IMG/VR virus record: IMGVR_UViG_3300037468_000493
Span: 15,754 to 79,753 of that record
DNA: 64,000 bases
Source: a virus
Strand: one strand, 5' to 3'
The notes under the pieces are model-generated. The model did no database searches. It had not been told where the DNA came from and worked only from the letters and a program-made list of their open reading frames with translations. Below are positions 1 to 64,000 of the stretch, piece after piece. Position 1 is the first letter of the stretch; each line of letters opens with the position of its first letter. The translations under genes were made by a program, and so were the position numbers.

Positions 1-2
1 GG

Positions 3-284
3 CTTGATCGTCAGGGATTCTTGCCCATTAATGAAGACTTGACGCTGCAAGATGATGAACCCGGAACGATTGATGAATGCCGGAATATTGTTGCCCGGTT
101 TGATTCAGCAGTAAAGCTCCGCGCTATTTGGGGGGGCTCCAGGGCTGCTTGGTGCTATGAGGTTTGTGTAGAGCATCGAACCTTTGACATCAAAGAAGAC
201 TCTAGCGACTACAATACCCCGGCGAATAATGTTTGGTGCCGGGGTATTGTGTTCTTGTTGCCTGAAACACCTGTAACAGCGTGA
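3..284 (+). CDS. 3' part of a phage hypothetical protein, truncated by the window start
   Basis: Frame is open from position 3; the C-terminal HRTFDIKED...WCRGIVF resembles a phage hypothetical family (recalled, not searched). Confidence 0.55.
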   Translation, partial: LDRQGFLPINEDLTLQDDEPGTIDECRNIVARFDSAVKLRAIWGGSRAAWCYEVCVEHRTFDIKEDSSDYNTPANNVWCRGIVFLLPETPVTA

Positions 285-530
285 CACTCGTGGCGCTCCC
301 TTGCGCGAATCTCCTAGGCCCCCAGCACCATTGCAGGCTTCATGCCTCGTGTGCTGGGGGTTTTGTTTTGGGCTAAGGTTTCTTCGGCGACGGCATAACA
401 CGGCTCATAAACTCCTGCACCTGGGGCCAGCTATACCCTTTATCAAGCAACGCCTTGGCCGCTTCCTCATGGGTAATGTGCGCTCGGGGGAATGGGTTAA
501 GAGGTATTTCAGGCATAAAAAACGGCCACA

Positions 531-980
531 CTATGCCACCTTGACTGACTCCGCCCCAGCATAGCCTTGCTTGGCAACGACGAAATAGCCGTCGTAGTCG
601 CCGCCCAGTAATGCCCTGTAAAACTCAGCCGATGCCGCTGGCCGAATAGCCCAGGCATAGCCCAGCCGCACTGCATCAGCCGTTCCCAGCAGGGTTGCTA
701 GGTTTGCTGCCGATAGTTGCATCGTTACGTCTGTCGCGGTAGCTGTGTTGAGCCCCCGAGCAAGGCCACTGCCCACTGATAGGGTCAGGGCTGGGGTAGC
801 GCTGGCGGGAGTGCCTTTTTTATCCTGGGCAAAGATCCGCAGCTCAATGGCCGCGTCGGTGTAGACCGTGGGGGTATAGGATCCGCTGGCAACGTCGCTG
901 GCATTGCGCGTGAATGTGTAGCGCATTGGGGCCGAGGCCGCGCCAAGTAGAATTGTTGCCCCGTTCAGTGGATCAGTCAT
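531..980 (-). CDS. Virion-associated hypothetical protein
   Basis: 149 aa, Ala/Thr-rich, 4-bp overlap with upstream gene, end of tail-fibre operon. Confidence 0.6.
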   Translation of the reverse strand: MTDPLNGATILLGAASAPMRYTFTRNASDVASGSYTPTVYTDAAIELRIFAQDKKGTPASATPALTLSVGSGLARGLNTATATDVTMQLSAANLATLLGTADAVRLGYAWAIRPAASAEFYRALLGGDYDGYFVVAKQGYAGAESVKVA

Positions 981-1261
981 ACGCAGCTCCCAGAATCTAC
1001 GCCAATTGTAGCCGCCAACTCTTGTACCGATACCCCAGCAACTAGGGCCACGACAGCAATCGCTGCCCCCAGGTCCTCCACCCTGATCGCCGCTGCCAAT
1101 GCTGCTGACGATAGCGAGGGGGCCAGTGATGCCGCCGCGATAGTTGCACCCAGTGCCGCGATGGTGACGCAGGGCAAGAACCGGAGGATAAAGAATACTG
1201 CCCGAGGGTTAAGCCCGAGGGGGTAGAGGTTGTTTTGCAACCCTAGGGGGTAAAGACTCAT
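977..1261 (-). CDS. Hypothetical protein
   Basis: 94 aa; ATGA overlaps on both sides; LYPLGL repeated twice. Confidence 0.55.
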   Translation of the reverse strand: MSLYPLGLQNNLYPLGLNPRAVFFILRFLPCVTIAALGATIAAASLAPSLSSAALAAAIRVEDLGAAIAVVALVAGVSVQELAATIGVDSGSCV

Positions 1262-4200
1262 CGCGGCACCCTTTCTACTGCGGTTGCCCCAGTCGTTGCA
1301 GGATCGCCGTCGGCATCTACCAGATCAAATACCGTCCTCACGCTACCGTCAGCATTGTATTGGGTGGCGGTGCTGGCTGCGTAGTTGATTTTGTGGCGGC
1401 CAGAGGCTACTGCCCTAGCGGCTGCCTCTGCGGCGATTAGCGCATTGTGGCGATCGGTCGTGAAGCCCGCCGCCTGCACCTGGGCCAGGGTCGCCGCCGA
1501 GGTAATGGCCGTGGCCTGTGCTCCGCTGAGAGTGCGATCGCCTCCCGAGTACACCCAGACCTGAGCCGCTGTCAATGTGCTTAGCCCACTGGTTGCGGCT
1601 GTAATTGCCGCTTCCACAGCGCTTTGATCGGCTGGATCGCTGGGTAGGGTGTCCGTCTTGGCCTTGATCAATGCAATGTCGCCATTCGCCGGGGCTGTGT
1701 AACCTGCGGTGGCTAACCTGCTGCTGATGGCGGCATCAATCCGCCCGGTGACCGTTGGGGTCAAGCCTACGTCAGCCAGGGCCGTATCAACTTCGGCGTT
1801 GACCTGGGCCGTGCTGAGGTTATTGAGCCCTGCGATCGCCGTTGTGACCGTCCCAACATCGCTGGTTAGCTCTGCCCGTGTCGGAGGGTCGTAGGCCGTC
1901 AGGGCCGCTGCTGCCGCCGCCTGGGTAGCTGTAGAGTCGAGGGGCGGTGTGGTGAGGCTATAGCCGGTTTTGTCGTTATTCGTGCCCACTGTCACGGCTC
2001 CGCTCGTGATGGTCAAGGCTGAGCCGATCCGAGACAGTAGGGTGGTCACTCCGCTGGAGTCTGCGATCGCTGTCAATGTGCGAGTAGCCGCAGTCCACAC
2101 AGCGTCGAATGCCCCCGCCGCAAACTTAGCGCTGGTGAATGCTCCATCCTGAATCTTGGCAGGGGTGATCGCCCCGTCTGAAAGGCTATAGCCAGTTTTG
2201 TTGGTGACGGTGCCTACGGTTGTCACGTTGGCTACTGTGTCGGTAGCCGGGTCAAAGTAATCGGCAGCGGCCAGTGTTCGTGCTGTAATTTGAGCCGGGA
2301 TTGTGGCGTCGGTATCTACCAGGATGGCATCAACTACGGTGTCGATCGCCCCTAGTTGAGTATCCAGATTGGCGCTGCCCAGACCCACTGCCGACCGTGT
2401 CCCCGCTGCGTCAAGGGGATTGTTTCGGGCCACTAGGGTGTCGAGGTCTGCATCCACACTGCCCGCAGAGGGTGAGCCTGCCGTTGGGGCCAGCTTGAGC
2501 GCATCGCGTACCTGTTGAGCCGTTAGCCCACCGCCCGAGGGTGCATTGACGAGGGCCGCTGTGCTAAATACTCCAGCCGTTTGCAATGTCGCAGCTAGAT
2601 CAGCTAGGTCTTCAGCCTCGCCCGCCGTCAATCCACTGGTGCCTGATTCAAATGTCAGTAGAGTGCCTAAGCTGAGCGCATTTGGGTTAATGCCACCGGT
2701 GCCGGGTTCGCCGGGGGCTACCAGGCTGCTCCCATCAGCGCTGGTGGCATTGCCCCCTACAATATTCAGCCGGGTTGAGCTAGTGTTGTCAATCTCAAAA
2801 TTGGCAAACACAAAGTTATTTGCGGTAATAGCGACTGATGTATCGGCATTAATTAGTCGAATCCCTGGGGCCGTTGAGGATACCCACACGCCCCAAATAT
2901 AAATATCCTGCCATAGGCTTAGGCCGTCGGCATCAGAGGCGTTCACCTGAACTCTACCGCCGCCACCCTCTAGACCAAAACTGTAGGGGCCACTATTAGA
3001 CGCATCAAGGGTACTGCCATCGTTAGCAGCAGTTAGCTCCGTGACCACCGTACCGCTAGCGTTTTTGATCCGCCCCCCGATTTGCACGGAAGTTGAAGCA
3101 ACAATATCTTCATGCACCTCATTTAATTCAATGGCCGGATTTACCACCACAGGATCATTAATCCCTGCCGTTGTGCTCCACAAAAATTCTTGGATATATA
3201 GCGGGGTAGCTGTGGCAACCCCAGCACTACTAGCCCAGTAAATCGCCTTGCGAACAACCCTGTCTCCATTGGCCAGAGTTAAGGCAACACTGGCCCCGCT
3301 ACCGCCACTAATCGTTGTATTAGTTAGTTGAGTTTCAGCGATCAATGTAAATATTGAGCCGCTGGCGTTTGTGCCTGCTGTGGATATTGTGATAGGTGTT
3401 CCAGCAATATCCGATTCCTTCACAAACAGCGTGATAGCCCCACTAGAAATGGTGGCATAGTAGCGCCCACCATCGACTATCTGCGGGCTAGTCGTGGGCA
3501 AAGTTGCCCCTGCTGTAGCTTGGATTTTGGCGTTTGTATAGGGGCTACCCGTAGCAAATGCTGGGGGCTGGCTGTTGCTGTCGTTGCCTAGGGTAATAGT
3601 GTCTGGGCCAGTGTTGATGGCGCTGCTAGCGACCAGAAAAGATTGCTGGTGGGCTAGATATAGGCGAGTGCCATTGACTAGGCTGGCGGCGGTGTAGGCA
3701 ACAACTGGCTCCTGAATCGTCACGCCCGCCCCTGCCGTGATGTTTGCCGCAGAACCGAGCGGAACTAACACGGTTGCCGTCCCACTTGTCACGTTGATCG
3801 TAGTTGTTGCCGCAAAGGTGCAATTTCTTAAATCTAAATTGGCCCCACTGCGATCTGCATTAGGGAATACTTCTAAAGTTGAGCCATTCTGGAAAAAGAA
3901 ATCTATTGTATAGGTCGCCTTTTTGCCTAGGCGAACGGTGGCCCCAGAGGCCACGGTAATGCCACTTGAGTTGGTGATATCTGCCGTGGCGGTCGTCAAC
4001 CGTAGAGCTGATCCACTGCCAATAGTGCCCGAGTCGTCAAAGTCAAATGTGTAGTTGAAAGCTAAAGTGAATGCAACCGGAGATACGCCCGCAGAGAAGT
4101 TGAAGTAATCCAGCGACGAGGTTAATTCCGCTAGGTTTGCAGCGGTGATTAGCCTAATTGAAAGTGATACGGCTACGTTATTTAGATTATTGGGCAATAG

Positions 4201-5412
4201 CTGAGCCCCGGCAACATCAGTAATCTGAAAGAGGCTAACTCTAGCTGAGCTAACATCTGCCGTTGCAATCCACAGTATCCCATCTGTCGCTTGGAACTGA
4301 AATATTGACTGAGGGCCATTCCCAACGTTTTTTGTTATTAGCGTATTCGCTGTAATTGTGGCTTGGGACTGGACAATTCCGTCAGTCCCCGCAATTTGAA
4401 ATAGACTGACTCTATTTGAACCATTATCGGCTGTCGCAATCCACCGGGTTCCATCTGTACCTTGAAGCTGAACGACTGAATAAGGGTTAGTCCCAACGGG
4501 TTTGGTTATTAAAGTATTCGCTGTAATTGTGGCTTGGGACTGGACAATTCCGTCAGTCCCCGCAATCTGGAATAAACTGACTCTACTTGAAGTAAAATCG
4601 GCTGTTGCAATCCACCGGGTTCCATTTGTCGCTTGGAACTGAACGACTGAAAAAGGGTTAGTCCCAACGGTTTTTGTTATTAAAGTATTAGACGTAATTG
4701 TGGCTTGGGACTGGACAATGCCATCAACGCCCGCAATTTGAAATAGACTGACTCTATTTGAACTAAAATCGGCTGTTGCAATCCACCGGGTTCCATTTGT
4801 CGCTTGGAACTGAACGACTGAAAAAGGCGTAGCCCCGACGGTTTTTGTTATTAGCGTATTCGCTGTAATTGTGGCTTGGTCATCAACAATGCCATCAACG
4901 CCCGCAATCTGAAAGAGGCTAACTCTAGCTGAACTACTATCTGCTGTTGCAATCCACCGGGTTCCATCTGTACCTTGGAACTGAAATACTGAACGAGGCG
5001 AATTCCCAACGGTTTTGGTTATTAAAGTATTAGACGTAATTGTGGCTTGGTCATCAACAATGCCATCAACGCCCGCAATCTGGAATAAACTGACTCTACT
5101 TGAACTACTATCTGCCGTTGCAATCCACCGGGTTCCATCTGTCGCTTGGAACTGAAATACTGAGTAAGGGTTAGTCCCGACGGTTTTGGTTATCCGCGTA
5201 TTAGACGTAATTGTTGCTTGGTCATCAACAATGCCATCAACGCCCGCAATCTGGAATAAACTAACTTGATTTGAAAAAAAATCGGCTGTTGCAATCCACA
5301 GGGCTCCATCAGTCGTTTGGAACTGAACGACTGACTGAGGGTTAGTCCCAACGGTCTTAATCCTCATGGGACGCAGATCCAGATCCAGCGCAAAGCGATA
5401 GTTAACCGCCAT
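1258..5412 (-). CDS. Large tail fibre / receptor-binding protein with N-terminal 7-repeat beta-propeller-like domain
   Basis: 1384 aa; seven 57-aa repeats, then Ala/Thr/Gly-rich fibre-like sequence; located in tail region. Confidence 0.7.
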   Translation of the reverse strand: MAVNYRFALDLDLRPMRIKTVGTNPQSVVQFQTTDGALWIATADFFSNQVSLFQIAGVDGIVDDQATITSNTRITKTVGTNPYSVFQFQATDGTRWIATADSSSSRVSLFQIAGVDGIVDDQATITSNTLITKTVGNSPRSVFQFQGTDGTRWIATADSSSARVSLFQIAGVDGIVDDQATITANTLITKTVGATPFSVVQFQATNGTRWIATADFSSNRVSLFQIAGVDGIVQSQATITSNTLITKTVGTNPFSVVQFQATNGTRWIATADFTSSRVSLFQIAGTDGIVQSQATITANTLITKPVGTNPYSVVQLQGTDGTRWIATADNGSNRVSLFQIAGTDGIVQSQATITANTLITKNVGNGPQSIFQFQATDGILWIATADVSSARVSLFQITDVAGAQLLPNNLNNVAVSLSIRLITAANLAELTSSLDYFNFSAGVSPVAFTLAFNYTFDFDDSGTIGSGSALRLTTATADITNSSGITVASGATVRLGKKATYTIDFFFQNGSTLEVFPNADRSGANLDLRNCTFAATTTINVTSGTATVLVPLGSAANITAGAGVTIQEPVVAYTAASLVNGTRLYLAHQQSFLVASSAINTGPDTITLGNDSNSQPPAFATGSPYTNAKIQATAGATLPTTSPQIVDGGRYYATISSGAITLFVKESDIAGTPITISTAGTNASGSIFTLIAETQLTNTTISGGSGASVALTLANGDRVVRKAIYWASSAGVATATPLYIQEFLWSTTAGINDPVVVNPAIELNEVHEDIVASTSVQIGGRIKNASGTVVTELTAANDGSTLDASNSGPYSFGLEGGGGRVQVNASDADGLSLWQDIYIWGVWVSSTAPGIRLINADTSVAITANNFVFANFEIDNTSSTRLNIVGGNATSADGSSLVAPGEPGTGGINPNALSLGTLLTFESGTSGLTAGEAEDLADLAATLQTAGVFSTAALVNAPSGGGLTAQQVRDALKLAPTAGSPSAGSVDADLDTLVARNNPLDAAGTRSAVGLGSANLDTQLGAIDTVVDAILVDTDATIPAQITARTLAAADYFDPATDTVANVTTVGTVTNKTGYSLSDGAITPAKIQDGAFTSAKFAAGAFDAVWTAATRTLTAIADSSGVTTLLSRIGSALTITSGAVTVGTNNDKTGYSLTTPPLDSTATQAAAAAALTAYDPPTRAELTSDVGTVTTAIAGLNNLSTAQVNAEVDTALADVGLTPTVTGRIDAAISSRLATAGYTAPANGDIALIKAKTDTLPSDPADQSAVEAAITAATSGLSTLTAAQVWVYSGGDRTLSGAQATAITSAATLAQVQAAGFTTDRHNALIAAEAAARAVASGRHKINYAASTATQYNADGSVRTVFDLVDADGDPATTGATAVERVPR
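4222..5358 (-). repeat. Tandem 171-bp (57-aa) repeat, 7 units, last one partial
   Basis: Unit KTVGxxPxSVxQFQATDGTRWIATADxxSxRVSLFQIAG...; TCCACC at 4440 and 4611 gives the 171-bp period. Confidence 0.95.
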
Positions 5413-5550
5413 CTACCGCGCCCTCCCCAGCCATTGCACCGCCCGATCGCGCCATGCCCCAGCAACCCGCGCCAGGTGCCACCGCCAGCCAGTGTGGCGG
5501 AGTGTGTGGGCCTTTTCGTCGGGGGTGGGTCGGCCTGGGGTATAGCTCAT
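5413..5550 (-). CDS. 45-aa ORF (MSYTPGRPTP...) directly upstream of the fibre gene
   Basis: ATG follows the putative late promoter; its TAG abuts the fibre ATG in the same frame. Confidence 0.5.
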   Translation of the reverse strand: MSYTPGRPTPDEKAHTLRHTGWRWHLARVAGAWRDRAVQWLGRAR

Positions 5551-5625
5551 GTCCCTAGGCTATGGTGGCCCAGCCCATAGCCTAGTAAATTCGGCTCTTT
5601 TGGCAGGCAGATTTAGCAAATAATC
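5548..5625 (-). promoter_or_regulatory. Putative late promoter, copy A
   Basis: GATTATTTGCTAAATCTGCCTGCCAAAAGAGC...CCATAGCCTAGGGAC-ATG; same motif and same 78-bp span at 17263-17340. Confidence 0.65.
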
Positions 5626-5730
5626 AGCGCTTGTCAGGAGTGGTGAGCATGGGGTATAGCTCATGGCATTACCGCGCTATCCCCTGGCCTAGCCCATGGT
5701 AAATTTATTGAAACGTGGTATGGAGCGAGC

Positions 5731-6024
5731 ATGGACATTAACCTAGCCATCTATGGCGGTGCAGTCTGCACGGGAGCCCTGGCGGCAGTGACCGCGCAAT
5801 GGGTCTACAACGAATGGTTGTGGCGGCTCGATCGCAGTACAGTGATGACGCCCAGCATCAAAGACCCCCTGGCCCAAATGGCCGCGCTCAATACTTTGCT
5901 GGAGGCGATCCGAGATGAGGATGCGCGGGAGGCTGGGCCTGTGCGTCAACCACCGATGCCCTATCCAGACCTGGATGAGTGGGGAGTGATGCAGGACTAC
6001 GAGGGGGAGGAGGGGCTTAGTTAG
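5731..6024 (+). CDS. Small protein with N-terminal hydrophobic segment
   Basis: 97 aa; GGAG RBS upstream. Confidence 0.55.
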   Translation: MDINLAIYGGAVCTGALAAVTAQWVYNEWLWRLDRSTVMTPSIKDPLAQMAALNTLLEAIRDEDAREAGPVRQPPMPYPDLDEWGVMQDYEGEEGLS

Positions 6025-6053
6025 GGTAGGTAGGTGATGCCCTCAATGGTGCT

Positions 6054-7577
6054 TTAACCAAAGCTAGGCGGAAGAATTAGAGGGATAGACATCAGTATCT
6101 CGGTTGTCGCTGGAGCCGATGCAACACCAGCAGCGGGCAGCGCTACTTCAACGCTGAAGCTATCAATCGCGCCGCCAATGACGCAATTAAATCCCCGATA
6201 GACGTACACATTATAGATGTCATTAAACTCGCTGTTGGCCGCCGTTACCGTTACCGTCCCTGTTACCGGCTCAGATCCCAGCAGCGGCCCAGAGAAGCTG
6301 ATTACAGCCTTAAATCCATTGCCAATTAGTATTCTATCCACTAGCAACGAACCACCAACACAGGCGTTTAATGTGCCTGTGACATTCGTTTCTGTACTTA
6401 CTTGAGTGAAGGTTCGTAATAGGTGGGTCAGCGGGTATCGCCAATCTGGGTAGGCATCGTTTTGATGCACTTTGAAAAAGGGTGAAGAGTTCAAGCCTGA
6501 TGATAGTGGTATCTCAATGTTATTGCCAAGAGAACTCCCGCTCGACAATGGTGAAACCGGGACAGAGGAAATATTGCCTCCAGCATTTAACTGTATGTAT
6601 TCGTAGTCGGTAAAAATCTGAGTTTCTACGTTATAGGCGTGTTTAATGAAAAAGAAAACGTTCCTTTCGTGTCCTGAAATGTAGGCATTTGCAAATTCAG
6701 GGCGATACATTCCAGGCTCAGTTTCAGGATCTGGAATGTTCGCAGAGCCATCGTGGGCGAGTGCCCATGACTTGGATTGAGGAGGTGCGATACCCTTCAC
6801 AGCAAAGCGATTCATAAAACCGCCACCCTTCACGTAATACATTTGCCCAGCAGGAATCGCGGCAGGCACTGGATCAGCATAGGGCACTACTGCATACATC
6901 AAATGTATTCTCGCAGAACTGCGCCGAACGTAAACTCTACGGGTGCCATCGTAGCGGGCTCTGTATAAATCAGATTTCACGTAACCTTTAGCGGCCACTT
7001 CAGGCGGTATGTTCCCCTGATCCCATTCAAACTGAGATATTGTGTAGCCAGTGTACTCATAGACTTCATCAATGCTGACGACCGTTCGCCTGCTAGTTCC
7101 ACTGGATGGGATCGGGGTATCATTCCCAAAAGTTTCCCCCTGTAATGGAGCAAAAACAAGATGAGCAGTACGACCTGAAGCAATTTTCCCCTCCGTAAAA
7201 AACTGGCCAGTAAATTCTGACACTAGAGGAATCGCTGGTGTTGGGAATAGGCGAATCCCCCATGTAAATGATTGATTGTCCGACAGTGTAGGGTAAATGT
7301 CATCAAAAGGATTAATTAAAGTTGTATCAAAATAGCCCTCTTCACCAGGGGTCTTGAATGTATAGTTTATATCTGCGGCCCAAATTATTAACTTGAAACC
7401 TGGAGGGATTTGGTCAGGTGGAGCAGGATCAAAGTATCTGGCAGGGAGCGTGTAAACAAGTTTGTCGTAGCCGTTGCTGACTACCCAAAATTCGGATCGA
7501 TCTTCGTATTCTGAACGGTACAAGATAGCCGCCACCCCGGCCCCACCCCCATACCAAATAAAACTGCCTAGCCCCAT
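6054..7577 (-). CDS. Putative tail protein
   Basis: ~507 aa, lower GC than neighbours, coupled to upstream gene. Confidence 0.6.
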   Translation of the reverse strand: MGLGSFIWYGGGAGVAAILYRSEYEDRSEFWVVSNGYDKLVYTLPARYFDPAPPDQIPPGFKLIIWAADINYTFKTPGEEGYFDTTLINPFDDIYPTLSDNQSFTWGIRLFPTPAIPLVSEFTGQFFTEGKIASGRTAHLVFAPLQGETFGNDTPIPSSGTSRRTVVSIDEVYEYTGYTISQFEWDQGNIPPEVAAKGYVKSDLYRARYDGTRRVYVRRSSARIHLMYAVVPYADPVPAAIPAGQMYYVKGGGFMNRFAVKGIAPPQSKSWALAHDGSANIPDPETEPGMYRPEFANAYISGHERNVFFFIKHAYNVETQIFTDYEYIQLNAGGNISSVPVSPLSSGSSLGNNIEIPLSSGLNSSPFFKVHQNDAYPDWRYPLTHLLRTFTQVSTETNVTGTLNACVGGSLLVDRILIGNGFKAVISFSGPLLGSEPVTGTVTVTAANSEFNDIYNVYVYRGFNCVIGGAIDSFSVEVALPAAGVASAPATTEILMSIPLILPPSFG

Positions 7578-8137
7578 CACCCACCCCTGACCACGACCGT
7601 GGCGTAATAGATCCCCGTCCCTACGTCATCGACCCGGACTCCTACAAAGTCAGCAGGCTCAATCACCGTCACCCCGAGAGTCACAGCATTACCATTCACT
7701 AAAAGCGTCCCGGTGCCTGCTGTGGCGGCCTCTCCCGTCTCTGTGCGGTTTGAGATAGTGAAGCTCACGGCCACATACTGAGCTTCGGCCCGAGGGATGA
7801 TGCCGTAAACATTGTTGACCACTGGCCCCGGTATGCCGATCGCCCGTTCGGTGGTCTCCGCTGCAATATCAGGCAACCGCCCTTGGATAGGTGGCACAGA
7901 CGCGATCGTGATAATGCCGATTGGGTTACCGGGGATAAACGCAACCGCCGCATCCAGCCGAGGTTGAGAATCTCCAATCACCCGGCCCTGCGCTCGTCGG
8001 CCCTGGGGGTCTTCCACGTTGCCGACCTGGCCCTCTTGCCCCTTGACCCAGCCCTTCCAATACCAAACAGCACCCTCGGGCTTTAGCGGGGCGATTCGTT
8101 GGGCGGCGGCGGTGTTGTACTGGCTAGGGGAGGGCAT
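7577..8137 (-). CDS. Putative tail protein
   Basis: 186 aa, tightly packed in tail operon. Confidence 0.6.
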   Translation of the reverse strand: MPSPSQYNTAAAQRIAPLKPEGAVWYWKGWVKGQEGQVGNVEDPQGRRAQGRVIGDSQPRLDAAVAFIPGNPIGIITIASVPPIQGRLPDIAAETTERAIGIPGPVVNNVYGIIPRAEAQYVAVSFTISNRTETGEAATAGTGTLLVNGNAVTLGVTVIEPADFVGVRVDDVGTGIYYATVVVRGG

Positions 8138-8139
8138 AG

Positions 8140-8919
8140 CTAGGCGGCAGGGTCATCGGCGGCATAGAGCGGATAGTTGAGCTGCCCGGTAGCGCTGGCA
8201 GCAACGATGGTCTGGGTTGAATCAAACCTAAAAAACTGGGCCACGGTGCCTGTGGTGTTCCCCGGCGTGGCACTGCCCCCCCTGATGATGGCACAGCCGC
8301 TATAGGTGATGTTGGCCCCATTGGTATTATCGAGCAGAATAGGCACCGTCAGAACGGCATAGTGCGATCGAGTAGCCAGGGCCGCGTCTGGCTCTACCAG
8401 GATAGAGGGGCTGGCGGGGCTAACGGTGGGCCGATTGCTGGTACTGCCTGCGGTGGTAGGGTAGGCCGCGATTTCGTAGCGCTCCAGGTTTGCCACGCTT
8501 AAGAATAGGTTGTACTGGCTCCCGGTGATGATTGCGCCGGGGGTGACCTCGACGGCGGTGTGGGTGCCACTACCCTGGGTGGTAAGGTCGATCGCACTAC
8601 CGATCGCCCCCGCTGTGGTCAAGGTCGCCACGGTGATCTGAGTAGTGCTCGCAACGGAGGCCACATAGTAGGCGGTCTCTGCTACCAAGGGGGCCGGGAG
8701 CACCCCGGTGGTTTCAAACCGGAGACAGGTGCCCACGGCATAGTCACTGCTGGGCACCGTGACTACATTGGTGCTGGTGTTGACATCCGTTGTGGCAAAG
8801 GTGCGGCTGGCCCCGGTTGCAGCCATATTCATCAACATTAGGTGAAAGCTATCGCCATTGCTTTTGTAGAGCAGGTTGAGGTGACGGGTTAGCTCGGATA
8901 GGGGTGTGATTGAGGCCAT
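8140..8919 (-). CDS. Putative tail/virion protein
   Basis: 259 aa; beta-rich segment DVNTSTNVVTV...GVLPAPLVAETAYYV similar to a segment of the fibre protein. Confidence 0.6.
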   Translation of the reverse strand: MASITPLSELTRHLNLLYKSNGDSFHLMLMNMAATGASRTFATTDVNTSTNVVTVPSSDYAVGTCLRFETTGVLPAPLVAETAYYVASVASTTQITVATLTTAGAIGSAIDLTTQGSGTHTAVEVTPGAIITGSQYNLFLSVANLERYEIAAYPTTAGSTSNRPTVSPASPSILVEPDAALATRSHYAVLTVPILLDNTNGANITYSGCAIIRGGSATPGNTTGTVAQFFRFDSTQTIVAASATGQLNYPLYAADDPAA

Positions 8920-8951
8920 GGGTTTGCATCCTTTGGTCTATTGTGGCAGAT

Positions 8952-9623
8952 TCATGAGATGACAGGCTCCGGCATCTTAGGATGGGTAATCGCCCAGTCT
9001 CCGGCTTCCAGTGATGGGTTCCACTGGGGCCGCAGTTCAACTTCAGGGAACCCATCTGCGTTTAACCAAGGCAAAGGGCAGTATCCAAGTTTACTCAGGT
9101 GATAGCCAATAACTGAGTCTTCACTTACCTGATCCCCCTTGTAGAAAAAGTTTTGCCTTTCGCTGGATGGCAGTCTCTCTAGGTAGGCTGCAAGGCGGAT
9201 TAGCAGTAATCGAGAAAAAGCCACCCCAGCCCCAGTTGTAGATAGGATACGTGCTTCAGGCTGATAGAACACTTGCCCGATCCAGTCAGTACAGGGGTCA
9301 GGCATGAAGGCTTGGCGGCGAATCTCCGAATCTGGATCGACTTGGATCAAAGTCGGCGCGGTTGTTGCAGATAGCGACTGGGAGAAACCACGAATCAAAT
9401 GGTCTTCGCATCGTCCCGGCAATTTTAAGCGTTCAGGATTGCAGATTGCAGTAATCCCTATCATGGCGTTTAGCTGCGAAACTAGCTCAGTATCAACCGG
9501 GCCATCCGATGTTGCCACAATTCTGGATTCACTGTACCATCTGCGAATCATCCCGACTAGATTCAGGACAAGGTGTTGATCCCCTTCCCAGAAAAAAAAG
9601 AAAAAATCTACTCCTTTACTCAT
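8952..9623 (-). CDS. Putative GT-A-fold glycosyltransferase
   Basis: DxD motif (QVDPDSE), GAGVAFSR and SEDSVIG motifs; overlaps the GT4 gene. Confidence 0.55.
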   Translation of the reverse strand: MSKGVDFFFFFWEGDQHLVLNLVGMIRRWYSESRIVATSDGPVDTELVSQLNAMIGITAICNPERLKLPGRCEDHLIRGFSQSLSATTAPTLIQVDPDSEIRRQAFMPDPCTDWIGQVFYQPEARILSTTGAGVAFSRLLLIRLAAYLERLPSSERQNFFYKGDQVSEDSVIGYHLSKLGYCPLPWLNADGFPEVELRPQWNPSLEAGDWAITHPKMPEPVIS

Positions 9624-10539
9624 TCCGCCCCCTGGCAGAATCCTCAAGGATTTTGACTAACTTTTCTGCTACAGCTACATGTCCGTATGGCTCAGCCATC
9701 GATAGGGCTTTGTCATAGTGCAATGGTCGACGGTTAAGCACTGCGCTGGCAAATCGATCTGGGCTACCGTCGATTAGGTAGGGGGTGCCTGCCAATGTTT
9801 CATCTGGGCCTCCACTGCCCCTAACTGCGATTGGGGTGCAGCCGTGGGCCAGTGATTCAACCACAGGCATCCCAAAGGGTTCATGAGGGCACGGAGCAAT
9901 AAGCCATTTTGCTTTCAAATAGTAGGGTTTTGGGTCTTTTTGTCTAGCATACAAAACCTGGTCATGAATCCACCTTGCGTTAATGTCTCCCCAAACATCA
10001 CGAGATGATGGGCCGACAATTGTTAATCGAAACTCTGGAGTTCTAGGCAAATCTGCCATCATGTTAAGCAAAAGGGAAAGCCCTTTACTGCGCTCTACCC
10101 TGCCCACAAATAGCAACCCTTGCCTTGATTTTGGATCTACAGCATTAACTTCGCTTGCTTCAGGCAAGATGATTGCCTCAGGCAAGACCGCCGCCCCAGT
10201 AAAGCTATTTTGTGTATTTGCCCGCATGTGCTCAGCGGTAACTATCCATTGATGCACTCCACTTTCTAAAACGAATGGTTCTGGCCGGGTAACGGGGTTT
10301 TGCCTAATCCATGCAACCCGTTTAGCTACTGGAACACACTTGAGTAAGTCAAGATTTTCCAGACACGTTACTGCGTACCACTTAGACGGAGAAAAAAGCT
10401 TAAATCGAATCCAATTTGTGCAATCAAGCGCAATTGCAGGTTTGCCGATTGCATTGAGTCCAGCAATCAAGTTTGCCGTGCTTACGGCCTTGCCCGACCA
10501 GGGTTCTTCCCTAGTCAAGAACGTTATAAAACGGCCCAT
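9616..10539 (-). CDS. GT4-family (GT-B) glycosyltransferase
   Basis: LLFVGRVERSKG and EPFGMPVVESLAHGCTPI signature motifs. Confidence 0.85.
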   Translation of the reverse strand: MGRFITFLTREEPWSGKAVSTANLIAGLNAIGKPAIALDCTNWIRFKLFSPSKWYAVTCLENLDLLKCVPVAKRVAWIRQNPVTRPEPFVLESGVHQWIVTAEHMRANTQNSFTGAAVLPEAIILPEASEVNAVDPKSRQGLLFVGRVERSKGLSLLLNMMADLPRTPEFRLTIVGPSSRDVWGDINARWIHDQVLYARQKDPKPYYLKAKWLIAPCPHEPFGMPVVESLAHGCTPIAVRGSGGPDETLAGTPYLIDGSPDRFASAVLNRRPLHYDKALSMAEPYGHVAVAEKLVKILEDSARGRNE

Positions 10540-11474
10540 CGATTGCCCCCAGTCGTGCCAGCGACATAGGCCGTGACAGTTACAGCCCCGTAGCCGCCCG
10601 AAACCAGTGCGTAATAGAGCTGGCCTTGATAGTCAGCCGTCACTGAGTTATCAGGCGATCCGCTGCTGGAGCTAATCAAAGGGGTGCCGCTGACAACTAC
10701 CCATCCTGATGATGCTGTAGTTGATGCTCTCCACATTGTTCTTGAGCTTAAGGAAGTTCGGCTTTGAATAACAATTTCGCCCAAGAAGGCTGGCGTCCTG
10801 GAATTTAATGGGCTAGTGCTTATTTCGGTAAAAGCTGTACTGCTACTGCTAGCAAGACTCAACGTCCAGCTAGCGATCGTGCCACTGCCTCCGGCCAGGT
10901 CTGAGGTAAACACCAGCGTCGTGGACGAATAGCTAGTGATCACCCCTTCCATATAGTTAGCAGGAGTTGCACTGCTAGCGAGTCGAATCCTTGATCCCAC
11001 CACATAGGCCAGCCCCGCCTGTGTGGTGACGCTGATTGAGCCACTAGAAGCAATCGTGCGAGACGTGGTTGAAGTCCCCCCGTAGCCTGCCCCTGCCGCC
11101 CCCCGATCGCCTGCCAGGCTGAGGTTCCAACTAGCAAACGTGCCACTGCCTCCGGCTACATCCGAGGTAAACACCAGGGTCGTGGACGAATAACTGGTAA
11201 CAACCCCTTCCATGTAGTTAGCAGGGCTGGCGCTACTGGCAAGCCTTACCCGGCTACCCACGACGTATGCTAAACCAGACTGAGTGCTGACGGTGATTGA
11301 TCCACTAGAGGCGATCGCCCGAGATGTCGTCGAAGTGCCCTTGTATCCAGGCACTAAGTTTTGAGCCGTCACAAAATGATCAAGGCTAGATCCAGCCCTT
11401 GCTACCAGAAAACGATCTGTTGAATTTAGCGTTGTTATTTCGTCGGTAAAACTACTCAGTTTTTTGTTAGGCAT
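10524..11474 (-). CDS. Tail fibre-like protein with an internal duplication
   Basis: Two copies of GTSTTSRxIASSGSI...ANYMEGV(V/I)[13 protein letters not shown]...SWxLSLA. Confidence 0.65.
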
Positions 11475-11886
11475 CGCTTTCCAGTATCAATAAATCGCCG
11501 GACTCTATTAAGAAACTGCCTTCAGATTCTAAGTCTAAAACATCTACAAGTTGCTGTTCAAAAGATGGTATCCCGCCCATCAACATCCCCCCCAGCACCC
11601 TAGGCACAAATTGATAATGGGGCGGGGCCAGGGGCACCGCTGCTACCGTCACCAAAAACGAATCAGTGGAGGTTGCCGGGGTCGGGGTAGCGCTATCCTG
11701 AACGCCCCAGACCAGGGCCGTAGCCGTCTGTAGCGTCGTCGGGGTGCCTGTGATTAACCCCGTGCTGGCGTTCAGGCTAAGCCCAGCCGGGAGCCCTGAG
11801 GCAATGCTGTAGACGTAGGGCGGTGTCCCCCCGCTGGCGATTAGCTGGATTGAGGCAGGTAGGCCGGTGATGAGGGATGATGTCAT
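11467..11886 (-). CDS. Putative Ig-like (He_PIG-type) domain protein
   Basis: [34 protein letters not shown] motif. Confidence 0.75.
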
Positions 11887-13856
11887 ACCAAATCCCCCAT
11901 CGGCCCAGCTTGCAGACCGCCAGTTGTATTAATGGGCCGTTTGGGCACCGTCACCGCAGACCCTAGCCTGCCAGCCTCCCGCCCGGTGTAGCCAAAGACT
12001 ATGCGCCGGGGGGCAAACTCTAGGTACTCAGCATCGCGGATCAATGCCCGATCTCCAACGTGCTCCATCCTGGCTGGGGTCAAGGATTCGCCCGATACTA
12101 CAGCCCTCTCCACATCAAACGAGAGCTGCCCGGTCTGCTTCAGGGCCAATATCATCCTGGCGATCGCTGTCGCGTGTTGCCCGTCGGTGCCCCAGGCCCG
12201 TTGTATCGTCACACTGCGGCGTTTGCCGAGGTTGCTGGCTACAGCCTCATCTCGGCTCCGTACATCAAGGGCGACGGGTTCTGTCGCAGGGCGAATGCTG
12301 GGGGGCTTTGGTGCCGCGTCAATGGTTCTGGCGACGGGTTTTTGGTTAGGGTCACGGACTAGGCCAGTATCGTCACTCCTGCCAGTGATCGACATCTTTG
12401 CGATCGAGTAGCCTACAATCTGCTCATACCGCCCATCGGGCTTATAGGTGTTGCGCTCTAGCTCACGGCTGAGCAACCGCACCGCTGTCACACTGGTTTC
12501 GGCTTGGCCTGGTTCATCAGTCAGAGATAAGCTGACCAACGTCCCGTAAGTATCCAGCACCCGTTCAATGGGTACGCCCCTGGTGTCGTAGGTAAATTGC
12601 TCCCGAGTGCCCTGCCCGCCGACCAGTGTAGTATCTCCGTAGTACGTTGAGGTTTTGGAGAGCCGGGTTTTTGGAACCCCGTTATCTATTTCAATCCCAC
12701 GGGATATCGCCATCACATCGTTATTCGTCAATGGCAGTCCTAGGCCATTGAAGGTTCGGGAAATCTCACCCTGACAGACCGTCACCCAAGCCGTGTTGCC
12801 CGCCTGAGTTGCCGGGAATAGCCAGAATTGTTGAGCTCTAATTTCGTAGTCTTGGCTCCATGATGTGCTCCCATCCCTGGGCTCATCTTCAATCCGCTCA
12901 CAGACTACAATGTCTGCCCCCGTCCCCGGCGATGGCGCGGCGGCTAGGGCGATGGTGATAGGGTAGGTCTGCATATCCTCCTCGTCCCCGCCGTCCTCTG
13001 TAGGCCGAGCAATGGTCGTTGAGAATACGGTAGCCGTCACCGCCTCTACTGCCTCGTCCAGGGGCTGCACAGAGGGCTCAATCTGGGCTAATTGCTCCAA
13101 GGCCCACCGGCCTGCAAGGGTCGCTTCGTCAGGGAGTGTCGGGTACTTCTGCACCTTGATGATTTCGTTGGCCGGGTCGCAGTAGAGCAGGTAACCTCGG
13201 GCAGATGCAATGCTGGCGGCGTTGATGTAGGGGTTGCTGCCACGCTTTTGAGCCGCGATGAACCCATCAGGGCGAAGGCTGCCGCCGTAGAATGTCGCGG
13301 CCAAGTCGGTGTTCACCCCCGAGAAGTCAATGTCTGCATCAACCAGGTAGGCTACGTTGCTGGCATCTTTGGGGGCTGTGAGTTCTGACTTTATCTGGTC
13401 AGTCCAGACTGAAAAACTGACGCTAGTTAAAGTGGAGGTTCGAGTATTGGTTCGGCTCCGGGTAGTGCTGATCCGTCGCGTCGGCTGGGCTGGGAAGTCC
13501 CGGTTCACCATGCCTAACTTGCAGGTCACCTCAATCTCAGTCTGCGATGCGGCCAAGGCCGAATCCCATTGACTAACTACGGCCTTGGCTACCCGCCAGT
13601 ACCAGGTATTTCCATTGGCCTGTACCTCGATCTGGTTGCCGGGGTTAAAGTCTGCGTTTGTGGTCGGGTCGAGGTCAACCAGGGTGAGGCCATCGATAGC
13701 CAGCGTAATGCCACCCTGCCAGAGTTTACCAAGGGGGTTCTCGCTGTCGATGAGGGTTGATTCGATGCGGCCATGGGTTAGGTAGGCAGTGTAGTCTGTG
13801 CCGTCAATCAAGACGGTAACGTCAGCCGTGAGATCGACAAAGCCTTTCCATACCAT
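11883..13856 (-). CDS. Putative tail tip / baseplate hub protein
   Basis: 657 aa; N-terminal [14 protein letters not shown] typical of tail hub proteins; first gene of the block, TAGAAT -10 just upstream. Confidence 0.55.
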
Positions 13857-13940
13857 GGGCCTATTCTACCCTGGGTATCCGGCTATGCAGCGGGCATAGC
13901 TCACGGTACTTTTATGGGCTGTAGTGCTAACTTCTTAGCG

Positions 13941-14073
13941 CCTGTACAGGGTGTGCAGGCCATGCAGGCTCTCGTTGAAATTATTTGGGTGTGTGTGCGG
14001 CGAAATTTTTTCGGAAACACACATCACTTTCACGCTAGGAAACAGGGGTGTTTGCCCTGCACGGCCTGCACAG
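13941..14073 (+). repeat. 133-bp dispersed origin-like element, copy 1
   Basis: CCTGTACAGGGTGTGCAGGCCATGCAGG...CCTGCACGGCCTGCACAG; four further copies. Confidence 0.95.
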
Positions 14074-14078
14074 TGCTA

Positions 14079-14201
14079 ATAAGTTAGCGCCCCTGGCAGA
14101 CTCGCCATCTACCAGGGGCGCTAACTTATCGCGGTAATCCCCGGCCTAACCGCCGGGGCAGCTGTCAAGGATTCCTTGACAGCTGCCCCAGCGGTTAGGC
14201 C
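14079..14201. repeat. Two long inverted repeats
   Basis: 18-bp perfect arms 14079-14096/14112-14129; ~28-bp arms with one mismatch 14143-14201 centred on GTCAAGGATTCCTTGAC. Confidence 0.9.
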
Positions 14202-14213
14202 AGCCTCTTACGG

Positions 14214-14426
14214 TCATGCCGTGGCTTCACTGATTAACTCTAATTGCTCTATGGGCCAGTGAGCTGTATGCGTGGCAGGCGGCGGCGGTTGCAGCCTAGC
14301 CGATTGGCATTCGTAAGGGGTGCCCTCATCGTGAGTGATGATCTCAATCACGGTGTAGGTGTCATAGGTGCAATCTTCGGCGGCTACCAATTCCCCGCCG
14401 TACTTCATCGTGGCTGCGTGTTTCAT
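14214..14426 (-). CDS. Small hypothetical protein
   Basis: 70 aa; CTGACA-N17-TATTAT promoter-like sequence near 14495-14522. Confidence 0.5.
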   Translation of the reverse strand: MKHAATMKYGGELVAAEDCTYDTYTVIEIITHDEGTPYECQSARLQPPPPATHTAHWPIEQLELISEATA

Positions 14427-14713
14427 AATTAGGTGTGCCTACTTGGTTAGGGTACTGCCCATGGGCGCGTCAACGCCGCGACGGGCTACCACCATAATAC
14501 TCCCATGAGTCGCCGTTGTCAGGTCATTGCAGATAGAATATCGCCATCACATATCACTGACCCCACCGCCACTTCATACCGCAGGGCCTATCGTTGATGC
14601 TACAGAACTCTATCGGCTGTAGCTTTGCCCCCTGCCACGCCTGCCAGCCCATCACCGACGCGATCGCCACCAATGCCGCTACTCCAACCCCAGCCGCTAC
14701 TTTGTAAAACATA

Positions 14714-15466
14714 ATGGATATCTCTAAAATTACTGCCCAGGCTACCCGCTACCGGGCCAGCATCGGGGCTAACTACCGGGCGGTGCGGTACAACGGCACC
14801 CAACTCAACGTTAACCCAACGATTGATCATATGGGGCTAGACCTGGCCTTCCTCGCCACCGATGCAGTCCGCAACTCGATTGAGCGCTGGAAGTGCTACT
14901 TATCCAAAGAAATCTTGGCCGAGTCCAAGATCCCCGCTACTGCCTTGGCTGATTACGACTTTGGAGCCTGGGAGATTTTTGAGGATGGAGCCTGGCTCAA
15001 AGTCTTTATCCAGGATGTACCCAAACAACAGACCGGGCGCTGGGAAGTCACCTTTGCCCGTGGACTGGTCGAGGTGACAATGACCGTGACCTACCGGGTG
15101 GGCTCTGGCAGCTTCACCACAGACGCTGCCACGGGCAACCCCATTGAGGCCAGCACCGCCGCTACCTATTACGCCGTGGTATCCCAGGGCAGGGGCAGGG
15201 CCGCCGCCGTGGAGGTCGCAGGGTTACCAGCGGGGCGGCTATTCCTCGAAGGCCACTTCAGCACCGCTACCGGGGAACCAGCACTCATGCCCGCTAACCT
15301 ACAAATTCAAAAGCCATGGCCTGCTGTGCTAGCGGTCGGCAATGGCCTAGAGGTCGAGGGTACATTCTCCGTAGCCCTGTCCGGGGCCAGCCCCTGGAAT
15401 GCTGCTGAAGTAGGGCGCGGTGGTAAGCTGCAAGGAAACTTTATTAGCGCTGGGAGTGGCCGGTAA
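14714..15466 (+). CDS. Putative head-closure / head-tail joining protein
   Basis: 250 aa, upstream of the neck and tail genes. Confidence 0.5.
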   Translation: MDISKITAQATRYRASIGANYRAVRYNGTQLNVNPTIDHMGLDLAFLATDAVRNSIERWKCYLSKEILAESKIPATALADYDFGAWEIFEDGAWLKVFIQDVPKQQTGRWEVTFARGLVEVTMTVTYRVGSGSFTTDAATGNPIEASTAATYYAVVSQGRGRAAAVEVAGLPAGRLFLEGHFSTATGEPALMPANLQIQKPWPAVLAVGNGLEVEGTFSVALSGASPWNAAEVGRGGKLQGNFISAGSGR

Positions 15467-15753
15467 TGTCTGATGAGTTAGTCGAAAGGTTAATCATGCC
15501 AAAGCAAAAACCAATCCCTGAAGCGATAGCCGAAACCCATTATGCAAACGAAGCGATCGCCGCTAAATTCAGCGAAGTAGAAATGCTAGAGCCTGAGTTT
15601 ACCCCGGTTGAAATCTCGGTAAATTCTCAGGGGTGGAAGTATTTTGTCGGGCTTACCCCTGGCCAATGTGTCTCCGTCGAGGAGGCTACCTACCAGGGGA
15701 TCCCGATCGTCATTGATAGGGCTCAGATTGAGCCTGTGGTGCTTGTGCCTTAG
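15466..15753 (+). CDS. Hypothetical protein
   Basis: 95 aa, TAATG overlap. Confidence 0.5.
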   Translation: MSDELVERLIMPKQKPIPEAIAETHYANEAIAAKFSEVEMLEPEFTPVEISVNSQGWKYFVGLTPGQCVSVEEATYQGIPIVIDRAQIEPVVLVP

Positions 15754-15777
15754 CGCTGGGAGAGGCGTTAGGGCAGT

Positions 15778-15807
15778 AAAAACCCCTCGGGGGAGGGGCG
15801 AGGGGTT
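15778..15807 (-). terminator. Intrinsic terminator
   Basis: AACCCCTCG...CGAGGGGTT hairpin with A-tract on its left, between convergent genes. Confidence 0.6.
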
Positions 15808-15840
15808 GAGACTGGGTTAGTCACCTCCCCATGGTTTGGT

Positions 15841-15978
15841 TTAGCACAAAGCCTTGAGCATTTCTTCTTTGAGCAGGTGCTTACCCTTGCCGTGGGCATT
15901 TCGCCAGGCGATACCCCTTATGGAGCATTCGCGGCGCAACTCTGCATTGCTCATCTTGGCCCAGTCAGGTGTGGGCAC
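15841..15978 (-). CDS. 45-aa helix-extension-helix (Rho-N/SAP-like) miniprotein, paralog of the C-terminus of 45448-45867
   Basis: ELRRECSIRGIAWRNAHGKGKHLLKEEMLKALC is nearly identical to the end of the 45.4-kb ORF; not in the ORF track. Confidence 0.6.
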   Translation of the reverse strand: MPTPDWAKMSNAELRRECSIRGIAWRNAHGKGKHLLKEEMLKALC

Positions 15979-16007
15979 CTTCCCCCTCTGCTCCAACTGG
16001 CGGGGGT

Positions 16008-16220
16008 TTAGGCAAGTGCACAGGATATCGCCATGGCGCTTACTTGATTGCTTTCAATAGCCGCCTTAACCCATGCGTAGGCATTCCGCAAATCTACTTC
16101 TTCGTTAACCAAATATCGTTGCGTGTCGGGGAATACGCCAGCATCAATGACGGTTTTTAGCTGCTTAGCGTTGTAGATGCCGTGATACTTTAGTGCCTGC
16201 TTAGCTTCTGATCTAGTCAT
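16008..16220 (-). CDS. Small cassette ORF (MTRSEAKQ..., 70 aa)
   Basis: Start reassigned to the ATG after the conserved leader CATACCACCGCAAAGAGGCACCACCG. Confidence 0.65.
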   Translation of the reverse strand: MTRSEAKQALKYHGIYNAKQLKTVIDAGVFPDTQRYLVNEEVDLRNAYAWVKAAIESNQVSAMAISCALA

Positions 16221-16280
16221 CGGTGGTGCCTCTTTGCGGTGGTATGTAACCACTATAACCCCGCTTGACTGTTGCGTCAA
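16218..16280 (-). promoter_or_regulatory. sigma70-type promoter plus conserved leader/RBS
   Basis: TTGACG-N17-TATAGT; leader identical to that at 45128-45156. Confidence 0.75.
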
Positions 16281-16295
16281 TAGGCAAAGTGAAAA

Positions 16296-16312
16296 GTGAA
16301 ATTAGTTTTCAC
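16296..16312. promoter_or_regulatory. Palindromic operator-like site GTGAAA-N5-TTTCAC
   Basis: Identical 17-mer at 16888-16904; both lie upstream of -35 boxes. Confidence 0.6.
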
Positions 16313-16559
16313 CTTTCCCTTCCCTCTTGCGATCCCTGGCCTCATTGCCGGTTTTGCCCGTGCGCTTGCGACTGGCCCTAGATCGATCGGTGCTACTGGT
16401 GCCCCCATCGGTGCCGTGCCTGTAGCCGCCATGGGTAGCCCCTGACTTGGCTACCTGCTTGCGGCATTGGGGACACCGCCAGCGATCGCCGTTAGAGTGC
16501 ATCGGTGCATGTCCACAATGGGGACAGGTTGGTGCGGTGGGGTTGGGTTTGTGTGTCAT
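16302..16559 (-). CDS. Small zinc-ribbon protein with basic C-terminus
   Basis: CPHC...WRCPQC, then STDRSRASRKR; paralog at 45960-46169. Confidence 0.7.
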   Translation of the reverse strand: MTHKPNPTAPTCPHCGHAPMHSNGDRWRCPQCRKQVAKSGATHGGYRHGTDGGTSSTDRSRASRKRTGKTGNEARDRKREGKGEN

Positions 16560-16581
16560 GGTTGAGTTTCCTATGAAAACA

Positions 16582-16845
16582 CCTCCGGCGGAAGGCTACG
16601 CAGAGCAGCAACCCCAGGGAATCGGACTAGGCGTTCACCACATTGACCGCCCCTGCCGTTTGTAGCCGATAGTGGGAATCCCCTCTAGGGGGCACCGTCG
16701 CTAGGGCCATTGTTCACTCCCCGACAGGATCTTTAAGCGGTGTAGCTGGTTTCAGCGTTGGCCGATGTAGGATCCATGCTCTGCGTATCACCCCCCGCCG
16801 GAAGCTTTGACTACGGGTGTGCATCCCGGTGGGCTTTTAGCCGAT
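16582..16845 (-). ncRNA. Candidate structured ncRNA or long structured 5' leader
   Basis: TTGACG-N17-TAATAT promoter at 16851-16879; 16777-16804 pairs with 16582-16607, with G-U pairs that work only on the minus strand. Confidence 0.6.
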
Positions 16846-16900
16846 ACCTAATATTAACCCCTTTTGAGTGTTGCGTCAATAGGCAAAGTGAAATTAGTTT

Positions 16901-17254
16901 TCACAGTGTGACTTGATCCCCCATCACCAGTAGATAAAGCTGCTGAAAACTGAGCCCCAATGCAGCCCGCCGCGATTCAAACCGTCGGCGGGTTTCTGCT
17001 ATGGTCAGCCCGGTCTTTTCAGCTAATGGCGCAAAGGTACTCCCGTCAAATTCTTCGGCCCACAGGCAGAACAGTTGAGCCGGTGGAATTTGCCAGTCAT
17101 GGGCCAGGGCGATTAGATCGTCGACGGCCCACGCGACTAGCCCCGATTCTCGCTTTGAATATTGGTGTAGGGTCAGGGCTGTTTGTGCTCGGTACGCGGC
17201 ATCGACCGTTGGGTAGCCCAGAGATCGCCGGACTTCCCTAAACGCTGCCACCAT
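16901..17254 (-). CDS. XRE-like HTH regulator
   Basis: FREVRRSLGY...QYSKRESG...DDLIALA pattern; divergent from tail operon. Confidence 0.55.
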   Translation of the reverse strand: MVAAFREVRRSLGYPTVDAAYRAQTALTLHQYSKRESGLVAWAVDDLIALAHDWQIPPAQLFCLWAEEFDGSTFAPLAEKTGLTIAETRRRFESRRAALGLSFQQLYLLVMGDQVTL

Positions 17255-17262
17255 CCGCCGCC

Positions 17263-17340
17263 GATTATTTGCCAAATCTGCCTGCCAAAAGAGCGTAATC
17301 CCCGCCCCTATAGTAACCCAGCCCATAGTCTAGGGGCATG
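17263..17340 (+). promoter_or_regulatory. Putative late promoter, copy B
   Basis: 31/32 identity upstream box and CCATAGTCTAGGGGC-ATG; same spacing as copy A. Confidence 0.65.
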
Positions 17341-17730
17341 GCTACACTTCGATGGAATCCCCCTAAGCTCACCTCACACACGGCCCGCTATGAGTGGGGC
17401 GTTCCCTATGCCGCCGCCCAGCATGAGGGGGCAACCCTGCGCAATGGTGGCACCATCCCGCCCCGCCCCTGGACTGAGTACCCGCTCGAGAATGGTCTGC
17501 GCCTGGATCAGGATTTAGCAGGCAACTACCGGCGATCGCAAAATCTAGACGCGGCATTCAAAGCCACTGCCACCGCCTACAACCGGGCCATGCAGGAAGC
17601 GATCGCGTCTCCGGTGTGGAACTGGCCCCGCCGCACCGTAAGGAGTGACGGCAGCATAGCTGGAAGCCCAAGGTCGATCGTGGACACTGGCGACTTGCTC
17701 AATTCCCAGAAACTGAGTTTTGAGCGATGA
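17338..17730 (+). CDS. Neck / tail-completion protein (HK97 gp10-like or virion morphogenesis family)
   Basis: VPYAAAQHEG...IPPRPW and SPRSIVDTGDLLNS motifs. Confidence 0.65.
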   Translation: MATLRWNPPKLTSHTARYEWGVPYAAAQHEGATLRNGGTIPPRPWTEYPLENGLRLDQDLAGNYRRSQNLDAAFKATATAYNRAMQEAIASPVWNWPRRTVRSDGSIAGSPRSIVDTGDLLNSQKLSFER

Positions 17731-18113
17731 CCAAGTTTGCCACCGTCTCAGACCTACGCGGTTCCCTGGCTACCTTGCTCAATGCTGAGCTAGGCACCTT
17801 TGAGAACGGGATCAAGCGCATCTGGGTACGGCCCCCAGACCCACCTGCGGGGGCCGCCGAGGGGCTAGAGTGCATCATCCAGCGCATCCCCGCTGGTGCT
17901 GTCCGGGGTAGCAGCGGGGGGCAACGAAAAGACCTCCGGCGCTGGGTGGTGACCCTCACCAACTATGCCGAGGATGGGGCCATGGCCACCGCCACTGACA
18001 AGATCAAAGCCACCTATACCCTAGCCACGGCCCCCCGCTATGTGCCCCCCACTGACAAAAACTACGAAAGCATAAGCTTCCAAATTTTCGATCCCACCCT
18101 CATTAATCCTTAG
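17727..18113 (+). CDS. Putative tail terminator
   Basis: 128 aa immediately upstream of the major tail protein. Confidence 0.55.
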   Translation: MTKFATVSDLRGSLATLLNAELGTFENGIKRIWVRPPDPPAGAAEGLECIIQRIPAGAVRGSSGGQRKDLRRWVVTLTNYAEDGAMATATDKIKATYTLATAPRYVPPTDKNYESISFQIFDPTLINP

Positions 18114-18121
18114 GAGTCACC

Positions 18122-19075
18122 ATGGGTTTCCCCTCTGCGCTATCTGCCTCAACTAATCCCCGTGTCTACGTTGCCCGCATCCCAACCGGTAACAGCCTGC
18201 CGACCTTGTACGGTTTTGCCAGCAACGATGCTGAAGCGGCGGGTAGCACCACTATCACCCTCGACCTAATCACCGTTGACGGGGGCGCGGCGTCAGGGTC
18301 TATTGAACTAGAGCACGATCAACCCATCCTATTCCCCGCCGACGCCGTAGCGAACCCCGTACTCGTCAAGGGCGTTGGCACCTTGGGCAGCCACACGATC
18401 ATTGTAGATAGCGGTACTGCACTGCCTACCAATAGCGTAGCTGTCGGAGACTACATCACCTTTGCTGGTGATGCCCAGCTATACCGCATCACAGCCAGGA
18501 CTGCCGCCTCTACTGATTACACCATCCGGGTATTCCCTGCCCTCAAGTCTGCCCCCGCCGACAATGCCGTGGTGACGGTCTACAACCTGCTACGCCTCAA
18601 CCTGGCCTCCGGCGTCCAGTTTGTGACCATCACCACCTCTGGTGTATCAGTGCCTGTGACCGGCTGTACCTACAGCATGGCTGCTACTGCCGCCTCTCTA
18701 GCCACCCCTGCCTACAAGCAATTGCTGGGCATCGAGTCGTCTAGCCCAACCACCTCAGTTGAAACCGCTGACGTAACCACCAACACCCTGGTCACCACCC
18801 TTAGAGGTACCGTCGGCTTTGAGCTGGCCGTGGAGGGCATCGGTATCCCTGGCGATGCAGCCTTCCGTGAGATTATCCAGCCATTCCTGCTGGACAAAGA
18901 TCGGGCCGCTGAATCCCTCTACACCCGCTATGAATCTTCAAGCGGCGCAAAGGTCTACCAAGGCCCAGGCTCATTGACCGAGGCCGACGCCGGGGAAACC
19001 GTCAACGAAGCTGATACCTACTCGGTCACCATGTCAATCTCAATAGGTTCTGACTTTGGTTACTGGATCCGTTAA
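18122..19075 (+). CDS. Major tail (tube) protein
   Basis: 317 aa; GGAG RBS; VETADVTT and YSVTMSIS tube-like motifs; synteny. Confidence 0.7.
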   Translation: MGFPSALSASTNPRVYVARIPTGNSLPTLYGFASNDAEAAGSTTITLDLITVDGGAASGSIELEHDQPILFPADAVANPVLVKGVGTLGSHTIIVDSGTALPTNSVAVGDYITFAGDAQLYRITARTAASTDYTIRVFPALKSAPADNAVVTVYNLLRLNLASGVQFVTITTSGVSVPVTGCTYSMAATAASLATPAYKQLLGIESSSPTTSVETADVTTNTLVTTLRGTVGFELAVEGIGIPGDAAFREIIQPFLLDKDRAAESLYTRYESSSGAKVYQGPGSLTEADAGETVNEADTYSVTMSISIGSDFGYWIR

Positions 19076-19310
19076 GTACCTCAGTTCTAGCCGCCTACAC
19101 TGCATCGACTGTCAGGTCGTTGGTGGGCGGCTAGAGGCTGGCTGGGTCTACAGCGATGGCTATTTGATGCCCGTCGAGACCCTCACCGATGGCCATGGCT
19201 TTGAGGTAAAGGTCGCCATCCCTGAAGACATCCAAGCCCTACAGCAACCCTCTACTTTCTCATTCGCTAACGAACCCGTGGAGTTCTATCTTGCCCATGA
19301 AAGTACTTGA
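19056..19310 (+). CDS. Hypothetical tail-region protein
   Basis: 84 aa between tube and chaperone genes. Confidence 0.5.
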   Translation: MVTGSVKYLSSSRLHCIDCQVVGGRLEAGWVYSDGYLMPVETLTDGHGFEVKVAIPEDIQALQQPSTFSFANEPVEFYLAHEST

Positions 19311-20004
19311 TTTAGTGGCTGCCCTGCCAAAGTTAGGGGGCTTTAATCGCCTAGAGAAGGAGGAATACTACCGCCTATTCCTGCAAAGCTCAGAGGATAC
19401 CGTAGCCCTGCTGACCATCGCCGCCGAGATTGCCGCCGACAAGGGCTGGAGCCAGGAAGAAGCGATCACCCGGCTCCAAAACATGGAGACGGGTAGCCCT
19501 GAAGATTTATTGGCGCTATCCGACCATCTCCCCCGCATCCTAGAGTTTGACCAGGCTAAGAAGCGGGCCAAAATCATGGAAGGGTTTGCCCTCGCCCAAC
19601 TCATACTCATTTCGCGTTTGCCCGTGGCGTGGATTCGGGGCCAGTCTGAGGCCCTCACCGCCTACGGCATAGAGATTGACTGCGATGCCCTAGGCGAGAT
19701 TCCCCGCCGTGATTGGTTATCCAGTGAAGTGCGCCGGGGGGCGATCGCCCAAATAGTCGACCTATTGCCCGAACAGTTTATCCGGCCCCTCGAAGACTTT
19801 GCCATTGCAGAATTAAACGAAGGCCGCACCGACTATGTTTCATCTGAGGATAGGGACGAAACCCCTTTAGTCGTGCCCAGCGAATCCTTAGCGAATGCCG
19901 CACCGCCTGCGACAGAGAGCGTGAGTTCTGGGATAAATGCTACTTCCGAATCCAGAGCGCTGGTGTTCAAGACCCCTGTTACCACTGGCAAGAAATCGGC
20001 CTAA
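19297..20004 (+). CDS. Tail assembly chaperone (gpG-like)
   Basis: Position before tape measure gene; slippery heptamer CCCTTTA at 19863-19869. Confidence 0.7.
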   Translation: MKVLDLVAALPKLGGFNRLEKEEYYRLFLQSSEDTVALLTIAAEIAADKGWSQEEAITRLQNMETGSPEDLLALSDHLPRILEFDQAKKRAKIMEGFALAQLILISRLPVAWIRGQSEALTAYGIEIDCDALGEIPRRDWLSSEVRRGAIAQIVDLLPEQFIRPLEDFAIAELNEGRTDYVSSEDRDETPLVVPSESLANAAPPATESVSSGINATSESRALVFKTPVTTGKKSA

Positions 20005-20303
20005 CCCCTATCTGGCGAGTCCGGCAAATGGTATCGACGCTGATTGAGCAAGACGAACTAAAGGCCAGGGCTGGCAGCTATGCGATCGCCCGATTTGCCC
20101 TGACTCAAATCAGCCGCAAGGGCACCAAGATATCCATTGAAGACTTCATGCCCTACAGCGATCCCAACGCCGCGCAGAAGCAGGGTGAAGGTATCCCGGC
20201 AAAGACCGTGGCAATCATGCGGCAATTGGTCAAGGGGCGAGCGTTACCAGCACGGGTGGAGGCGGCAGCAATACGGGCATTAGGAGGAATGGGCGATGGC
20301 TGA
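19863..20303 (+). CDS. -1 frameshift extension of the tail chaperone (gpGT-like)
   Basis: The -1 frame is open from C CCT TTA straight into the 20028-20303 ORF. Confidence 0.75.
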   Translation, partial: PFSRAQRILSECRTACDREREFWDKCYFRIQSAGVQDPCYHWQEIGLTPIWRVRQMVSTLIEQDELKARAGSYAIARFALTQISRKGTKISIEDFMPYSDPNAAQKQGEGIPAKTVAIMRQLVKGRALPARVEAAAIRALGGMGDG

Positions 20304-23300
20304 CTTAGGAGAATTAGTCCTCAGGCTTAGGGTTGATGACAGTCAGTACGCCCGAGACCTACTCAGGGCCAAGGCCCAGGCTGCTGCGCTCAAAGATATC
20401 CGGGTTGGCCTCCGGGTTGACAATAGCCAGTACACCCGAGACCTACTCAAAGCCAGGGCAGAAGCTCAGTCGCTCAAAGATATCCGGGTTGGTCTACAGC
20501 TTGACAGCAGCCAATACACCCGCGACTTACTCAGCGCCAGGGCACAGGCTGAAGCGCTCAAAGATATCCGGGTTAATCTCCGGGCTGATGGACTGGGGGG
20601 CGTTGATGCTGGCCTACAGAGAGTCGGAACCAGTACCCGTGATGTGAGGACATCGTTCTCTGTCTTGCAGGGGGCGATCCAGGGCGCAGCCCAGGCCATC
20701 ACCCAAAGCCTGATTCAGATCGGCGGGTCATTGCTAAAGCTCCCTCTCAACATTGTGGGTGGGTCGCTTAACAGCTTTGCAGAATTAGAGACAGAGTTGG
20801 TAAACTTAGGCGCAAAGACTACCCTGGGCAGAGAGGGCATACAACCCATCGCTGATGAAATCCAGAGGCTTGGCCAAGAATCAACAAAAACATCAGTAGA
20901 AGTCGCCCAGGCCGCAAATACTTTATCTCAGCTAGGCGTAGCGCCTGATGAGATTCAAAAGCAACTTGCAGGGGTGGTGAAACTATCTGAAGCTACAGGG
21001 GCAGGCTTGGTGGAGGCCGCTAAGCTTAGTACAGGTGCCGCTAAGACTTTTGGATTTTCAGCTGACGAAATCGCCGATCGATTGGCATCTTTAGCTATTG
21101 ACACCGCTGCGGATGTTGGAGACGTTCAACAGCTTTTACAACAAACTAGCGGTATTTTTAATCAGTTAGGAGATTCAGCAGATCCCGACGAACTATTAGC
21201 TTTTTTTGCTACACTCATCGATGCAAACATAAACCCAGAAGTGGCGGCTACAGGTTTAAGGTCAGTAATTGAAACATTAGTAGACCCCAAAAAAGCTGAC
21301 GAATTAAAAGAGCTAGGAGTTGACGCATTCGACGCAACAGGAAATTTCCTAGGGTTTGACACTGTACTCAGGCAATTGGCAGCAACGCAAAAAACCTTGA
21401 ACCCTCAAGATTTCACAGGTAAACTTCTTAGCGCTTTTGGGGCTGGAGGTATTTCAGCAATTACAGGAGGACTAGGCGGTTTAGATAAAAACTTTAATAA
21501 AACACTTGATGGACTAGAAAACTCTACTGGCAAAACTGATGTAATTAAAGAAGAGCTACAAAAAGGACTTCCAGCCGCTATAGAACAATTTGGCGGATCC
21601 CTGAACACGCTTGATGTTGCATTTGGCGCATCAATCGCCCCCATTCAAGAAGGGATATTACGACTAGGGACAACGTTGCTTAATACCTTAAGCAAGTCCG
21701 ACATTTTTGATCAGCTTACTACCGCGTCAAATGGTTTCTTTAAGGCACTGCAAAGCAATGAAGGGTTTGTTGCAGAGCTAGGCAAAACCCTCGTTTCCAC
21801 ATTTGGATCAGTCCTTAACGCCATTGCATCCGTCGTCACTCGAATCACAAACGAATTTATAGCTAACCCTGAAGAGATCCTGGCCCGTGTTCAAGGTTTT
21901 GTGACTCAAGCTGGAGTCGTGATCACCAACGCCATTCTTGGGGCCGGTGCTGCCTTTCAGTTTATCGTCCAAAACTTTGATGAAATCGTCGCCGGGGTGC
22001 AGGCCCTGGGGGTTGTCATTGCCGCCGCGCTGGCAGGCAATGTCATTGCCGGGGTAGTCTCGTTTGGGGCGACCCTAGTCAGCATTGCCTCCACCGTCCT
22101 CCCGGTTGTCATCGGCGCATTTACCGCGCTATCAGGCACCGTCTCCGGGCTACTGCTGGCATTCCAGGCGGGGGGCATCGCCGGGGTAGTGTCTAGCCTT
22201 GGCGCTACCTTCTCCCTGTTCGCGGCATCGTTGGCCCCGCTACTGCCCATCATTGCCGCCGTGGCTGGGGCGATCGCATTAATCGTCGTCGCGTTCAAGG
22301 CATTGCGGTCGGAGCGGGGCCAGGAAGTTCTAAGTGCGATCGGGGCCACGGCCAAAGAATTGTTTGACTCATTCCGCAATAGTGAACCCGTGAAGGCGTT
22401 CTTAAATCTGCTGGATTCAATCAGGGATCTGGGAGTTGCGCTCATCCCAGTTATCCAAAATGTAGTCGGGGAAATGATTCGATTTGGCGGCGTTGGGATT
22501 GAAAATATAAAGTCAGCTTTTGCCTCAACGGGAATTAGCGTCAATGATATTTATAAAACATTTTTACTCTTAAATCCTGTTTTTGCCGGTGCAATTGCCC
22601 TTTCCAAAACATTGCTTTCAATCGTTACTGACATTCTCAATCAGACCGCCACTGTCATTGACAACCTCACCGCTGCTATCAGTGGGCCGAAGACACTTGA
22701 AGTATCAGGAGTCGATGGGCTAGGCGACTCGCTGAGGGAGGGGGCCAATGCTCTAGGGACAGCAGGGAAAAACATAGCGGATGTCGCCAAGCCCCCCGCA
22801 GCAACCCCCGCAGCAACCCCCGCAGAACCTCCCGCTGGCCCCACCCGTGACCTTGCTGCTGAGCAAAAAGCTGCCGCCGATGCCCTTGCCGCTGCTGAGC
22901 AAAAAGCTGCCGCCGATGCCCTTGCCGCTGCTGAGAAAAAGGCCGAGGACGACAAGAACGCCCGACAGACCGCCTTTGACAATGCCCGCATTGCCCGTGA
23001 CATCGCCGCCGAAGATGCCAAACTAGCCCGTCAACAAGCCTTCGAGGATACCAAACGCGCCAATGCCCTTGCCTTAGAATCTGAGATTGAAAGCCGCAAG
23101 ATAGCGACCGAGCAGGCGATCGAGGCCATCAAAGAAGAGGGCCGCCGCCGGGAGGAAGAATTTAACGCCCGCCAAAATGCTGACAAGCTAGCCTTCGAGG
23201 ATGACCTGGCTAAGCGTAAAAACGCCGCTGAGCGCCAGTTTGCCCTAGACGAAGCTGAAACACTGGACGAGCGGAACAAGCTGGTTGAGGGCTTCGCCGC

Positions 23301-24024
23301 CGAAGATCGCAAGGCCGCTGTTCTGGCCCCCTTCGAGCAAGAACAGCGAGACTTTGAGGCACAGCAGTTAGAAGATAAGCGCATCTTTGAAGAACAGCAA
23401 CGCGCCCTTGATGCCGAAGCTGAAGAACTTAAGCGCCAGTCTGAGCTAGAAATCAACGCCCTCAACCTTGAAGCCAAAAATCAAGAGATTGCCCTAGAGC
23501 GTGACTTCCAAAACAATGAACGCACCCTTGATCGCCAAGCCAAAGAACAGGAGCGGGCTAGGGAGGCATCTTTTAACGCCACCGAGCGCAGGCTAGATGA
23601 AGAATCTGCCCGAAGGATTGAGGCGCTCAAGTCCGGCAACGACGCCGCCGCCGTCACTGCCTTCCGTCGGGGTGGCACCTTCGCCGCTGGCCAAAACATT
23701 CTCGCTGGGGAGGCTGGCCCAGAACTGCTCAAAGTCGGCGGTAAGCAAGCCCTGGTCACCGAACCCAGCCTCATGCGCTTTGACTCCCCTGGCCGCGTCA
23801 CTTCCGCACCCTCCACCCGGCGCAAGCTATCCCAGGGGCAACTAGCCAGGGCAGGGGCTGGGGGTGAGCTCAAGGCCATGCGCAAGGCTCTGGAGCGATC
23901 GCTAGCTAGGCCCCCCGCCGACATCAACACCACAGTCCAGGTGCAAGGGCTCAGTGCCGATCAGGTACGGCGACAATTGGCTATGCACCAGTCCGACTTA
24001 TACCGCAGCCTAGGGGGCCTCTGA
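20296..24024 (+). CDS. Tape measure protein
   Basis: 1242 aa; MADLGELVLRLRVD start, TP901-like core, hydrophobic stretch, coiled coil, AGEAGPELL motif. Confidence 0.9.
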   Translation: MADLGELVLRLRVDDSQYARDLLRAKAQAAALKDIRVGLRVDNSQYTRDLLKARAEAQSLKDIRVGLQLDSSQYTRDLLSARAQAEALKDIRVNLRADGLGGVDAGLQRVGTSTRDVRTSFSVLQGAIQGAAQAITQSLIQIGGSLLKLPLNIVGGSLNSFAELETELVNLGAKTTLGREGIQPIADEIQRLGQESTKTSVEVAQAANTLSQLGVAPDEIQKQLAGVVKLSEATGAGLVEAAKLSTGAAKTFGFSADEIADRLASLAIDTAADVGDVQQLLQQTSGIFNQLGDSADPDELLAFFATLIDANINPEVAATGLRSVIETLVDPKKADELKELGVDAFDATGNFLGFDTVLRQLAATQKTLNPQDFTGKLLSAFGAGGISAITGGLGGLDKNFNKTLDGLENSTGKTDVIKEELQKGLPAAIEQFGGSLNTLDVAFGASIAPIQEGILRLGTTLLNTLSKSDIFDQLTTASNGFFKALQSNEGFVAELGKTLVSTFGSVLNAIASVVTRITNEFIANPEEILARVQGFVTQAGVVITNAILGAGAAFQFIVQNFDEIVAGVQALGVVIAAALAGNVIAGVVSFGATLVSIASTVLPVVIGAFTALSGTVSGLLLAFQAGGIAGVVSSLGATFSLFAASLAPLLPIIAAVAGAIALIVVAFKALRSERGQEVLSAIGATAKELFDSFRNSEPVKAFLNLLDSIRDLGVALIPVIQNVVGEMIRFGGVGIENIKSAFASTGISVNDIYKTFLLLNPVFAGAIALSKTLLSIVTDILNQTATVIDNLTAAISGPKTLEVSGVDGLGDSLREGANALGTAGKNIADVAKPPAATPAATPAEPPAGPTRDLAAEQKAAADALAAAEQKAAADALAAAEKKAEDDKNARQTAFDNARIARDIAAEDAKLARQQAFEDTKRANALALESEIESRKIATEQAIEAIKEEGRRREEEFNARQNADKLAFEDDLAKRKNAAERQFALDEAETLDERNKLVEGFAAEDRKAAVLAPFEQEQRDFEAQQLEDKRIFEEQQRALDAEAEELKRQSELEINALNLEAKNQEIALERDFQNNERTLDRQAKEQERAREASFNATERRLDEESARRIEALKSGNDAAAVTAFRRGGTFAAGQNILAGEAGPELLKVGGKQALVTEPSLMRFDSPGRVTSAPSTRRKLSQGQLARAGAGGELKAMRKALERSLARPPADINTTVQVQGLSADQVRRQLAMHQSDLYRSLGGL

Positions 24025-24500
24025 TGTCCAATAAATTTACGCTGATTCTTGCAGGGCAGACCAGCATCGTCCTTACCCATTCCGCCGGTCAGTTATTTGC
24101 CCCCGCGCAGCTAGGATTCACCAGCGTAGGCGACACCAATCTTCGAGGCATCTCCCTAGTCGGCGCTACCCCGGTGCAACCGCTCGACCTGGTCTTCGAC
24201 GCGGCTTTGACCAATGCACAATTCTGTACCTTCCAGCAGTTTGCCTACCAGCAAGAGGTGGGGGGCCAGAAGGGCGATATCGTGCTTAGGAATGAATGGT
24301 ACAGAATCAACGCTAACTGGGCTGCCGTCAATAATCGATCAACCGTGGGCAGCGCTGTCACTACCGCAGGCATCTCCCAGAGCTACGTTCAGTATCCTGT
24401 GCTTCTACTGTTGCCAGAGGATTGGTTTGAGCCCCTGGGCCAGAACAGCGGGGGGCAGTGGTGGTCGGTGAAGTTTACGGCGAAAGAGTTGACGGCTTAG
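24024..24500 (+). CDS. Putative distal tail protein
   Basis: 158 aa directly after TMP; ends VKFTAKE. Confidence 0.55.
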   Translation: MSNKFTLILAGQTSIVLTHSAGQLFAPAQLGFTSVGDTNLRGISLVGATPVQPLDLVFDAALTNAQFCTFQQFAYQQEVGGQKGDIVLRNEWYRINANWAAVNNRSTVGSAVTTAGISQSYVQYPVLLLLPEDWFEPLGQNSGGQWWSVKFTAKELTA

Positions 24501-24794
24501 CGCCGCGACACCAATAGCCGCGCTCTCATATCCACGTCAACCCACCAGGTTCTACACTGTCGGCAGAAGTCAGCGTCTAGGCCTGGGATCTGCATTGGGT
24601 GGTTGCATCGGCCTGTATTGGGGCGTTCAACAGATGGCGTCAGTTCAAACATAGCCGGGACGCATAAATGTAGGCGTTGACCAAGGTGCCAACGTGTTGC
24701 TTTTGATCCGGGGTAAGCCCGGAGTCAACCAGGGCGGCAAGGGCTTCACTGGCTAGGGCGGTGCAGTCTGCGATCGTGGCCGGGGGTTGGGTGG

Positions 24795-26873
24795 TCATGG
24801 GGCATCTAGAACACGGTTCAATAGCGGAAAGTCATATTCTTCTAAACTTTGCTGATATGCAGTAAAGTACGTTTGAACCTTAATCCTTTCTTTCTCATCA
24901 TGATTAAGCTTTTGGTTAAGGTTTGATTCAATTAGCCATGTACTTAATTTTCCAGCCCGGTTGACCTGGAAATTATGATCAACTTGCCCTAACGGCTTGC
25001 CATCTTTGCCATCTAATAAAGCTGGATCGCCTGTCCTCGGGTCTTCCCCTACTATCTTTGCGTTTGTTACAGGACAGTGACCGTGGTAGCGAAAATGAAC
25101 AAAGCGAACATGAAGATCTCTGACCTTTTCACTCACCCTGTCACGTTTGTTCCGAAGTTCTTCTCCTAGCTGTTGACGGATCTCCTCAACAGAGCCGCCA
25201 ATGCTAGCCATCCCATTTTCTAGATTGTTTATCTTTGCCAGCCATTCAACAGATTCTTGATATCCTGTAGGCTCCCAATGCTCTAGATTATTGATTGTTG
25301 ACTGAAGTTTGAGTATGGTAGCTTCAATGCGATCGAATCCCTTTTTATTCTCATCCTGGCCTCGAACAATCAGGGCTGTAACCTTCTCAAACTCTGCCTT
25401 TAACTCTGGAATGAATTGAGATGGCAGCGCTGCATTTATCCCGTTGTTACCAACAGCAGGATCTTCTAGGCGAGATGCTTCCGAGTTTAGCTGCCGTTCT
25501 AGCCCCCGGTCTTTGATGCCCTTGACTTGCGAAGCCAGCTTATTATTGTATCGAGCATCGCCCAGGTAATCCAAAGCCAGCCAAGCTGGAACCAGGTGCT
25601 TCTCTGATGGTTTCAGGATAAACCCATGATTGGCCAAGGCGTGGCGCAGTGTGCCTTCGTCTCGGTTTCGCCCACCTGCTTTGATCCCGATCGCAAGCCG
25701 GTGATCGGTAGCACCTTCTACCCGGTAAAACTCCACGCCGCTGTACTCAGCCAATGCCGATAGCTCCAGGGGAAGTCCGGTAGTCGATTTCAAATCGACT
25801 ACCGGAATCAAAATCTGCTTGTCGGCTAATGCAAAGCTATCCACAAAGTCTTTTGGCCTTGACTCGCCTGTCTTAAACAGGCTCAGCGTGGAAGCACGAT
25901 AAAGCGGGATACCCATAAACTCTACATCGGGTGCTGGCAGCTTACCATCAGCTACAGCCGCCGCAAACTCTGCAAGGGTAGGGGCGATGTTGGGGTCTAT
26001 GCCGTGGCTCGCCTCTCTGTGCTCTGGCTGAAGTGCAGAGCGTGGCGTGTTGACGATAGCCCTGGAGTCTTGGTCTATGCCGTGGCTCGGTTCGCTGCTC
26101 GCTGGCTGAATAGCTTCGGTAACCTGGGCTTTGATTGGACTTGATCTACGGGCTTTGGTCTGTGGAGGGGCATTGACAATAGGCGACACAGCGATCGCAT
26201 CATCCCAATCAAAGACTCTGCCCCTGTATTTTGAAAACGCCTCAATCAACTGGCGGCTGTAGTAGGTGTTGGCTCCGCAACGCTTGTACCACTTGCCACC
26301 CCCAGAGGGATCTAAGTATTTTATGCGAAATTCTCTTTTACAAGCCAGGATTGAGGCGTTACAAGAGTCGCAGGGATCTTCCCCGCCATATCCGAACCCA
26401 GCCGCAACCGCGTCAACCCGCAACCACTCCGTCGGCTCAACATTAGCAGGGAAAAACGCTGATATATCATCTTGAGCCTGAGCACTGGTGAGAGGCTTCT
26501 GCTCAACTGGGGATGGGGTGCTCACCCGTGGCTCAGGCTCTATCCATCCATCCCGTTCGGCCTGCCACCTGGTAACCTGATCAGCGTAATCCTTCTTCTC
26601 TTTTGGAATAAACGGCGTCAATTCTGGCAACGGCGTCAATTCTGGCTCGGCCATGAGCGCAAACAATGGCAACGGCTCAGCAGTGCTGCGGTTGTGGCCT
26701 GGCGGAAAGTCACGAGCAGCCCACTTGCAATTACTGCACTCATACCTAAACCCGTTCTTCTTTTTGTCACGTCGCGTCGTGTTGTGCCCGCAGTTTTCGC
26801 ACCTTCTAACGTGCAGACCAGTAACCGACACTACCCATTTTTCAGTTAATCCGGACGCACTCAATCCACTCAT
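24795..26873 (-). CDS. Multidomain protein: N-terminal Zn ribbon, coiled coil, C-terminal HNH-like segment (antirepressor-like)
   Basis: CENC...CSNC; HCPVT...QVDHNF...LNQKL. Confidence 0.55.
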   Translation of the reverse strand: MSGLSASGLTEKWVVSVTGLHVRRCENCGHNTTRRDKKKNGFRYECSNCKWAARDFPPGHNRSTAEPLPLFALMAEPELTPLPELTPFIPKEKKDYADQVTRWQAERDGWIEPEPRVSTPSPVEQKPLTSAQAQDDISAFFPANVEPTEWLRVDAVAAGFGYGGEDPCDSCNASILACKREFRIKYLDPSGGGKWYKRCGANTYYSRQLIEAFSKYRGRVFDWDDAIAVSPIVNAPPQTKARRSSPIKAQVTEAIQPASSEPSHGIDQDSRAIVNTPRSALQPEHREASHGIDPNIAPTLAEFAAAVADGKLPAPDVEFMGIPLYRASTLSLFKTGESRPKDFVDSFALADKQILIPVVDLKSTTGLPLELSALAEYSGVEFYRVEGATDHRLAIGIKAGGRNRDEGTLRHALANHGFILKPSEKHLVPAWLALDYLGDARYNNKLASQVKGIKDRGLERQLNSEASRLEDPAVGNNGINAALPSQFIPELKAEFEKVTALIVRGQDENKKGFDRIEATILKLQSTINNLEHWEPTGYQESVEWLAKINNLENGMASIGGSVEEIRQQLGEELRNKRDRVSEKVRDLHVRFVHFRYHGHCPVTNAKIVGEDPRTGDPALLDGKDGKPLGQVDHNFQVNRAGKLSTWLIESNLNQKLNHDEKERIKVQTYFTAYQQSLEEYDFPLLNRVLDAP

Positions 26874-27154
26874 GTCGCAACCGTGAGATTACCACGATTC
26901 TACCATAACGGCCACACGGCCCCCCCCACCCCCCCCGGCCTGCCACCACTCGACGCAACAAACCCCCGCCATTGCTGACGGGGGTTTTGTTTGGGTGAGC
27001 CAACTTGCCAAACTCAACCCATGAGCTTCTCGAACTCTCTCCATAATACCAAAACAAAACCCCTTCGCTAGGCCAGGGGTTTCTCATCGGGGCAAGCATA
27101 CCTCTCGAGGGTGAAACCCTTGATTTACTTGGGGCTGGGGGTAATCAGCAAGCA

Positions 27155-27376
27155 TCACCCCTCGTCCATCCACAGCAGCCCTATCCACGGGGTATTCACC
27201 TCAGCCTCGCGCCGTACCCAGTCCAGGGCCACCCCAGGCCGCGCATCCTCGCTCCACCACTGACACACCGGGCGGAACGTGATCGACACCTCGCCCAACT
27301 GCCAGCAGTCTGCCACCTTCACCCCGCAAGTGTAGTAGCGGAGCCAGGGGTAAAAGGTTCGCAGTAGGGGCGGCAT
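27155..27376 (-). CDS. Small hypothetical protein
   Basis: 73 aa, TAGAAT -10 upstream. Confidence 0.4.
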   Translation of the reverse strand: MPPLLRTFYPWLRYYTCGVKVADCWQLGEVSITFRPVCQWWSEDARPGVALDWVRREAEVNTPWIGLLWMDEG

Positions 27377-27430
27377 GGCGGGGGGACTTGTGGGGCTACC
27401 GTGATTCTACCGCAGGTCACCCTCACCCTA

Positions 27431-27563
27431 CCTGTACAGGGTGTGCAGGCCATGCAGGCTCTCGTTCAAATTATTTGGCTGTGTGTGCGGCGGAATTTTT
27501 TAGGAAACACACACAGCTTCTGCGCTAAGAAACGGGGGTGTTTGGGGTGCACGGCCTGCACAG
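27431..27563 (+). repeat. 133-bp element, copy 2
   Basis: Ungapped match to copy 1. Confidence 0.95.
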
Positions 27564-27595
27564 CCCTAGCGCGATTGCTCAAAACCCTTCTGTAC

Positions 27596-27728
27596 CCTGT
27601 ACAGGGTGTGCAGGCCATGCAGGCTCTCGTTCAAATTATTTGGCTGTGTGTGCGGCGAAATTTTTTCGGAAACACACATCACTTTCACGCTAAGAAACGG
27701 GGGTGTTTGGGGTGCATGGCCTGTACAG
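27596..27728 (+). repeat. 133-bp element, copy 3 (tandem with copy 2, 165-bp period)
   Basis: Ungapped match; about 25 bp of trailing sequence also duplicated. Confidence 0.95.
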
Positions 27729-27978
27729 CCTTAGCGCGATCGCCTAAAACCCCTGTTCTCTCGTTGCGGCCATCATTGCCTGGCTCATTACTACAGGAGG
27801 CACAGGGCACTATTACCTAATCTTTTCTTATATACTTTTACTGTGTATAGACAGCACAAAACAGACCACGTTGCCGGGGTCTTTTCAAAATTGTAGCACC
27901 TTGCACAGCCCTGAACGATGCCGCCAACCCCGACCCGGCGCGGCCTAGGGTGGTGCACTACACAGTAGAGAGAGCACC

Positions 27979-28164
27979 ATGACCCTAGACCCTGGCGATC
28001 GCTGCTACTACCGCACTGCCAATTCCCTGTACCCTGCCGTCGTCGTGGGGTGCCCCATGGACGTGCTGGTGCTCCGGGTAGACTGGGGCGATCGCTGCAC
28101 TGACCTGGGCCTAGAGTGGGCACCGGGTAGCGAGGAGTGGGGCAGGATTGCGCCACCGTTCTGA
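27979..28164 (+). CDS. Small hypothetical protein
   Basis: 61 aa; GAGAG RBS; followed by terminator. Confidence 0.5.
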   Translation: MTLDPGDRCYYRTANSLYPAVVVGCPMDVLVLRVDWGDRCTDLGLEWAPGSEEWGRIAPPF

Positions 28165-28182
28165 GCCCTGGGGACAGGCACT

Positions 28183-28213
28183 AAAAAACCCCCCGGCGCT
28201 GGCCGGGGGGTTT
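28183..28213. terminator. Bidirectional intrinsic terminator
   Basis: AAAAAACCCCCCGGC-GCTG-GCCGGGGGGTTT between convergent ORFs. Confidence 0.8.
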
Positions 28214-28229
28214 GCTTTGGCCTCGTGGC

Positions 28230-28430
28230 CTAGCGCTTGAGCGCTGTAGCTGCAATCTGTAGCGCGGCGGCTACGCTTGCGTCGAAGTCCATCTCGCGTA
28301 GCCTAGCCTCGTTGTGCCGTTCCTTGATGGCGGCCATCCGTGAGCGGTGGGCTCTCAGCGCCCCCTGTAGTTGCCCTTGGATGTATTGGGCGTCGGTGGC
28401 GATTGCGTCGATCATTGTTTGGTTTTCCAT
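28230..28430 (-). CDS. Small helical hypothetical protein
   Basis: Start after GCAAGGCACCACC leader; TATAGT -10 upstream. Confidence 0.55.
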   Translation of the reverse strand: MENQTMIDAIATDAQYIQGQLQGALRAHRSRMAAIKERHNEARLREMDFDASVAAALQIAATALKR

Positions 28431-28990
28431 GGTGGTGCCTTGCGTACTACTCCTCAACTATAGCCGCGCAATAGCCCACAGCCAAAACCCTTGCACCTAG
28501 GGCGTTTCAGACCCCAGCACCGGCAAAACTCTCAGAAAATACCCCTAAATCTGGCCCTGGGATCGCTGTTTTTGAGGCTACCTAGTACAAACGGTCATAA
28601 AGGTTTTGCAAAGCAAATGGCGTATCTTTATAAAGCCAAGTTAAAGCACCCTGACAAATGTACTACCCTTACCAGAACCCTTGCGGGGTGGGGCTTTGGG
28701 GCGTCAACAGGCTTTACGCAGTCTTTATATAAAGGTTGAGGATTGGGCTCAAACCCTTGCGGGGCGTGGCTTTGAAAACTTCACAGTAGGGCAGGCTTCA
28801 CGGTGGGTTTGTGTGGCTGGGAGAAGGCGCGACCTGGGCCATAGCCATTCGCCATAGGTCTTCCCGTCCACGCCAACTGTACCGGGGTTCTGATTGACAA
28901 GGCCATAGTTGGCAGCCCTACCCTGCGGTGTTGCAAAGGCTATGGCACAGATCGCCCTACCATTCTACCAAGCGACCCCCAGCAGTTAGG

Positions 28991-29326
28991 CTAGAGAAGT
29001 GGGCCAGGCTGGAGCGCATAGCGGGGCAGGGAGGAGTATTGAACAAAAAAAGGCACCCCTGCCAATAGGTCTACGCCATCAAAAACATCAGAGGCTAGCC
29101 CCTCCGGCTTTACCAATGCCCATCCCTCGATACACTCAATTGGTTCGCACCAGGTAGTAGTACGAGGGGCGCTCGGATCTAGTTCACCTGTGGCGGCATT
29201 TCGCCCAATCAGCCCAGCCTCATCAATTGCTGCTGGATTGTAGTCCGTGATTGCAGCACGAATATTGCCATCAATGACGGATTGGGCGGATTGGGCGTCT
29301 TCAAGAGTTTGAAACAATAAGTACAT
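28991..29326 (-). CDS. Hypothetical protein
   Basis: 111 aa, last gene of head operon. Confidence 0.6.
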   Translation of the reverse strand: MYLLFQTLEDAQSAQSVIDGNIRAAITDYNPAAIDEAGLIGRNAATGELDPSAPRTTTWCEPIECIEGWALVKPEGLASDVFDGVDLLAGVPFFVQYSSLPRYALQPGPLL

Positions 29327-29343
29327 AATTCACCTAGCGTGAT

Positions 29344-30720
29344 CTACGGCACATTAGGAGCGGTTAGCCCCCATTTAATAGCTAACTTTTTGGCGAGTAG
29401 CTGATTCCAGTAGGCGGTGACTTCGCCCTGGCAAAATCCGATCTCACCAATTCTGCCACGCAAGCGCCAAGCATCTAGTACAGGGGCACCCACATAAAGC
29501 ACCGTTGCGGCTACCTGTGTGGTTGAGTTTAAACTACCAGTAGACCCCCACACTCCATTCTTCAAAACAGATGTTCGAGGTAAAGCATTAGTTCTAATTC
29601 TGTAATTAGCTCCCAGGACATTAGGATTAAGATCCATTGCACTCGCATTCAAAGCGCTACCCCCATTTATTGGGTCACTAAACCTTAATACCGCAGCGGG
29701 TTCGGATTTAAGATTAACATTGTTATCCCAGGAATCAGTGGGGTGCATCCCCCAAATAAAGCCAGTAGTAGTGGTAAAGTCGTCTGACTGTAAAACCACC
29801 CAAGAGGCCATAGGTTTACAGTCGAATGTAAAGCCAGTTAGTTTCAGGAAATCGCGTCTATTGGCTCCATCGAAAAGAATTGCATTCTTGCTATTAATGC
29901 CTGTTGCCGTGAATAAAGGCTGACTAGCACCCGTCGCCTGCACTAAGTTACGACTACCCGCAGATGCCCATGATGAGACTCTGCTGCTTGCCAGAGTAAT
30001 TGTGGCCGTTGCCTGGGCATCCCAATGATCCCAGTAGTTCGGTAGTTGTGAATACTGAAAATTGTTAAAGAAGTCTGCATAAAGCTGGTCGTAAACAATG
30101 CGGGCCATTTGGTCACAGGCATTGACCGTGGGGTGAATTTGGTCAGAGTACCAGTACGTTTCACCTGCTGCGCCGCTATACCCGATCTCGTAATTAAGAT
30201 GGAACCCAGCTATTTTGTACCCATAGGTTGCTGAACCTGTAATCAATAAACTGTTGTAACTTGATCGATTGACCTCTGAATAATTCTGTCGGGGCAACAT
30301 AGTACAAACTATGATGTTTGCTGGTAAAACACCACGAGCCAAGATTAAATTCAGGCAAACTTCAAAATCTGCAAACTCTTGGGCTGGTGTTTTTGCCCCT
30401 AGAACTAAGCCATTAGTGCCAGCAAACATCACAACCTTAGAAACCGAACTAAAGCTATTTATGCTTGCTGTCAGAAGAGCATTGATTGTTCCAGTACTGG
30501 AATGGTCGTAATTCCAAGATGCACCACCAGCACCGATTCTAGTCAGGTTTACTGCTGACGCTTGCCGGGTAGCAATTAGGTCTTTCAGGGCTAGGGAAAA
30601 GAACCCAGGATCAGGATAATTATTTATAATGCTGTCCCCGACCATTAAAAGGTCTATCGTGGCAGCCGCCCCCGCCCCCCCCGATCGCCCCAACCCCAAC
30701 CCGAGTCCCATGCTTGGCAT
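29344..30720 (-). CDS. SGNH/GDSL hydrolase fused to a LamG/concanavalin-like domain
   Basis: GDS, GTN and DQIHP blocks; WDAQ...RVSSW...QATGASQP...GRIGEIG. Confidence 0.75.
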   Translation of the reverse strand: MPSMGLGLGLGRSGGAGAAATIDLLMVGDSIINNYPDPGFFSLALKDLIATRQASAVNLTRIGAGGASWNYDHSSTGTINALLTASINSFSSVSKVVMFAGTNGLVLGAKTPAQEFADFEVCLNLILARGVLPANIIVCTMLPRQNYSEVNRSSYNSLLITGSATYGYKIAGFHLNYEIGYSGAAGETYWYSDQIHPTVNACDQMARIVYDQLYADFFNNFQYSQLPNYWDHWDAQATATITLASSRVSSWASAGSRNLVQATGASQPLFTATGINSKNAILFDGANRRDFLKLTGFTFDCKPMASWVVLQSDDFTTTTGFIWGMHPTDSWDNNVNLKSEPAAVLRFSDPINGGSALNASAMDLNPNVLGANYRIRTNALPRTSVLKNGVWGSTGSLNSTTQVAATVLYVGAPVLDAWRLRGRIGEIGFCQGEVTAYWNQLLAKKLAIKWGLTAPNVP

Positions 30721-30977
30721 TAGCCCACCCTATAACCAGTACATTGTCCAGCCGATAGCGTCACCGTTGCCGCCAATTTATCGCCAAACGTCTGTACTTG
30801 CCCTGCTGCTAGGGCATAGCCGCTGTAATTGGTGGGCAGGCCAGTGGTGCTAAATGTGCAGCCGTTAGCGCTCGCCTGGATGGCGCTGAATGGCCCCGTT
30901 GTAGAGGCTGTGGTTGTGATAGGGATTGGTGTTCCCCCGATTAATTTTTGATTGGCATTGGTGATAGTATTTTTCAC
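30720..30977 (-). CDS. Small virion-associated hypothetical protein
   Basis: 85 aa, coupled to neighbours. Confidence 0.55.
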   Translation of the reverse strand: MKNTITNANQKLIGGTPIPITTTASTTGPFSAIQASANGCTFSTTGLPTNYSGYALAAGQVQTFGDKLAATVTLSAGQCTGYRVG

Positions 30978-30979
30978 AA

Positions 30980-31201
30980 CTATTTGCCCCCTTTCAACTC
31001 GCTACTCAGCTTTACAATACGATTGGTTTTGCCGTCTTGCTTGATTACAACAGCGGGGTTTTCTTTGCTGCCATTGCGAACGATGGTAGAGTCGCCAGAC
31101 TTGATTTCAACGCGCCCTGTACTCACTCGGGTAACAGTGCCAGTGCCTGTGCCAGTGCCATAATTCCAGGTAACGGTACTGCCTTTTTTAGGGGTTGCCA
31201 T
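30980..31201 (-). CDS. DUF2945 / HVA1 Tudor-like domain protein
   Basis: KKGSTVTWNYGTG...RNGSKENPAVVIKQD...KLSSEL. Confidence 0.7.
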   Translation of the reverse strand: MATPKKGSTVTWNYGTGTGTGTVTRVSTGRVEIKSGDSTIVRNGSKENPAVVIKQDGKTNRIVKLSSELKGGK

Positions 31202-31530
31202 CACTTTTTCTCCTGCCGCTTTACGAAGGCTGCCGCCGACTTGATCGCAGCCTTGCCACCCCAGCCCATGACGGCTTGGATAGCCTTGGAGTCAGCGGCA
31301 GTCTTGCCCTGGGCGGCGGCTTTATCAGCGGCGGGGATATGGCGGGCAAATGCAGCAACACGCTTAGCAGTCTCTAGTGTCATCGGTTCCCCGCTGGCGA
31401 ATTGAGCGGCGCGCTTAACCCCGGTGGGCGTCATGGCGCGGCGGCTAGGCGGTAGCTCTTGCCGTAGCTCCAGCACACGCTTTGCCTGGGTCTGTGCTGA
31501 TTTTGGGGGTATCCATTTCGGGGTTGTCAT
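31201..31530 (-). CDS. Head-region conserved phage protein
   Basis: PP...AKRVLELR...TPTGVKRA...FARH...GWGG pattern. Confidence 0.6.
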   Translation of the reverse strand: MTTPKWIPPKSAQTQAKRVLELRQELPPSRRAMTPTGVKRAAQFASGEPMTLETAKRVAAFARHIPAADKAAAQGKTAADSKAIQAVMGWGGKAAIKSAAAFVKRQEKK

Positions 31531-31532
31531 CG

Positions 31533-31937
31533 CTATTCCTCTGGGCTGGTGTAAATTTCCTCAGCCTCGCTTTGCCCGTACTCGGCAACCAGGATAGGTA
31601 GCACCGCTTCATCCCAGCCGCTAACAGGACGGGCAATGCCGTGGCCTTCTGCGATCGCTTTCAGGGTACGCCAGTTGCCATCCTCGGCTAGTCCCTGGAG
31701 CTCGGATAAGCGGGCATCAATGGAGGGCCGGTCTACTTGCCTTTGGGTGGTTTCTTCGGCTTGCCCTTGGGCTTCATTGGCTTCATTTTGTATGGCATCG
31801 TTGTCAATGGGTAAAGGGGTAAGGGCAGGGGTGGCAGCATCTTCCCACGGTGCATCTACACCAGGGCGATAGTCTGATTGATTAATGATCAGCCGATGGC
31901 CGCCGCGATTGATTTCAATGGTGGGAAGAGTCGCCAT
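31533..31937 (-). CDS. Hypothetical protein with C-terminal HeH-like motif
   Basis: LIINQSDY N-terminus; WRTLKAIAEGHGI. Confidence 0.6.
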   Translation of the reverse strand: MATLPTIEINRGGHRLIINQSDYRPGVDAPWEDAATPALTPLPIDNDAIQNEANEAQGQAEETTQRQVDRPSIDARLSELQGLAEDGNWRTLKAIAEGHGIARPVSGWDEAVLPILVAEYGQSEAEEIYTSPEE

Positions 31938-31939
31938 AA

Positions 31940-32338
31940 TTATGCCGCGTGAGTAATTGCACCAGAAATCGCCAGTTGCCCGGATTGCATCACCAGCACC
32001 AGGTGGCTAGTCAATGCCCCAGATTCGGTAATGCTGATGTCCGCCCTACCGCTGGAGTTGGTCACTAGGTAACCTGCCAGTTTGGCCACTGAGGATATTA
32101 GCAAACCCCTGGAGTTAGCGATCGCCACGGCTCCACTAGCCGCGTGACCGATGGTTAATCCAGTAGCCGCCCCTGCAATGTACCAAGGCACCATTACTGA
32201 TTTAGTCAGCGGGGTGCCTTCGCGGTCGAGGAGCTGGATTTCGGTGATGATTGCATTAGTAGCTTCAGCGCCTACGGTGAACTGTGCCCCATAGGGTTGG
32301 GCCTCAAGTTCTGCCCAGTTTGTGATTAGTTCAGTCAT
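31940..32338 (-). CDS. Putative head decoration/accessory protein
   Basis: 132 aa right after the capsid gene. Confidence 0.5.
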   Translation of the reverse strand: MTELITNWAELEAQPYGAQFTVGAEATNAIITEIQLLDREGTPLTKSVMVPWYIAGAATGLTIGHAASGAVAIANSRGLLISSVAKLAGYLVTNSSGRADISITESGALTSHLVLVMQSGQLAISGAITHAA

Positions 32339-32395
32339 TGGTTTTCACCAGATAAAGGATAGGGGCCATTGCTGACCCCATCAAACTAAGCAGGT

Positions 32396-33541
32396 TTAGC
32401 CAGCGATCCGCACCGCCAATTGAGGACGGACGGCTCGAACCCCGTATAGACAATCAATCGAAAACACAGTGCGCTTCCATTCCCGTTGGATTTCAAAACG
32501 CATTGCCAGTCCCGACACATCATCCACTAAGGGCTGAATGAGTGAGCCTGGAGTTTCCAAGTCCATCATCGGTCGGCTGGCAAACGCAAACGCCTCCCGA
32601 TGAAAGGCTAGGTTTGTCGTATGAGATGCAACAAACGTCACCACAGCACCATCAGTCACGTTAGCCGCCAGTGCAGGGCTAATGCCCACGGTGGTTTCGT
32701 TCGCGGTTGGCGCATCGGCGGTCACGCTGGTGACTACATACTGCTGGGTATTGCCTGCAATCGTGAACACATCGCCCACCACAGGCAGGGTAGCTAGGTC
32801 AGCCCCAGAGGCGTTGTCCAGCACCAGGGAGACGGCCCCGGCGGTAGCGTTAGCGTCGATCGCAGCCGTCGCGGGAGCCCCCAGTGTATGGGTCGGAACT
32901 TGCTGGTCTTGATACCAGTCAAAGCCCAGGGCTCGGGTAATGGTGCCATCACGCAGCGCTTCAGAATCGCCAGATTCGTTGACCTTCTGCAACACCGAAA
33001 GGCCGAGGGCGTTGGCATAGCCAAATGGGTCTAGCACCATGCGCCGCTCGTCCATGGGGGCCAAGGCACTGTTGAGGACTCGGGCAGCTTGCTGTGCCTC
33101 TAGGGTGGAGGTACCGAAGGGGTTAACGCCAGCGGTGCCCACAACGTTGTAGACCTCTTTGTAGAGAGCAAAGATTTCAGAGTTGATCTTATTGGCCAGG
33201 GCCTTAACAGCTTTCTCAATGGCTCGGGGCCGGGTGCCTTCTTGCACCTCTTTGATTTCCTTGTCAGTCATCACAAAAGTAGCAGCCTGGAATTTGTTTA
33301 GGACTAGCTGCTTTTTGGTGCTGGCCACATCAGAGATGATGTTGCTCGCTGGGGTAGCGCCGGGGGTGACATCAAACGCCGTCATATCGTTAAGGTCGTT
33401 AATGTCAATGGTGCTGCCCTGGGCGGCTGCATCGGAACTGTAGTTATTGTTGACCAGGTTGGGGAGCACACAAGTTTCTCGCAATACTGAAAGGATATTG
33501 GCGAGAATTTGAGGCGTTAAATTTTCGATTGCGTTAGCCAT
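32396..33541 (-). CDS. Major capsid protein (P22 coat-like)
   Basis: 381 aa; NLAFHREAFAFASRP and SIDCLYGVRAVRPQLAVRI motifs. Confidence 0.9.
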   Translation of the reverse strand: MANAIENLTPQILANILSVLRETCVLPNLVNNNYSSDAAAQGSTIDINDLNDMTAFDVTPGATPASNIISDVASTKKQLVLNKFQAATFVMTDKEIKEVQEGTRPRAIEKAVKALANKINSEIFALYKEVYNVVGTAGVNPFGTSTLEAQQAARVLNSALAPMDERRMVLDPFGYANALGLSVLQKVNESGDSEALRDGTITRALGFDWYQDQQVPTHTLGAPATAAIDANATAGAVSLVLDNASGADLATLPVVGDVFTIAGNTQQYVVTSVTADAPTANETTVGISPALAANVTDGAVVTFVASHTTNLAFHREAFAFASRPMMDLETPGSLIQPLVDDVSGLAMRFEIQREWKRTVFSIDCLYGVRAVRPQLAVRIAG

Positions 33542-33708
33542 GATCGTTCCACATTGAATAGGGCAAAGAGGTTTGTAGCGTCTCTACCTGCATCGCAGTG
33601 GATACCCATCGGGCGTCCGGCGCTGAAAAAGGGGTGATGGTCATCGACCATCACCCCCCAATAGTACCCAATTTTTCGCAGTTGTGCTAAGGGATTACCG
33701 CAAGAGTA

Positions 33709-34584
33709 TCATGGGCGAATGTTAACGCGCTGCTTCCCGCTTGCGATCGCCTTGAGTTCTGCCGGGGACATGCTGCCCATATTGGTCAGGTCGTCCCGCG
33801 ACATGATTATGTCACCGCCTCGGCCATTGCCTCCGACCACGCCAGCGCCCGAGGATTTGTTGTAGGCGGCGACCATAGTCTGCAAGACAGATCCATACCG
33901 GCCTTGTTGTATTTGGCGGATAAAGTCTCGCAAGTCGGCCTTCTTCACCTCGCCTGGTGCACTGGGATCATCGACAAAACCCAGGGGCTTTCCATCGGGG
34001 CCAGTGATCGACTTCACCTCAGACCGATAGCTCACCACAGTCTCGCCACGCATGACAGGTATGTAGTCAAAGTCGACGTGGGACGTGATAAAAGATTCAA
34101 ACATACCGGACTCTGCCTCATTGGCGGGTGAGAATCCAGCCTGCTGGCCGATGGCAGTAATGGTCTGCGATCGGGCTGTTTCCTGAAGGCTTTGGGTGAG
34201 TAGGTTGATCCGTTGGTCGTAGGCCTGTTTCAATTCAGCCTTTTCCCGCTCCGTCTGCAATCGCACTTCAGCTTCTTTTTTTTGCCGTTGCTCTTCCTCA
34301 ACCTCTTGCCGCTCCAACTGAGCTAACTTTTGGCGCAATTCGGCAGGGTCAGCACCACCCAAAAGTTCATCAAATAAATCTGCCTTCTTAGCCTTACTCT
34401 TGAGATCTTGATTATCTGCCTTGATTCGTTCAAGGGCAGATTTCAGCGCAGCCACGTCGCTAGCTGGAATCATCCCAGACTCATCAGGGATATCGCGGAT
34501 TCCTACAGAATCATTGGAAGGGATCACTGTACTGGCATCGCCAGCCGCCGCCACGTCGGGGGCGTTTGTGAGGTCATCAGCCAT
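33709..34584 (-). CDS. Capsid scaffolding protein
   Basis: Acidic N-terminus, coiled coil, SSGAG near C-terminus, upstream of MCP. Confidence 0.75.
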   Translation of the reverse strand: MADDLTNAPDVAAAGDASTVIPSNDSVGIRDIPDESGMIPASDVAALKSALERIKADNQDLKSKAKKADLFDELLGGADPAELRQKLAQLERQEVEEEQRQKKEAEVRLQTEREKAELKQAYDQRINLLTQSLQETARSQTITAIGQQAGFSPANEAESGMFESFITSHVDFDYIPVMRGETVVSYRSEVKSITGPDGKPLGFVDDPSAPGEVKKADLRDFIRQIQQGRYGSVLQTMVAAYNKSSGAGVVGGNGRGGDIIMSRDDLTNMGSMSPAELKAIASGKQRVNIRP

Positions 34585-34616
34585 TTGGAATACTCGTAAT
34601 CGGTACGACTACAAGT

Positions 34617-35444
34617 TTAGCCGATAGGTAGGCGATCGCTCAAAGTAGCCATGCGATACTCAACCCGACAACGGCAACGGCCCCTACACCGGCAGGCCAC
34701 ACCCACCGGGGTTACCTCCGCAGCCGGTATCCAATCAGGACGGGCAAGGCCAGGACAGTCGGGGCAGTGGTCGGCGGCAGGGTCAAGCATTCGTCTCGCC
34801 ATCCACCGACCATCGAGGTGGCTTTGGTGCTGGGCATCAAAGAAACTGGCCCCAGCGCTGTAGCCATACCGCCCCGCCCGGTATCGTGCCATCTTCTCTG
34901 ATATCTCGCCGTCGGCAATACCCTGGGCCAGATTAGCTAGTCCATCAAGGTCCGCCACTATCTGCCGTCGCAATCGTTCTAGATGTTCTGGGGTGAGCTG
35001 CCCCGCTGTACCGGCCCCGGACTGGGCCATCCGAAAATGCGATCGCACAATATCCCGGCCCATGGCCCGTTGCCATTGCTCCAGGCTCACGTCTCCGGCC
35101 ACCATGCGATCGGTGAGTCGTTGCATCCGGGCTTGGTTCTGGGCCTGTTCTGTCAGTACCCGGCGTTGGAGGTCTGTGGTCGTCAGCGGCGATCGCCCTT
35201 GGTAGTATCGCCCATCCCGCGCACTGTAGGCCAAGCCCCTGGGGGTGAAGTTAGGGATCAGGGCCAGCAGTAGGGCCGCCACCAATAGCTCCTCAAGGGC
35301 GTTGCTGGATTCCCGGTTGGATTCATCAATGAGGGTTTGCAGTTCAGCCGTATCGTAAGGCGGCTCAAGGGCGTCTGTCCCTACCAGTGCCTCAAGTTCG
35401 GCTAGGGGGTAGGCAGTGCCGTTGATAGTGAGGGTTTCTACCAT
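34617..35444 (-). CDS. Head morphogenesis / minor capsid protein (SPP1 gp7 / MuF-like)
   Basis: HCPDC...CRCRGRCRC C-terminal motif. Confidence 0.7.
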   Translation of the reverse strand: MVETLTINGTAYPLAELEALVGTDALEPPYDTAELQTLIDESNRESSNALEELLVAALLLALIPNFTPRGLAYSARDGRYYQGRSPLTTTDLQRRVLTEQAQNQARMQRLTDRMVAGDVSLEQWQRAMGRDIVRSHFRMAQSGAGTAGQLTPEHLERLRRQIVADLDGLANLAQGIADGEISEKMARYRAGRYGYSAGASFFDAQHQSHLDGRWMARRMLDPAADHCPDCPGLARPDWIPAAEVTPVGVACRCRGRCRCRVEYRMATLSDRLPIG

Positions 35445-35504
35445 GGGCCTCAAGGAAAAACGGGAAGCCCCTCGGGTGAGGGGCGGGGGTTAGGTGAGGG
35501 TGGT

Positions 35505-35744
35505 TTAGGCTGCTTTTGCAGTCCTAATTGTCAAGCTTCTGTGATGCCAGTCTGCGCTTACTGCACCTTCACTGGCAAGCCACTTAGCTGATTTAAGTGC
35601 GTTTTCCCTGCCCTTAGTTTTGGCTGGGAAGAATTTTTGAACACCTCCGTCAGCGATGCCCCGTCCATTTTTGATTTGGATGGTGCCAATTTTTATCCAT
35701 TCGCCACTGGCGGATTGTGCAGCGATTTGAAAAGTAGTAGCCAT
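35505..35744 (-). CDS. Moron-like small ORF with own promoter and terminator
   Basis: Cassette promoter upstream, hairpin near 35466-35490 downstream. Confidence 0.65.
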   Translation of the reverse strand: MATTFQIAAQSASGEWIKIGTIQIKNGRGIADGGVQKFFPAKTKGRENALKSAKWLASEGAVSADWHHRSLTIRTAKAA

Positions 35745-35806
35745 GTAAGTGCCCTCCCAGGCGGTGGTATGTATCCACTATAACCCACACCTTTTGTGAC
35801 TGTCAA
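35742..35806 (-). promoter_or_regulatory. sigma70-type cassette promoter and leader
   Basis: TTGACAGTCACAAAAGGTGTGGGTTATAGT...CATACCACCGC. Confidence 0.75.
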
Positions 35807-35861
35807 CCATCATTCTGTACTACTTTGGACTGGTACTGGTGAAGGCCATAGCCTTGATCCC

Positions 35862-36278
35862 CTAAAACAAAATATTCCCGCCCTCGGTCACCGCCCCCAA
35901 CACATCCTGCGGGTCGATCAAGTCTTTCAGCTTGGCCTTAAGTGCTGCCAGCTTATTGGTGTAGGCGGTACTCTCCTGCACCCCAGAGGGCGATCGAGTA
36001 ATAGACAACTCCCCGGGGATCGACACACTGGAAATACCATCGTTGGCCGTCAACCCCAGGTCTAAATCTTCATCGGGGTCTCCGTACAGGGCCACCTGTA
36101 GCGCCTCAATCCGTTCCAGCAACCGCTGCACTTGGGCCACCACGGCGTCGCCATACTGCGCATCAAAAACTTCAACATCGCGTAACAACGTTTGGAGCCG
36201 GGATGACTCAGTACGCTGGTGTCGCTCCAGGTTCAAGGCTTCGGCGATGGCAATACGGTTCGCGGTGGTGAATGGCAT
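35862..36278 (-). CDS. Putative head-tail adaptor
   Basis: 138 aa after portal; ISSVSIPGELSIT. Confidence 0.55.
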   Translation of the reverse strand: MPFTTANRIAIAEALNLERHQRTESSRLQTLLRDVEVFDAQYGDAVVAQVQRLLERIEALQVALYGDPDEDLDLGLTANDGISSVSIPGELSITRSPSGVQESTAYTNKLAALKAKLKDLIDPQDVLGAVTEGGNILF

Positions 36279-37804
36279 TACTGCACCCCCATGGTAGGTT
36301 GGCCAGGTGTAGCCGCAGATAGCCCCAGTGTACCACCAACCAACGGCTCACCCTGGCCTGCTACCGCTTCCATCTCTTCAGTATAAACGCCCAATTCTTT
36401 GCGTTTCACATCGTATTCAGCTTTGTTCAAAGCCCCTGCCAAGAACTCAGACTGCCAGAACATCAACTCTTGGGCCGTCGGCGGGGTTGATAGCACTGAT
36501 TCAGATATTGTGATGCCACCCACAGGATTTTCAGGGCTCCAGTCAGGGTTGCTGAATCGTTCCCACAGGTCAAAAACTGACTGCACTGCTGATTCCTTAC
36601 GGCGAGCAATATTGCGCAGACCTAACCGGGATTGGATAGTTTCGATCTCAGCCTCGGTCGCAGTTCTGGCGACCGTGCCATTGCTCAAAAAAGCCTGGGC
36701 CATATCATCCATCGCCGCTAACCGATCCCGTTGCCCTTCCCGAGTGGAGGCGATCGCAGTGCCCGCAGGCTCCAGCAGGTTGAGCGATGCCCCACCCGCT
36801 AACGTAATCACCCGACCACTCCCGGCTAGGTCTGGTTCCTTCTCCGGGGCCGCGCCAGGGTACGTTTTCACCAGCATGGCGTAGTTGCAACGGTCTTCAG
36901 CCGTGTTTAGGCTGCTGTGCTTGTTAAAAAACTCTAGGTTGAAATCAACCAGGGGCATATACTCAGGAGTCCCGCCCCGGTCATTGTCATTGTCCACGCC
37001 AGCAAATAACAGCGGATCCCCATAGGGCGAATACCATACCAATGGCACTCGGGCCAGGGGACGGCCAGCAGCGTCAAAGATGGGGCTAGGAGGCTTAGTC
37101 TGCATCAACTCACTGCCCAGCCCCTTTGCAGCCCTGGGAACATCTTCCCATTCTTCGTACAGGCATTGGTAGCGCTGTTCAGCCCCACCGGGTAGCCGGA
37201 TAGGGGTGCCTAGCTGCTCCAGCGAAAATACCCAATACCGATTTCGCACGGTGTAGCCAAACCGGCCCTCTGGCACCGACACAGACCGCCGGATACTGAT
37301 TAGCGATATCTCTAAATGGCCGTTAACCAGCATGGTCTGCGGGGCACACACATCCCGCAAGTTGATCGGGATAAACCGGGGTCGTCGTGTCTGGCGTTGC
37401 TCGTCGCTGCTCTCCGCTTGTGGAGTATCGACCAGGCCCAGAACGCCGTTATAAAGCAAGGCCTCAATGTCCCAGTCCAACAATACTGACTCCAGACTAT
37501 TCCCCTGGCCGTCGAAGTCGTCTCGGGCATCTAGCACCGTCTGGGGTACATCGTCATCGAGGACAAATTCACTGAGCAAACCAGAGTGTGCCTTGACGGC
37601 GGGACTAAGTTTATTGGCAAAGGCCACTGATTCGATCCGGGCCTCATAAACCTTGTCGTGTTCGCCCAACTGCTGCCGCAGGTAACGACGCTTTAATTCG
37701 TCAGTGTGAAGGCCATGGTAAACGTCCCCTAGCCGGAGCCATAGGGGGCTTAAATATGTTTGCCAATACGAGGGCCGCCAGTCTGGCGTGTCTGTTTTTG
37801 CCAT
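36278..37804 (-). CDS. Portal protein (DUF4055-like)
   Basis: 508 aa after TerL; YL...E...YEARI, DGQGNSL and RTATEA motifs. Confidence 0.85.
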   Translation of the reverse strand: MAKTDTPDWRPSYWQTYLSPLWLRLGDVYHGLHTDELKRRYLRQQLGEHDKVYEARIESVAFANKLSPAVKAHSGLLSEFVLDDDVPQTVLDARDDFDGQGNSLESVLLDWDIEALLYNGVLGLVDTPQAESSDEQRQTRRPRFIPINLRDVCAPQTMLVNGHLEISLISIRRSVSVPEGRFGYTVRNRYWVFSLEQLGTPIRLPGGAEQRYQCLYEEWEDVPRAAKGLGSELMQTKPPSPIFDAAGRPLARVPLVWYSPYGDPLLFAGVDNDNDRGGTPEYMPLVDFNLEFFNKHSSLNTAEDRCNYAMLVKTYPGAAPEKEPDLAGSGRVITLAGGASLNLLEPAGTAIASTREGQRDRLAAMDDMAQAFLSNGTVARTATEAEIETIQSRLGLRNIARRKESAVQSVFDLWERFSNPDWSPENPVGGITISESVLSTPPTAQELMFWQSEFLAGALNKAEYDVKRKELGVYTEEMEAVAGQGEPLVGGTLGLSAATPGQPTMGVQ

Positions 37805-37821
37805 GGCCGTATTCTAGCCCA

Positions 37822-39279
37822 TCACCACATCGCGGGAGCACCGAGAGAGATCCTGCCCTCGACAATAGAATCCATCACCGCAAATGCCATCGCCATCGCC
37901 ATTACTCGGTCATCATGGCCTGTTTCTGCCTCCCGTTCCCGCAACGAAAATGCCTTCATTTCTCGGATGCCCTCCCAGTCGGCGGGGTAGATGGCCTCAC
38001 CCCGTTCCACAGCGATCGCAATGCGGTCGGTGTTGGTCACCTTAGATACCCGGCTGGTGTTGATGTTCTCAAACCGGGTAAAGGGTCGGCGCTTGCTCAG
38101 GTTCTCTAGTACCACCTTCCCGCCGCTATTGCCCTCCACGGCTACAATCTGGGGTTTGTAGCGATCGCAGTAATCCATCACAGCTACCATGCTCAACTCC
38201 ACCGACCGCTGGCCCTCAGCGTACTCTGCCACCAAACTAGGGCACCCATCAGTGATATCCCACACCTGGGCCACGAACCTATCATCGCCGCCGAAGTTGG
38301 GGTCAACTCCCATGACATACCGGTGCCCTGCTGCTGGCTCTGCCCAGGCTCCTATGGCCTGCCCGTCAACCGACTGCGCGTGGAACAATGCCCCGCCGGT
38401 GCTGTCGTCAAAGGATATGTTAAATTCTCGTTGGGTCTGGGCTTCGGTGATCCGTTGTTTCTCCCGAACCTCAATCAAGTAATTGTCATTCTGCCCATGC
38501 AGCGGGTGAGCCCGCCAATGGATGATCGCCTTACCCCAGCCCTGTTCATCGACCCATTCTTGGTAGGGCTCAATCAGTTCTTCCCGCATCTGGCGGCAAA
38601 TATCTAGGGCATCCACATCACCATTGTTTTCGGTGAAGGTTTCGTAGTACAACCCTGTTTTGGCGTTAGGGGTGCTCAGCAAAATAGTGTGAGCCTGGCC
38701 TTGTTGCTCCGGCACCGACTGCGCCGGAGTGCTAGCCCCAAACAGCTCCTCAAACCCCGACACAAAGGCGCACTCATCAAATAAAATATCCCAGATTGAT
38801 TCCAGTCCACGCCCACTGTTCTGGCTAGCGGTGCGAAACACAATCCGCCCCCCGCCCTCCACGGCGATATCCTTCACGTTGTTGCTAGATAGCGGGATTC
38901 CGGCGCTGGCTGCCATCAACCGCACCCGTCGGGCAATGTTGGCCGTATCGTCCTGGCCCTTACTGAATACCGCTGCAAAGTAGGTCGGATAAAGACAGGC
39001 CTTGTGCAAAAACTTACTGGCGACCATCTCAGTCAAGCCATGTTGTCGGGGCTTGACGATGACCACACCCCGGCATCGGTCTATCAGGGTGCTGATGTTT
39101 GTCTGAAAGAAGTAAGGGTCAAACGGCACCATCTGAGTTCCCGACCGAATACGGGTCAGTCGGGCAAAGCTGGGCCAGTCTCTAGGGATATGAACCAGGT
39201 GTTGCGGCACGGCCTGGAGCGATCGCCGCCGTCGCAGTTCTAGCTCTGCCCGAGCCCTGGTCGCAAGGTCAACCGCCAT
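37822..39279 (-). CDS. terL: Terminase large subunit
   Basis: KPRQHGLT Walker A, LFDECAF Walker B, STPN, GVDP, HDDRVMA nuclease motif. Confidence 0.95.
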   Translation of the reverse strand: MAVDLATRARAELELRRRRSLQAVPQHLVHIPRDWPSFARLTRIRSGTQMVPFDPYFFQTNISTLIDRCRGVVIVKPRQHGLTEMVASKFLHKACLYPTYFAAVFSKGQDDTANIARRVRLMAASAGIPLSSNNVKDIAVEGGGRIVFRTASQNSGRGLESIWDILFDECAFVSGFEELFGASTPAQSVPEQQGQAHTILLSTPNAKTGLYYETFTENNGDVDALDICRQMREELIEPYQEWVDEQGWGKAIIHWRAHPLHGQNDNYLIEVREKQRITEAQTQREFNISFDDSTGGALFHAQSVDGQAIGAWAEPAAGHRYVMGVDPNFGGDDRFVAQVWDITDGCPSLVAEYAEGQRSVELSMVAVMDYCDRYKPQIVAVEGNSGGKVVLENLSKRRPFTRFENINTSRVSKVTNTDRIAIAVERGEAIYPADWEGIREMKAFSLREREAETGHDDRVMAMAMAFAVMDSIVEGRISLGAPAMW

Positions 39280-39745
39280 TGGCTAATTTCTCCAGCGCAG
39301 AGTCCGACAGGGTGCTGATGTCGATCACTTCCTGGCGTTCGGTTGCGAGTCCTTCGGTCATGCGTTCTGCATCGATCGCCCACTTGAGCCACGCCAATGC
39401 TTCCGCAGGCTTCAGCGTAGTTGGGTCGGTGGCTTGCATCGCCAGTATCGCCTTCTGCCCTGCCAACCTTGCGGCCTTCATGTGGCGGGTCAGCATCTCG
39501 GCGGCATCGATAATTTTCTCGACCTGGGCGGCGGTAGCCTGAACGTCAGGTACAGTCCCGGTCAGTGTACCTAGATTCTCTCTGTACCGCTTCCGCTGAT
39601 CCGGCCAATCCTCTTGACTGGCACGGTTTCTAAGGCTTGAGTACGCAGGTGCTCCAGTGTACTTTGACAGCCGTTTATAGTCCAGGTCATCAGGCCCCTG
39701 AACAAACTGATCGCGCCAAATCTTCCAGTTAACTCTTGTACCCAT
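39269..39745 (-). CDS. terS: Terminase small subunit
   Basis: 158 aa overlapping terL start; HTH-like N-terminus; DISTLSDSALEKL tail. Confidence 0.75.
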   Translation of the reverse strand: MGTRVNWKIWRDQFVQGPDDLDYKRLSKYTGAPAYSSLRNRASQEDWPDQRKRYRENLGTLTGTVPDVQATAAQVEKIIDAAEMLTRHMKAARLAGQKAILAMQATDPTTLKPAEALAWLKWAIDAERMTEGLATERQEVIDISTLSDSALEKLANGG

Positions 39746-39777
39746 CGCTCAATAATAACAACCCTCCACCGCAAGCG

Positions 39778-39996
39778 TTAGGCTGGCTCAGATTGCAGTA
39801 ACAGAGTCGCCCCATACCCCGGCCCCAATACCACATCAGCGATCGCGGCCTTTAGCTCCGGGGACATGGCCTTGGGCAAGGCTTCGGCTATGGCTTCTGA
39901 GGTGGCTTCGCCTTTGTAGTTATCCGAGAAATCAGAGGCCCAGTCAAAGGCATCGTCAGATAGTTCGCCGTTTACCAGCCAATTTGAATAGTCCAT
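39778..39996 (-). CDS. Hypothetical protein
   Basis: 72 aa with RBS. Confidence 0.55.
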   Translation of the reverse strand: MDYSNWLVNGELSDDAFDWASDFSDNYKGEATSEAIAEALPKAMSPELKAAIADVVLGPGYGATLLLQSEPA

Positions 39997-40103
39997 GGTT
40001 TACCTGCTTCTCCTACCTTCTGCGATTCCGACTCTCAAGGCGTCTCTAGTGGATGATGCGTGGGCCTATAGTACAAGGTGAGGGATTGCTTGTCTGGCAT
40101 ATG

Positions 40104-40940
40104 TTACCTAATCGTCAGCATATACCTTGCGCTAGTCAGTCCGGGTGGGGTTACGCCCTGCTTTGCGTTAGTTTTGTCCCGATCTGTAGCCCCTGCCCTG
40201 AGATCATATTTGTTGTCGGACGATCCACTAACTAACCACTTATTGAATTGAGCGGGTGTAACCCTATCCCCTATCGCAGACCTTAGTTCATGGATGGGGA
40301 TGCTATCGCCCGGTTTTTTGCCAGCAAGTCGGCTAGAAATGGCCCGATTAAATCCTGCCTGAGAATTAATAACCTCCCCGCTTTTAGTGCCTCTCCGAGC
40401 CTCTACAGCAGATTGCACCCTATTAGTCCCAGCGGAAGCTAAAGGCTTGATGCTGCTCCTCGTAAGGCCGCCCATATTAAAATCGGCTCTGCTATTAGCG
40501 TAGGAAAGATTTTTTTCAGATCCGAATTGAACTTTGTCATTTTGCATCGCTTGCCGTAACTGGCTGCTAAATTTAGCATCTGTAAGCCCAGGGTGCTCAG
40601 ATTGCATCCTGGCTTTCAAGTCGGCGATGGTTATAGGGGTGGTGCTTGCGACTCCCTGAGGAACCTGCTCTAGGCGTATTTGTTCAATATGCTGGAGCGC
40701 TAAATCTTCAAAATCTGCCTGGCTTTTAATATCGCCCAATGGGGATGCAGACGGATTCGCTTTCTCGGCCCCATCCATCACACCGCCACCACCGCCACCG
40801 CCGCCACCGCCGCCCTTCTGGCTAGCATGGTTCCCTGCCTTTACAGCGGCCCCGCCGTTGCCTGTCTGTCGATGGCCTATAAGTATGGCAATATCGCCGT
40901 TACCATCTTGGCAATGGTTGGTGCGGGTTGCGTTAGTCAT
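40104..40940 (-). CDS. Hypothetical protein with poly-Gly linker and two similar winged-helix-like segments
   Basis: SQADF...ITIADLK...AKF and SQAGF...IPIHELR...AQF; cassette promoter upstream. Confidence 0.6.
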   Translation of the reverse strand: MTNATRTNHCQDGNGDIAILIGHRQTGNGGAAVKAGNHASQKGGGGGGGGGGGVMDGAEKANPSASPLGDIKSQADFEDLALQHIEQIRLEQVPQGVASTTPITIADLKARMQSEHPGLTDAKFSSQLRQAMQNDKVQFGSEKNLSYANSRADFNMGGLTRSSIKPLASAGTNRVQSAVEARRGTKSGEVINSQAGFNRAISSRLAGKKPGDSIPIHELRSAIGDRVTPAQFNKWLVSGSSDNKYDLRAGATDRDKTNAKQGVTPPGLTSARYMLTIR

Positions 40941-41002
40941 CGGTCGGTTCCTCTCTTGCGGTGTATGTACCTACTATAACCCACACCTTTTGCAACTGTC
41001 AA
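40938..41002 (-). promoter_or_regulatory. sigma70-type cassette promoter and leader
   Basis: TTGACAGTTGCAAAAGGTGTGGGTTATAGT...CATACACCGCAAGAGAGG. Confidence 0.75.
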
Positions 41003-41029
41003 CTCCACTCAGAAATCTTTTGGCCATCG

Positions 41030-42297
41030 CTATAAATTCTGCTGTGACCATAATTCGCTAGACTCCGGCGTGAATACCAAGATGGGGCGTTGATTGCTGT
41101 CGAGCCACTGTGACCACCCCATAGTTCCATCAGCTTGTTTTTCGTAGTCCCCGGCCCAGGCAAAGCAGGCAACATTGACAGGGCAGTAGACAGACTCCTT
41201 ATACCCCCAAATATAGCCTAACAATTGCTCGTAGGACATCTTATTAGTAATGCCCTCGTGCCTGGCCGCGCTCCAAAATCTCGGCCCTGCGACGGCCCCG
41301 ATATGTTGCCCAATAGGCCATACGCCATCTGGGAGCCAGGGCAATACCTGATCCCGCCAGGTTTCGTAGTAGATCAAGTCGCCATCGGCTAGGGTATCCC
41401 AGGCCCAGTTAACAAAATCTTGCATCAAGGGATAGCGCTGGGGATAGACCTGCTTGTAGGGCTCAAAGTAATCAGATCGTTCACCTTGCTGGGAGTCGTA
41501 GGCTGCGATACCCTCCACGGCGGCATAGTGCCTGAGGGCGGCTATGGTTTCGGCAATGGCAGGGTATTTGGCATGGTTGCGGGGGATGGCCTGGTCAAGG
41601 ATCTCTGGCCCCAGCTTGGCCTTATCCCTGTCAGGCATCTTGGCAATTTGCTTATGGCTGAGATGCAATGCCTGCACCCAAATGCCCTCCACCCCGAGCG
41701 CGGCCAGAGTCTTGACCATGGCCTGTGGGTCGGGTATCCATTGAGGCACGACGGGGTTGACGCCAACGCAGACCCGGTGACCCCTAGCTATGACCTCAGC
41801 TATCATCTCTAGCCGCTGGGTGGGCCTAGGCGCACCGGGGGCACTGATAGCCCCTATGCCATCGTCGAGGGTTTCCAGGCTGACGTAGAAGACCGTGGGT
41901 CTACCCTCAATCATGTCCAGTGCTGAGGGGTAGGTCTTGAATGGTTTCAGTAGGCCGTGGCCCCCCTTGGTCTGTAGGGACATCGGTATCCCCATTTTGA
42001 CCATGGCCTTGATGAGGGGCAGGCTGTAGGCTAGGTTGCTACCGGCAAAGGGGTCAACGTGATTGGAGAAAACTACGGGGTATTTGGTCTTCAGGAGGTG
42101 CCCTTCGAGGGTATCGGCCCAGTAGCGATTCCTGAGCATTCGCAAAGCCTGTTTTGGGTAGGCTTTGCGAACGGGCTCGTTCAGGTTCGCAAAGCAAAAG
42201 GACATGAATGGCTACATACATTTAGAGACAGGTTGAGGGGGAAGCAGGCATTCAGCAAGAACCCGCCGTGATATAAAGTAAGACTTTGTTTTTCCAT
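41030..42297 (-). CDS. Radical SAM protein (spore photoproduct lyase-like), frameshifted in the CxxxCxxC motif
   Basis: ATG 42297 gives ...VCSHSCPF then stop; -1 frame continues CFAN...VDPF...LQTKG...APGAPRPTQRL. Confidence 0.75.
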
Positions 42298-42945
42298 CTA
42301 TGCCACTCCCTTTTCTAGGCTAGCTGAACCGATCCGAACATATCTTGACTCAACTAAATCATACACCCATTCATTTGGATAGTTGAAAACAGCAAACTTA
42401 CCATGGTGTTCAGCCGCTAAATCGTCATATCGTCTAGCGGCAGATTCTGCACTGCGAAACCCAGACTCAGCAATAGATGTACTGTATTGAATTTGAACCC
42501 TAAATGTATCAACAGCCTGGCTAACACCCTTTAGGCTGGAAACCCTAGGATCCTTGCGTGCGTGCGGCCTAATGTTGTACGCATTCTCAGCCTTTGTAGC
42601 CAGTCTTAGATTAGACCTTCGGTTGTTCAACTTGTTCCAATCAATATGATCACAATGCTCACCCTTGACCACCAATCGACCAAGCATTCTTTCAAGAATA
42701 AGAGGTGCCAGGTAAATGGTAACGTTAGGGAAAACACTATGACTTCGGCTTACGTTCCTAGTGAAATAAGAATTTGACTGACAATACCAAGAATAATCAG
42801 CAAGATCTCTGTCGCACAAATCAACGAAGCAAGATATGCCGTTTGCTGCGATGATTTCTATGCAATCACCATGCTCCACCCACTTAGGCTCAACCCTTTT
42901 GAAGCGAGACTTAAGCAAATCAGTCTGATAAGCAATAATATCCAT
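42298..42945 (-). CDS. HNH-AP2 homing endonuclease
   Basis: CDHIDWNKLNNRRSNLRLATKAENAYN, then KGV...AARRYD...HGKFAVFN; AT-rich; TATAAT upstream; ORF also open from 43062. Confidence 0.85.
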   Translation of the reverse strand: MDIIAYQTDLLKSRFKRVEPKWVEHGDCIEIIAANGISCFVDLCDRDLADYSWYCQSNSYFTRNVSRSHSVFPNVTIYLAPLILERMLGRLVVKGEHCDHIDWNKLNNRRSNLRLATKAENAYNIRPHARKDPRVSSLKGVSQAVDTFRVQIQYSTSIAESGFRSAESAARRYDDLAAEHHGKFAVFNYPNEWVYDLVESRYVRIGSASLEKGVA

Positions 42946-43096
42946 GATCAAAATTGAAACCGCGACTACACCTCTAATTATAGCATTTGCAATTGCACTT
43001 GCACTTGTGACATTTGGCAAGAACCCGCCATAGTACAGGGTGAGGCTTTGCTTGTCTGGCATGACTGCTCGCGGTAAATACTGGGCAGAATAATCC

Positions 43097-43168
43097 TTGA
43101 CAGTTACGAAAGGTGTTTGCTATAGTGTTTATAGACAAGCAAACAACCACACAGAGGCAAAACCAATG
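43097..43168 (+). promoter_or_regulatory. sigma70-type cassette promoter and leader
   Basis: TTGACAGTTACGAAAGGTGTTTGCTATAGT; leader AGCAAACAACCAC recurs at 43411-43423. Confidence 0.7.
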
Positions 43169-43399
43169 ACTGCACCCAATTCAACCAATCTAGTCGGCAA
43201 AGCTCTAAAAGGCAAAGGCAAGCTCACATGGACAATTGCCAAGAGAGAAGTTAGGGCTAAGTACATTGCTTGTTTTGGCAAGCCCCCCGCTGATTGCTAC
43301 CTGCTAGAGCCTTCCAACACTTCAATGCGATCCGAATGGATCACTGTTGAGCAGCTTAAGAGAGATGTTCAGCTTGGCATTACCAAGTTTTCAAAATAA
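43166..43399 (+). CDS. Small cassette ORF
   Basis: Start reassigned to ATG after GAGG RBS. Confidence 0.6.
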   Translation: MTAPNSTNLVGKALKGKGKLTWTIAKREVRAKYIACFGKPPADCYLLEPSNTSMRSEWITVEQLKRDVQLGITKFSK

Positions 43400-43441
43400 C
43401 CCTCAGAGCCAGCAAACAACCACCGCAAGGAACCTCAATCC

Positions 43442-43699
43442 ATGAACACTCCCATCCAGACTTCGCTAGGCACCTACCACCACTCCACGATGGCTCCTGA
43501 GTTTTCCATCTTTGCAGCACCCAAAACCAGCAAGCCCCGCAAGGCATCTAAGCGCATCTCGATTGGTGCTTCTGTTCTCTTTTATGGCAAGCCTGCAACC
43601 GTCATTGCTAAGCACTCTACTAAGGGCTGGTGGACTGTTCAGTTTGAAGATGGTCGCACTGCATCCGGCGACCGCAAAGCCTGCATTACCTTTCCCTAG
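43442..43699 (+). CDS. Small cassette ORF with SH3-like C-terminus
   Basis: IGASVLFYGKPATVI...WTVQFEDG. Confidence 0.6.
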   Translation: MNTPIQTSLGTYHHSTMAPEFSIFAAPKTSKPRKASKRISIGASVLFYGKPATVIAKHSTKGWWTVQFEDGRTASGDRKACITFP

Positions 43700-43719
43700 A
43701 ACTAATCATACTGGAGCGT

Positions 43720-44412
43720 CTAGGTCGGTACTGCCCCGCCGCCCTGCCCCTGGTCGGGGTGGTTGCCTTTGTCAGACGCACGTTTAGGATATGGTTTCCG
43801 CAATGGCTCTATCTTAGCCCGCATCTCTGGTGTGAGTGGGTAGAGGTATTTGTGTTTGCCGTCCACCACCCTGCAAGGCAAACCCTTTACAGATTTAGCC
43901 CCACCGCTGCCAAACGGGCTATAACTGGCCTCTCTGCTGTGCACCCACTTCCCATCCTTAAAATATTCTCTCGTCTTATCACCTTTGCCTACATATATCC
44001 AGTTTGAAGCCTGGTAAACCCCTCCGTGGTGCCCTTGTGCTGGATCTGCATAGCTGATCACCAATTCAACGCCAGCACTTTGTCTTTGTAAGAATTTAAG
44101 CGCCAGTGCGATACATTTTGAGACACTGACCTTATGCTCTCTCATGGCAATGCGCACCAGTTCACAGAACCCAGTCGCGCTACACCCATAAGCTTTGCCA
44201 GCCAAGTGATTAGCACCTCTGGCGAAGATCACAGCGCCTATAAAATTACCATCCTCCCAAATGCCAATTTTTACCAATTTGCCTAGGGGCATCTTTTTGG
44301 AATAGTGCCAGTTCATAACAGCGTATTTTGATGCTTTTGCACTGCACCAATCGAGCCGCAATTCTGGCTTAGTACTGCTTGATAAATTGGTGGCCACAGT
44401 TGGGGCAGACAC
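43720..44412 (-). CDS. Mom-like DNA modification protein (GNAT fold)
   Basis: WHYS, IGAVIF, ELVRIA, ISYADPAQGHHGGVYQASNWIYVG motifs. Confidence 0.8.
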   Translation of the reverse strand: MSAPTVATNLSSSTKPELRLDWCSAKASKYAVMNWHYSKKMPLGKLVKIGIWEDGNFIGAVIFARGANHLAGKAYGCSATGFCELVRIAMREHKVSVSKCIALALKFLQRQSAGVELVISYADPAQGHHGGVYQASNWIYVGKGDKTREYFKDGKWVHSREASYSPFGSGGAKSVKGLPCRVVDGKHKYLYPLTPEMRAKIEPLRKPYPKRASDKGNHPDQGQGGGAVPT

Positions 44413-44920
44413 AATCGATCTCCTTTGGTTCTATCTGATCTAATCGGCCTTGCTCATCCTCGCCAACGGGTTCAAAGTCTGGCACCTCCTCACCCCATCC
44501 CTCAATCTCATCCGCCGTGAACCATGGCGTCAGGTCAATGTCTTCGCCCAATTCTGCTAGCGCATCGGTATCCCACGATAGGTTAACCTCGCCCACGCGA
44601 TTATCAGCCAGGGCCAGTTCACGGCCTGCGGGGCTATCCAGCTCAATGTCCGTGCGTTGCACCGCGACGAGTTGTTTGCCGTCGGTCTGCACCACAATCA
44701 CATCTTCTAGGCCCAACTCCCCAAACTTGGCATGGGTCTTGTTTCCTGCAATGACACGGCCATGCTTATCCAAAAGGATTGAGCGGCCCGCCCCGAACTT
44801 TTCCAGGCTCTGGGTCAGCATGAAGTTCCCCCTCTCGGTGCCCTGGTTGGCATTGCGATCGTCGGGGATGAGGTCTGAGACTTTGCGGGCTGTAACCCGG
44901 TCGTAGATGTCGTCAGCCAT
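44369..44920 (-). CDS. ParB/Srx-like N-terminal domain protein
   Basis: LIPDDRNAN...SLEKFG...VIAGN...LADNR; C-terminal CPNCG. Confidence 0.8.
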   Translation of the reverse strand: MADDIYDRVTARKVSDLIPDDRNANQGTERGNFMLTQSLEKFGAGRSILLDKHGRVIAGNKTHAKFGELGLEDVIVVQTDGKQLVAVQRTDIELDSPAGRELALADNRVGEVNLSWDTDALAELGEDIDLTPWFTADEIEGWGEEVPDFEPVGEDEQGRLDQIEPKEIDCVCPNCGHQFIKQY

Positions 44921-45092
44921 GGGCTACCTAAGAATAAAGGCCCTGAGTACGCAGGGCCAGAGTGATCTTGTCCGTCGCTCTGGGGTCTGACTCCAGAAAC
45001 AACGACTCCATTCTATCAGCCAGAATCTCGCAGTACTACTGTAGGGATTCCAGCCCCCCGATACACCAGTACAAAGTAGTACAGAACAGTAG

Positions 45093-45156
45093 TTGACAGT
45101 CACAAAAGGTGTGGGTTACAGTGGATGCATACCACCGCAAAGAGGCACCACCGATG
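45093..45156 (+). promoter_or_regulatory. sigma70-type cassette promoter and leader
   Basis: TTGACAGTCACAAAAGGTGTGGGTTACAGT...CATACCACCGCAAAGAGGCACCACCG-ATG. Confidence 0.75.
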
Positions 45157-45351
45157 ACTACCGCAATGCGCCAAACCATTTCTAGCAACAACAGCGCCAC
45201 CATAACCGCCGCTGCATCGACCGAAAAATTCAGCATTCGCCTAGAAGACAAGCTAGTAGGCGAGACTCACACCGTCACTATTTTTGACGCAGCAGAAGCC
45301 CGACGCCTAGCCGCCGCTCTATTGCTATGGGCCGACAACGCTGACGCCTAG
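45154..45351 (+). CDS. Small cassette ORF (MTTAMRQ...)
   Basis: Starts at the conserved leader; EARRLAAALL motif. Confidence 0.65.
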   Translation: MTTAMRQTISSNNSATITAAASTEKFSIRLEDKLVGETHTVTIFDAAEARRLAAALLLWADNADA

Positions 45352-45357
45352 CATCAC

Positions 45358-45396
45358 GCCAGTTGGAGTAAAGGGGGTTCGATTCCCCCTCCTGGC
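45358..45396 (+). other. tRNA-like minihelix (T-arm plus short stem)
   Basis: GGGGG-TTCGATT-CCCCC enclosed by GCCAG/CTGGC; no D or anticodon arm. Confidence 0.5.
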
Positions 45397-45447
45397 CTGA
45401 GCCCCACCCACTACACGGGGCCATTCACCACATTGAGGATTCACACC

Positions 45448-45867
45448 ATGACCGCATTCGAGATTTTCATGTACGCCGCTGCAATCCTGACCGTGCTCTG
45501 GCTCCGTGCCGAGCCCCAGGCCCCCACCCCGATCGCCGTCGCGCCAGCGGTGCAACCAGTTGATGACCTTCCCGCCCTCCCGGTGCTGCTAGCCCAGTCC
45601 GAGAAGCTGACCGCGCCGCCGGTGGTGACTTCGCGCACGGTAGCCGCCGATATGGTTGAACCGGTAGCGATCGCCCGAATTGAGGATGCCTGGATTGCTG
45701 AGCTAGAAGTAGAGCCACCCTCGCCCACGGCGGCAGCAGATTATTTGGAAACCTGGAGCGCCCAGGAGCTACGCCGCGAATGCAGCCGCCGGGGTATTGC
45801 CTGGCGTAATGCCCACGGCAAGGGTAAGCACCTGCTCAAAGAAGAAATGCTCAAGGCTTTGTGCTAG
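45448..45867 (+). CDS. Membrane-anchored protein with C-terminal HeH (Rho-N/SAP-like) motif
   Basis: N-terminal hydrophobic helix, Pro/Ala linker, WSAQELRRECSRRGI...KEEMLKAL. Confidence 0.65.
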   Translation: MTAFEIFMYAAAILTVLWLRAEPQAPTPIAVAPAVQPVDDLPALPVLLAQSEKLTAPPVVTSRTVAADMVEPVAIARIEDAWIAELEVEPPSPTAAADYLETWSAQELRRECSRRGIAWRNAHGKGKHLLKEEMLKALC

Positions 45868-45959
45868 GCATGAACTGGGGAGGTGACTAACCCAGGCACA
45901 ACTACACCCCGCACCTCCCCCGATGGGCACCCACCACCACCCCTACCAGGACGCCACCC

Positions 45960-46169
45960 ATGACTACCTGCCCCCACTGCCACTACAGCCCCTGCCACCG
46001 CCACGACAAGACCAGGGCAGGCACTCAGCGGTGGATGTGCCCCCAATGCCTCAAGGCCCACAGCGAGAGCGGCCTAAAGGGGCGGCCTAGCATTGGCGAT
46101 CGCCCCATGACCGACGCTGAGCGAATGCGGCGGAGCAGGAAGAAAAAGAGAAGCACGGGACTACCGTAG
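45960..46169 (+). CDS. Small zinc-ribbon protein with basic helix
   Basis: CPHC...GTQRWMCPQC; GRPSIGDRPMTDAERMRRSR. Confidence 0.7.
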   Translation: MTTCPHCHYSPCHRHDKTRAGTQRWMCPQCLKAHSESGLKGRPSIGDRPMTDAERMRRSRKKKRSTGLP

Positions 46170-47186
46170 CGACTCCAGCACCCGCAGCGACTCCAGCACC
46201 CGCTGCATCATCAGGCATGGGATACCGTTGCCGATGATCTTGGTGGTTGCCCCCTGATACCAATCGGGCATGGTTTGGATGCGGCCAAAGGCTTGGGTAT
46301 TGAATGCCACTACCCTGCCGCCCACCTGCGCCCGTATGCTGCGCTTAGCCTGAGTCGCTGAAACAGTAAACATGGGTTCGGCATCGGCTCGGATGGTCAA
46401 ACCCCGCTTGCCCTTTTCGTCCGGAGCGCCGTTGTACTGATCATCAATGACGAAGGCTTTAATCAAATTGCCGCCCTGATTAGTCGTCAGGGTGAACGAT
46501 GGTCTGTCCCATGGCACAACCGGCATGGTTCGTTGGTCGGTGGGGTGAACCATGAAGGACTTGTTTAGCTGTGCGGGCAGCCGCTCCAACTGCCATAGTG
46601 CAAACTGGCTATCCGGCAACCCAGGGATCAAATCCTCAATGGCCTCATACCACCCCCGCCACTTCACCGGCTGAGGTAATGGCCCAACGAACCCGCCTTT
46701 GACCGCCCGCAGGATTAACCGGCGGCGGGTCTGGGGTACTCCAAAATCTGCTGAATTGAGCACATCCACATTGACCCAATACCCAGCCCCCCAGAGATGA
46801 TCCACAATGCGCTGGAACCCTGGGGCCTTGCGGTAGCCCTCCACGTTCTCCAGGGTGACGGTGCTGGGCTTTAGCACCCGTAGCGCCTCAATACAGGCAC
46901 TGGCTAACCCATCGTTGTCATTGCCCACCTTGCCGCGGGTCTTGGCCACGCTGAAATCTTGGCAGGGCGGCGACATGTGCAAATGGTCGGGGCTCTCCAC
47001 ACTGGCCCAGTCAAACCCGATCACCGAGGCTGTATGTACCGTGTCCCGGTGGGGGAGGTTGGCATTTGCAACGGAAGCAATATCCGGCTCTAGCTCAACA
47101 CCCCAAAGCAACTCATACCCCGACTGCATGGCCCCGATGTCGGCCAGCCCCCCGCCGGTGAATAACGAAGCGAATGTTTTTGGCAT
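46161..47186 (-). CDS. DNA cytosine-C5 methyltransferase
   Basis: SLFTGGG, SPPCQDFS, ENV, QTRRR, IGNG motifs. Confidence 0.92.
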   Translation of the reverse strand: MPKTFASLFTGGGLADIGAMQSGYELLWGVELEPDIASVANANLPHRDTVHTASVIGFDWASVESPDHLHMSPPCQDFSVAKTRGKVGNDNDGLASACIEALRVLKPSTVTLENVEGYRKAPGFQRIVDHLWGAGYWVNVDVLNSADFGVPQTRRRLILRAVKGGFVGPLPQPVKWRGWYEAIEDLIPGLPDSQFALWQLERLPAQLNKSFMVHPTDQRTMPVVPWDRPSFTLTTNQGGNLIKAFVIDDQYNGAPDEKGKRGLTIRADAEPMFTVSATQAKRSIRAQVGGRVVAFNTQAFGRIQTMPDWYQGATTKIIGNGIPCLMMQRVLESLRVLESLR

Positions 47187-47330
47187 AAAATATCCTTGTG
47201 GTTCAGGTGATTGAACTACCGCGCCCCGGCTGCTACAACAGCGTGGGGCATTACCATTTTACCTTACAAATCTCACAGTAGAATCATAGGAGCATCTACG
47301 CCCTACCCTTGCCCTGCCCTGAGATGCCCT

Positions 47331-48131
47331 GTGAGTCAGCCTACCCCCTTATCTTTGGTCTTCGGCCCTGACTTTGGGGTTTCACATCGCCATCCTGATG
47401 GAGAAGTACGGTATTGGCGCGATCGGCTCGCAGGCCACATCCGAGTATTTAAACCGGTAGTCGGCGGGGTTGAGCGCAATATGTTTGAGCTGGGCCGTCA
47501 CCCTAGCTGCTGGCTGCGGATTGGCTGGGAATCTGTCTCCGGCCATGAGCGGCAACGCACCAATGAGGCTGGTTACCCACTATTTGGGGCTATCAGCCGG
47601 GTGATGGTCACCATTGCCTGGGCCAGTGAAACAGACTACCCCTGGATCAGCCATAGCAAATGGCTGGTGATGCCTGGGGGCGTGTACGTGGGCAAAGATG
47701 GCCACCGCGAATCTAGCACTGCCCGCAATGGCGTTTACCTCAATGGCCACAGGCTCAGCGATGGCGACAACCCCGAGTCCCTATTTGAGCCAGGGCAACA
47801 CGAGGCTTATTTGTCCCTGGGCAAAACCGGGCGAATCATTATCGTCGACGGCTCCCTGGATGAACACAGCACCGGCTGGCCCACTCAGGTCTGGACTGGG
47901 GCCAATTGGCCTGATGGTGAGGCTGACGAACCTAGCACCGACCTATCCCCGCAACGACTCCAAGTAGAGGGCCAGGTGGCAGCGGCAAAGACCGGCGCTG
48001 ATGTAACCGGGCGAACCATGGCAGACCTGGCCGCGATTGTGCTGTACGGCCCGGAGGGCGTGGATGCTCGCCTCTGGTGGGCATTCTGCGGCCTCCTTGG
48101 GGCTGTAGTGTTGTGGATTTTGGAACGATAA
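47331..48131 (+). CDS. FHA-like domain protein with C-terminal TM helix
   Basis: LGRHPSC, ISR and RNGVYLNG motifs in FHA order, with insertions; hydrophobic C-terminus. Confidence 0.6.
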   Translation: MSQPTPLSLVFGPDFGVSHRHPDGEVRYWRDRLAGHIRVFKPVVGGVERNMFELGRHPSCWLRIGWESVSGHERQRTNEAGYPLFGAISRVMVTIAWASETDYPWISHSKWLVMPGGVYVGKDGHRESSTARNGVYLNGHRLSDGDNPESLFEPGQHEAYLSLGKTGRIIIVDGSLDEHSTGWPTQVWTGANWPDGEADEPSTDLSPQRLQVEGQVAAAKTGADVTGRTMADLAAIVLYGPEGVDARLWWAFCGLLGAVVLWILER

Positions 48132-48856
48132 TGTCTCACTCGTACCCTTCCGTAAAAACGGCGATCCTCACCGGGGCGATCGGGCTGCATTATCAGCCAA
48201 TCCACAACTTGAGCGATAGACGGCTGCTAGGCTATGAAGCGCTGGCCCGGTGGGGTGATTTGCCGCCGCCACAAATCGCGGCCCTGGTGGAGGAGCACAG
48301 CTTAGAACTGCTCTGGGTACGTCGCCAGCTCCACGATATTGATGAGATCCTGACCGAGATTTATCCCCCAATCTGGATCAGCTTCAATTTAGATCAAAGA
48401 GTTTTAGCGATCGAATCGCTAAGCCATCTGCTCAACACCAGCCCCCATCAACTGGGTATCCATGTGGAAGTGTTGGAGTCAGTGAAGCTACACCCCCAGG
48501 CCGTTGCAGCCCTGATGAAAATATCGCACAAGCATATCCTCAAAGCCGACGATATTGGCAGCCTAGACTATGCCTGGATTGATCGCCTGATTGGTGACCA
48601 CGCAGCTATTTTCAACGGGTTCAAATTATGCCGAGGGCTGACCCGCGACATTCTGACAAATCCCCGGACGGCCATTGCGTGTAGATTGTTTCTGGACTTG
48701 GCGCGATCGTGCCAACTGGAAACCATTGCAGAATGGGTTGAGTCGGAGGAACAGGCACAGCAACTATTAGACTGGGGCTGCGATGCTGGCCAGGGCAGCT
48801 TGTTTGGACTTGCGCAGCCCTGGGAGCACTGGCGGGCCAGGTATCACGGGCAATAA
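48131..48856 (+). CDS. EAL-domain protein (c-di-GMP phosphodiesterase-like)
   Basis: LHYQPI, YEALARW, SFN, EVLE, DDIG, FKL, AEWVE, GCDAGQG. Confidence 0.88.
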   Translation: MSHSYPSVKTAILTGAIGLHYQPIHNLSDRRLLGYEALARWGDLPPPQIAALVEEHSLELLWVRRQLHDIDEILTEIYPPIWISFNLDQRVLAIESLSHLLNTSPHQLGIHVEVLESVKLHPQAVAALMKISHKHILKADDIGSLDYAWIDRLIGDHAAIFNGFKLCRGLTRDILTNPRTAIACRLFLDLARSCQLETIAEWVESEEQAQQLLDWGCDAGQGSLFGLAQPWEHWRARYHGQ

Positions 48857-48901
48857 AAAACCCCAGCCACGGGGCCGGGGGTGCGCTCTCAAACGGTGGG
48901 C

Positions 48902-49210
48902 CTAGACCTCGACGCCGGGGCCTTCAGGGGGCGCTTCGTCGTCAGGGGCCGCAATGGGCTCAACGTAGATAGTAGGGATGGCGTCAACCAACCCTTGCAG
49001 CGCAATCATTGCTGCGCCGTAATCGGGTTCGGCTGGGGGGAGATCAATCAACTCTTGGATCTTTGCCTTTAGCTCAGACACAGCGGCGTCAATTTCCTGC
49101 TGTTCTTGCGTAATTCGCTCAAACCCGGCCTGCACCAGGGCTTTATAGTCTTCTAGAGTTGCCATAATTTTCCTTAAGATTCCAGGGATTTGCCAGGGCC
49201 AAATAGGCAT
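48902..49210 (-). CDS. Coiled-coil hypothetical protein
   Basis: QEQQEIDAAVSELKAKIQEL; start uncertain. Confidence 0.55.
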   Translation of the reverse strand: MPIWPWQIPGILRKIMATLEDYKALVQAGFERITQEQQEIDAAVSELKAKIQELIDLPPAEPDYGAAMIALQGLVDAIPTIYVEPIAAPDDEAPPEGPGVEV

Positions 49211-49257
49211 GGTGATCACCAGTGCCGACGCCCCTATTCTACGGTACTCCCACGAGA

Positions 49258-49518
49258 TTACGTTGGCTGCACTGTATCCTCCGGGAAACATTCACGGCTG
49301 CCCTTCTCGCAGTCTGCAAGAGACACCCATCCACCTGCGGGGGACTGCCGACCCTCGCGGGAGCAATCTTTATGATTCTCATCTTCGCTGCCACATTGCG
49401 GCAACTGAGCAAGGACTCGGCCTGTACCCCGGTCTGCGTTGGCAGGCTGCGGTAGCTCGCCGCAAGCAGGGGCAACCATCAGGGCGGATAGGGTAAGGGA
49501 CAAGAATTGAGTAAACAT
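49258..49518 (-). CDS. Putative secreted peptide with RGTGR motif (PatX/PatS-like)
   Basis: GGAG RBS; hydrophobic signal-like N-terminus; LPQPANADRGTGR (motif at 49417-49431). Confidence 0.55.
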   Translation of the reverse strand: MFTQFLSLTLSALMVAPACGELPQPANADRGTGRVLAQLPQCGSEDENHKDCSREGRQSPAGGWVSLADCEKGSRECFPEDTVQPT

Positions 49519-49655
49519 GGTGGTTCTCCAGAATATTCCCGGTGGTTAGCCGGGGGTGTGTACGGTTAGTAGTTTTCAGTGCCTGGTGTGAGATGACTGG
49601 CAGTAACCCCTACACCCCGCGACCCAGCCTCCTGAATCGCGGGAGTGCTGTGAGA

Positions 49656-50105
49656 TTAAGCAGGCACCCCAAAGGCGGCGGCCTGCCGCTGGATCAACCG
49701 CTGACCTTTTTGATGCTCGTCAATAATCCCCAACATAGCCTTAACGGGATTACGAGCGGCTAACCGAAACTTGCCCACCGATACATCCTGGCCCCGAGTG
49801 TAAAAAGTCCCGACACATTCACGACCCCAATACACCCGGCTCACTACCTCAAATGCTTCGGTGCGGTGCTCAACTGTGTAACCACCAACCCCTGCGGGCA
49901 TCAGGTAAGGCATGACTTGGCCGGGATAAACCAGGCCAAACCATTTACCGTCGTTCTCAGGCCATACCCGGCCAACCCTGGAACCTGGTTTCTGCCGACC
50001 CGCCATATTAAAAGCCAAATCTGCATCGCCAGGGCCAACCTCAACCGCGCCCAAAACCCGAGTCACAACCCCGTCAACCTCAGCCAGCCAATTGCGTGTA
50101 TCCAT
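49656..50105 (-). CDS. Hypothetical protein
   Basis: 149 aa, AGGAG RBS, divergent from the HTH genes. Confidence 0.6.
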   Translation of the reverse strand: MDTRNWLAEVDGVVTRVLGAVEVGPGDADLAFNMAGRQKPGSRVGRVWPENDGKWFGLVYPGQVMPYLMPAGVGGYTVEHRTEAFEVVSRVYWGRECVGTFYTRGQDVSVGKFRLAARNPVKAMLGIIDEHQKGQRLIQRQAAAFGVPA

Positions 50106-50186
50106 CTGCTCAAATCTCCTAAATCCTTAACTATTACGATAGTACCGTGCTATTCTCAACTAGGCAAGTACCTAGTTGAGAGATTT

Positions 50187-50384
50187 ATGGAATCATTGCA
50201 AAAGCTCCGAAAAGCCAAGAAACTAACCCAGCTTGGCATGGCCGAATCGCTGGGCGTAGACGTTGCGACGATTAGTGGATGGGAGAGGGGCAAGCACCGG
50301 CCCACCCCGGCGATACGCTGGCAATACGCTGCGGCCCTGGGCATTACCGTGGAAGCATTGAAGAAGATTATAGGGATCCCCTGA
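50187..50384 (+). CDS. XRE/Cro-like HTH regulator
   Basis: LQKLRKAKKLTQLGMAESLGVDVATISGWERGKHRP. Confidence 0.9.
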   Translation: MESLQKLRKAKKLTQLGMAESLGVDVATISGWERGKHRPTPAIRWQYAAALGITVEALKKIIGIP

Positions 50385-50509
50385 AATAGCGACATTGATC
50401 ACAGTGTAGGTAGGTGCGGCGGGGTATAAAGCCTGCGTAAAGTTCTAGAATCTCGTAAGACTGCTGTGATATTGTGTAGGAGTCCTACACTACAGAAGAG
50501 CTTAAACCT

Positions 50510-50779
50510 ATGCCCAGAGCGAGATTGAAGAAAAAGAGGCGGGATGATACTGTGCCTGCCACGTTGCGAAAGTGGCGGGCGGAACATGGCAAAGTACTCG
50601 GGATTGAGTACACCCAGTGCCATGTGGCGGCGGCCTGTGCGGTGGCTCTACGCACCGTACAGAGTTGGGAGCAGGGGCACCGTAAGCCGGGGGCGGTAGA
50701 CCTGGAAAAATTAGCTCATGCCTACGGGGTGCCTCTGGCCCATGTGCGGCAGTTGCTGGGAGGTGCCAATCGTGGCTAA
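50510..50779 (+). CDS. XRE-family HTH regulator
   Basis: TQCHVAAACAVALRTVQSWEQGHRKP...LEKLAHAYGV. Confidence 0.85.
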   Translation: MPRARLKKKRRDDTVPATLRKWRAEHGKVLGIEYTQCHVAAACAVALRTVQSWEQGHRKPGAVDLEKLAHAYGVPLAHVRQLLGGANRG

Positions 50780-51365
50780 TAAACTAAATTGGGCACCAGT
50801 CTCTAACCCAGCGGCCATCCTGGCCCACAACATTGCAATCCTGCGGGCAAACGGTGTCCCGCCGATGGAGATTGCGATTAGCCTCAAGTGCTCTCCTGAG
50901 GAGGCTGGGGTAACTGGTCAACCTATCGACCGGCGCCACGATCGCCGGTCGCAGCCTGTATCAGAGGCCCAGGTGTTATCGGCAATAGCCGAGGTTGCGG
51001 CTAGGCCACTGGGGCCAACCCGGCGATGCCGCCAAATAATACTCCTGTTAGGAGTTGGCGAAAAGCGATTCGCAGCGTTTCGCCAGCAGTGGCCCAGGGT
51101 TGAGGCAGCTTGCCAGGAGCTCTACAAAACAAATCAAACCACTAGCCCAACGGAACAAGCGGCTAGATCCCAGGCAACCCTAACCGCCGTTATTGAATGG
51201 GCCGATGCCCAAATGGCGGCGGGGGAGAGTGTCAGTCTTCACGCCGCATGCCGCAGTGCGCAGAAGAATAAGGGATGGCTCGGTGTGCTCTGTAGCAGGG
51301 GTGATGCTAGGGCGATTGAGTTGCGGGAACGGATCCGTAAGTACAACAAGGATAAAAAAGGATAA
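50772..51365 (+). CDS. Hypothetical early protein
   Basis: GTG start with GGAGG RBS, overlapping upstream stop. Confidence 0.55.
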   Translation: MANKLNWAPVSNPAAILAHNIAILRANGVPPMEIAISLKCSPEEAGVTGQPIDRRHDRRSQPVSEAQVLSAIAEVAARPLGPTRRCRQIILLLGVGEKRFAAFRQQWPRVEAACQELYKTNQTTSPTEQAARSQATLTAVIEWADAQMAAGESVSLHAACRSAQKNKGWLGVLCSRGDARAIELRERIRKYNKDKKG

Positions 51366-51690
51366 ATCACTATGAACATTTGGAAATGGAAAACGCCTAA
51401 TGGCCAATGGGGCCTTGTGCAGGCCGCTGACGACGATGCCGCTTGGCTTGCGGTGATTCGCATTACAGGGCAAGCGCCTGAAGTCGTGGAATGGGTGCAG
51501 GAGGTGACTGCGCCATGACCATTTATTTGGACGACGTGTTGCAGCGCTACCCTCGATGCCGTGCAATTGACTTGCCGGTGTGTGCGCTGATGGCAGTCGC
51601 AACCAGGGCTCGGATCACAATCGGATCTCAGGACTGGGAGTCACGGGCCGCCAAAATAGTAGAGCAGTACAGACAACAGCAGGAGACAAC

Positions 51691-52035
51691 ATGATCAACC
51701 CGACGGCAACGATCAAAATCATCACCCCCGGAGGTGAGATTAAGGACAAGCAGGTTGCCCTAGTGGTGGCTTGCACCGGCAGCCCGCTGGCCATCACAGC
51801 CAGCGCCCACAACCCGAACTCATACTCCATCACTCATATGCTCAGCGGGCGACGGATAGGGCCAAGCCACCCAGACCAGGGCGAGTTGACCCAGCTACTT
51901 GAGCGGCTGATTGAACTGCCCTGGAGCAATGATCCCGCTGAGGCAATTGACCCGACGTTGCTTGCCTCAGCCATGGCAATTTACCAGGATTGGATTAAAT
52001 ATTTTGGCCTACCGACTAGCGAGACAACACCATGA
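51691..52035 (+). CDS. Hypothetical early protein
   Basis: AGGAG RBS; YSITHMLSGRRI motif. Confidence 0.6.
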   Translation: MINPTATIKIITPGGEIKDKQVALVVACTGSPLAITASAHNPNSYSITHMLSGRRIGPSHPDQGELTQLLERLIELPWSNDPAEAIDPTLLASAMAIYQDWIKYFGLPTSETTP

Positions 52036-52445
52036 GAATTGACAACGATATCAATGCTATCCGCGCATACCTTGATCAAATCAAAGCAGTGCCCCGATGG
52101 CCTGCAATCATTGCAGCACGACAATATCAGGCGGCATGGAAACGGCGGGGATACACTCCCCACCAATCAGCCAAGGCAGTGGAATGGTACTGGCGGAACC
52201 GTGGCAGACTTGAGGGCATGCCCAAAACGGTAGACGAAGCCGTTGGCGAATGCGTGCTGCGTAATGCAAATGCCCAGTACAAATTCAACGTGAATACACC
52301 CCAACCTTGCCGGGGCTGCCAGTACCTCAGCCCCGGCAATGAATTTCGGGGGGAGTTTTGCGATCGGCTTTTGATATGGGTCGCAGATCCAAAAACCTCA
52401 ACTTGCCCGGAGCATATTGCCTTAGCAATTGAGGCCACGCCATGA
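52032..52445 (+). CDS. Hypothetical protein with Cys cluster
   Basis: CRGCQY...FC...CPEH; ATGA overlap. Confidence 0.6.
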   Translation: MRIDNDINAIRAYLDQIKAVPRWPAIIAARQYQAAWKRRGYTPHQSAKAVEWYWRNRGRLEGMPKTVDEAVGECVLRNANAQYKFNVNTPQPCRGCQYLSPGNEFRGEFCDRLLIWVADPKTSTCPEHIALAIEATP

Positions 52446-52771
52446 TCCACACAATCCCGCTCAGCACCCTAAGGCAACAGGCCCACCCCGAGGTGACGGT
52501 AACGCCGCTGGAGAGCCTAGTCCATGCCTTACGGAGCAAGGGCCAGTCTAGGGCCATTACTCACCAGGGGGCCGTCCTGGCGTTTGTGCTACCGGCCCTG
52601 CCAGAAACCCTGGACTATGACATTGATCCAGTGGCCTATCCGCTCAACGTGGACAGCCTCACCCCAGCCTGGTTCCGCAAGCCCTACGGGGCGTGGCAGT
52701 GTACCCGCAAGAGCCGGTTCTGCTGCTGGGTGCTCCAGCCACACCTGGCCGCGCATGTTCCGGGGCTGTAG
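52442..52771 (+). CDS. Hypothetical protein
   Basis: 109 aa; ATGA overlap. Confidence 0.5.
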   Translation: MIHTIPLSTLRQQAHPEVTVTPLESLVHALRSKGQSRAITHQGAVLAFVLPALPETLDYDIDPVAYPLNVDSLTPAWFRKPYGAWQCTRKSRFCCWVLQPHLAAHVPGL

Positions 52772-52934
52772 CCATGATCACCGCTATGGCCCACGGCATC
52801 CTCACCACCGCAGTCCTGGCCCAGTCCGCGATCGCACTGGCAGTTATGCTCCGGGCCTGGGGGCACAACCCAGAAAAGAAAATCTCACAGTAATCGTATA
52901 AGATGCTATAATCATATAAACACCAGGGGGATGT

Positions 52935-53171
52935 ATGAAATTTCGCTTTTTGCTGGCCGAGCTAATGACCCATCGCCAGCTAACTCAGCAGGCGTTAGGC
53001 GAAGCAACGGGGCTAAGCCCTGTGACTATTGGCAGTTGGTATCATGGCCGCGCTACTAGGGCCGACCTGGGTACGGCTGCAACGCTGATGCAATACTTTG
53101 GGCTCTCATCCCTGGAGCAGTTGATCCAGGCGGAACCTGATTCTTCAGGGCGTGACAATCTCGCGGCGTGA
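52935..53171 (+). CDS. Cro/C1-type HTH regulator
   Basis: LAELMTHRQLTQQALGEATGLSPVTIGSWYHG; TATAAT upstream. Confidence 0.85.
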   Translation: MKFRFLLAELMTHRQLTQQALGEATGLSPVTIGSWYHGRATRADLGTAATLMQYFGLSSLEQLIQAEPDSSGRDNLAA

Positions 53172-53243
53172 CCGTGAGCGCGATCGGGCAGTCCTGGAAC
53201 CCCGTTAAAAGCTAGGAATACCTAAAACAAAAGGAAACCGACC

Positions 53244-54227
53244 ATGAAATTTGATGCAACTACGTTCTCATTCTTGAATGAAATGGACTTTCTGCCTGGC
53301 TTCAGCAATGTTAGCCAGCAGGATCTTCAGAACCAAGTCATACAGGCCATGAGCTTAGGGATTGACATCTCTGAACTGCCAGAGGTGGGAGTTATTGAGG
53401 CATTCGACACCATCCTTAAAGGGCTAGCGCCTGCCATTGTTGGTGAGTTTGACGAGACTAATGTATTAAGCGTCAAGGCTGACCCAAACGGCATGGTTGA
53501 GGCTGTTTACGGCCCCGCTATCTTTGGATCTGAAGATGGGACGATGGTTCTAAAGTGTGGTCAAAACCTCTACAAGTTCACCCACAAAGGAACAGAGGGT
53601 GCCTGTGGGTTGACCGGGGACATTGAGGTAGTAGAGAAGGAAGGCAAGGGCGAAGACGGCCAGCCTGAAACGTATCTGAGTGTTTCTTTTGATGTTTACC
53701 TGCCAGACCCTATTGATCAGACCATTGAGATCCCTTTGATCCTTGACGCTGGCAAAAAGGTGACCAAGGGTAAATTCAAGCAGGATATTAAAGCTAGCAA
53801 CATCGCTCAATACCTGAAGGGTGTCCCAACGGGTGGCAACTGGGTCGGCATGAACGATCTAGCAATCGGTGAATATCTGATGTCTGGGCTAGAAGAAAAC
53901 AGTCCCAGCGCTGAGTATGGCCGCTCATGGACAATGACACTAGAGGGTGTCGGAGGCGTTCGTTCAAAGGGTAAGCAGTTTAACTTAAAACTAGCTAGCC
54001 GAGCTCCAAAACTGATCAAGTTGATCGAGCTAGGGCGCCCCGTAACCTTGCTGATTTCATCCAAAACTGAGCTATCCCAAGGGATTCAGGTAAAGGCTGA
54101 TTTCTTTACCCGTGAGCCCCACCCCGATCGCATGGCTGCACAGGTTAAACCTGCTGAGCTTAAATCAGCCGCACCGCCAGTGATTGAGGCCACTGTCGTT
54201 CAAAGGGAATTAGAGCCCGCGTTCTAA
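53244..54227 (+). CDS. Replication-region protein (possibly ssDNA-binding)
   Basis: 327 aa, acidic, ends LEPAF, followed by a hairpin at ~54238-54267. Confidence 0.55.
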   Translation: MKFDATTFSFLNEMDFLPGFSNVSQQDLQNQVIQAMSLGIDISELPEVGVIEAFDTILKGLAPAIVGEFDETNVLSVKADPNGMVEAVYGPAIFGSEDGTMVLKCGQNLYKFTHKGTEGACGLTGDIEVVEKEGKGEDGQPETYLSVSFDVYLPDPIDQTIEIPLILDAGKKVTKGKFKQDIKASNIAQYLKGVPTGGNWVGMNDLAIGEYLMSGLEENSPSAEYGRSWTMTLEGVGGVRSKGKQFNLKLASRAPKLIKLIELGRPVTLLISSKTELSQGIQVKADFFTREPHPDRMAAQVKPAELKSAAPPVIEATVVQRELEPAF

Positions 54228-54300
54228 ACAAAGAAAACCCCTGGGTGTACACCTATACACCCAGGGGTAATTTGTCAGGATTTTTAGCAGGATTTTTGCA

Positions 54301-56178
54301 ATGCAGCAATTACAACATACTACACGATCTCCTGTCCAACAACAATCTCAAATCATCAAGGATGCACTGATTTACTTGGCTAGTCAGCGCGATGGGGCCG
54401 TAACTCAAGACGGGCATGGCTTGAATGGAACAGATGCAGGCTTTGGACATAACCTAGCCACCGCCGCTAAGAATTGGGGGCTATCCCATCGACAAGAATT
54501 TGAAGCATACAAAATGATGCGGAAGTACTGGCGGCAGTTGAAAACCGCTGGTATTTCCCTCCCCAAGCCTTACCTAAATCAGTACAGTCTAAAAGTTCTA
54601 GATGATGAGCAGGCCATTGTACTTAATGAATCCAAGGGTTCTGAGTACAAGTTAATCCGCAATAGCTGGGGCGATTATACCTGTGAATGTGAAGCAGCTA
54701 GCAATGGCAACCTTTGCGGGCATATCAAGTTTGCTCAGCATCAATGGGCATTTGTTCCACCGCCTGAGCCAGCAGCATTACCTCCTATCCCCGTTCAGAT
54801 AGTAGAACCAGCCCCAACTGAATTAGAAATACTGCCTGGGATTTTTGCCACACAGGGCCAAGCCCAAGCCCTTGAAGACCTAATGGACTTTGCCCAGGGC
54901 GGCAATACCCTACACCTTCTTTCAGGTTTCGCAGGAACAGGCAAGACCGTTTTACTTCAGGCTTGGTTAAAGCGCCTACGGGACTCGGGTAATAATGCCC
55001 CTGTGGTATTCACAGCTCCGACTAACAAGGCCACAGAAGTCCTACGCTCCATGACGATGCAGTGGGGGCTGAATGTTGAATGTGTGACCTGTGCAAAGCT
55101 GCTAGGGTTGCGCCCTGTCATTAACCGAGAGACAGGCAAGGAAGAATTTAAGAAAAACTACGCCGAAGATTCTGTCATCCAAGATTACGCCATCGTGGTA
55201 GTGGATGAGGCTTCGATGGTATCTGAGGATTTGTTTCAGTACACTGCCGAAGAAGCTAACATCTTAACCAAAATTCTATTCGTGGGTGACTGGGCACAAT
55301 TGCCCCCAGTAGGTGAGCCCATCAGTAAGGCATTCCTGGCGATTAAAGAACAGTCAGCACTGACAGAGGTTAAGCGCTACAGTGGCGCGATCGCTGTTGT
55401 GGCTGATGACCTACGCTGCAACCTAGCGCGGCGGGGTGAGCCCTTAATCGAGACAGACACTACCCCCGATAAAACCAAGGGCACCTTTGTCCTGGATGAG
55501 GACAAGTGGAAGGATGCCTTAATCAAGGCGTTCAAATCCGAAAACTCAGCCCAAGACCCCAACTACTGTCGGGCTCTAGCCTGGCGTAACAAAACGGTTG
55601 AGGGATTGAACCAGTACATCAGGGAGCACATCCAGGGGCACGACGCCCCCCGATTTGTAGTGGGGGAGCGGTTGTTGGCTGGTGAGCATTACGGCATCAA
55701 AGATGCTGTGGGACGGGCTAAAACCCTATTCTCAGCCTCAGCCGAGATGGAGGTACTAGAAATCGCCGAGGGTACATCAGGCGATTGGAGAACATGGTTT
55801 CTCCGTGTTGTGATGCTGGATGGTGAAGGGTTAACCCACACTATTCCAGTCCTGCATGAGGATGAGTTAAAACGGTTTGAGGATGAGCAAAAGAAGGTAA
55901 AGCAGGGGGCATTGAAGGGCGACAAGCACCTATGGGATCGCTACTTTGAGAATCGTAAGACCTTTGCCTGGGTGGACTATGCCTACGCCATGACGGTTCA
56001 TAAGTCCCAAGGCAGCACATTCTCTAATGTGTTCATTGATATGGGTGACATCATGGCGAACAACAGTAACGCCCATGTTGTCTGGCCTTCGGCAAAGAAG
56101 CAACTGGTCTATGAGCGAAACCAGTTGCTTTATGTCGCCATCACCCGTGCATCCCAACGAATCTTTATTTTTGAATAG
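54301..56178 (+). CDS. SF1B RecD/Dda-like DNA helicase with SWIM zinc finger
   Basis: GFAGTGKT, TAPTNKA, VDEASM, GDWAQLPPV, TVHKSQGS, YVAITRA; CECEA...CGH. Confidence 0.92.
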   Translation: MQQLQHTTRSPVQQQSQIIKDALIYLASQRDGAVTQDGHGLNGTDAGFGHNLATAAKNWGLSHRQEFEAYKMMRKYWRQLKTAGISLPKPYLNQYSLKVLDDEQAIVLNESKGSEYKLIRNSWGDYTCECEAASNGNLCGHIKFAQHQWAFVPPPEPAALPPIPVQIVEPAPTELEILPGIFATQGQAQALEDLMDFAQGGNTLHLLSGFAGTGKTVLLQAWLKRLRDSGNNAPVVFTAPTNKATEVLRSMTMQWGLNVECVTCAKLLGLRPVINRETGKEEFKKNYAEDSVIQDYAIVVVDEASMVSEDLFQYTAEEANILTKILFVGDWAQLPPVGEPISKAFLAIKEQSALTEVKRYSGAIAVVADDLRCNLARRGEPLIETDTTPDKTKGTFVLDEDKWKDALIKAFKSENSAQDPNYCRALAWRNKTVEGLNQYIREHIQGHDAPRFVVGERLLAGEHYGIKDAVGRAKTLFSASAEMEVLEIAEGTSGDWRTWFLRVVMLDGEGLTHTIPVLHEDELKRFEDEQKKVKQGALKGDKHLWDRYFENRKTFAWVDYAYAMTVHKSQGSTFSNVFIDMGDIMANNSNAHVVWPSAKKQLVYERNQLLYVAITRASQRIFIFE

Positions 56179-56187
56179 GAACACCCC

Positions 56188-57090
56188 ATGGTTGCTACCC
56201 CCATAGTTTCACGGGAGACTCATGATAATTTGTCTCCCGACCACTTCCCCTACTTCCTTGATCGAGGATTTAACTTCGACCACATCCAGCTAATCCAGTC
56301 CTGGGGTGTGCGCTCAATCAACCTGCAAGAATCCCTACGACTAGGGATCAAAAAGTACGACCCTGGCACCAAAAGACATCTCAGTGATGGCGGCATCTGG
56401 TTCCCCTTTACCAGCACCTATGGTCAAGTCAGGTTCAACACGGCTCTAAAACTGAAATCAGGGGAAGAATACCGATACCTCAGCCCTCGACAACCGGCAA
56501 AGGCCTGGATACCGCCAGGGGGCCATGGGTTTGGATCTGTGGATGCTATCACCGAGGGCTGGGCCGATGCCGCCGCGCCAACGGTAAGGGGCGTGCGTAC
56601 CGCTGCGATCGTCGGAACCTACAACGTGATCTACAGCGTAGACAAAGACTGTGGAGTGCCCCTTATCTACGACTCAGATGGATGGATGAAACCGCAGGTG
56701 ATGAGGGCGCTGATTCTGGGCGCTATCTGGACGAATGGCAGGATTAACATTTTTCCACAGATGGAGGCATACCCCAGCGGTGGGGGCAGTGAGTTTTTTA
56801 AGTCGGGCCGCACCATCGCCGACTATCAGCAACTGATCAATGAAGCCCTGACCCCTCACCAGTTGATCAAAAAATGGATCGGGTTCTGGGGCCAGATGGA
56901 TAGGGCCACTCAGACCAAGGCGATCGGGGTGGCGGCTGAGGCGGCTTACTGGATTCGCAACCCTGACCAGGTACTGAGATACCTGGAGCAATGCCGAGAG
57001 GAAAAGATCCCGGTTGAGGTTGGCACCAGTATTTATCACGAAGAAACCCACGAATATTTCTTATCCCAGGCCATTGAGGAACCAACATGA
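56188..57090 (+). CDS. Toprim-type primase (DUF3854-like)
   Basis: YRYLSP, ITEGW, YDSD motifs; coupled to helicase. Confidence 0.7.
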   Translation: MVATPIVSRETHDNLSPDHFPYFLDRGFNFDHIQLIQSWGVRSINLQESLRLGIKKYDPGTKRHLSDGGIWFPFTSTYGQVRFNTALKLKSGEEYRYLSPRQPAKAWIPPGGHGFGSVDAITEGWADAAAPTVRGVRTAAIVGTYNVIYSVDKDCGVPLIYDSDGWMKPQVMRALILGAIWTNGRINIFPQMEAYPSGGGSEFFKSGRTIADYQQLINEALTPHQLIKKWIGFWGQMDRATQTKAIGVAAEAAYWIRNPDQVLRYLEQCREEKIPVEVGTSIYHEETHEYFLSQAIEEPT

Positions 57091-59261
57091 GCCGCCTAGC
57101 CCAGATCGCCGATACTGACCTTGATGCCCTGCTATACGACATCCGCACAGCCACTAAAATTTACGACAAACGAGAATTTAATAAAAAAGTAGTGAGCAAG
57201 GCTGAGCAGAAAATGCTCAAACTTGTTCAGGCTGTAGCCGTCAAAGAGCGCCAGGACATTGAAGACGAAGACCGCTATACCCTGCCCAGCGGCATCACTA
57301 TTGAGCAACACCTATTTAACCTGACATTTTGCGAAACGGAACGGCCCATCAAGGTGATTGACCACGCCTTTAGGCAGTACGATCCAGAGTATGGGTACTG
57401 GGCCAGCATTCCTGATGAGCAGCTAGAACAGCGAGTACTCCAAAACGCTGAGCTATCCCATTACCCACCGACCAAGACCGGGCCAGGGCGATCGCTGGCG
57501 ACGGCGGCCAATGTGGAAAAGGCGATGAAATTTGCAGGCAAAAAGTTATTCGCCGCGACCCACAAGACCAACAGCAAACACCTGATCGCATTTAGGAATT
57601 TTACTGTATGCACCAAGACCGGCGACACTAGAGATCATAATCCTGATTACCACATCACCACATGCCTGCCCTATGACTATGCCCCTGGGGCTAGCTGCCC
57701 CCCGGCGATGCTGGGCTACATTGCCAGCAGCTTTGGGGAATCCCAGGTTGAATACGTCCGGGCCGCGCTAGGGCTGATCCTCGACCTGACGGCCCCCGAT
57801 CGGTTCATTCACCTAACGGGCTCGAGTGGTTCTGGTAAGGGGGTTTTTACTCGGCTGATTATGAAATTCTTTGGGAGTGAGTCGGTAGGTTCACCCAATA
57901 ACTTTAAGATTTTTGCTAACCCAGACCAGGTGCACCAGTACCTCAGCGGGAAAAGACTACTGGCCATCGATGACATCGTTGGGTTTATTGGAGAAGAGAT
58001 TGGCCGGTTCTATACCGCCGTCGAGCGCACGGCCATGAATGCCCGGTGTTTGTTTAAACCCAAGGGCTATACCCAGCAGTTTGATTGCCGGTATACCGTG
58101 GCCAGCGTGGGCCAGCTATCGGCCAAGTACAGCAACTCTAAGGGCTGGGAGCGTCGGGTTTTTCCATTGCCTACGGTTAGGGCATCAAGACAGGAGGAAG
58201 ACGAACGGCTGGAACTTGAGCTAGAGAACTGCATTGCCGACATCGTAAGTTGGGCATTGGATCAGGACAAAGCCCTGAGAAACGACATCCTACGCCACCC
58301 CGCCAAGTACAACCCTGCCGCCGCCGAGTATTTCAGAGATGCAGCCTTCAGCAGTAGCAGCGCCTGGGCCTTTATTGACGAATGCTTAGAGCCTAGAATC
58401 CCCAGCGTCACCGATAGCTTTGACGATCAGGGCATCAACGAGACTGAACTATACCTGGCTTACAAGGCCTATACCGCTGCCGTGGGCAAGCCGCCTATGA
58501 GTCGTGATGGGTTTGTCCATGAGCTGCGCCAGGTGCTGCCATTGAACTGGGTTGATCGCCGGTCGGGTGGCAAGGTCAAGCGGCGGTTCGTTTATATCCG
58601 CCTGCGCCCTGCCTTTGAGTTTGGCGAGTTTGGGGCGACCTGCAACATGGAAGCCCGAGGCTATGACGGGGTGCTCCAGTTTAGGGAATGGTCGGTTATC
58701 CACGGAGCCATGCACCCCTACGATCCAGGTGACCTGGAGGCACTAAATTCACCATGGGTTGCAGGGCTAACAAACCCTGAACTGATGGCAGGAATGACAG
58801 CCCCTGAGCCACCCCCAGAACAACCCTGTGCAGGCCATGCAGGGCAAACACACCCGATTTCTAGCGCAGAAGTCGTGTGTGTTTCCGAAAAAATTTCGCC
58901 GCACACACAGCCAAATAATTTCAACGAGAGTGTGCATGGCCTGCACACCCTGTACAGCGCAGACCCAGAGCCCGTTAACCCGTCGCAAGGTTGCTTTAAC
59001 GAGCAGGGCCAGGTGGTGACACCATGGCTCACCCCCGGTAAACCGACATGGTGGACTGACTTTGAGCAGCGATTGATCGAGGCGACGACATGGGAGCAAT
59101 TGCAGCAGGCTAAGGCCAAGACATCACCCTCCCGCCGCAGCCAGATTATGAACACCTGGGACAGTGATGGGCGCTACGAATGGCTTAAGGCCAATGCCGA
59201 ACGGTTAGAGGCCGAAGCCCAGTGCCAGCAGCAGCAGGGCCTCAACGTGGGGGGCAAATAA
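57087..59261 (+). CDS. D5-like / P4-family SF3 helicase
   Basis: IAFRN...HNPDYHIT (D5-N), GSSGSGKG Walker A, GKRLLAIDD, GWERR. Confidence 0.88.
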   Translation: MSRLAQIADTDLDALLYDIRTATKIYDKREFNKKVVSKAEQKMLKLVQAVAVKERQDIEDEDRYTLPSGITIEQHLFNLTFCETERPIKVIDHAFRQYDPEYGYWASIPDEQLEQRVLQNAELSHYPPTKTGPGRSLATAANVEKAMKFAGKKLFAATHKTNSKHLIAFRNFTVCTKTGDTRDHNPDYHITTCLPYDYAPGASCPPAMLGYIASSFGESQVEYVRAALGLILDLTAPDRFIHLTGSSGSGKGVFTRLIMKFFGSESVGSPNNFKIFANPDQVHQYLSGKRLLAIDDIVGFIGEEIGRFYTAVERTAMNARCLFKPKGYTQQFDCRYTVASVGQLSAKYSNSKGWERRVFPLPTVRASRQEEDERLELELENCIADIVSWALDQDKALRNDILRHPAKYNPAAAEYFRDAAFSSSSAWAFIDECLEPRIPSVTDSFDDQGINETELYLAYKAYTAAVGKPPMSRDGFVHELRQVLPLNWVDRRSGGKVKRRFVYIRLRPAFEFGEFGATCNMEARGYDGVLQFREWSVIHGAMHPYDPGDLEALNSPWVAGLTNPELMAGMTAPEPPPEQPCAGHAGQTHPISSAEVVCVSEKISPHTQPNNFNESVHGLHTLYSADPEPVNPSQGCFNEQGQVVTPWLTPGKPTWWTDFEQRLIEATTWEQLQQAKAKTSPSRRSQIMNTWDSDGRYEWLKANAERLEAEAQCQQQQGLNVGGK
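58826..58958 (-). repeat. 133-bp element, copy 4 (inside helicase ORF; candidate replication origin)
   Basis: Reverse complement of copy 1; translated in frame as PCAGHAGQT...VHGLHTLYS. Confidence 0.95.
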
Positions 59262-59764
59262 TGTTCTTCCCAAAATCTCATGGGCTCCCCGTGATGGGGG
59301 ACAAGGTACGCCTTGACCACAACCCCGAACCCTACACCGTGGGCATGGTGACGCCCGATCGCACCTGGTATCACCTGCGAGAGCTAGACGAGCCGGTACG
59401 GGTAGAGTGCCTTGCCTGGTATCCACGGGTGGGCGATCGGGTAGAGGTGCTGTTCTGCCCCTACTTCAAATGGCTACAGGGCCGCTTTGACCATCACTGG
59501 TCGAGGTGGTGGGCGGAACCGGGGGAGCGACGGGCAATCGAGCAAACCCTAGACCGGATCAAGGCCGCGATGAAGAACGGGGTTCGCTACCGGGTGGGGG
59601 AGCTGATGAAGATTGAGGGCGACTTGGTAGAGGTTCAGTTCGGCAATAGTACCGAAGTGTTGCCGATGGAATGTGTAGCAGTAGCAAGGATCTTAATAGA
59701 TGCCACAGATAAAGGCGACACCGGGGACGACAAAGCGGATCGGACTGGTCGAGAAGCCGCCTAA
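59261..59764 (+). CDS. Hypothetical protein
   Basis: TAATG overlap; two P(x)xGD(K/R)V segments. Confidence 0.55.
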   Translation: MFFPKSHGLPVMGDKVRLDHNPEPYTVGMVTPDRTWYHLRELDEPVRVECLAWYPRVGDRVEVLFCPYFKWLQGRFDHHWSRWWAEPGERRAIEQTLDRIKAAMKNGVRYRVGELMKIEGDLVEVQFGNSTEVLPMECVAVARILIDATDKGDTGDDKADRTGREAA

Positions 59765-60305
59765 CATAAAGCTCAAGCCCATCCCCGAAAATGAACTACG
59801 GGAAGGTGCTGAGTGGATGGCGCGGCTGTCTAAAGACTACGGCTTCAAGCCTGGGTCTATCAAGTCGAAGAGCACCCAGAGCTACACCAGGGGCCTCACC
59901 ACTGCCTGCATACAAGCAATGAACCGCTACCACGATAGGGAGACATGTTTCCCCGCCAGCGAGACCTACAACGCCGCCACGGGGCGGAGCGGGGATATCC
60001 TGGGCATCGTTGACGCGATTGTGATGGAGGTGGCCCCAGTACCCCGGAACCGATGGGTGCAGGCGTGTGGTCGGGACTGGCAATCGCACGTAACAACCAT
60101 GGCCGATAAAGTCAACCGAGTGCGCCAGGTGCTGTGCAACCCTACCCACTCGCTTGAGCTCTGGGGATGGCAGCAATATCCCGGATTCACTAAAGGGGGC
60201 GGCAGGGCCAAAACCATGTTCTGGTATCCCAGGGTGCAGATCATTACCCTTGATTTCATCCTGGGCCAAGAGCCGCCGCGATTTGTGCGGTTCTGGGAAG
60301 CGTAA
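59700..60305 (+). CDS. PD-(D/E)XK-type nuclease, possible Holliday junction resolvase
   Basis: DILGIVDAIV...WVQAC...LELWGW pattern. Confidence 0.55.
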   Translation: MPQIKATPGTTKRIGLVEKPPNIKLKPIPENELREGAEWMARLSKDYGFKPGSIKSKSTQSYTRGLTTACIQAMNRYHDRETCFPASETYNAATGRSGDILGIVDAIVMEVAPVPRNRWVQACGRDWQSHVTTMADKVNRVRQVLCNPTHSLELWGWQQYPGFTKGGGRAKTMFWYPRVQIITLDFILGQEPPRFVRFWEA

Positions 60306-60367
60306 CCCTTACCCCGCAACGCATTCAGCCCCGTCACCATGGCGGGGTTTTTCTTTGGCCGATCGCC

Positions 60368-60500
60368 CTGTGCAGGCCATGCAGGGCAAACACCCCCGCT
60401 TTCTAGCGCAGAATCCGTGTGTGTTTCCGAAAAAATTTCGCCGCACACACACCCAAATAATTTGAACGAGAGCCTGCATGGCCTGCACACCCTGTACAGG
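60368..60500 (-). repeat. 133-bp element, copy 5 (intergenic)
   Basis: Between a terminator (~60327-60355) and a TTGACG-N17-TACAAT promoter (60526-60554). Confidence 0.95.
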
Positions 60501-60746
60501 GAGATCAAGATCAAGGCTAGAACCCTTGACGCTGTCATGGCGCTGTCGTACAATTGTCGTACAAGTCTCAGGAGATTATAGACTCAATGACTAAGGCAGA
60601 ATTGACTGCAAGGCTTGATGCCTTGCAGGAAGAAAACAGACATCTACAGACAAGTCTTTGTTATTGCAAAGACTTGTTGGTGATTTACCAAGCAGGCTTT
60701 TTAGACATTTGCCGTCAGGATGGCCGCATTGGAGAGGCTAACCATA

Positions 60747-60959
60747 ATGGCTAGTTACAGGTTTCAAGTCAGGCTTTGTGAGCCTACCCTGAGCGGGCGG
60801 ATACATGCCGCCGCTGCCAGGGAGGGGCTGACTACGCCGGAATGGGCGCGGCGAAAGCTGCGGGCTGCCGTAGAGCAGTCTGAGGTTGCCCAGCAAAAGG
60901 CCGAGGCTGCCGCTGACTATGCTGCGGCATTAGCCAGGGGGGAGGGTGTGCCGTTATGA
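60747..60959 (+). CDS. Ribbon-helix-helix-like regulator
   Basis: RFQVRL...RIHAAAAREGLTTPEWARRKL. Confidence 0.6.
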   Translation: MASYRFQVRLCEPTLSGRIHAAAAREGLTTPEWARRKLRAAVEQSEVAQQKAEAAADYAAALARGEGVPL

Positions 60960-61309
60960 TTCTTTCTTTTGGCTGGACAGCCCAATACCTCCCCCCCGAT
61001 GGGAGCAAAGATACCACCCGGCGCGTTTGGAAGCCCAAAACCCTGGGCATTTGACAGCGGGCATGGGACGAAGTGCGGCTAGAGCACGTTGCGGTAGACA
61101 AGTGCCTGGCCTATGGCGGCAAACGGATTGGCCTGATAACACTCACGGCTCGACCTGAGTTAGAGCCACTTTACAAGATGCCAGAGGCAGACTTGATCCG
61201 CGAGGGCGGGATGTGCGCCACCGTGCCGGGGTTCATTGATGCCTACTTTGGCGGCAATGCGGATCAAGAGGTAGCGGTAGTGCGGTTCAGATTTGAGGTG
61301 GCCTCATGA
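60956..61309 (+). pseudogene. ASCH-domain gene with one in-frame TGA
   Basis: MILSFGWT...GSKDTTRRVW...LGI*QRAW continues in frame into the 61073-61309 ORF (DLIREGG). Confidence 0.7.
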
Positions 61310-61560
61310 AAACCACAATTGACCTCGATCGACTTGCCGTCTTAGCCCTTGATTTGGAGTCAGGGCATCCCATTGAGGCGGTGCTGCGTAAACATGGGAT
61401 CCACGAGCGTTGGAGTGCCTACGACGTGGTGATTCCGCAACAAAAGAACCGGCGTTCTTTGATGTCGGCAACCAATAATGCTTACCAAAAACAATGGGCA
61501 GAGTCCGTGAAGAAATTAGAGCCGTGCATTAAGGCAATGGCTAAGGAGTTGGGGCTATGA
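61306..61560 (+). CDS. Hypothetical protein
   Basis: 84 aa, ATGA overlaps. Confidence 0.55.
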   Translation: MKTTIDLDRLAVLALDLESGHPIEAVLRKHGIHERWSAYDVVIPQQKNRRSLMSATNNAYQKQWAESVKKLEPCIKAMAKELGL

Positions 61561-62984
61561 ATTACGACGAATTTATTAAACAAAAAGCGTTGCAGGTTGA
61601 GCCATCGGGCATTCAGCGAAAGCCCGATGACCTGCACCCGGCTCTATTCCCATTCCAGCGGGCACTAAACCTGAGAACGTTAGCCCATGGTAAATTCTGC
61701 AATGGTGCGAACACGGGCTTAGGTAAGACCTTGATGCAGTTGGATTGCTGCAATCAACTGGTCAAGCATACTGATCGGGCTGCCTTGATTATTGCCCCAC
61801 TAGCAGTTTCCCACCAGACTGAGCGGGAAGCCGCCCGGTGGAATATTAAGGCCAAGGTAATCTTTGAGCAATCAGACATTGAAGGGGCTGGCATTTACAT
61901 CACGAACTACCAGAAGTTGGAGCGATTCAATCTTGATGACTTCTCTACTATCTGCCTGGACGAGGGTAGCGCTATCAAAAACGATAGTGGCAAGTGGTCA
62001 AAGCTAATCCGCCAGATTGCCCAAGATAAGCCTTTCCGGCTTTCCTATAGTGCCACCTTTGCGCCTAACGACTTTACAGAACTAGGGATGCAGTCAGAAT
62101 TTTTAGGACTGCTTTCTGAGTCGGAAATGAAGTCCATGTTTTTCACCCACGATGGCCACGACCAAAAGGGAGCATGGCAGCTAAAGGGACACGCTAAATC
62201 AACCGCCTTTTGGGAATGGCTTAGTTCATGGTGTGCCCTAGTCCGTCGCCCTTCTGATATTTCAGGCGACTATGACGATACTGGCTATGAACTGCCAGGA
62301 CTCAAAGTGCATGAGCACAAGGTAAAGGGTGAGGTAGCTCCGCCTGATGGGATGTTAGAGGGAATGTGGATACCGACTGGCGCGATCGCAGACAAGCGCC
62401 ATATCAATAAATCCAGCATTGAACAGCGCTGTGAATATGCCGCCAACTTGGCAGACAGCAACGATGAACAGTGGGTAATTTGGGTCAACACCGCCGACGA
62501 GTCAAAGCAAGTTACCCGAATGATCCAAGGTGCAGTGGAGGTAAAAGGCTCCGATACTGACGAGCACAAGATCAGCTCAATTGCTAAATTCCAATCTGGC
62601 GAGATTCGAGTGATTGTCACCAAGGATTCTATCTTTGGTTTTGGCATCAACCTTCAAAATTGCTGCCATAGCATTGTGTTCCCTAACGATAGCTTTGAGC
62701 GCTACTACCAATTGGTTCGACGGTTCTACCGCTTTGGCCAAAAGCGAGTAGTTCATATCCACCGTGTTTATCACGAACTAGAAAGCTGGACTACGATGCA
62801 GAACGTAACCCGGAAGTCGAAAGACTCCGATCGCATGTTTGAGCAACTGCAAACCTTCCAACTTCAACGCTTTCAATCAATCCATAAAGGCATAGCAAAG
62901 GTACAGACGGGCTATAACCCGACTAAAACAATGCTTTTGCCTAACTGGTTACTGCCAGAATCCAATCAAGCCAACGCAGCATAG
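61557..62984 (+). CDS. SNF2-like SF2 helicase
   Basis: LFPFQ, TGLGKT, LDEGS, SAT, GFGINLQ, QLVRRFYRFGQ. Confidence 0.88.
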   Translation: MNYDEFIKQKALQVEPSGIQRKPDDLHPALFPFQRALNLRTLAHGKFCNGANTGLGKTLMQLDCCNQLVKHTDRAALIIAPLAVSHQTEREAARWNIKAKVIFEQSDIEGAGIYITNYQKLERFNLDDFSTICLDEGSAIKNDSGKWSKLIRQIAQDKPFRLSYSATFAPNDFTELGMQSEFLGLLSESEMKSMFFTHDGHDQKGAWQLKGHAKSTAFWEWLSSWCALVRRPSDISGDYDDTGYELPGLKVHEHKVKGEVAPPDGMLEGMWIPTGAIADKRHINKSSIEQRCEYAANLADSNDEQWVIWVNTADESKQVTRMIQGAVEVKGSDTDEHKISSIAKFQSGEIRVIVTKDSIFGFGINLQNCCHSIVFPNDSFERYYQLVRRFYRFGQKRVVHIHRVYHELESWTTMQNVTRKSKDSDRMFEQLQTFQLQRFQSIHKGIAKVQTGYNPTKTMLLPNWLLPESNQANAA

Positions 62985-62993
62985 GTGATCCAA

Positions 62994-63938
62994 ATGACCG
63001 TTAAAGTATTAAACCAATCCATCAATGACAACTGGGTTTTGTACCATGGGGACTCTATAGAAGTGCTTAAGGGCTTACCTGATGACTCTATTCCATATAC
63101 GATTTTTAGCCCTCCGTTCGCGTCACTGTATACGTTTTCAGACTCAGCCCATGACATGAGCAACTGCAAGCAAGAAACAGAGTTCATGGCCCACTTCAAA
63201 TTCCTGGTAGAAGAACTCTATCGGGTTACTATGCCAGGGCGCTTACTGTCGTTCCATTGCTGCAACCTGCCCATCACTAAAAACCGGAATGGGTATATTG
63301 GTATCCATGACTTCAGGGGTGACCTGATTAGATTGTTTCAGGAGTGCGGCTGGATCTTCCATAGTGAGGTTTGCATTTGGAAAGACCCAGTAACCTCTAT
63401 GCAACGCACCAAGGCGATCGGGCTACTGCATAAACAGGTTTGCAAAGATAGTGCCATGAGCCGCCAGGGTATCCCTGATTACCTGGTTACGATGCGTAAG
63501 CATGGCGATAATCCAGAACCTATCAAGGGGCCATTTCAGTACTACTCAGGGGAGAACCCACCGCAGTTCAAGGAATCGAATCAGGGCAAAGAAGCCGAAA
63601 ATAAATCCATTCAGATTTGGCAAAACTACGCCTCTCCAGTGTGGATGGACATTTGCCAAGGCGATACCTTGCAGCGTGAAAGCGCTAGGGACAATAACGA
63701 TGAACGCCACATCTCCCCTATGCAACTTCAGATTATGGAGCGAGCTTATCAACTCTGGACAAACCCCGGAGATGTAGTTTTAGACCCATTCAATGGGATC
63801 GGCTCAAGCGGCTATGTAGCCTTGCAGATGGGCCGTAAATATATAGGGGTGGAACTGAAAGAAAGCTATTACCGATGCGCACTTACCAACCTTGGCAACG
63901 CGGAATGCTCCCATCAAGGCCAGCTAGCTTTTGCATAA
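62994..63938 (+). CDS. N4-C/N6-A DNA methyltransferase (beta class)
   Basis: FSPPF catalytic motif; VLDPFNGIGS SAM-binding motif. Confidence 0.92.
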   Translation: MTVKVLNQSINDNWVLYHGDSIEVLKGLPDDSIPYTIFSPPFASLYTFSDSAHDMSNCKQETEFMAHFKFLVEELYRVTMPGRLLSFHCCNLPITKNRNGYIGIHDFRGDLIRLFQECGWIFHSEVCIWKDPVTSMQRTKAIGLLHKQVCKDSAMSRQGIPDYLVTMRKHGDNPEPIKGPFQYYSGENPPQFKESNQGKEAENKSIQIWQNYASPVWMDICQGDTLQRESARDNNDERHISPMQLQIMERAYQLWTNPGDVVLDPFNGIGSSGYVALQMGRKYIGVELKESYYRCALTNLGNAECSHQGQLAFA

Positions 63939-64000
63939 AAAATCTCACAGCACACCCATGAGGCAGCCCCATAAACCAACTAACACTCCCCGCCGCCGCC

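Follow-up and report, generated by a model that had tools for sequence, protein, structure and literature searches.

In the current study, we characterized a 133-bp element that occurs five times in the genome of a HIP1-rich cyanophage of 79.7 kb; coordinates below refer to the window, the stretch of 64,000 nucleotides that was analyzed. The element is probably an iteron-type replication-origin cassette cognate to the phage's own D5-like SF3 primase-helicase, and the copy within the helicase gene (copy 4) is our candidate for the primary origin. Several features by which origins are recognized were found, namely convergent iterons flanking a centre, an AT-rich centre, and linkage to an SF3 initiator gene whose iterons vary from lineage to lineage. 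Judged from sequence comparison, copy 4 is ancestral and common to distant relatives, and the other four copies are lineage-specific duplicates. The cassette offers a concrete and testable candidate origin for an entire family of cyanobacterial phages and prophages of ~75-80 kb.

The five copies align without gaps over 133 columns with a mean column identity of 94% and pairwise identities of 88-100%. An independent repeat search recovered all of them, and matches to the cassette were found at exactly five places in the whole 79,753-bp virus record. Each copy carries, in element orientation, three forward RTRCAGG units (columns 4-10, 13-19, and 22-28) and two inverted CCTGCAY units (columns 116-122 and 125-131), with 9 bp from one unit to the next in both arrays. 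Both AT-rich stretches, AAATTATTT and CGAAATTTTTTCG, are present in the alignment. In these respects the analysis bears out an earlier sequence-only reading of this DNA, which had proposed five ungapped 133-bp copies at these positions, three forward and up to two inverted iteron units per copy, and AT-rich cores. That reading had also placed the substitutions in one internal segment; they are indeed concentrated at columns 84-104, but columns 29-33 and 115-117 are further variable spots. The centre of the cassette holds a GTGTGTG/CACACAC inverted repeat, and its AT content in 20-bp windows is 65-70% vs. 46% for the genome, a moderate enrichment. Read in reverse complement, the right end matches columns 11-29 at 18 of 19 positions, so that the cassette can be described as a pair of terminal inverted repeats with an additional unit at its left side. 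Elsewhere the heptamer is about as frequent as expected by chance (43 instances vs. 42.4 ± 6.5 in shuffles), and all 12 heptamer pairs phased at 9 bp fall within the five copies.

Copy 1 (s1; 13941-14073, plus strand) is intergenic, between the divergent genes 11883-13856 (minus) and 14714-15466 (plus), and has syntenic counterparts in G001 and in the metagenome contig L275. Copy 2 (s2a; 27431-27563, plus) is also intergenic, upstream of a 692-aa gene (24795-26873, minus), and copy 3 (s2b; 27596-27728, plus) is its tandem duplicate with a 165-bp period (133 bp and a 32-bp spacer). This second site holds one copy only in G001 and in metagenome contigs, and copy 3 was seen only in the present genome. 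The tandem pair lies ~31 kb from copy 4 (s4; 58826-58958, minus), whose forward units are at 58949-58955, 58940-58946, and 58931-58937 and whose inverted units are at 58837-58843 and 58828-58834. Copy 5 (s5; 60368-60500, minus) is intergenic, 1.5 kb downstream of copy 4, with syntenic counterparts in G001 and L276/L279. It lies 18 bp after a terminator-like hairpin (60327-60349, plus) that ends the helicase operon, and a promoter-like site, TTGACG-17-TACAAT (60526-60554, plus), follows 25 bp after it. Terminator-like calls within the cassette are weak hairpins of 5-8 pairs. Cumulative GC skew reaches its maximum at ~10 kb and its minimum at ~48-50 kb with no extreme at any copy, and is thus uninformative.

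The gene that houses copy 4 (57087-59261, plus) encodes a D5-like SF3 primase-helicase of 724 aa, the presumed initiator. A D5_N domain was matched in Pfam at residues 139-205, and weak Pfam matches below the curated cut-off were obtained for P-loop/DUF5906 (residues 243-340) and for a Pox_D5 winged-helix region (residues 429-493). In Foldseek comparisons (E ~1e-9), the fold is nearest to ASFV PrimPol, the SaPI5 primase-helicase/PriRep (7ola), and MPXV E5. As the sequence-only reading had stated, one copy does lie within this gene, where it is translated in frame as residues ~580-624. These residues fall within a linker (residues 563-633) that is predicted to be disordered (pLDDT below 50) and that separates the helicase body from a conserved helical C-terminal domain (residues 654-720), which is confidently predicted. 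The 9-bp period corresponds to three codons, and the repeats therefore stay in frame. None of the isolated phages in the GenBank phage collection has this helicase. A 300-aa ORF (56188-57090, plus) overlaps the start of the helicase gene and has no Pfam or PHROG matches. Its feature neighbours in a protein atlas are Toprim families (scores 0.90-0.93), and it is possible, as a lead only, that it encodes a Toprim-type primase partner of the helicase.

Related helicases with 48-51% identity were found in a Leptolyngbya PCC 7375 prophage (L255) and in two cyanobacterial MAGs (L283 and L282). All three genes carry, at the same linker position as copy 4, forward 9-bp iterons followed by a central GT/CA-rich palindrome and then inverted iterons. 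The prophage array consists of four GTGCAAGGG units, a 16-bp perfect palindrome, and two inverted units; that of L283 has GTGCAGGCC-type units and an 18-bp palindrome; and that of L282 has three ATGCAGGCC units, a 17-bp palindrome, and three inverted units. The central palindrome is degenerate in the present phage lineage (7 + 5 bp vs. 16-18 bp perfect in the relatives), which counts against the origin reading. Both iteron and palindrome sequences differ between lineages and are read in different frames (CAGHAG, VQAVQA, MQAMQA, LQGVQG). The shared layout and position in such divergent genes support copy 4 as the primary, helicase-tied element. As to whether these relatives carry dispersed copies of their own helicase-internal iterons, the linker array is single-copy in all three genomes and also across the whole 6-9.4 Mb genomes of the three hosts.

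The comparisons show that, in this phage lineage, three intergenic sites received a copy of the entire cassette and that one more duplication, in tandem, took place in this genome; they also show that the copies exchange sequence and evolve in concert. Columns 30-32 are alike in all copies within a genome and different between genomes, and the most similar pairs are not orthologous: g1_s1 is closest to m_s2, and g1_s5 to m_s1, with four differences in each case. A point against the origin reading is that conservation of the dispersed copies (86-92%) is not higher than that of their flanks (85-96%). Strict conservation of length had been taken as a sign of selection on spacing, but this is a weak argument because sequence exchange homogenizes the copies, whose conservation does not exceed that of the flanks.

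A 133-bp unit that is discrete and sharply bounded at every site, 18/19 terminal inverted repeats, three intergenic sites reached, and sequence variants shuffled among copies are also what one would expect of a MITE-like non-autonomous element that was spread by a transposase, had no role in replication, and happened to land one copy in frame in a tolerant helicase linker. MITEs are common in cyanobacteria, and the size of ~130 bp and the presence of several copies would suit such an element. We nevertheless consider this origin of the cassette improbable. Among the flanks of nine copies from two genomes, no direct repeat recurred consistently as a target-site duplication would; CCCTA/CCCTA flanks only g0 copy 2 and is missing at the orthologous G001 site. 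Searches of 185,579 species genomes with an invariant 22-mer of the cassette returned no copy, the seven matches sharing only 22-23 nt, and nothing resembling the cassette was found among GenBank phages and plasmids. Scans of viral and genome collections with 16-mers gave mostly chance matches, the contig G001 being the only true relative, and a search for moderately distant relatives that might have an empty s1 site returned G001 alone. Five copies are present here and four in G001, and all others, from metagenomes and IMG/VR, occupy the same four syntenic sites. Moreover, relatives that are 50% diverged have the helicase-internal element at this very position, and it is single-copy in their host genomes of 6-9.4 Mb. 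A search covering tyrosine recombinases/integrases and serine recombinases found none in this genome (G000). Target-site duplications and many host copies were the signs by which a MITE was to be recognized, and these results do not indicate one. The possibility that the cassettes mark mosaic junctions was dropped, as the breakpoints of G000/G001 homology do not coincide with cassette ends.

It is also conceivable, although unlikely, that the cassettes bind some other phage or host protein, such as a transcriptional regulator, a partition/condensation protein, an FtsK/TraB-like translocase, or a recombinase, and organize transcription units or segregation instead of replication initiation. Three dispersed copies lie at operon boundaries, with copy 5 exactly between the terminator-like hairpin and the promoter-like site and copy 1 in a divergent intergenic region. 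Centromere-like and translocase recognition sites, e.g., P1 parS and Streptomyces clt, are typically built of phased short convergent repeats as well. However, a protein of this kind gives no reason for a site inside the helicase linker across 50%-diverged relatives in which the iterons change lineage by lineage. Promoter prediction called no sigma-70-like promoter and no promoter-like hexamers inside the cassette. No ParB_N domain was found in G000, G001, or G002, which, together with the lack of a tyrosine integrase or serine recombinase in G000, leaves a role in plasmid partition without support.

The inverted arms could in principle form a long outer stem around an inner hairpin, and the cassette would then be a structured RNA or a single-stranded DNA hairpin. 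Both strands do fold better than shuffles (z-scores between -3.5 and -6.8 in this phage and between -9 and -12 in the relatives), and from one lineage to the next the two arms of the central palindrome change in step. Even so, the element is very unlikely to act in this way. There was no Rfam match at gathering thresholds and no covariation among 13 distinct copies, the observed score being reached by 191 of 500 shuffles, and the existing variation breaks pairs at columns 22/122 and 62/72; a non-coding RNA, which covariation and expression were to reveal, is thus unsupported on both the Rfam and the covariation side. In addition, no transcript orientation is defined for copy 1. The two strands fold equally well, and pairing in the relatives' palindromes is strictly Watson-Crick, which fits a double-stranded DNA dyad or cruciform.

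The nearest parallels include the origins of the Staphylococcus pathogenicity islands (SaPIs) with their self-loading SF3 Pri/Rep helicases, in which iterons flank an AT-rich region in opposite directions (PMC9371898). The phage shares with these islands a D5-like SF3 helicase of similar fold (7ola), opposed short iterons around an AT-rich centre, and an origin physically coupled to the rep gene (PMC9371898). In contrast, SaPIs have a single ori that follows immediately after the rep ORF and is built from penta-/hexanucleotide iterons, whereas the phage has five full copies of a cassette with a 9-bp period and a central palindrome, one of them embedded in the ORF as part of a translated linker. 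The origin of lambda and lambdoid phages combines iterons with an AT-rich tract in the middle of gene O and is translated, extra iterons adding residues (PMC7466680). Here too the iterons and AT-rich tract are located in the presumed initiator gene and belong to its translated sequence, but O is not a helicase, its 19-bp direct repeats stand on one side of the AT tract and are not convergent, and there is one origin per genome.

In the satellite phage P4, a second cis site (crr), distinct in position from ori, has the same iterons as ori and includes a tandem repeat of ~120 bp. The alpha initiator of P4 is a D5_N/SF3-type primase-helicase, and the tandem copies 2 and 3 resemble crr; however, ori and crr share octamer iterons only and not a whole conserved unit, whereas the phage has complete, ~90% identical cassettes at four loci and a tandem pair specific to one genome. 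The Bacillus phage SPP1 has two origins (oriL/oriR), of which one is contained in the initiator gene and the other is located at a great distance, in the late region. In N15 and PY54, repA by itself suffices as a minimal replicon, so that ori is placed within a gene of the primase-helicase type, a repA-internal ori reportedly described by Ziegelin et al. in 2005. The candidate origin inside the presumed initiator gene recalls these phages, and the distant further cassettes recall SPP1, although their initiator families or layouts are different and, to our knowledge, neither SPP1 nor N15/PY54 shows a set of five near-identical cassettes whose copies evolve in concert. Finally, in P1 (incA) and in iteron plasmids, iteron clusters outside the origin titrate the initiator or pair with initiator-bound origins (handcuffing) and so limit initiation. 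Titration or pairing is a possible role for the dispersed cassettes as well, but such clusters consist of iteron arrays only and belong to a plasmid lifestyle, whereas the phage repeats whole origin-like units in a genome with no detectable integrase or ParB.

If the cassette is an origin, the DNA-binding domains of the helicase would bind the convergent heptamer arrays on both sides, and two helicase rings could assemble around the centre, which is moderately AT-rich and contains the GT/CA palindrome. This centre would then melt, and a primase, possibly the product of the upstream 300-aa ORF, would prime synthesis. The extra copies would bind the same protein and would serve as further origins or, like P4 crr or P1 incA, as iteron sinks by which initiation is tuned. 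A wider proposal, which we put forward only tentatively, is that a whole origin cassette has turned into a duplicative, sequence-exchanging unit in a phage genome, providing interchangeable helicase-loading sites (a multi-origin siphovirus) or spare copies that throttle the initiator, and that a large family of D5-like primase-helicases writes its origins into C-terminal linkers as codon-phased 9-bp iterons. The five cassettes evolving in concert would be a natural system in which to ask whether extra helicase-loading sites speed or restrain phage replication and how an origin reaches new places.

It also counts against the origin reading that a gene-internal site is not universal in the family: in the homologues P0009-P0014 (locus L256) the linker is short and Pro-rich and has no iteron array, and no displaced array was found within 3 kb of the L256 helicase. 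Using C-terminal tripeptide-repeat arrays at the protein level as a proxy for the DNA of the homologues, we found that exactly reverse-complement-compatible pairs of arrays within proteins made up 14 of 29 among 50%-identity representatives of the helicase family (null 6.4%, p = 6e-10). On this protein-level proxy, iterons embedded in the helicase gene look family-wide, which suggests a rule for locating the origins of D5-like primase-helicases: to seek convergent tripeptide-repeat arrays in the C-terminal linker.

The five 133-bp copies of an iteron element claimed by the sequence-only reading align without gaps over 133 columns, with a mean column identity of 94%. They lie at 13941-14073, 27431-27563 and 27596-27728 (copies 1 to 3, plus strand) and at 58826-58958 and 60368-60500 (copies 4 and 5, minus strand), emerged independently as families of direct and inverted repeats, and are the complete set in the whole 79,753-bp IMG/VR record, of which the window is bases 15754-79753. 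In the orientation of the element, three forward RTRCAGG heptamers with a 9-bp period (columns 4-10, 13-19 and 22-28) are answered by a closing unit of two inverted heptamers (columns 116-122 and 125-131), and the right end of the cassette is an inverted copy of columns 11-29 with 18/19 positions matching. Between these arms are AAATTATTT and a GTGTGTG...CACACAC inverted repeat around CGAAATTTTTTCG; the centre is 65-70% AT in 20-bp windows vs. 46% for the genome. Substitutions do cluster in one internal segment, at columns 84-104, 3′ of the central inverted repeat. Outside the five copies the heptamer occurs at chance level (43 observed vs. 42.4 ± 6.5 in shuffles), whereas all 12 of the 12 heptamer pairs phased at 9 bp fall inside them.

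Copy 4 lies within an ORF (57087-59261, plus strand) for a 724-aa D5-like SF3 primase-helicase and is translated in frame as residues ~580-624. Its product has a D5_N match, weaker ones to DUF5906 (SF3 P-loop) and Pox_D5, and matches to PHROG families labelled DNA primase. Foldseek places its body nearest to ASFV PrimPol, the SaPI5 primase-helicase (7ola; TM 0.56-0.60 on target) and MPXV E5, at E values of ~1e-9. In an AlphaFold model based on 19 homologues, residues 563-633 have pLDDT below 50 and residues 654-720 form a confident helical C-terminal domain, indicating that the cassette is translated as part of the disordered linker of a SaPI-Rep-like helicase. In a language-model comparison, the neighbours of the ORF immediately preceding the helicase gene (56188-57090) were Toprim-like, and a Toprim-type protein is a lead only.

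Helicase homologues align well over residues 1-545 and the C-terminal domain, with a variable linker between. DNA was compared for three homologues 48-51% identical to the window helicase, and all three carry the same layout at the same place in the linker, in a different sequence. The Leptolyngbya sp. PCC 7375 prophage (loci L255/L281) has four forward copies of GTGCAAGGG, a perfect 16-bp palindrome and two inverted units; MAG P01_F01_bin.56 (L283, on a 74.5-kb contig) has three forward units of the GTGCAGGCC type, a perfect 18-bp palindrome and one clear plus two degenerate inverted units; and MAG P01_C01_bin.120 (L282) has three forward copies of ATGCAGGCC, a perfect 17-bp palindrome and three inverted units. 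The arms of the central palindrome have changed between lineages while keeping their complementarity. Because at least two codon phases are used across the repeats, the encoded peptide being CAGHAG in the window and VQAVQA, MQAMQA or LQGVQG elsewhere, selection acts on the DNA and not on the peptide. The sequence-only reading had proposed copy 4 as the origin, and this persistence of layout and linker position in diverged helicases supports it as a putative helicase-linked, origin-like site. Close homologues P0009-P0014 and the locus L256 have no linker array, and no substitute was found nearby.

The arrangement appears to extend across the helicase family. When 1.84 billion representative proteins were searched with a profile, 181 clusters matched at E ≤ 1e-30; these matches, combined with the earlier close homologues (182 proteins), were scanned for tandem tripeptide repeats, taken to stand in for DNA repeats of 9 bp. 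Of 29 pairs of arrays lying 15-110 residues apart within one protein, 14 could be encoded by exactly reverse-complementary 9-mers (e.g., TDRTDR/DQSDQS, LDRLDR/SDPSDP, MQAMQA/PAWPAW and MQAMQA/GLHGLH), compared to 6.4% of random array pairs (binomial p = 6e-10). Representatives with such compatible arrays include P0044, P0050, P0079, P0087 and P0121. Several incompatible pairs were near-misses, because the first iteron base is degenerate, and in the examples checked the arrays were C-terminal to the helicase match. Judging from these encoded repeats, convergent, codon-phased arrays of lineage-specific iterons in the 3′ linker look like a recurrent trait of the family.

The array is single-copy in the 74.8-kb PCC 7375 provirus record, in the whole 9.4-Mb PCC 7375 genome and in both whole MAGs (6.0 and 6.5 Mb), so the helicase-internal copy is the ancestral one, and dispersal took place solely in the lineage to which the window phage belongs. 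The close relative IMGVR_UViG_3300042561_001378 (G001; 78,143 bp) is colinear with the record holding the window (G000) at 80-95% nucleotide identity and has four copies at syntenic sites, without the tandem duplicate. A metagenome scan with the invariant 34-nt central pattern returned six contigs, all from the same phage lineage, their copies occupying those four sites, and one more IMG/VR fragment has a copy, also at site 2 (copies 2/3). With an invariant 22-mer as query, the element was not found among 185,579 prokaryotic species (one genome each), where seven matches shared merely 22-23 nt, and nothing similar occurs in GenBank phages or PLSDB plasmids. The two genomes also differ near the copies: G001 has ~2 kb of additional DNA exactly at the helicase stop codon (window 59255, G000 75007/75008 vs. 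G001 58404-60445), and the 692-aa gene beside copy 2 has a non-homologous replacement (window 24500-27150 vs. G001 24051-27132), with an island around copy 2 (~270 bp upstream, ~200 bp downstream) conserved amid variable DNA.

Such dispersal could be the work of a MITE, and the cassette does possess terminal inverted repeats. However, the copies lack consistent target-site duplications, host copies and variable insertion sites, the ancestral state is a single copy inside one gene, and a search of G000 limited to tyrosine and serine recombinases detected neither; together these weaken the MITE explanation. The dispersed copies (1, 2/3 and 5) are all intergenic, copy 5 having a terminator-like hairpin (60327-60349) on one side and a promoter-like site (60526-60554) on the other, and the tandem pair 2/3 is probably the product of recombination at CCTGT, a short microhomology. 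Substitutions specific to a genome are common to all of its copies: columns 30-32 are TCT in 5/5 copies of G000, and the eight G001 and metagenome copies have CTC there, save CTT at site 4 of G001. Moreover, the copies most alike are not orthologues: G001 site 1 pairs with metagenome site 2, and G001 site 5 with metagenome site 1, at four differences each, whereas orthologous pairs differ at 7-13 positions. The copies thus exchange sequence, i.e., they undergo concerted evolution. Their fixed length, previously read as selection on spacing, holds without a single indel in 13 distinct copies, which represent three genomes or metagenome lineages, but it is a weak sign of such selection. Orthologous copies are 86-92% identical vs. 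85-96% for their flanks, so no constraint beyond that on the surrounding DNA is visible for the dispersed copies.

A non-coding RNA received no support: Rfam gave no match, the covariation score within the family of copies was equalled in 191/500 shuffles, variable positions break pairs, and folding is equally good on both strands, as expected of a DNA dyad. The intergenic copies may instead bind another DNA-binding protein, although that would leave unexplained why the position within the helicase gene is conserved and why the iterons are lineage-specific, and ParB_N was not detected in G000. Under the origin reading, the extra copies could be further loading sites, or could resemble crr of P4 and incA of P1, which are iteron sinks. 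The helicase would bind the heptamers and might load as two rings around the AT-rich palindromic centre, a model that follows descriptions of SaPI origins (PMC9371898; bioRxiv 10.64898/2026.10.17.759575). The lambda ori occupies the middle of gene O, with added iterons lengthening the protein (PMC7466680), much as copy 4 lies within the helicase gene. Origins within initiator genes are a known kind; what differs here is that the putative origin is multiplied as whole cassettes.

Terminase, portal, major head and tape-measure genes identify a tailed phage, whose major head protein is 45% identical to counterparts in Vibrio siphoviruses of ~76 kb. The terminal repeat is 127 bp in both G000 and G001 and is presumably an overlap left by the assembly of a circular or permuted genome. 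Lifestyle modules differ among relatives, given their recombinase and integrase content: G001 has a large serine recombinase (65333-65767) and the PCC 7375 provirus a tyrosine integrase (74281-74745). Genes for a Mom-family protein, a C5 cytosine methylase, an N6/N4 methylase and an HNH endonuclease (window 43720-44412, 46161-47186, 62985-63938 and 42298-43062) suggest a phage heavily invested in DNA modification. Large structural genes contain in-frame tandem repeats (window 4212-5366, 10852-11355 and 20333-20588), namely six 171-bp units in a 1384-aa ORF, two ~261-bp units and, where the tape-measure gene begins, three 84-bp units. A second dispersed family of ~45-75 nt (window 16214-16261, 35761-35834 and 40946-41004, promoter on the minus strand, and 45065-45160, promoter on the plus strand) includes a near-consensus promoter (TTGACA, 18 nt, TATAGT), precedes a gene start at 3/4 sites (genes 34617-35453, 40104-40940 and 45433-45867) and looks like a reused promoter cassette. 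Two distant loci (15789-15942 and 45766-45918) carry an inverted duplicate of ~130-150 nt, 90% complementary, that resembles a small gene's 3′ end together with a G-rich hairpin. HIP1 (GCGATCGC) occurs 39 times vs. 1.2 expected, and the host is therefore a cyanobacterium. HIP1 or a HIP1-like GCGATCG stands within ~10-15 nt of where copies 2, 3 and 5 end on the right (27564-27595, 27729-27760 and 60340-60367), which may hint at the cassette's insertion site in a genome where the 39 HIP1 sites amount to about one per 2 kb.

Follow-up and report, generated by a model that had tools for sequence, protein, structure and literature searches.

A conserved, strand-specific RNA structure and its promoter as a probably autonomous unit in a variable accessory island of freshwater cyanosiphoviruses

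The DNA analyzed here, hereafter called the window, is a stretch of 64,000 nucleotides from a 79.7-kb IMG/VR virus record that carries direct terminal repeats. The octamer HIP1 (GCGATCGC), a marker of cyanobacteria, occurs 39 times in the whole genome compared to an expectation of ∼1.7, and this excess in a phage genome indicates a cyanobacterial host. Among isolated phages, relatives of the portal protein were found only in cyanosiphoviruses such as S-CBS2 and PSS2, at ∼25% identity. Sequencing runs that contain parts of the RNA locus described below are mostly freshwater metagenomes. Neither a gene for a tyrosine recombinase or integrase (Pfam Phage_integrase family) nor a match to the reverse transcriptase model PF00078 was detected in the 79.7-kb record.

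The RNA locus sits in the tail-gene region, within an accessory island (Table 1). In the relative L003, which shares 91–93% nucleotide identity with the window, the whole island is missing and the equivalent of position 16905 is joined directly to that of 15756. The island comprises a predicted promoter (P1) with the structured RNA, a zinc-ribbon gene, a second promoter (P2) with a small ORF of ∼70 codons (90 amino acids when counted from the first listed start codon), an ORF for a HeH/SAP-like protein of 51 amino acids, and a terminator at 15799–15782. Base composition does not set the island apart, with a GC content of 0.548 versus 0.543 for the genome (sd 0.035 in windows of equal size). 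The Pfam matches of the zinc-ribbon protein are sub-threshold and generic, to zinc ribbons only.

Table 1. Positions of the RNA element, its parts and adjoining features in the window.
Feature	Positions	Strand	Description
Accessory island	15757–16904	minus	1148 bp; absent from L003
Promoter P1	16851–16879	minus	TTGACG (−35), 17-nt spacer, TAATAT (−10); predicted by consensus scan
Structured RNA	16848–16575	minus	∼265 nt; from folding and comparison with L011
5′ domain of RNA	16805–16848	minus	first UAUCGGCUA copy, small hairpin 16828–16814, single-stranded AGUCAAAG
Closing stem, 5′ arm	16777–16804	minus	CUUCCGGCGGGGGGU-GA-UACGCAGAGCA; identical in L011
RNA core	16608–16776	minus	GAUCCUA/UGGGGUU and CCUGUCG/CGGCAGG helices, hairpin CCCC-CUAGA-GGGG, second UAUCGGCUA copy
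27-codon ORF in RNA	16627–16710	minus	GGGGAG upstream; open in L011 too
Closing stem, 3′ arm	16582–16607	minus	UGCUCUGCGUA-GCCUUCCGCCGGAGG; L011 homology stops within last 4–5 nt
U-rich tail	16575–16581	minus	UGUUUUC after closing stem; terminator-like together with the stem
Zinc-ribbon gene	16302–16559	minus	85 aa, basic tail; directly downstream of RNA in window genome

Judging from the spacing to the −10 box, transcription of the RNA is predicted to start near 16848–16845. The minus strand of 16848–16575 folds with a free energy of −116 kcal/mol (z = −2.91), and none of 200 shuffled sequences folds as well; for the plus strand the corresponding values are −106.9, z = −1.63, and 11 of 200. 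The closing stem consists of 26 base pairs between 16804–16777 and 16607–16582, interrupted by a two-nucleotide GA bulge, and its only non-Watson-Crick positions are four G-U pairs that become A-C mismatches on the plus strand. The first-pass annotation had listed the major stems, had claimed that several of their G-U pairs are valid only on the minus strand, and had noted TATCGGCTA twice in the element. All of these stems are present on the minus strand at the positions given for them, the strand dependence of the G-U pairs is borne out by the four in the closing stem, and our count likewise gives two copies of TATCGGCTA in the element (three in the window in total, with 0.32 expected). Because the minimum free energy folds of the window RNA and of its homologue in L011 (see below) differ, the topology of the interior is uncertain, and in these models the region from ∼16765 to 16620 could be either rod-like or multi-branched. 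Comparison supports only three parts of the fold, namely the 5′ hairpin, the rod that closes the core, and the helix CCUGUCG/CGGCAGG of 7 bp.

Covariance model searches with Rfam 15 covered 4227 models, including those for 6S RNA, tmRNA, ribozymes, riboswitches, GOLLD and ROOL RNAs, cyanobacterial Yfr RNAs, and Cyano motifs. There were no matches in the whole window at gathering thresholds, and a cmscan of 16200–17200 with E values up to 10 returned only a chance hit to snoZ185 on the opposite strand, at 15 bits versus a threshold of 50. Thus, the family that could not be recognized in the first-pass annotation also matches none in Rfam, the known ribozyme families included. ARAGORN predicts no tRNA or tmRNA gene in the window, and a tRNA or tmRNA identity was rejected for want of a tRNA-like domain. 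A retron or DGR is excluded by the lack of a reverse transcriptase in the 79.7-kb record. Complementarity of the RNA to the whole phage genome amounts to chance-level 13-mers, which speaks against a base-pairing regulator of phage genes.

Searches for homologues outside Rfam were similarly sparse in their yield. The RNA has no match in phage and plasmid collections (blastn, distant mode), and pattern scans of IMG/VR reveal no homologue, whether based on the stem pair, on two segments of the core, or on the promoter family. A 20-mer search of GTDB genomes gives two chance matches in Myxococcales MAGs that lack further similarity. No paralogue or distant copy is detected by covariance model R1 in the genome itself, in the L002 and L003 records, or among 22 loci. 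Relatives retrieved by way of the adjacent tail gene are only the L003 record and one distant contig, which has no copy of the RNA. So far, this RNA is seen in only a few freshwater cyanophages that are close relatives of one another. It fits none of the catalogued families and is a credible new orphan RNA family.

A metagenome scan identified one JGI contig, L011, that carries the RNA at 93% identity in a phage that is ∼92% identical to the window over the tail genes. The homology between the two loci has its upstream limit 4 nt ahead of the −35 box and its downstream limit in the final bases of the closing stem's 3′ arm, and these limits mark the promoter plus the RNA as the conserved unit. 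P1 is conserved in L011 apart from one change in its spacer. At the other end, the scan for terminators finds a terminator-like site at 16596–16581 with the tail GTTTTCATAG. The counterpart in L011 of the window sequence GGAGG-UGUUUUC is UUGCUUUUUG, and the L011 fold lengthens the rod by pairing AAAGC with GCUUU, such that the arrangement of a stem followed by U residues is retained by other means. Both the predicted promoter and the stem with its U-run (16607–16575) are conserved in L011. The U-run of the window has only four U residues, and some read-through is likely to be possible.

The L011 homologue also folds into a stable structure (−118.2, z = −2.75). Nineteen substitutions distinguish it from the window in 263 homologous columns, and 10 of these lie in the 78 base pairs of the RNAalifold consensus. 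All 10 keep a standard pair and none is broken. These pair-preserving changes comprise two double-sided exchanges (C-G to G-C at the base of the 5′ hairpin and C-G to U-A in the 7-bp helix) and six single-sided ones. The 7-bp helix has accumulated four substitutions with every pair kept, and the six changes of the wobble type are tolerated on the minus strand only. When pairing partners are slid as a control, 38–48% of cells are paired versus the 100% observed. Shuffling of the columns as a further control does not reach significance (122 of 500), and with just two full-length sequences that are 93% identical, the power to detect covariation is low.

Mutants of the window RNA that received the substitution spectrum of L011 at random positions have a mean stability of −100.3±5.5 kcal/mol versus −110.6 for L011, and only 2.8% of them reach the stability of L011. 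The plus strand shows the opposite trend, with L011 folding less stably than the window. Moreover, 44 nt of the inner duplex and an apical 45-nt stretch (16723–16679) are invariant against a background divergence of ∼7%. Identical changes at three positions of the 5′ hairpin (16814, 16828, and 16829) recur in metagenome contigs from X3, X6, and X9, along with a G-U to A-U change at 16612. X3 has one further G-C to G-U change, as well as one change that breaks a peripheral 2-bp helix. Together with the folding results and the absence of an Rfam match, the L011 comparison supports the first-pass proposal of a structured RNA, probably non-coding and specific to one strand, that lies downstream of a promoter.

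The island varies considerably in its organization. X6 includes an island-less joint of 15753 to 16914, a joint between promoter copies (16280 to 16891) that removes the RNA and the zinc-ribbon gene, and a separate contig that carries the RNA. In X3 the RNA is kept, 15808–16301 is absent, and the zinc-ribbon gene is set apart from the RNA by ∼300 nt of other sequence. Contig joints place a similar interval of ∼300 nt between the two in X9, and X2 has the junction of the window type. In L011, the sequence upstream of the RNA unit is the terminator of another promoter-led cassette with a 74-aa ORF, and on the downstream side ∼300 nt with a convergent ORF of 107 codons, which has a promoter-like site of its own, precede the zinc-ribbon gene. 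Thus, the RNA cassette has been retained in no fewer than three layouts of the island (window/X2, L011/X9, and X3). In the provirus L002, three cassettes of the same promoter family stand in tandem, with a zinc-ribbon gene that is 63% identical to that of the window and with no homologue of the RNA.

P1 is a member of a repeated promoter family (TTGACGYAACASTCA) with a second copy at 16280–16252. A promoter of this family (TATTGACGYAACASTCA ... TAnnnT) heads every island cassette, with at most ∼57 nt shared in the window. Its sites are 16252–16312 and 16851–16904 in the window; 2841, 3279, and 3750 in L002; and 6485 and 6878 in L011. The repeats coincide with recombination joints in metagenome contigs, as in the X6 joint of 16280 to 16891, and the repeated promoter seems to double as a site for cassette shuffling by recombination.

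Several further features of the surrounding sequence were observed. The 107-codon ORF of L011 (7127–7450, minus strand) overlaps the 3′ arm of the RNA by ∼50 nt, has its promoter-like site at 7481–7454, and is absent from the window; it received no Pfam or PHROG-type assignment. The zinc-ribbon gene of L002 is preceded by a leader of ∼95–120 nt (2880–2975) with a 5′ hairpin and a strong terminator-like hairpin (CCCCGGC...GCCGGGG-UUUUCUGUUU), which suggests that a layout of promoter, short structured RNA, terminator, and zinc-ribbon gene recurs with an unrelated RNA sequence. A paralogous module in the window at 45100–46170 (plus strand) corresponds to 15783–16261 (minus strand) and has the same leader, an unrelated small ORF, and no RNA cassette. 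Its HeH/SAP-like C-terminal segment is 84% identical to that of the island (15783–15942 versus 45766–45927), and it includes a second zinc-ribbon gene (45960–46169, 69 aa). The leader, of ∼48 nt and ending in a start codon (…ACCACCGCAAAGAGGCACCACCG-ATGAC), is found at four places with 88–96% identity (16214–16261, 45113–45160, 40934–40982, and 35761–35786). From its sequence, it looks like a 5′ UTR and ribosome-binding site shared by several small genes.

The structure might act in cis, as a leader or attenuator in the 5′ UTR of the zinc-ribbon mRNA whose stem and U-run control read-through. In the window and in the X2 contig (16523–16685), the zinc-ribbon ATG lies 16 nt past the U-run with no other predicted promoter for the gene, and the zinc-ribbon gene of L002 stands behind the same promoter type with a leader of ∼120 nt and a terminator-like hairpin. 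However, a direct linkage of RNA and gene is not conserved in L011, X3, X9, or L002. The convergent ORF of L011 and the ∼300 nt of other sequence in X3 and X9 intervene, yet the RNA is intact, and the leader of L002 has no detectable homology to the RNA, the alignment of the two scoring below the shuffle mean. Moreover, no riboswitch or leader family was matched. The presence of a convergent gene in L011 argues that the RNA is autonomous rather than a dedicated leader of the zinc-ribbon gene, and we regard the leader reading as unlikely. Because of the spacing in L011, X3, and X9, because the RNA itself terminates in a stem with a U-run, and because L002 has the gene without the RNA, the first-pass idea of co-transcription with the zinc-ribbon gene, like a functional pairing with its protein, finds no support as a general feature. 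Since no other promoter is seen for the gene in the window, read-through and co-transcription are nevertheless likely in this particular genome, and read-through from P1 into the zinc-ribbon gene would be limited to the window-type arrangement. A small protein, made from the 27-codon ORF or from a 65-codon frame through a TGA, would instead make the transcript an mRNA or a dual-function RNA. The small ORF is open in both homologues with a motif resembling a Shine-Dalgarno sequence 6 nt upstream, neighboring cassettes with the same promoter type encode proteins of ∼50–85 aa, and two of the three X3 variants in the ORF are synonymous. However, such motifs precede 7% of all ATGs in the genome, so that GGGGAG is weak evidence, and in the consensus fold both the motif and the AUG are buried in a hairpin. 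A 36-codon ORF shares one frame with the 27-codon ORF, and the intervening TGA is conserved in L011. Substitutions over the 65-codon frame (∼8 non-synonymous versus 3 synonymous, some of them radical, with R to P and P to S/L among them) are close to neutral. Within the 27-codon ORF, L011 differs by S to T, G to R, and V to G, plus one fully synonymous change, and the first 36 nt are invariant with synonymous sites included. Several changes are also matched by pair-restoring changes outside the ORF. The substitution pattern and the motif frequency led us to judge a coding role for the 36-, 27-, and 65-codon frames quite unlikely. The first-pass statement that there is no convincing ORF stands with respect to coding-type conservation, but should be read with the 36- and 27-codon frames in mind.

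That same 65-codon frame, with its one in-frame stop and neutral-looking substitutions, and the dispensability of the island would fit a decayed remnant of a protein cassette that folds fortuitously and is non-functional DNA. Against this, the substitutions in paired positions are all pair-preserving, the stability of L011 exceeds that of 97% of random mutants, neither the duplex of 44 nt nor the apical stretch of 45 nt has changed despite ∼7% divergence, and the unit is kept in three island layouts. We therefore find a functionless remnant very improbable. As an observation on its origin, the 65-codon frame occupies 16627–16824 on the minus strand with a single TGA stop that is conserved in L011, and the RNA may have evolved out of an earlier small-protein cassette that left this frame as a trace. 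Least probable of all, in our estimate, is an element that acts at the DNA level, be it a MITE, a switch that inverts, or a site of recombination or replication. The 26-bp inverted repeats around ∼170 bp and the recombinogenic nature of the island would be compatible with such an element. However, it is present in a single copy in the genome, no target-site duplication is seen at its flanks, all four arm mismatches are G-U pairs on one strand, no real copies were found in phage and plasmid collections, IMG/VR, or the GTDB scan, and the genome has no gene of the Pfam Phage_integrase family. A MITE or repeated palindrome was rejected on the grounds of copy number and flanks, and since a complete close relative is devoid of the element, it is not an origin or packaging site.

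We consider it probable that the element constitutes an autonomous accessory gene whose product is a structured, trans-acting non-coding RNA of ∼265 nt. Host RNA polymerase would initiate at the predicted sigma-70-type promoter (TTGACG-17-TAATAT), and the transcript is expected from folding and comparison to adopt a 5′ hairpin domain and a core closed by a rod of 26–29 bp. Transcription would then mostly end at the U-run past the rod. Relatives and contig joints show that the promoter-RNA unit is one cassette in a small island of promoter-led cassettes, and that this island is gained, lost, and rearranged, seemingly through recombination at the common promoter repeats. The RNA cassette is dispensable to the phage, because close relatives lack it. 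Action in trans might involve the long duplex, the two copies of UAUCGGCUA, and the apical 45 nt that do not vary. Most likely, the RNA would bind or titrate a host or phage protein, or else undergo duplex cleavage, presumably of the RNase III type, that would release a stable core.

It is also conceivable, but on balance doubtful, that this cassette is an RNA-only accessory “moron”, that is, a trans-acting RNA that serves in phage-host or phage-phage conflict, is gained and lost by promoter-to-promoter recombination, and represents a new functional class. Such an RNA may, for example, be a decoy or sponge for a host defense or RNA-binding protein, or a processed effector that bears a duplex.

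Stand-alone small RNAs of phages and prophages include lambda OOP, P4 CI, P1/P7 c4, DicF, IsrK, and AgvB. These are short non-coding phage units in which a host-type promoter is combined with a 3′ end of the intrinsic type, features that are predicted for the window RNA as well. However, the window RNA far exceeds typical base-pairing small RNAs in length and in degree of structure. It also differs from the RNAs named above in that it is not antisense to a conserved neighbor, has no phage target that we could find, and shows no sequence or model similarity to them in Rfam scans. With GOLLD, ROOL, and other large orphan RNAs of phages and prophages in Rfam it has in common a highly structured nature, a phage-borne location, and comparative support, but at ∼265 nt versus >500 nt it is far smaller, and cmscan gives no match to them at E values up to 10. 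A long terminal duplex that encloses a structured interior is also seen in 6S RNA and in retron msr-msd RNAs; the window RNA, however, does not match 6S models, and the genome that carries it has no reverse transcriptase.

Where near-identical phages differ in an accessory island, the genes in it usually serve conflict with the host or with other phages. To our knowledge, almost all of the cargo described so far for such islands is protein, whereas here one slot of an accessory island is filled by an RNA. Because the promoter-to-terminator unit is preserved in several layouts, we argue that the RNA itself is the selected product. The comparisons reveal a conserved, strand-specific RNA structure that, from promoter to stem, probably stands as a unit of its own within the polymorphic island of this lineage of freshwater cyanosiphoviruses. 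If a function were identified, the natural variants with and without the cassette would make it a compact and well-delimited test case.

A further parallel is with phage morons, which are independent promoter-gene-terminator units between conserved genes, as exemplified by HK97 gene 15 in the tail operon (PMC3594210). The RNA island resembles them as extra DNA between genes that abut in the close relative L003 and in the X6 joint, and the RNA cassette is likewise located in the tail-gene region with its own predicted promoter-like and terminator-like signals. In contrast to morons, whose cargo is protein, the cargo here is apparently RNA; in addition, the base composition of the island is not deviant, and no integrase was found in this genome that would confirm a temperate moron. 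With the exception of deviant composition, the RNA cassette has the position and the predicted signals that characterize a moron, and if a function is found for it, an RNA effector would be added to the accessory repertoire of cyanophages.

Follow-up and report, generated by a model that had tools for sequence, protein, structure and literature searches.

The locus and its precursor gene

The window, by which we mean the whole 64-kb stretch of DNA analysed, covers bases 15754-79753 of a 79,753-bp IMG/VR record with direct terminal repeats. The record carries genes for TerL, a DUF4055 portal, a P22-type coat protein, an SF1 helicase, a D5-type primase and several DNA methylases. TerL, the portal, the P22-type coat and the terminal repeats bear out the assignment of this DNA to a phage, as made in the initial annotation.

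P0001, an early-region gene of this cyanophage, lies at 49258-49518 (minus strand) and codes for an 86-amino acid precursor composed of a leader, a DRGTGR cassette and two Cys-loop modules. It is the middle gene of a unit of three minus-strand genes, with a 149-aa gene (50105-49656) as the 5′ member and an 87-aa gene that starts with MATLEDYK (49165-48902) on the 3′ side. Two XRE-type HTH genes are divergent from this unit, and an EAL gene is convergent with it. An intrinsic-terminator-like hairpin with a T run, revealed by a sequence scan at 48861-48880 (minus strand), lies between the convergent units and would end the minus-strand unit. A candidate sigma-70-like promoter is located 5′ of the 149-aa gene, on the side where the XRE gene diverges from it (50130-50159, minus strand); it is a weak consensus match (9/12), and one such site was found where 1.1 are expected in shuffled sequences. 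Pfam and PHROG searches with the 149-aa and 87-aa neighbours returned no family.

It had been proposed that the peptide gene is transcribed away from tandem XRE genes and towards an FHA-EAL operon, with which it would form an island controlling host development. The orientation is as described, but the peptide gene, as the middle one of its three-gene unit, is not directly adjacent to the XRE genes or the EAL gene. The ORF at 48077-48856 (plus strand) has a clear EAL domain (Pfam, E 7e-28), whereas the so-called FHA ORF (47211-48131, plus strand) had no match in Pfam or PHROG at E ≤ 0.01. What stands of the island is conserved synteny, observed in a sister phage (L001, IMGVR_UViG_3300042561_001378), a 33.6-kb metagenome contig (L003) and a divergent 35-kb record (L005, IMGVR_UViG_3300007517_000020). 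L001 and L003 have the same gene arrangement: the 149-aa gene adjoins the peptide gene, and the 47211-48131 ORF and the EAL ORF are both kept. The arrangement is kept more loosely in L005, where the interval 6998-11404 codes for an XRE protein, an exported Cys-loop protein, a MATLxxYK protein (the counterpart of the 87-aa product, whose gene is syntenic in all three), an EAL protein and the product of an ORF that is FHA-like by eye.

The 90% identity clusters of the 149-aa protein, TerL and the portal contain many 72-79-kb ENA contigs, and parts of the region are present in seven studies, hence this phage lineage is widespread. The sequencing runs matching the region were sediment and aquatic metagenomes, with no RNA run among the matches listed.

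The HIP1 sequence (GCGATCGC), a hallmark of cyanobacterial genomes, occurs 35 times in the 64-kb window against 0.94 expected. A cyanobacterial host is well supported by sequence, above all by this enrichment. The best TerL matches were to phages of filamentous Nostocales (Cylindrospermopsis, 41% identity; Nodularia, 36%), and a filamentous, hetR-bearing host is no more than suggested. Portal matches were mostly to marine cyanosiphoviruses of Synechococcus and Prochlorococcus (∼25%), and the coat protein is nearest to those of Vibrio siphophages (45%), so that the phage genome is considered mosaic. The structural genes as a group (32396-39279, minus strand) are mosaic in origin, with TerL, portal and coat pointing in different directions. 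The EAL protein gave only ∼30% matches against plasmids, to Proteobacteria, which are uninformative on the host. The phage record contains no HetR domain, and the phage encodes no S13 peptidase.

The P0001 frame is free of internal stops over its 86 codons, and a Shine-Dalgarno sequence, GGAG, is present 7 nt 5′ of the ATG (49526-49529, minus strand), in agreement with the good ribosome-binding site noted initially. When P0001 was compared with its L001 orthologue, the changes at codon positions 1/2/3 were 9/4/20, and with the L003 orthologue they were 11/1/18. This third-position bias indicates that P0001 is translated in that frame. Given the GGAG, the bias and the relatives present in several sources, the 86-aa ORF is a real gene.

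Residues 1-28 (49435-49518, minus strand) form a putative Sec-type leader, with an h-region at residues 5-16 whose 11-residue Kyte-Doolittle maximum is 2.15. The leader was called by heuristic hydrophobicity and its cleavage sites by the -3/-1 rule, which gives APA↓C (after residue 18) and ANA↓D (after residue 28) as candidate AxA sites for signal peptidase. An AlphaFold2 model built from family alignment A1 (mean pLDDT 50) contains the leader helix only, at residues 3-15, and the remainder is low-confidence coil. The h-region and the helix agree with the signal-peptide-like N-terminus of the initial annotation, and P0001 is probably exported. The spacer that follows, described there as Pro-rich, hardly deserves the term: it reads ELPQPANA, with two Pro in eight residues.

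The Cys after the hydrophobic stretch had also raised the possibility of a lipoprotein. The lipobox of P0001 is poor: it reads A-P-A-C, where a lipoprotein would need L-[AS]-[GA]-C with its Cys invariant. P0006, P0009 and P0012 have Val instead of Cys19, and distant relatives have no Cys there. The lipoprotein assignment was rejected because Cys19 is not conserved.

The DRGTGR sequence reported initially is confirmed by translation and by the family motif tally, and constitutes module A (residues 29-34; 49417-49434, minus strand). Module B (residues 42-64; 49327-49395, minus strand), delimited by alignments and a regular-expression tally, consists of a C-x9-C loop followed by SREGRQSPAGGW. Module C (residues 69-81; 49276-49314, minus strand), delimited by alignments and conservation, reads DCEKGSRECFPED and contains a C-x6-C loop. 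The loops of both modules are probably disulfide-bonded, and the two modules may stabilise or target the precursor, or provide a second activity. No match was obtained in a PDB profile search with the P0001 family, a Pfam search of P0001 gave no domain match (SDR included), and a protein-atlas search gave no usable feature match, its structure rows being uninformative (model pLDDT 0.34).

A family with a mobile RG[ST]GR cassette

Word-indexed and exhaustive HMMER searches, together with a profile search, assembled a family of ∼65 small proteins from phages and metagenomes, in which module C is the most conserved part. The window's lineage comprises long forms of 84-95 aa with the order A-B-C, and short forms of 55-56 aa with the order A-C, without module B. 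The short forms are phage-borne, because they lie on contigs with the 90% cluster of the 149-aa neighbour. In the short forms P0005 and P0007-P0013, module B is gone as a 30-residue indel, and the leader, the cassette and module C are intact.

Elsewhere in the family the modules are shuffled. The order is B-A-C in, e.g., P0030, P0033 and P0039-P0054; B-C-A in P0032 and P0037, with a 12-residue tail after the cassette; A-B-C-A in P0025, which has two cassettes; C-A-B in P0026, P0034, P0040 and P0057; C-B-A in P0053; and B-A in P0061. In P0067, which has a leader and a Pro-containing spacer ahead of the cassette, the order is C-A and DRGSGR forms the very C-terminus. The cassette was thus found at no fewer than six different positions relative to modules B and C, and always at a module boundary or a chain end.

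A hydrophobicity scan detected an N-terminal h-region in 56 of the 65 members, and the distant members have textbook leaders, with K/R near the start and AxA-type ends. The nine members without a leader are the C-first subfamily and module-C-only 'MxFQLPP' proteins; hence the family is not uniformly exported. The proteins of the C-first subfamily (P0026, P0034, P0040, P0053 and P0057) are leaderless, 141-155 aa long and Pro/Ala-rich at the N-terminus; their module C is of the HHC type, and they carry an additional C-terminal domain of ∼70 aa. P0063-P0070, which come from metagenomes, are 49-73 aa long and consist of module C only ([D/N]CxKGSRDCFPEDRVG), except that P0067 also has the cassette; most of them are leaderless and start with MxFQLPP. 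P0066 corresponds to WP_275337035.1 of Nodosilinea sp. PGN35 / TSF1-S3, which is filamentous, and is made of module C alone; it had no match among plasmids.

The distant members come from short contigs, P0037, P0050, P0058 and P0061 being on contigs of 6-18 kb. Two pattern scans of 185,579 species-representative genomes revealed no full-family relative, a rescan of the viral contigs with subfamily alignments gave nothing new, a metagenome scan recovered the same lineage only, and tblastn of P0001 against phage records gave no match. Four large proteins (P0028, P0029, P0031 and P0036) were discarded as low-complexity false matches.

RG[ST]GR is present in 47 of the 65 family members, as RGSGR (25) or RGTGR (23), and position 3 is always S or T. 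Given the composition of the family itself, ∼5e-4 occurrences per protein would be expected by chance. The general form of the cassette is [D/G]-RG[S/T]GR-[V/I], and in the C-first subfamily it has moved together with its flanks, as [D/E]GRGSGRIA, from between C and B to after B. Exact retention despite positional mobility, compared with such a low chance expectation, argues that the cassette itself is under selection: on the sequence comparisons, the pentapeptide, rather than its structural surroundings, is what selection acts on. This combination of positional mobility and exact sequence retention is the strongest result of our analysis.

We considered whether the motif could be a coincidence or a decaying relic in a gene for a small secreted protein or lipoprotein. 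Within the window alone, RG[ST]GR was found three times in six frames against 1.0 expected, which is not significant, so that the significance of the motif comes from the family only. The absence of an intact motif from 5 of 24 sequences of the window's lineage, and the Cys after the h-region, are also compatible with a relic. Retention at the family level across shuffled architectures is not, and neither the poor A-P-A-C lipobox nor the Val at position 19 of P0006, P0009 and P0012 fits a lipoprotein. The family data disfavour this explanation, and we regard it as highly improbable. The two other RGSGR strings of the window, at 34760-34774 (plus strand) and 56237-56251 (minus strand), are antisense to real genes, and the second is kept in L003 and in L004 only because the DNA itself is conserved.

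Within the window's lineage the GTG core is conserved in 20/20 sequences, R30 in 19/20 and R34 in 17/20, and module C is more conserved than these two arginines. The L001 protein, P0003, has LGTGR in place of RGTGR; the short forms P0008 and P0013 have RGTGL, and P0011 has RGTGI; and in P0027 the cassette is deleted. In L005, no RG[ST]GR was found anywhere in 16 kb; its homologue, P0042 (7890-8279, plus strand), is a 129-aa protein with modules B and C and a long Ala/Gly-rich insert. The conservation of RG[ST]GR in homologues, proposed initially as a check, speaks for the most part in favour of the initial interpretation: it holds for 47 of 65 proteins, but not for L001, these short forms, P0027 or L005, and on the available sequences the cassette is neither indispensable nor universal in the family.

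These observations lend themselves to a different explanation, namely that P0001 is an exported phage Cys-loop protein whose activity resides in modules B and C, at the envelope or in the periplasm (superinfection exclusion, receptor masking or protease inhibition), and that RG[ST]GR is a flexible linker or a processing site unrelated to HetR. Modules B and C are what the syntenic, cassette-less L005 has kept; module C outranks the arginines in conservation in the window's lineage and stands alone in the cyanobacterial protein P0066 of Nodosilinea; and the cassette is confined to module boundaries and chain ends. However, a generic linker would not keep five exact residues, with S/T variation only, over at least six rearrangements, and in P0067 the cassette is the C-terminal end and links nothing. 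Furthermore, cyanobacteria have only one known signalling pentapeptide, with which the sequence is identical, and HIP1 points to a cyanobacterial host. We find the linker explanation rather unlikely, but keep it alive because the cassette is dispensable in some relatives. The higher conservation of module C relative to the arginines within the window's lineage means that modules B and C may hold the core function.

Comparison with known signal precursors

In the best-studied case of bacterial Turing-type patterning, in which HetR acts with PatS, HetN and PatX, RG(S/T)GR peptides serve as diffusible inhibitors. Elhai and Khudyakov are said to have defined PatX in 2018 as a small protein with a Sec signal and RG[S/T]GR near the C-terminus, after a Pro-rich stretch, and they reportedly found it in hetR-bearing genomes, often directly upstream of hetR. 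P0001 resembles the PatX of Nostoc/Anabaena PCC 7120 (Asl2332) in that it is a small precursor whose Sec-type leader is accompanied by a short spacer containing Pro, it has the same RGTGR variant, and a hexapeptide set free outside the cytoplasm is the expected acting form. Unlike PatX, P0001 is phage-encoded, and within the phage record it neither lies beside hetR nor co-occurs with it. Its cassette directly adjoins the leader, with 52 residues still to come, instead of being near the C-terminus, and its two Cys-loop modules are, as far as checked, not known from PatX. A PatX-like placement of the cassette is seen in some relatives, namely P0067 (end DRGSGR), and P0032 and P0037 (12-residue tail).

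P0001 was also compared with the PatX model NCBIfam NF047413 (heterocyst_PatX), which has a curated cut-off of 30 bits. Among P0001 and 18 relatives there was no match at E ≤ 10 except for P0025, with 11.6 bits. Against the six-frame translation of the phage record the model gave 9.7-bit noise only, on 34760-34774, and 13 of 14 control genomes behaved similarly. With the PatS model, NF047415, neither these 19 members nor the six-frame phage record scored above noise. No DIF1 sequence (TCCGGA) is found near P0001, and the sole sites in the 64-kb window are at 26850 and 46420; TCCGGA is under-represented in the window in general, with 2 occurrences against 13 expected. By the NF047413 model, P0001 is not a member of the PatX family. 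We conclude that P0001 has a different scaffold from PatX, because the profile models gave no match, the motif lies far from the C-terminus and a DIF1 promoter is lacking, and that, judged by its sequence, it would at most be PatX-like in action.

P0001 and PatS have the same pentapeptide motif, preceded by an acidic residue (D in P0001, E in the PatS6 sequence ERGSGR). PatS, however, is a peptide of 13-17 aa with a C-terminal RGSGR and no signal peptide, whereas P0001 has 86 aa and a leader; moreover, PatS is thought to be processed in the cytoplasm and is confined to heterocyst formers. HetN, a short-chain dehydrogenase-like protein with an internal ERGSGR, shares with P0001 an internal motif within a larger protein that needs processing, but P0001 is small, has a leader and lacks the SDR domain.

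A comparison outside cyanobacteria is AimP of Bacillus phages. Like P0001, AimP is a phage-encoded, leader-bearing precursor encoded in a regulatory region, and in both cases a hexapeptide would be active. A signal from phage to phage had been suggested initially, and an exported small precursor encoded in the regulatory region, divergent from two XRE-type regulators, could be one of the arbitrium type: a secreted peptide which later infections sense via a phage receptor and by which they decide on their course. Yet Pfam and PHROG searches of the neighbours revealed neither an AimR-like nor a TPR receptor, which leaves that suggestion without a receptor candidate, and the 79.7-kb record contains no integrase or large serine recombinase, hence no evident lysogeny decision. 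P0001 also differs from AimP in its extra Cys-loop modules and in that it copies a host signal: arbitrium peptides differ between phages, whereas the conserved peptide here is the host's and is not lineage-specific. We consider an arbitrium-type role very improbable.

Possible interference with host cell-fate signalling

RGSGR/RGTGR is the sole feature common to PatS, HetN and PatX, and is essential for the suppression of differentiation (PMC7761841). PatX has a Sec leader, its export is required, and its maturation is the work of a periplasmic peptidase, PatP (Xu et al. 2025, PMC12756182), which is present in 86% of cyanobacterial genomes (PMC12756182). [quoted passage not shown]

Against this background, we hypothesize that P0001 is a phage-borne PatX analogue which, once exported, is cut down to an RG[ST]GR peptide inhibiting HetR, a proposal for which we see the chances as evenly balanced. 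By analogy with the known precursors we infer export, cleavage, the disulfide loops, uptake, HetR as the target and a benefit to the phage. Expression of P0001 would be early, as part of the unit that diverges from the XRE genes; the precursor would be sent to the periplasm by Sec, and signal peptidase would remove the leader. Cleavage at ANA↓D would place DRGTGR at the new N-terminus; in P0025, the first RGSGR is likewise located 2-3 residues past the predicted cleavage site. A host periplasmic peptidase, e.g., the near-universal PatP, could then trim the precursor to an RG[ST]GR hexapeptide, which would spread through the shared periplasm of the filament, enter the cells, bind HetR and block its DNA binding. 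HetR-driven fates would be suppressed, be it heterocysts or, in non-heterocystous hosts, necridia and fragmentation, and the infected filament would stay vegetative and productive for the phage. The virus may, in short, tamper with the cell-fate signalling of its host.

HetR as the target in non-heterocystous hosts is uncertain, because in the non-heterocystous Leptolyngbya BL0902 the effects of PatX on expression seemed largely HetR-independent (PMC11298460).

A wider proposal, which we advance tentatively and with somewhat less than even confidence, is that a widespread cyanophage lineage, when infecting, releases a counterfeit host morphogen into the periplasm shared along the filament, carried as a mobile cassette on an exported, non-PatX scaffold. 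This peptide would turn HetR off in the infected cell and its neighbours, and thereby block heterocyst or necridium differentiation. If this is true, the differentiation of necridia (sacrificial cells) or heterocysts would otherwise limit virus spread, and the cassette's repeated changes of place, its duplication and its occasional absence would be the trace of continuing selection on a developmental signal carried by viruses.

In the literature searched, we found no link between RGSGR or PatX and phages. On sequence grounds, the RG[ST]GR precursor described here is phage-borne and built on a non-PatX scaffold, within a family in which the cassette moves. Should the proposed function hold, it would represent viral mimicry of a bacterial morphogen by means of the virus's own exported copy, and would give phages of a multicellular host a reason for reaching past the cell they infect. 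It would also bear on the part that HetR and PatX play in non-heterocystous filaments. The family itself offers natural negative controls, in the LGTGR, RGTGL, RGTGI and cassette-less forms.
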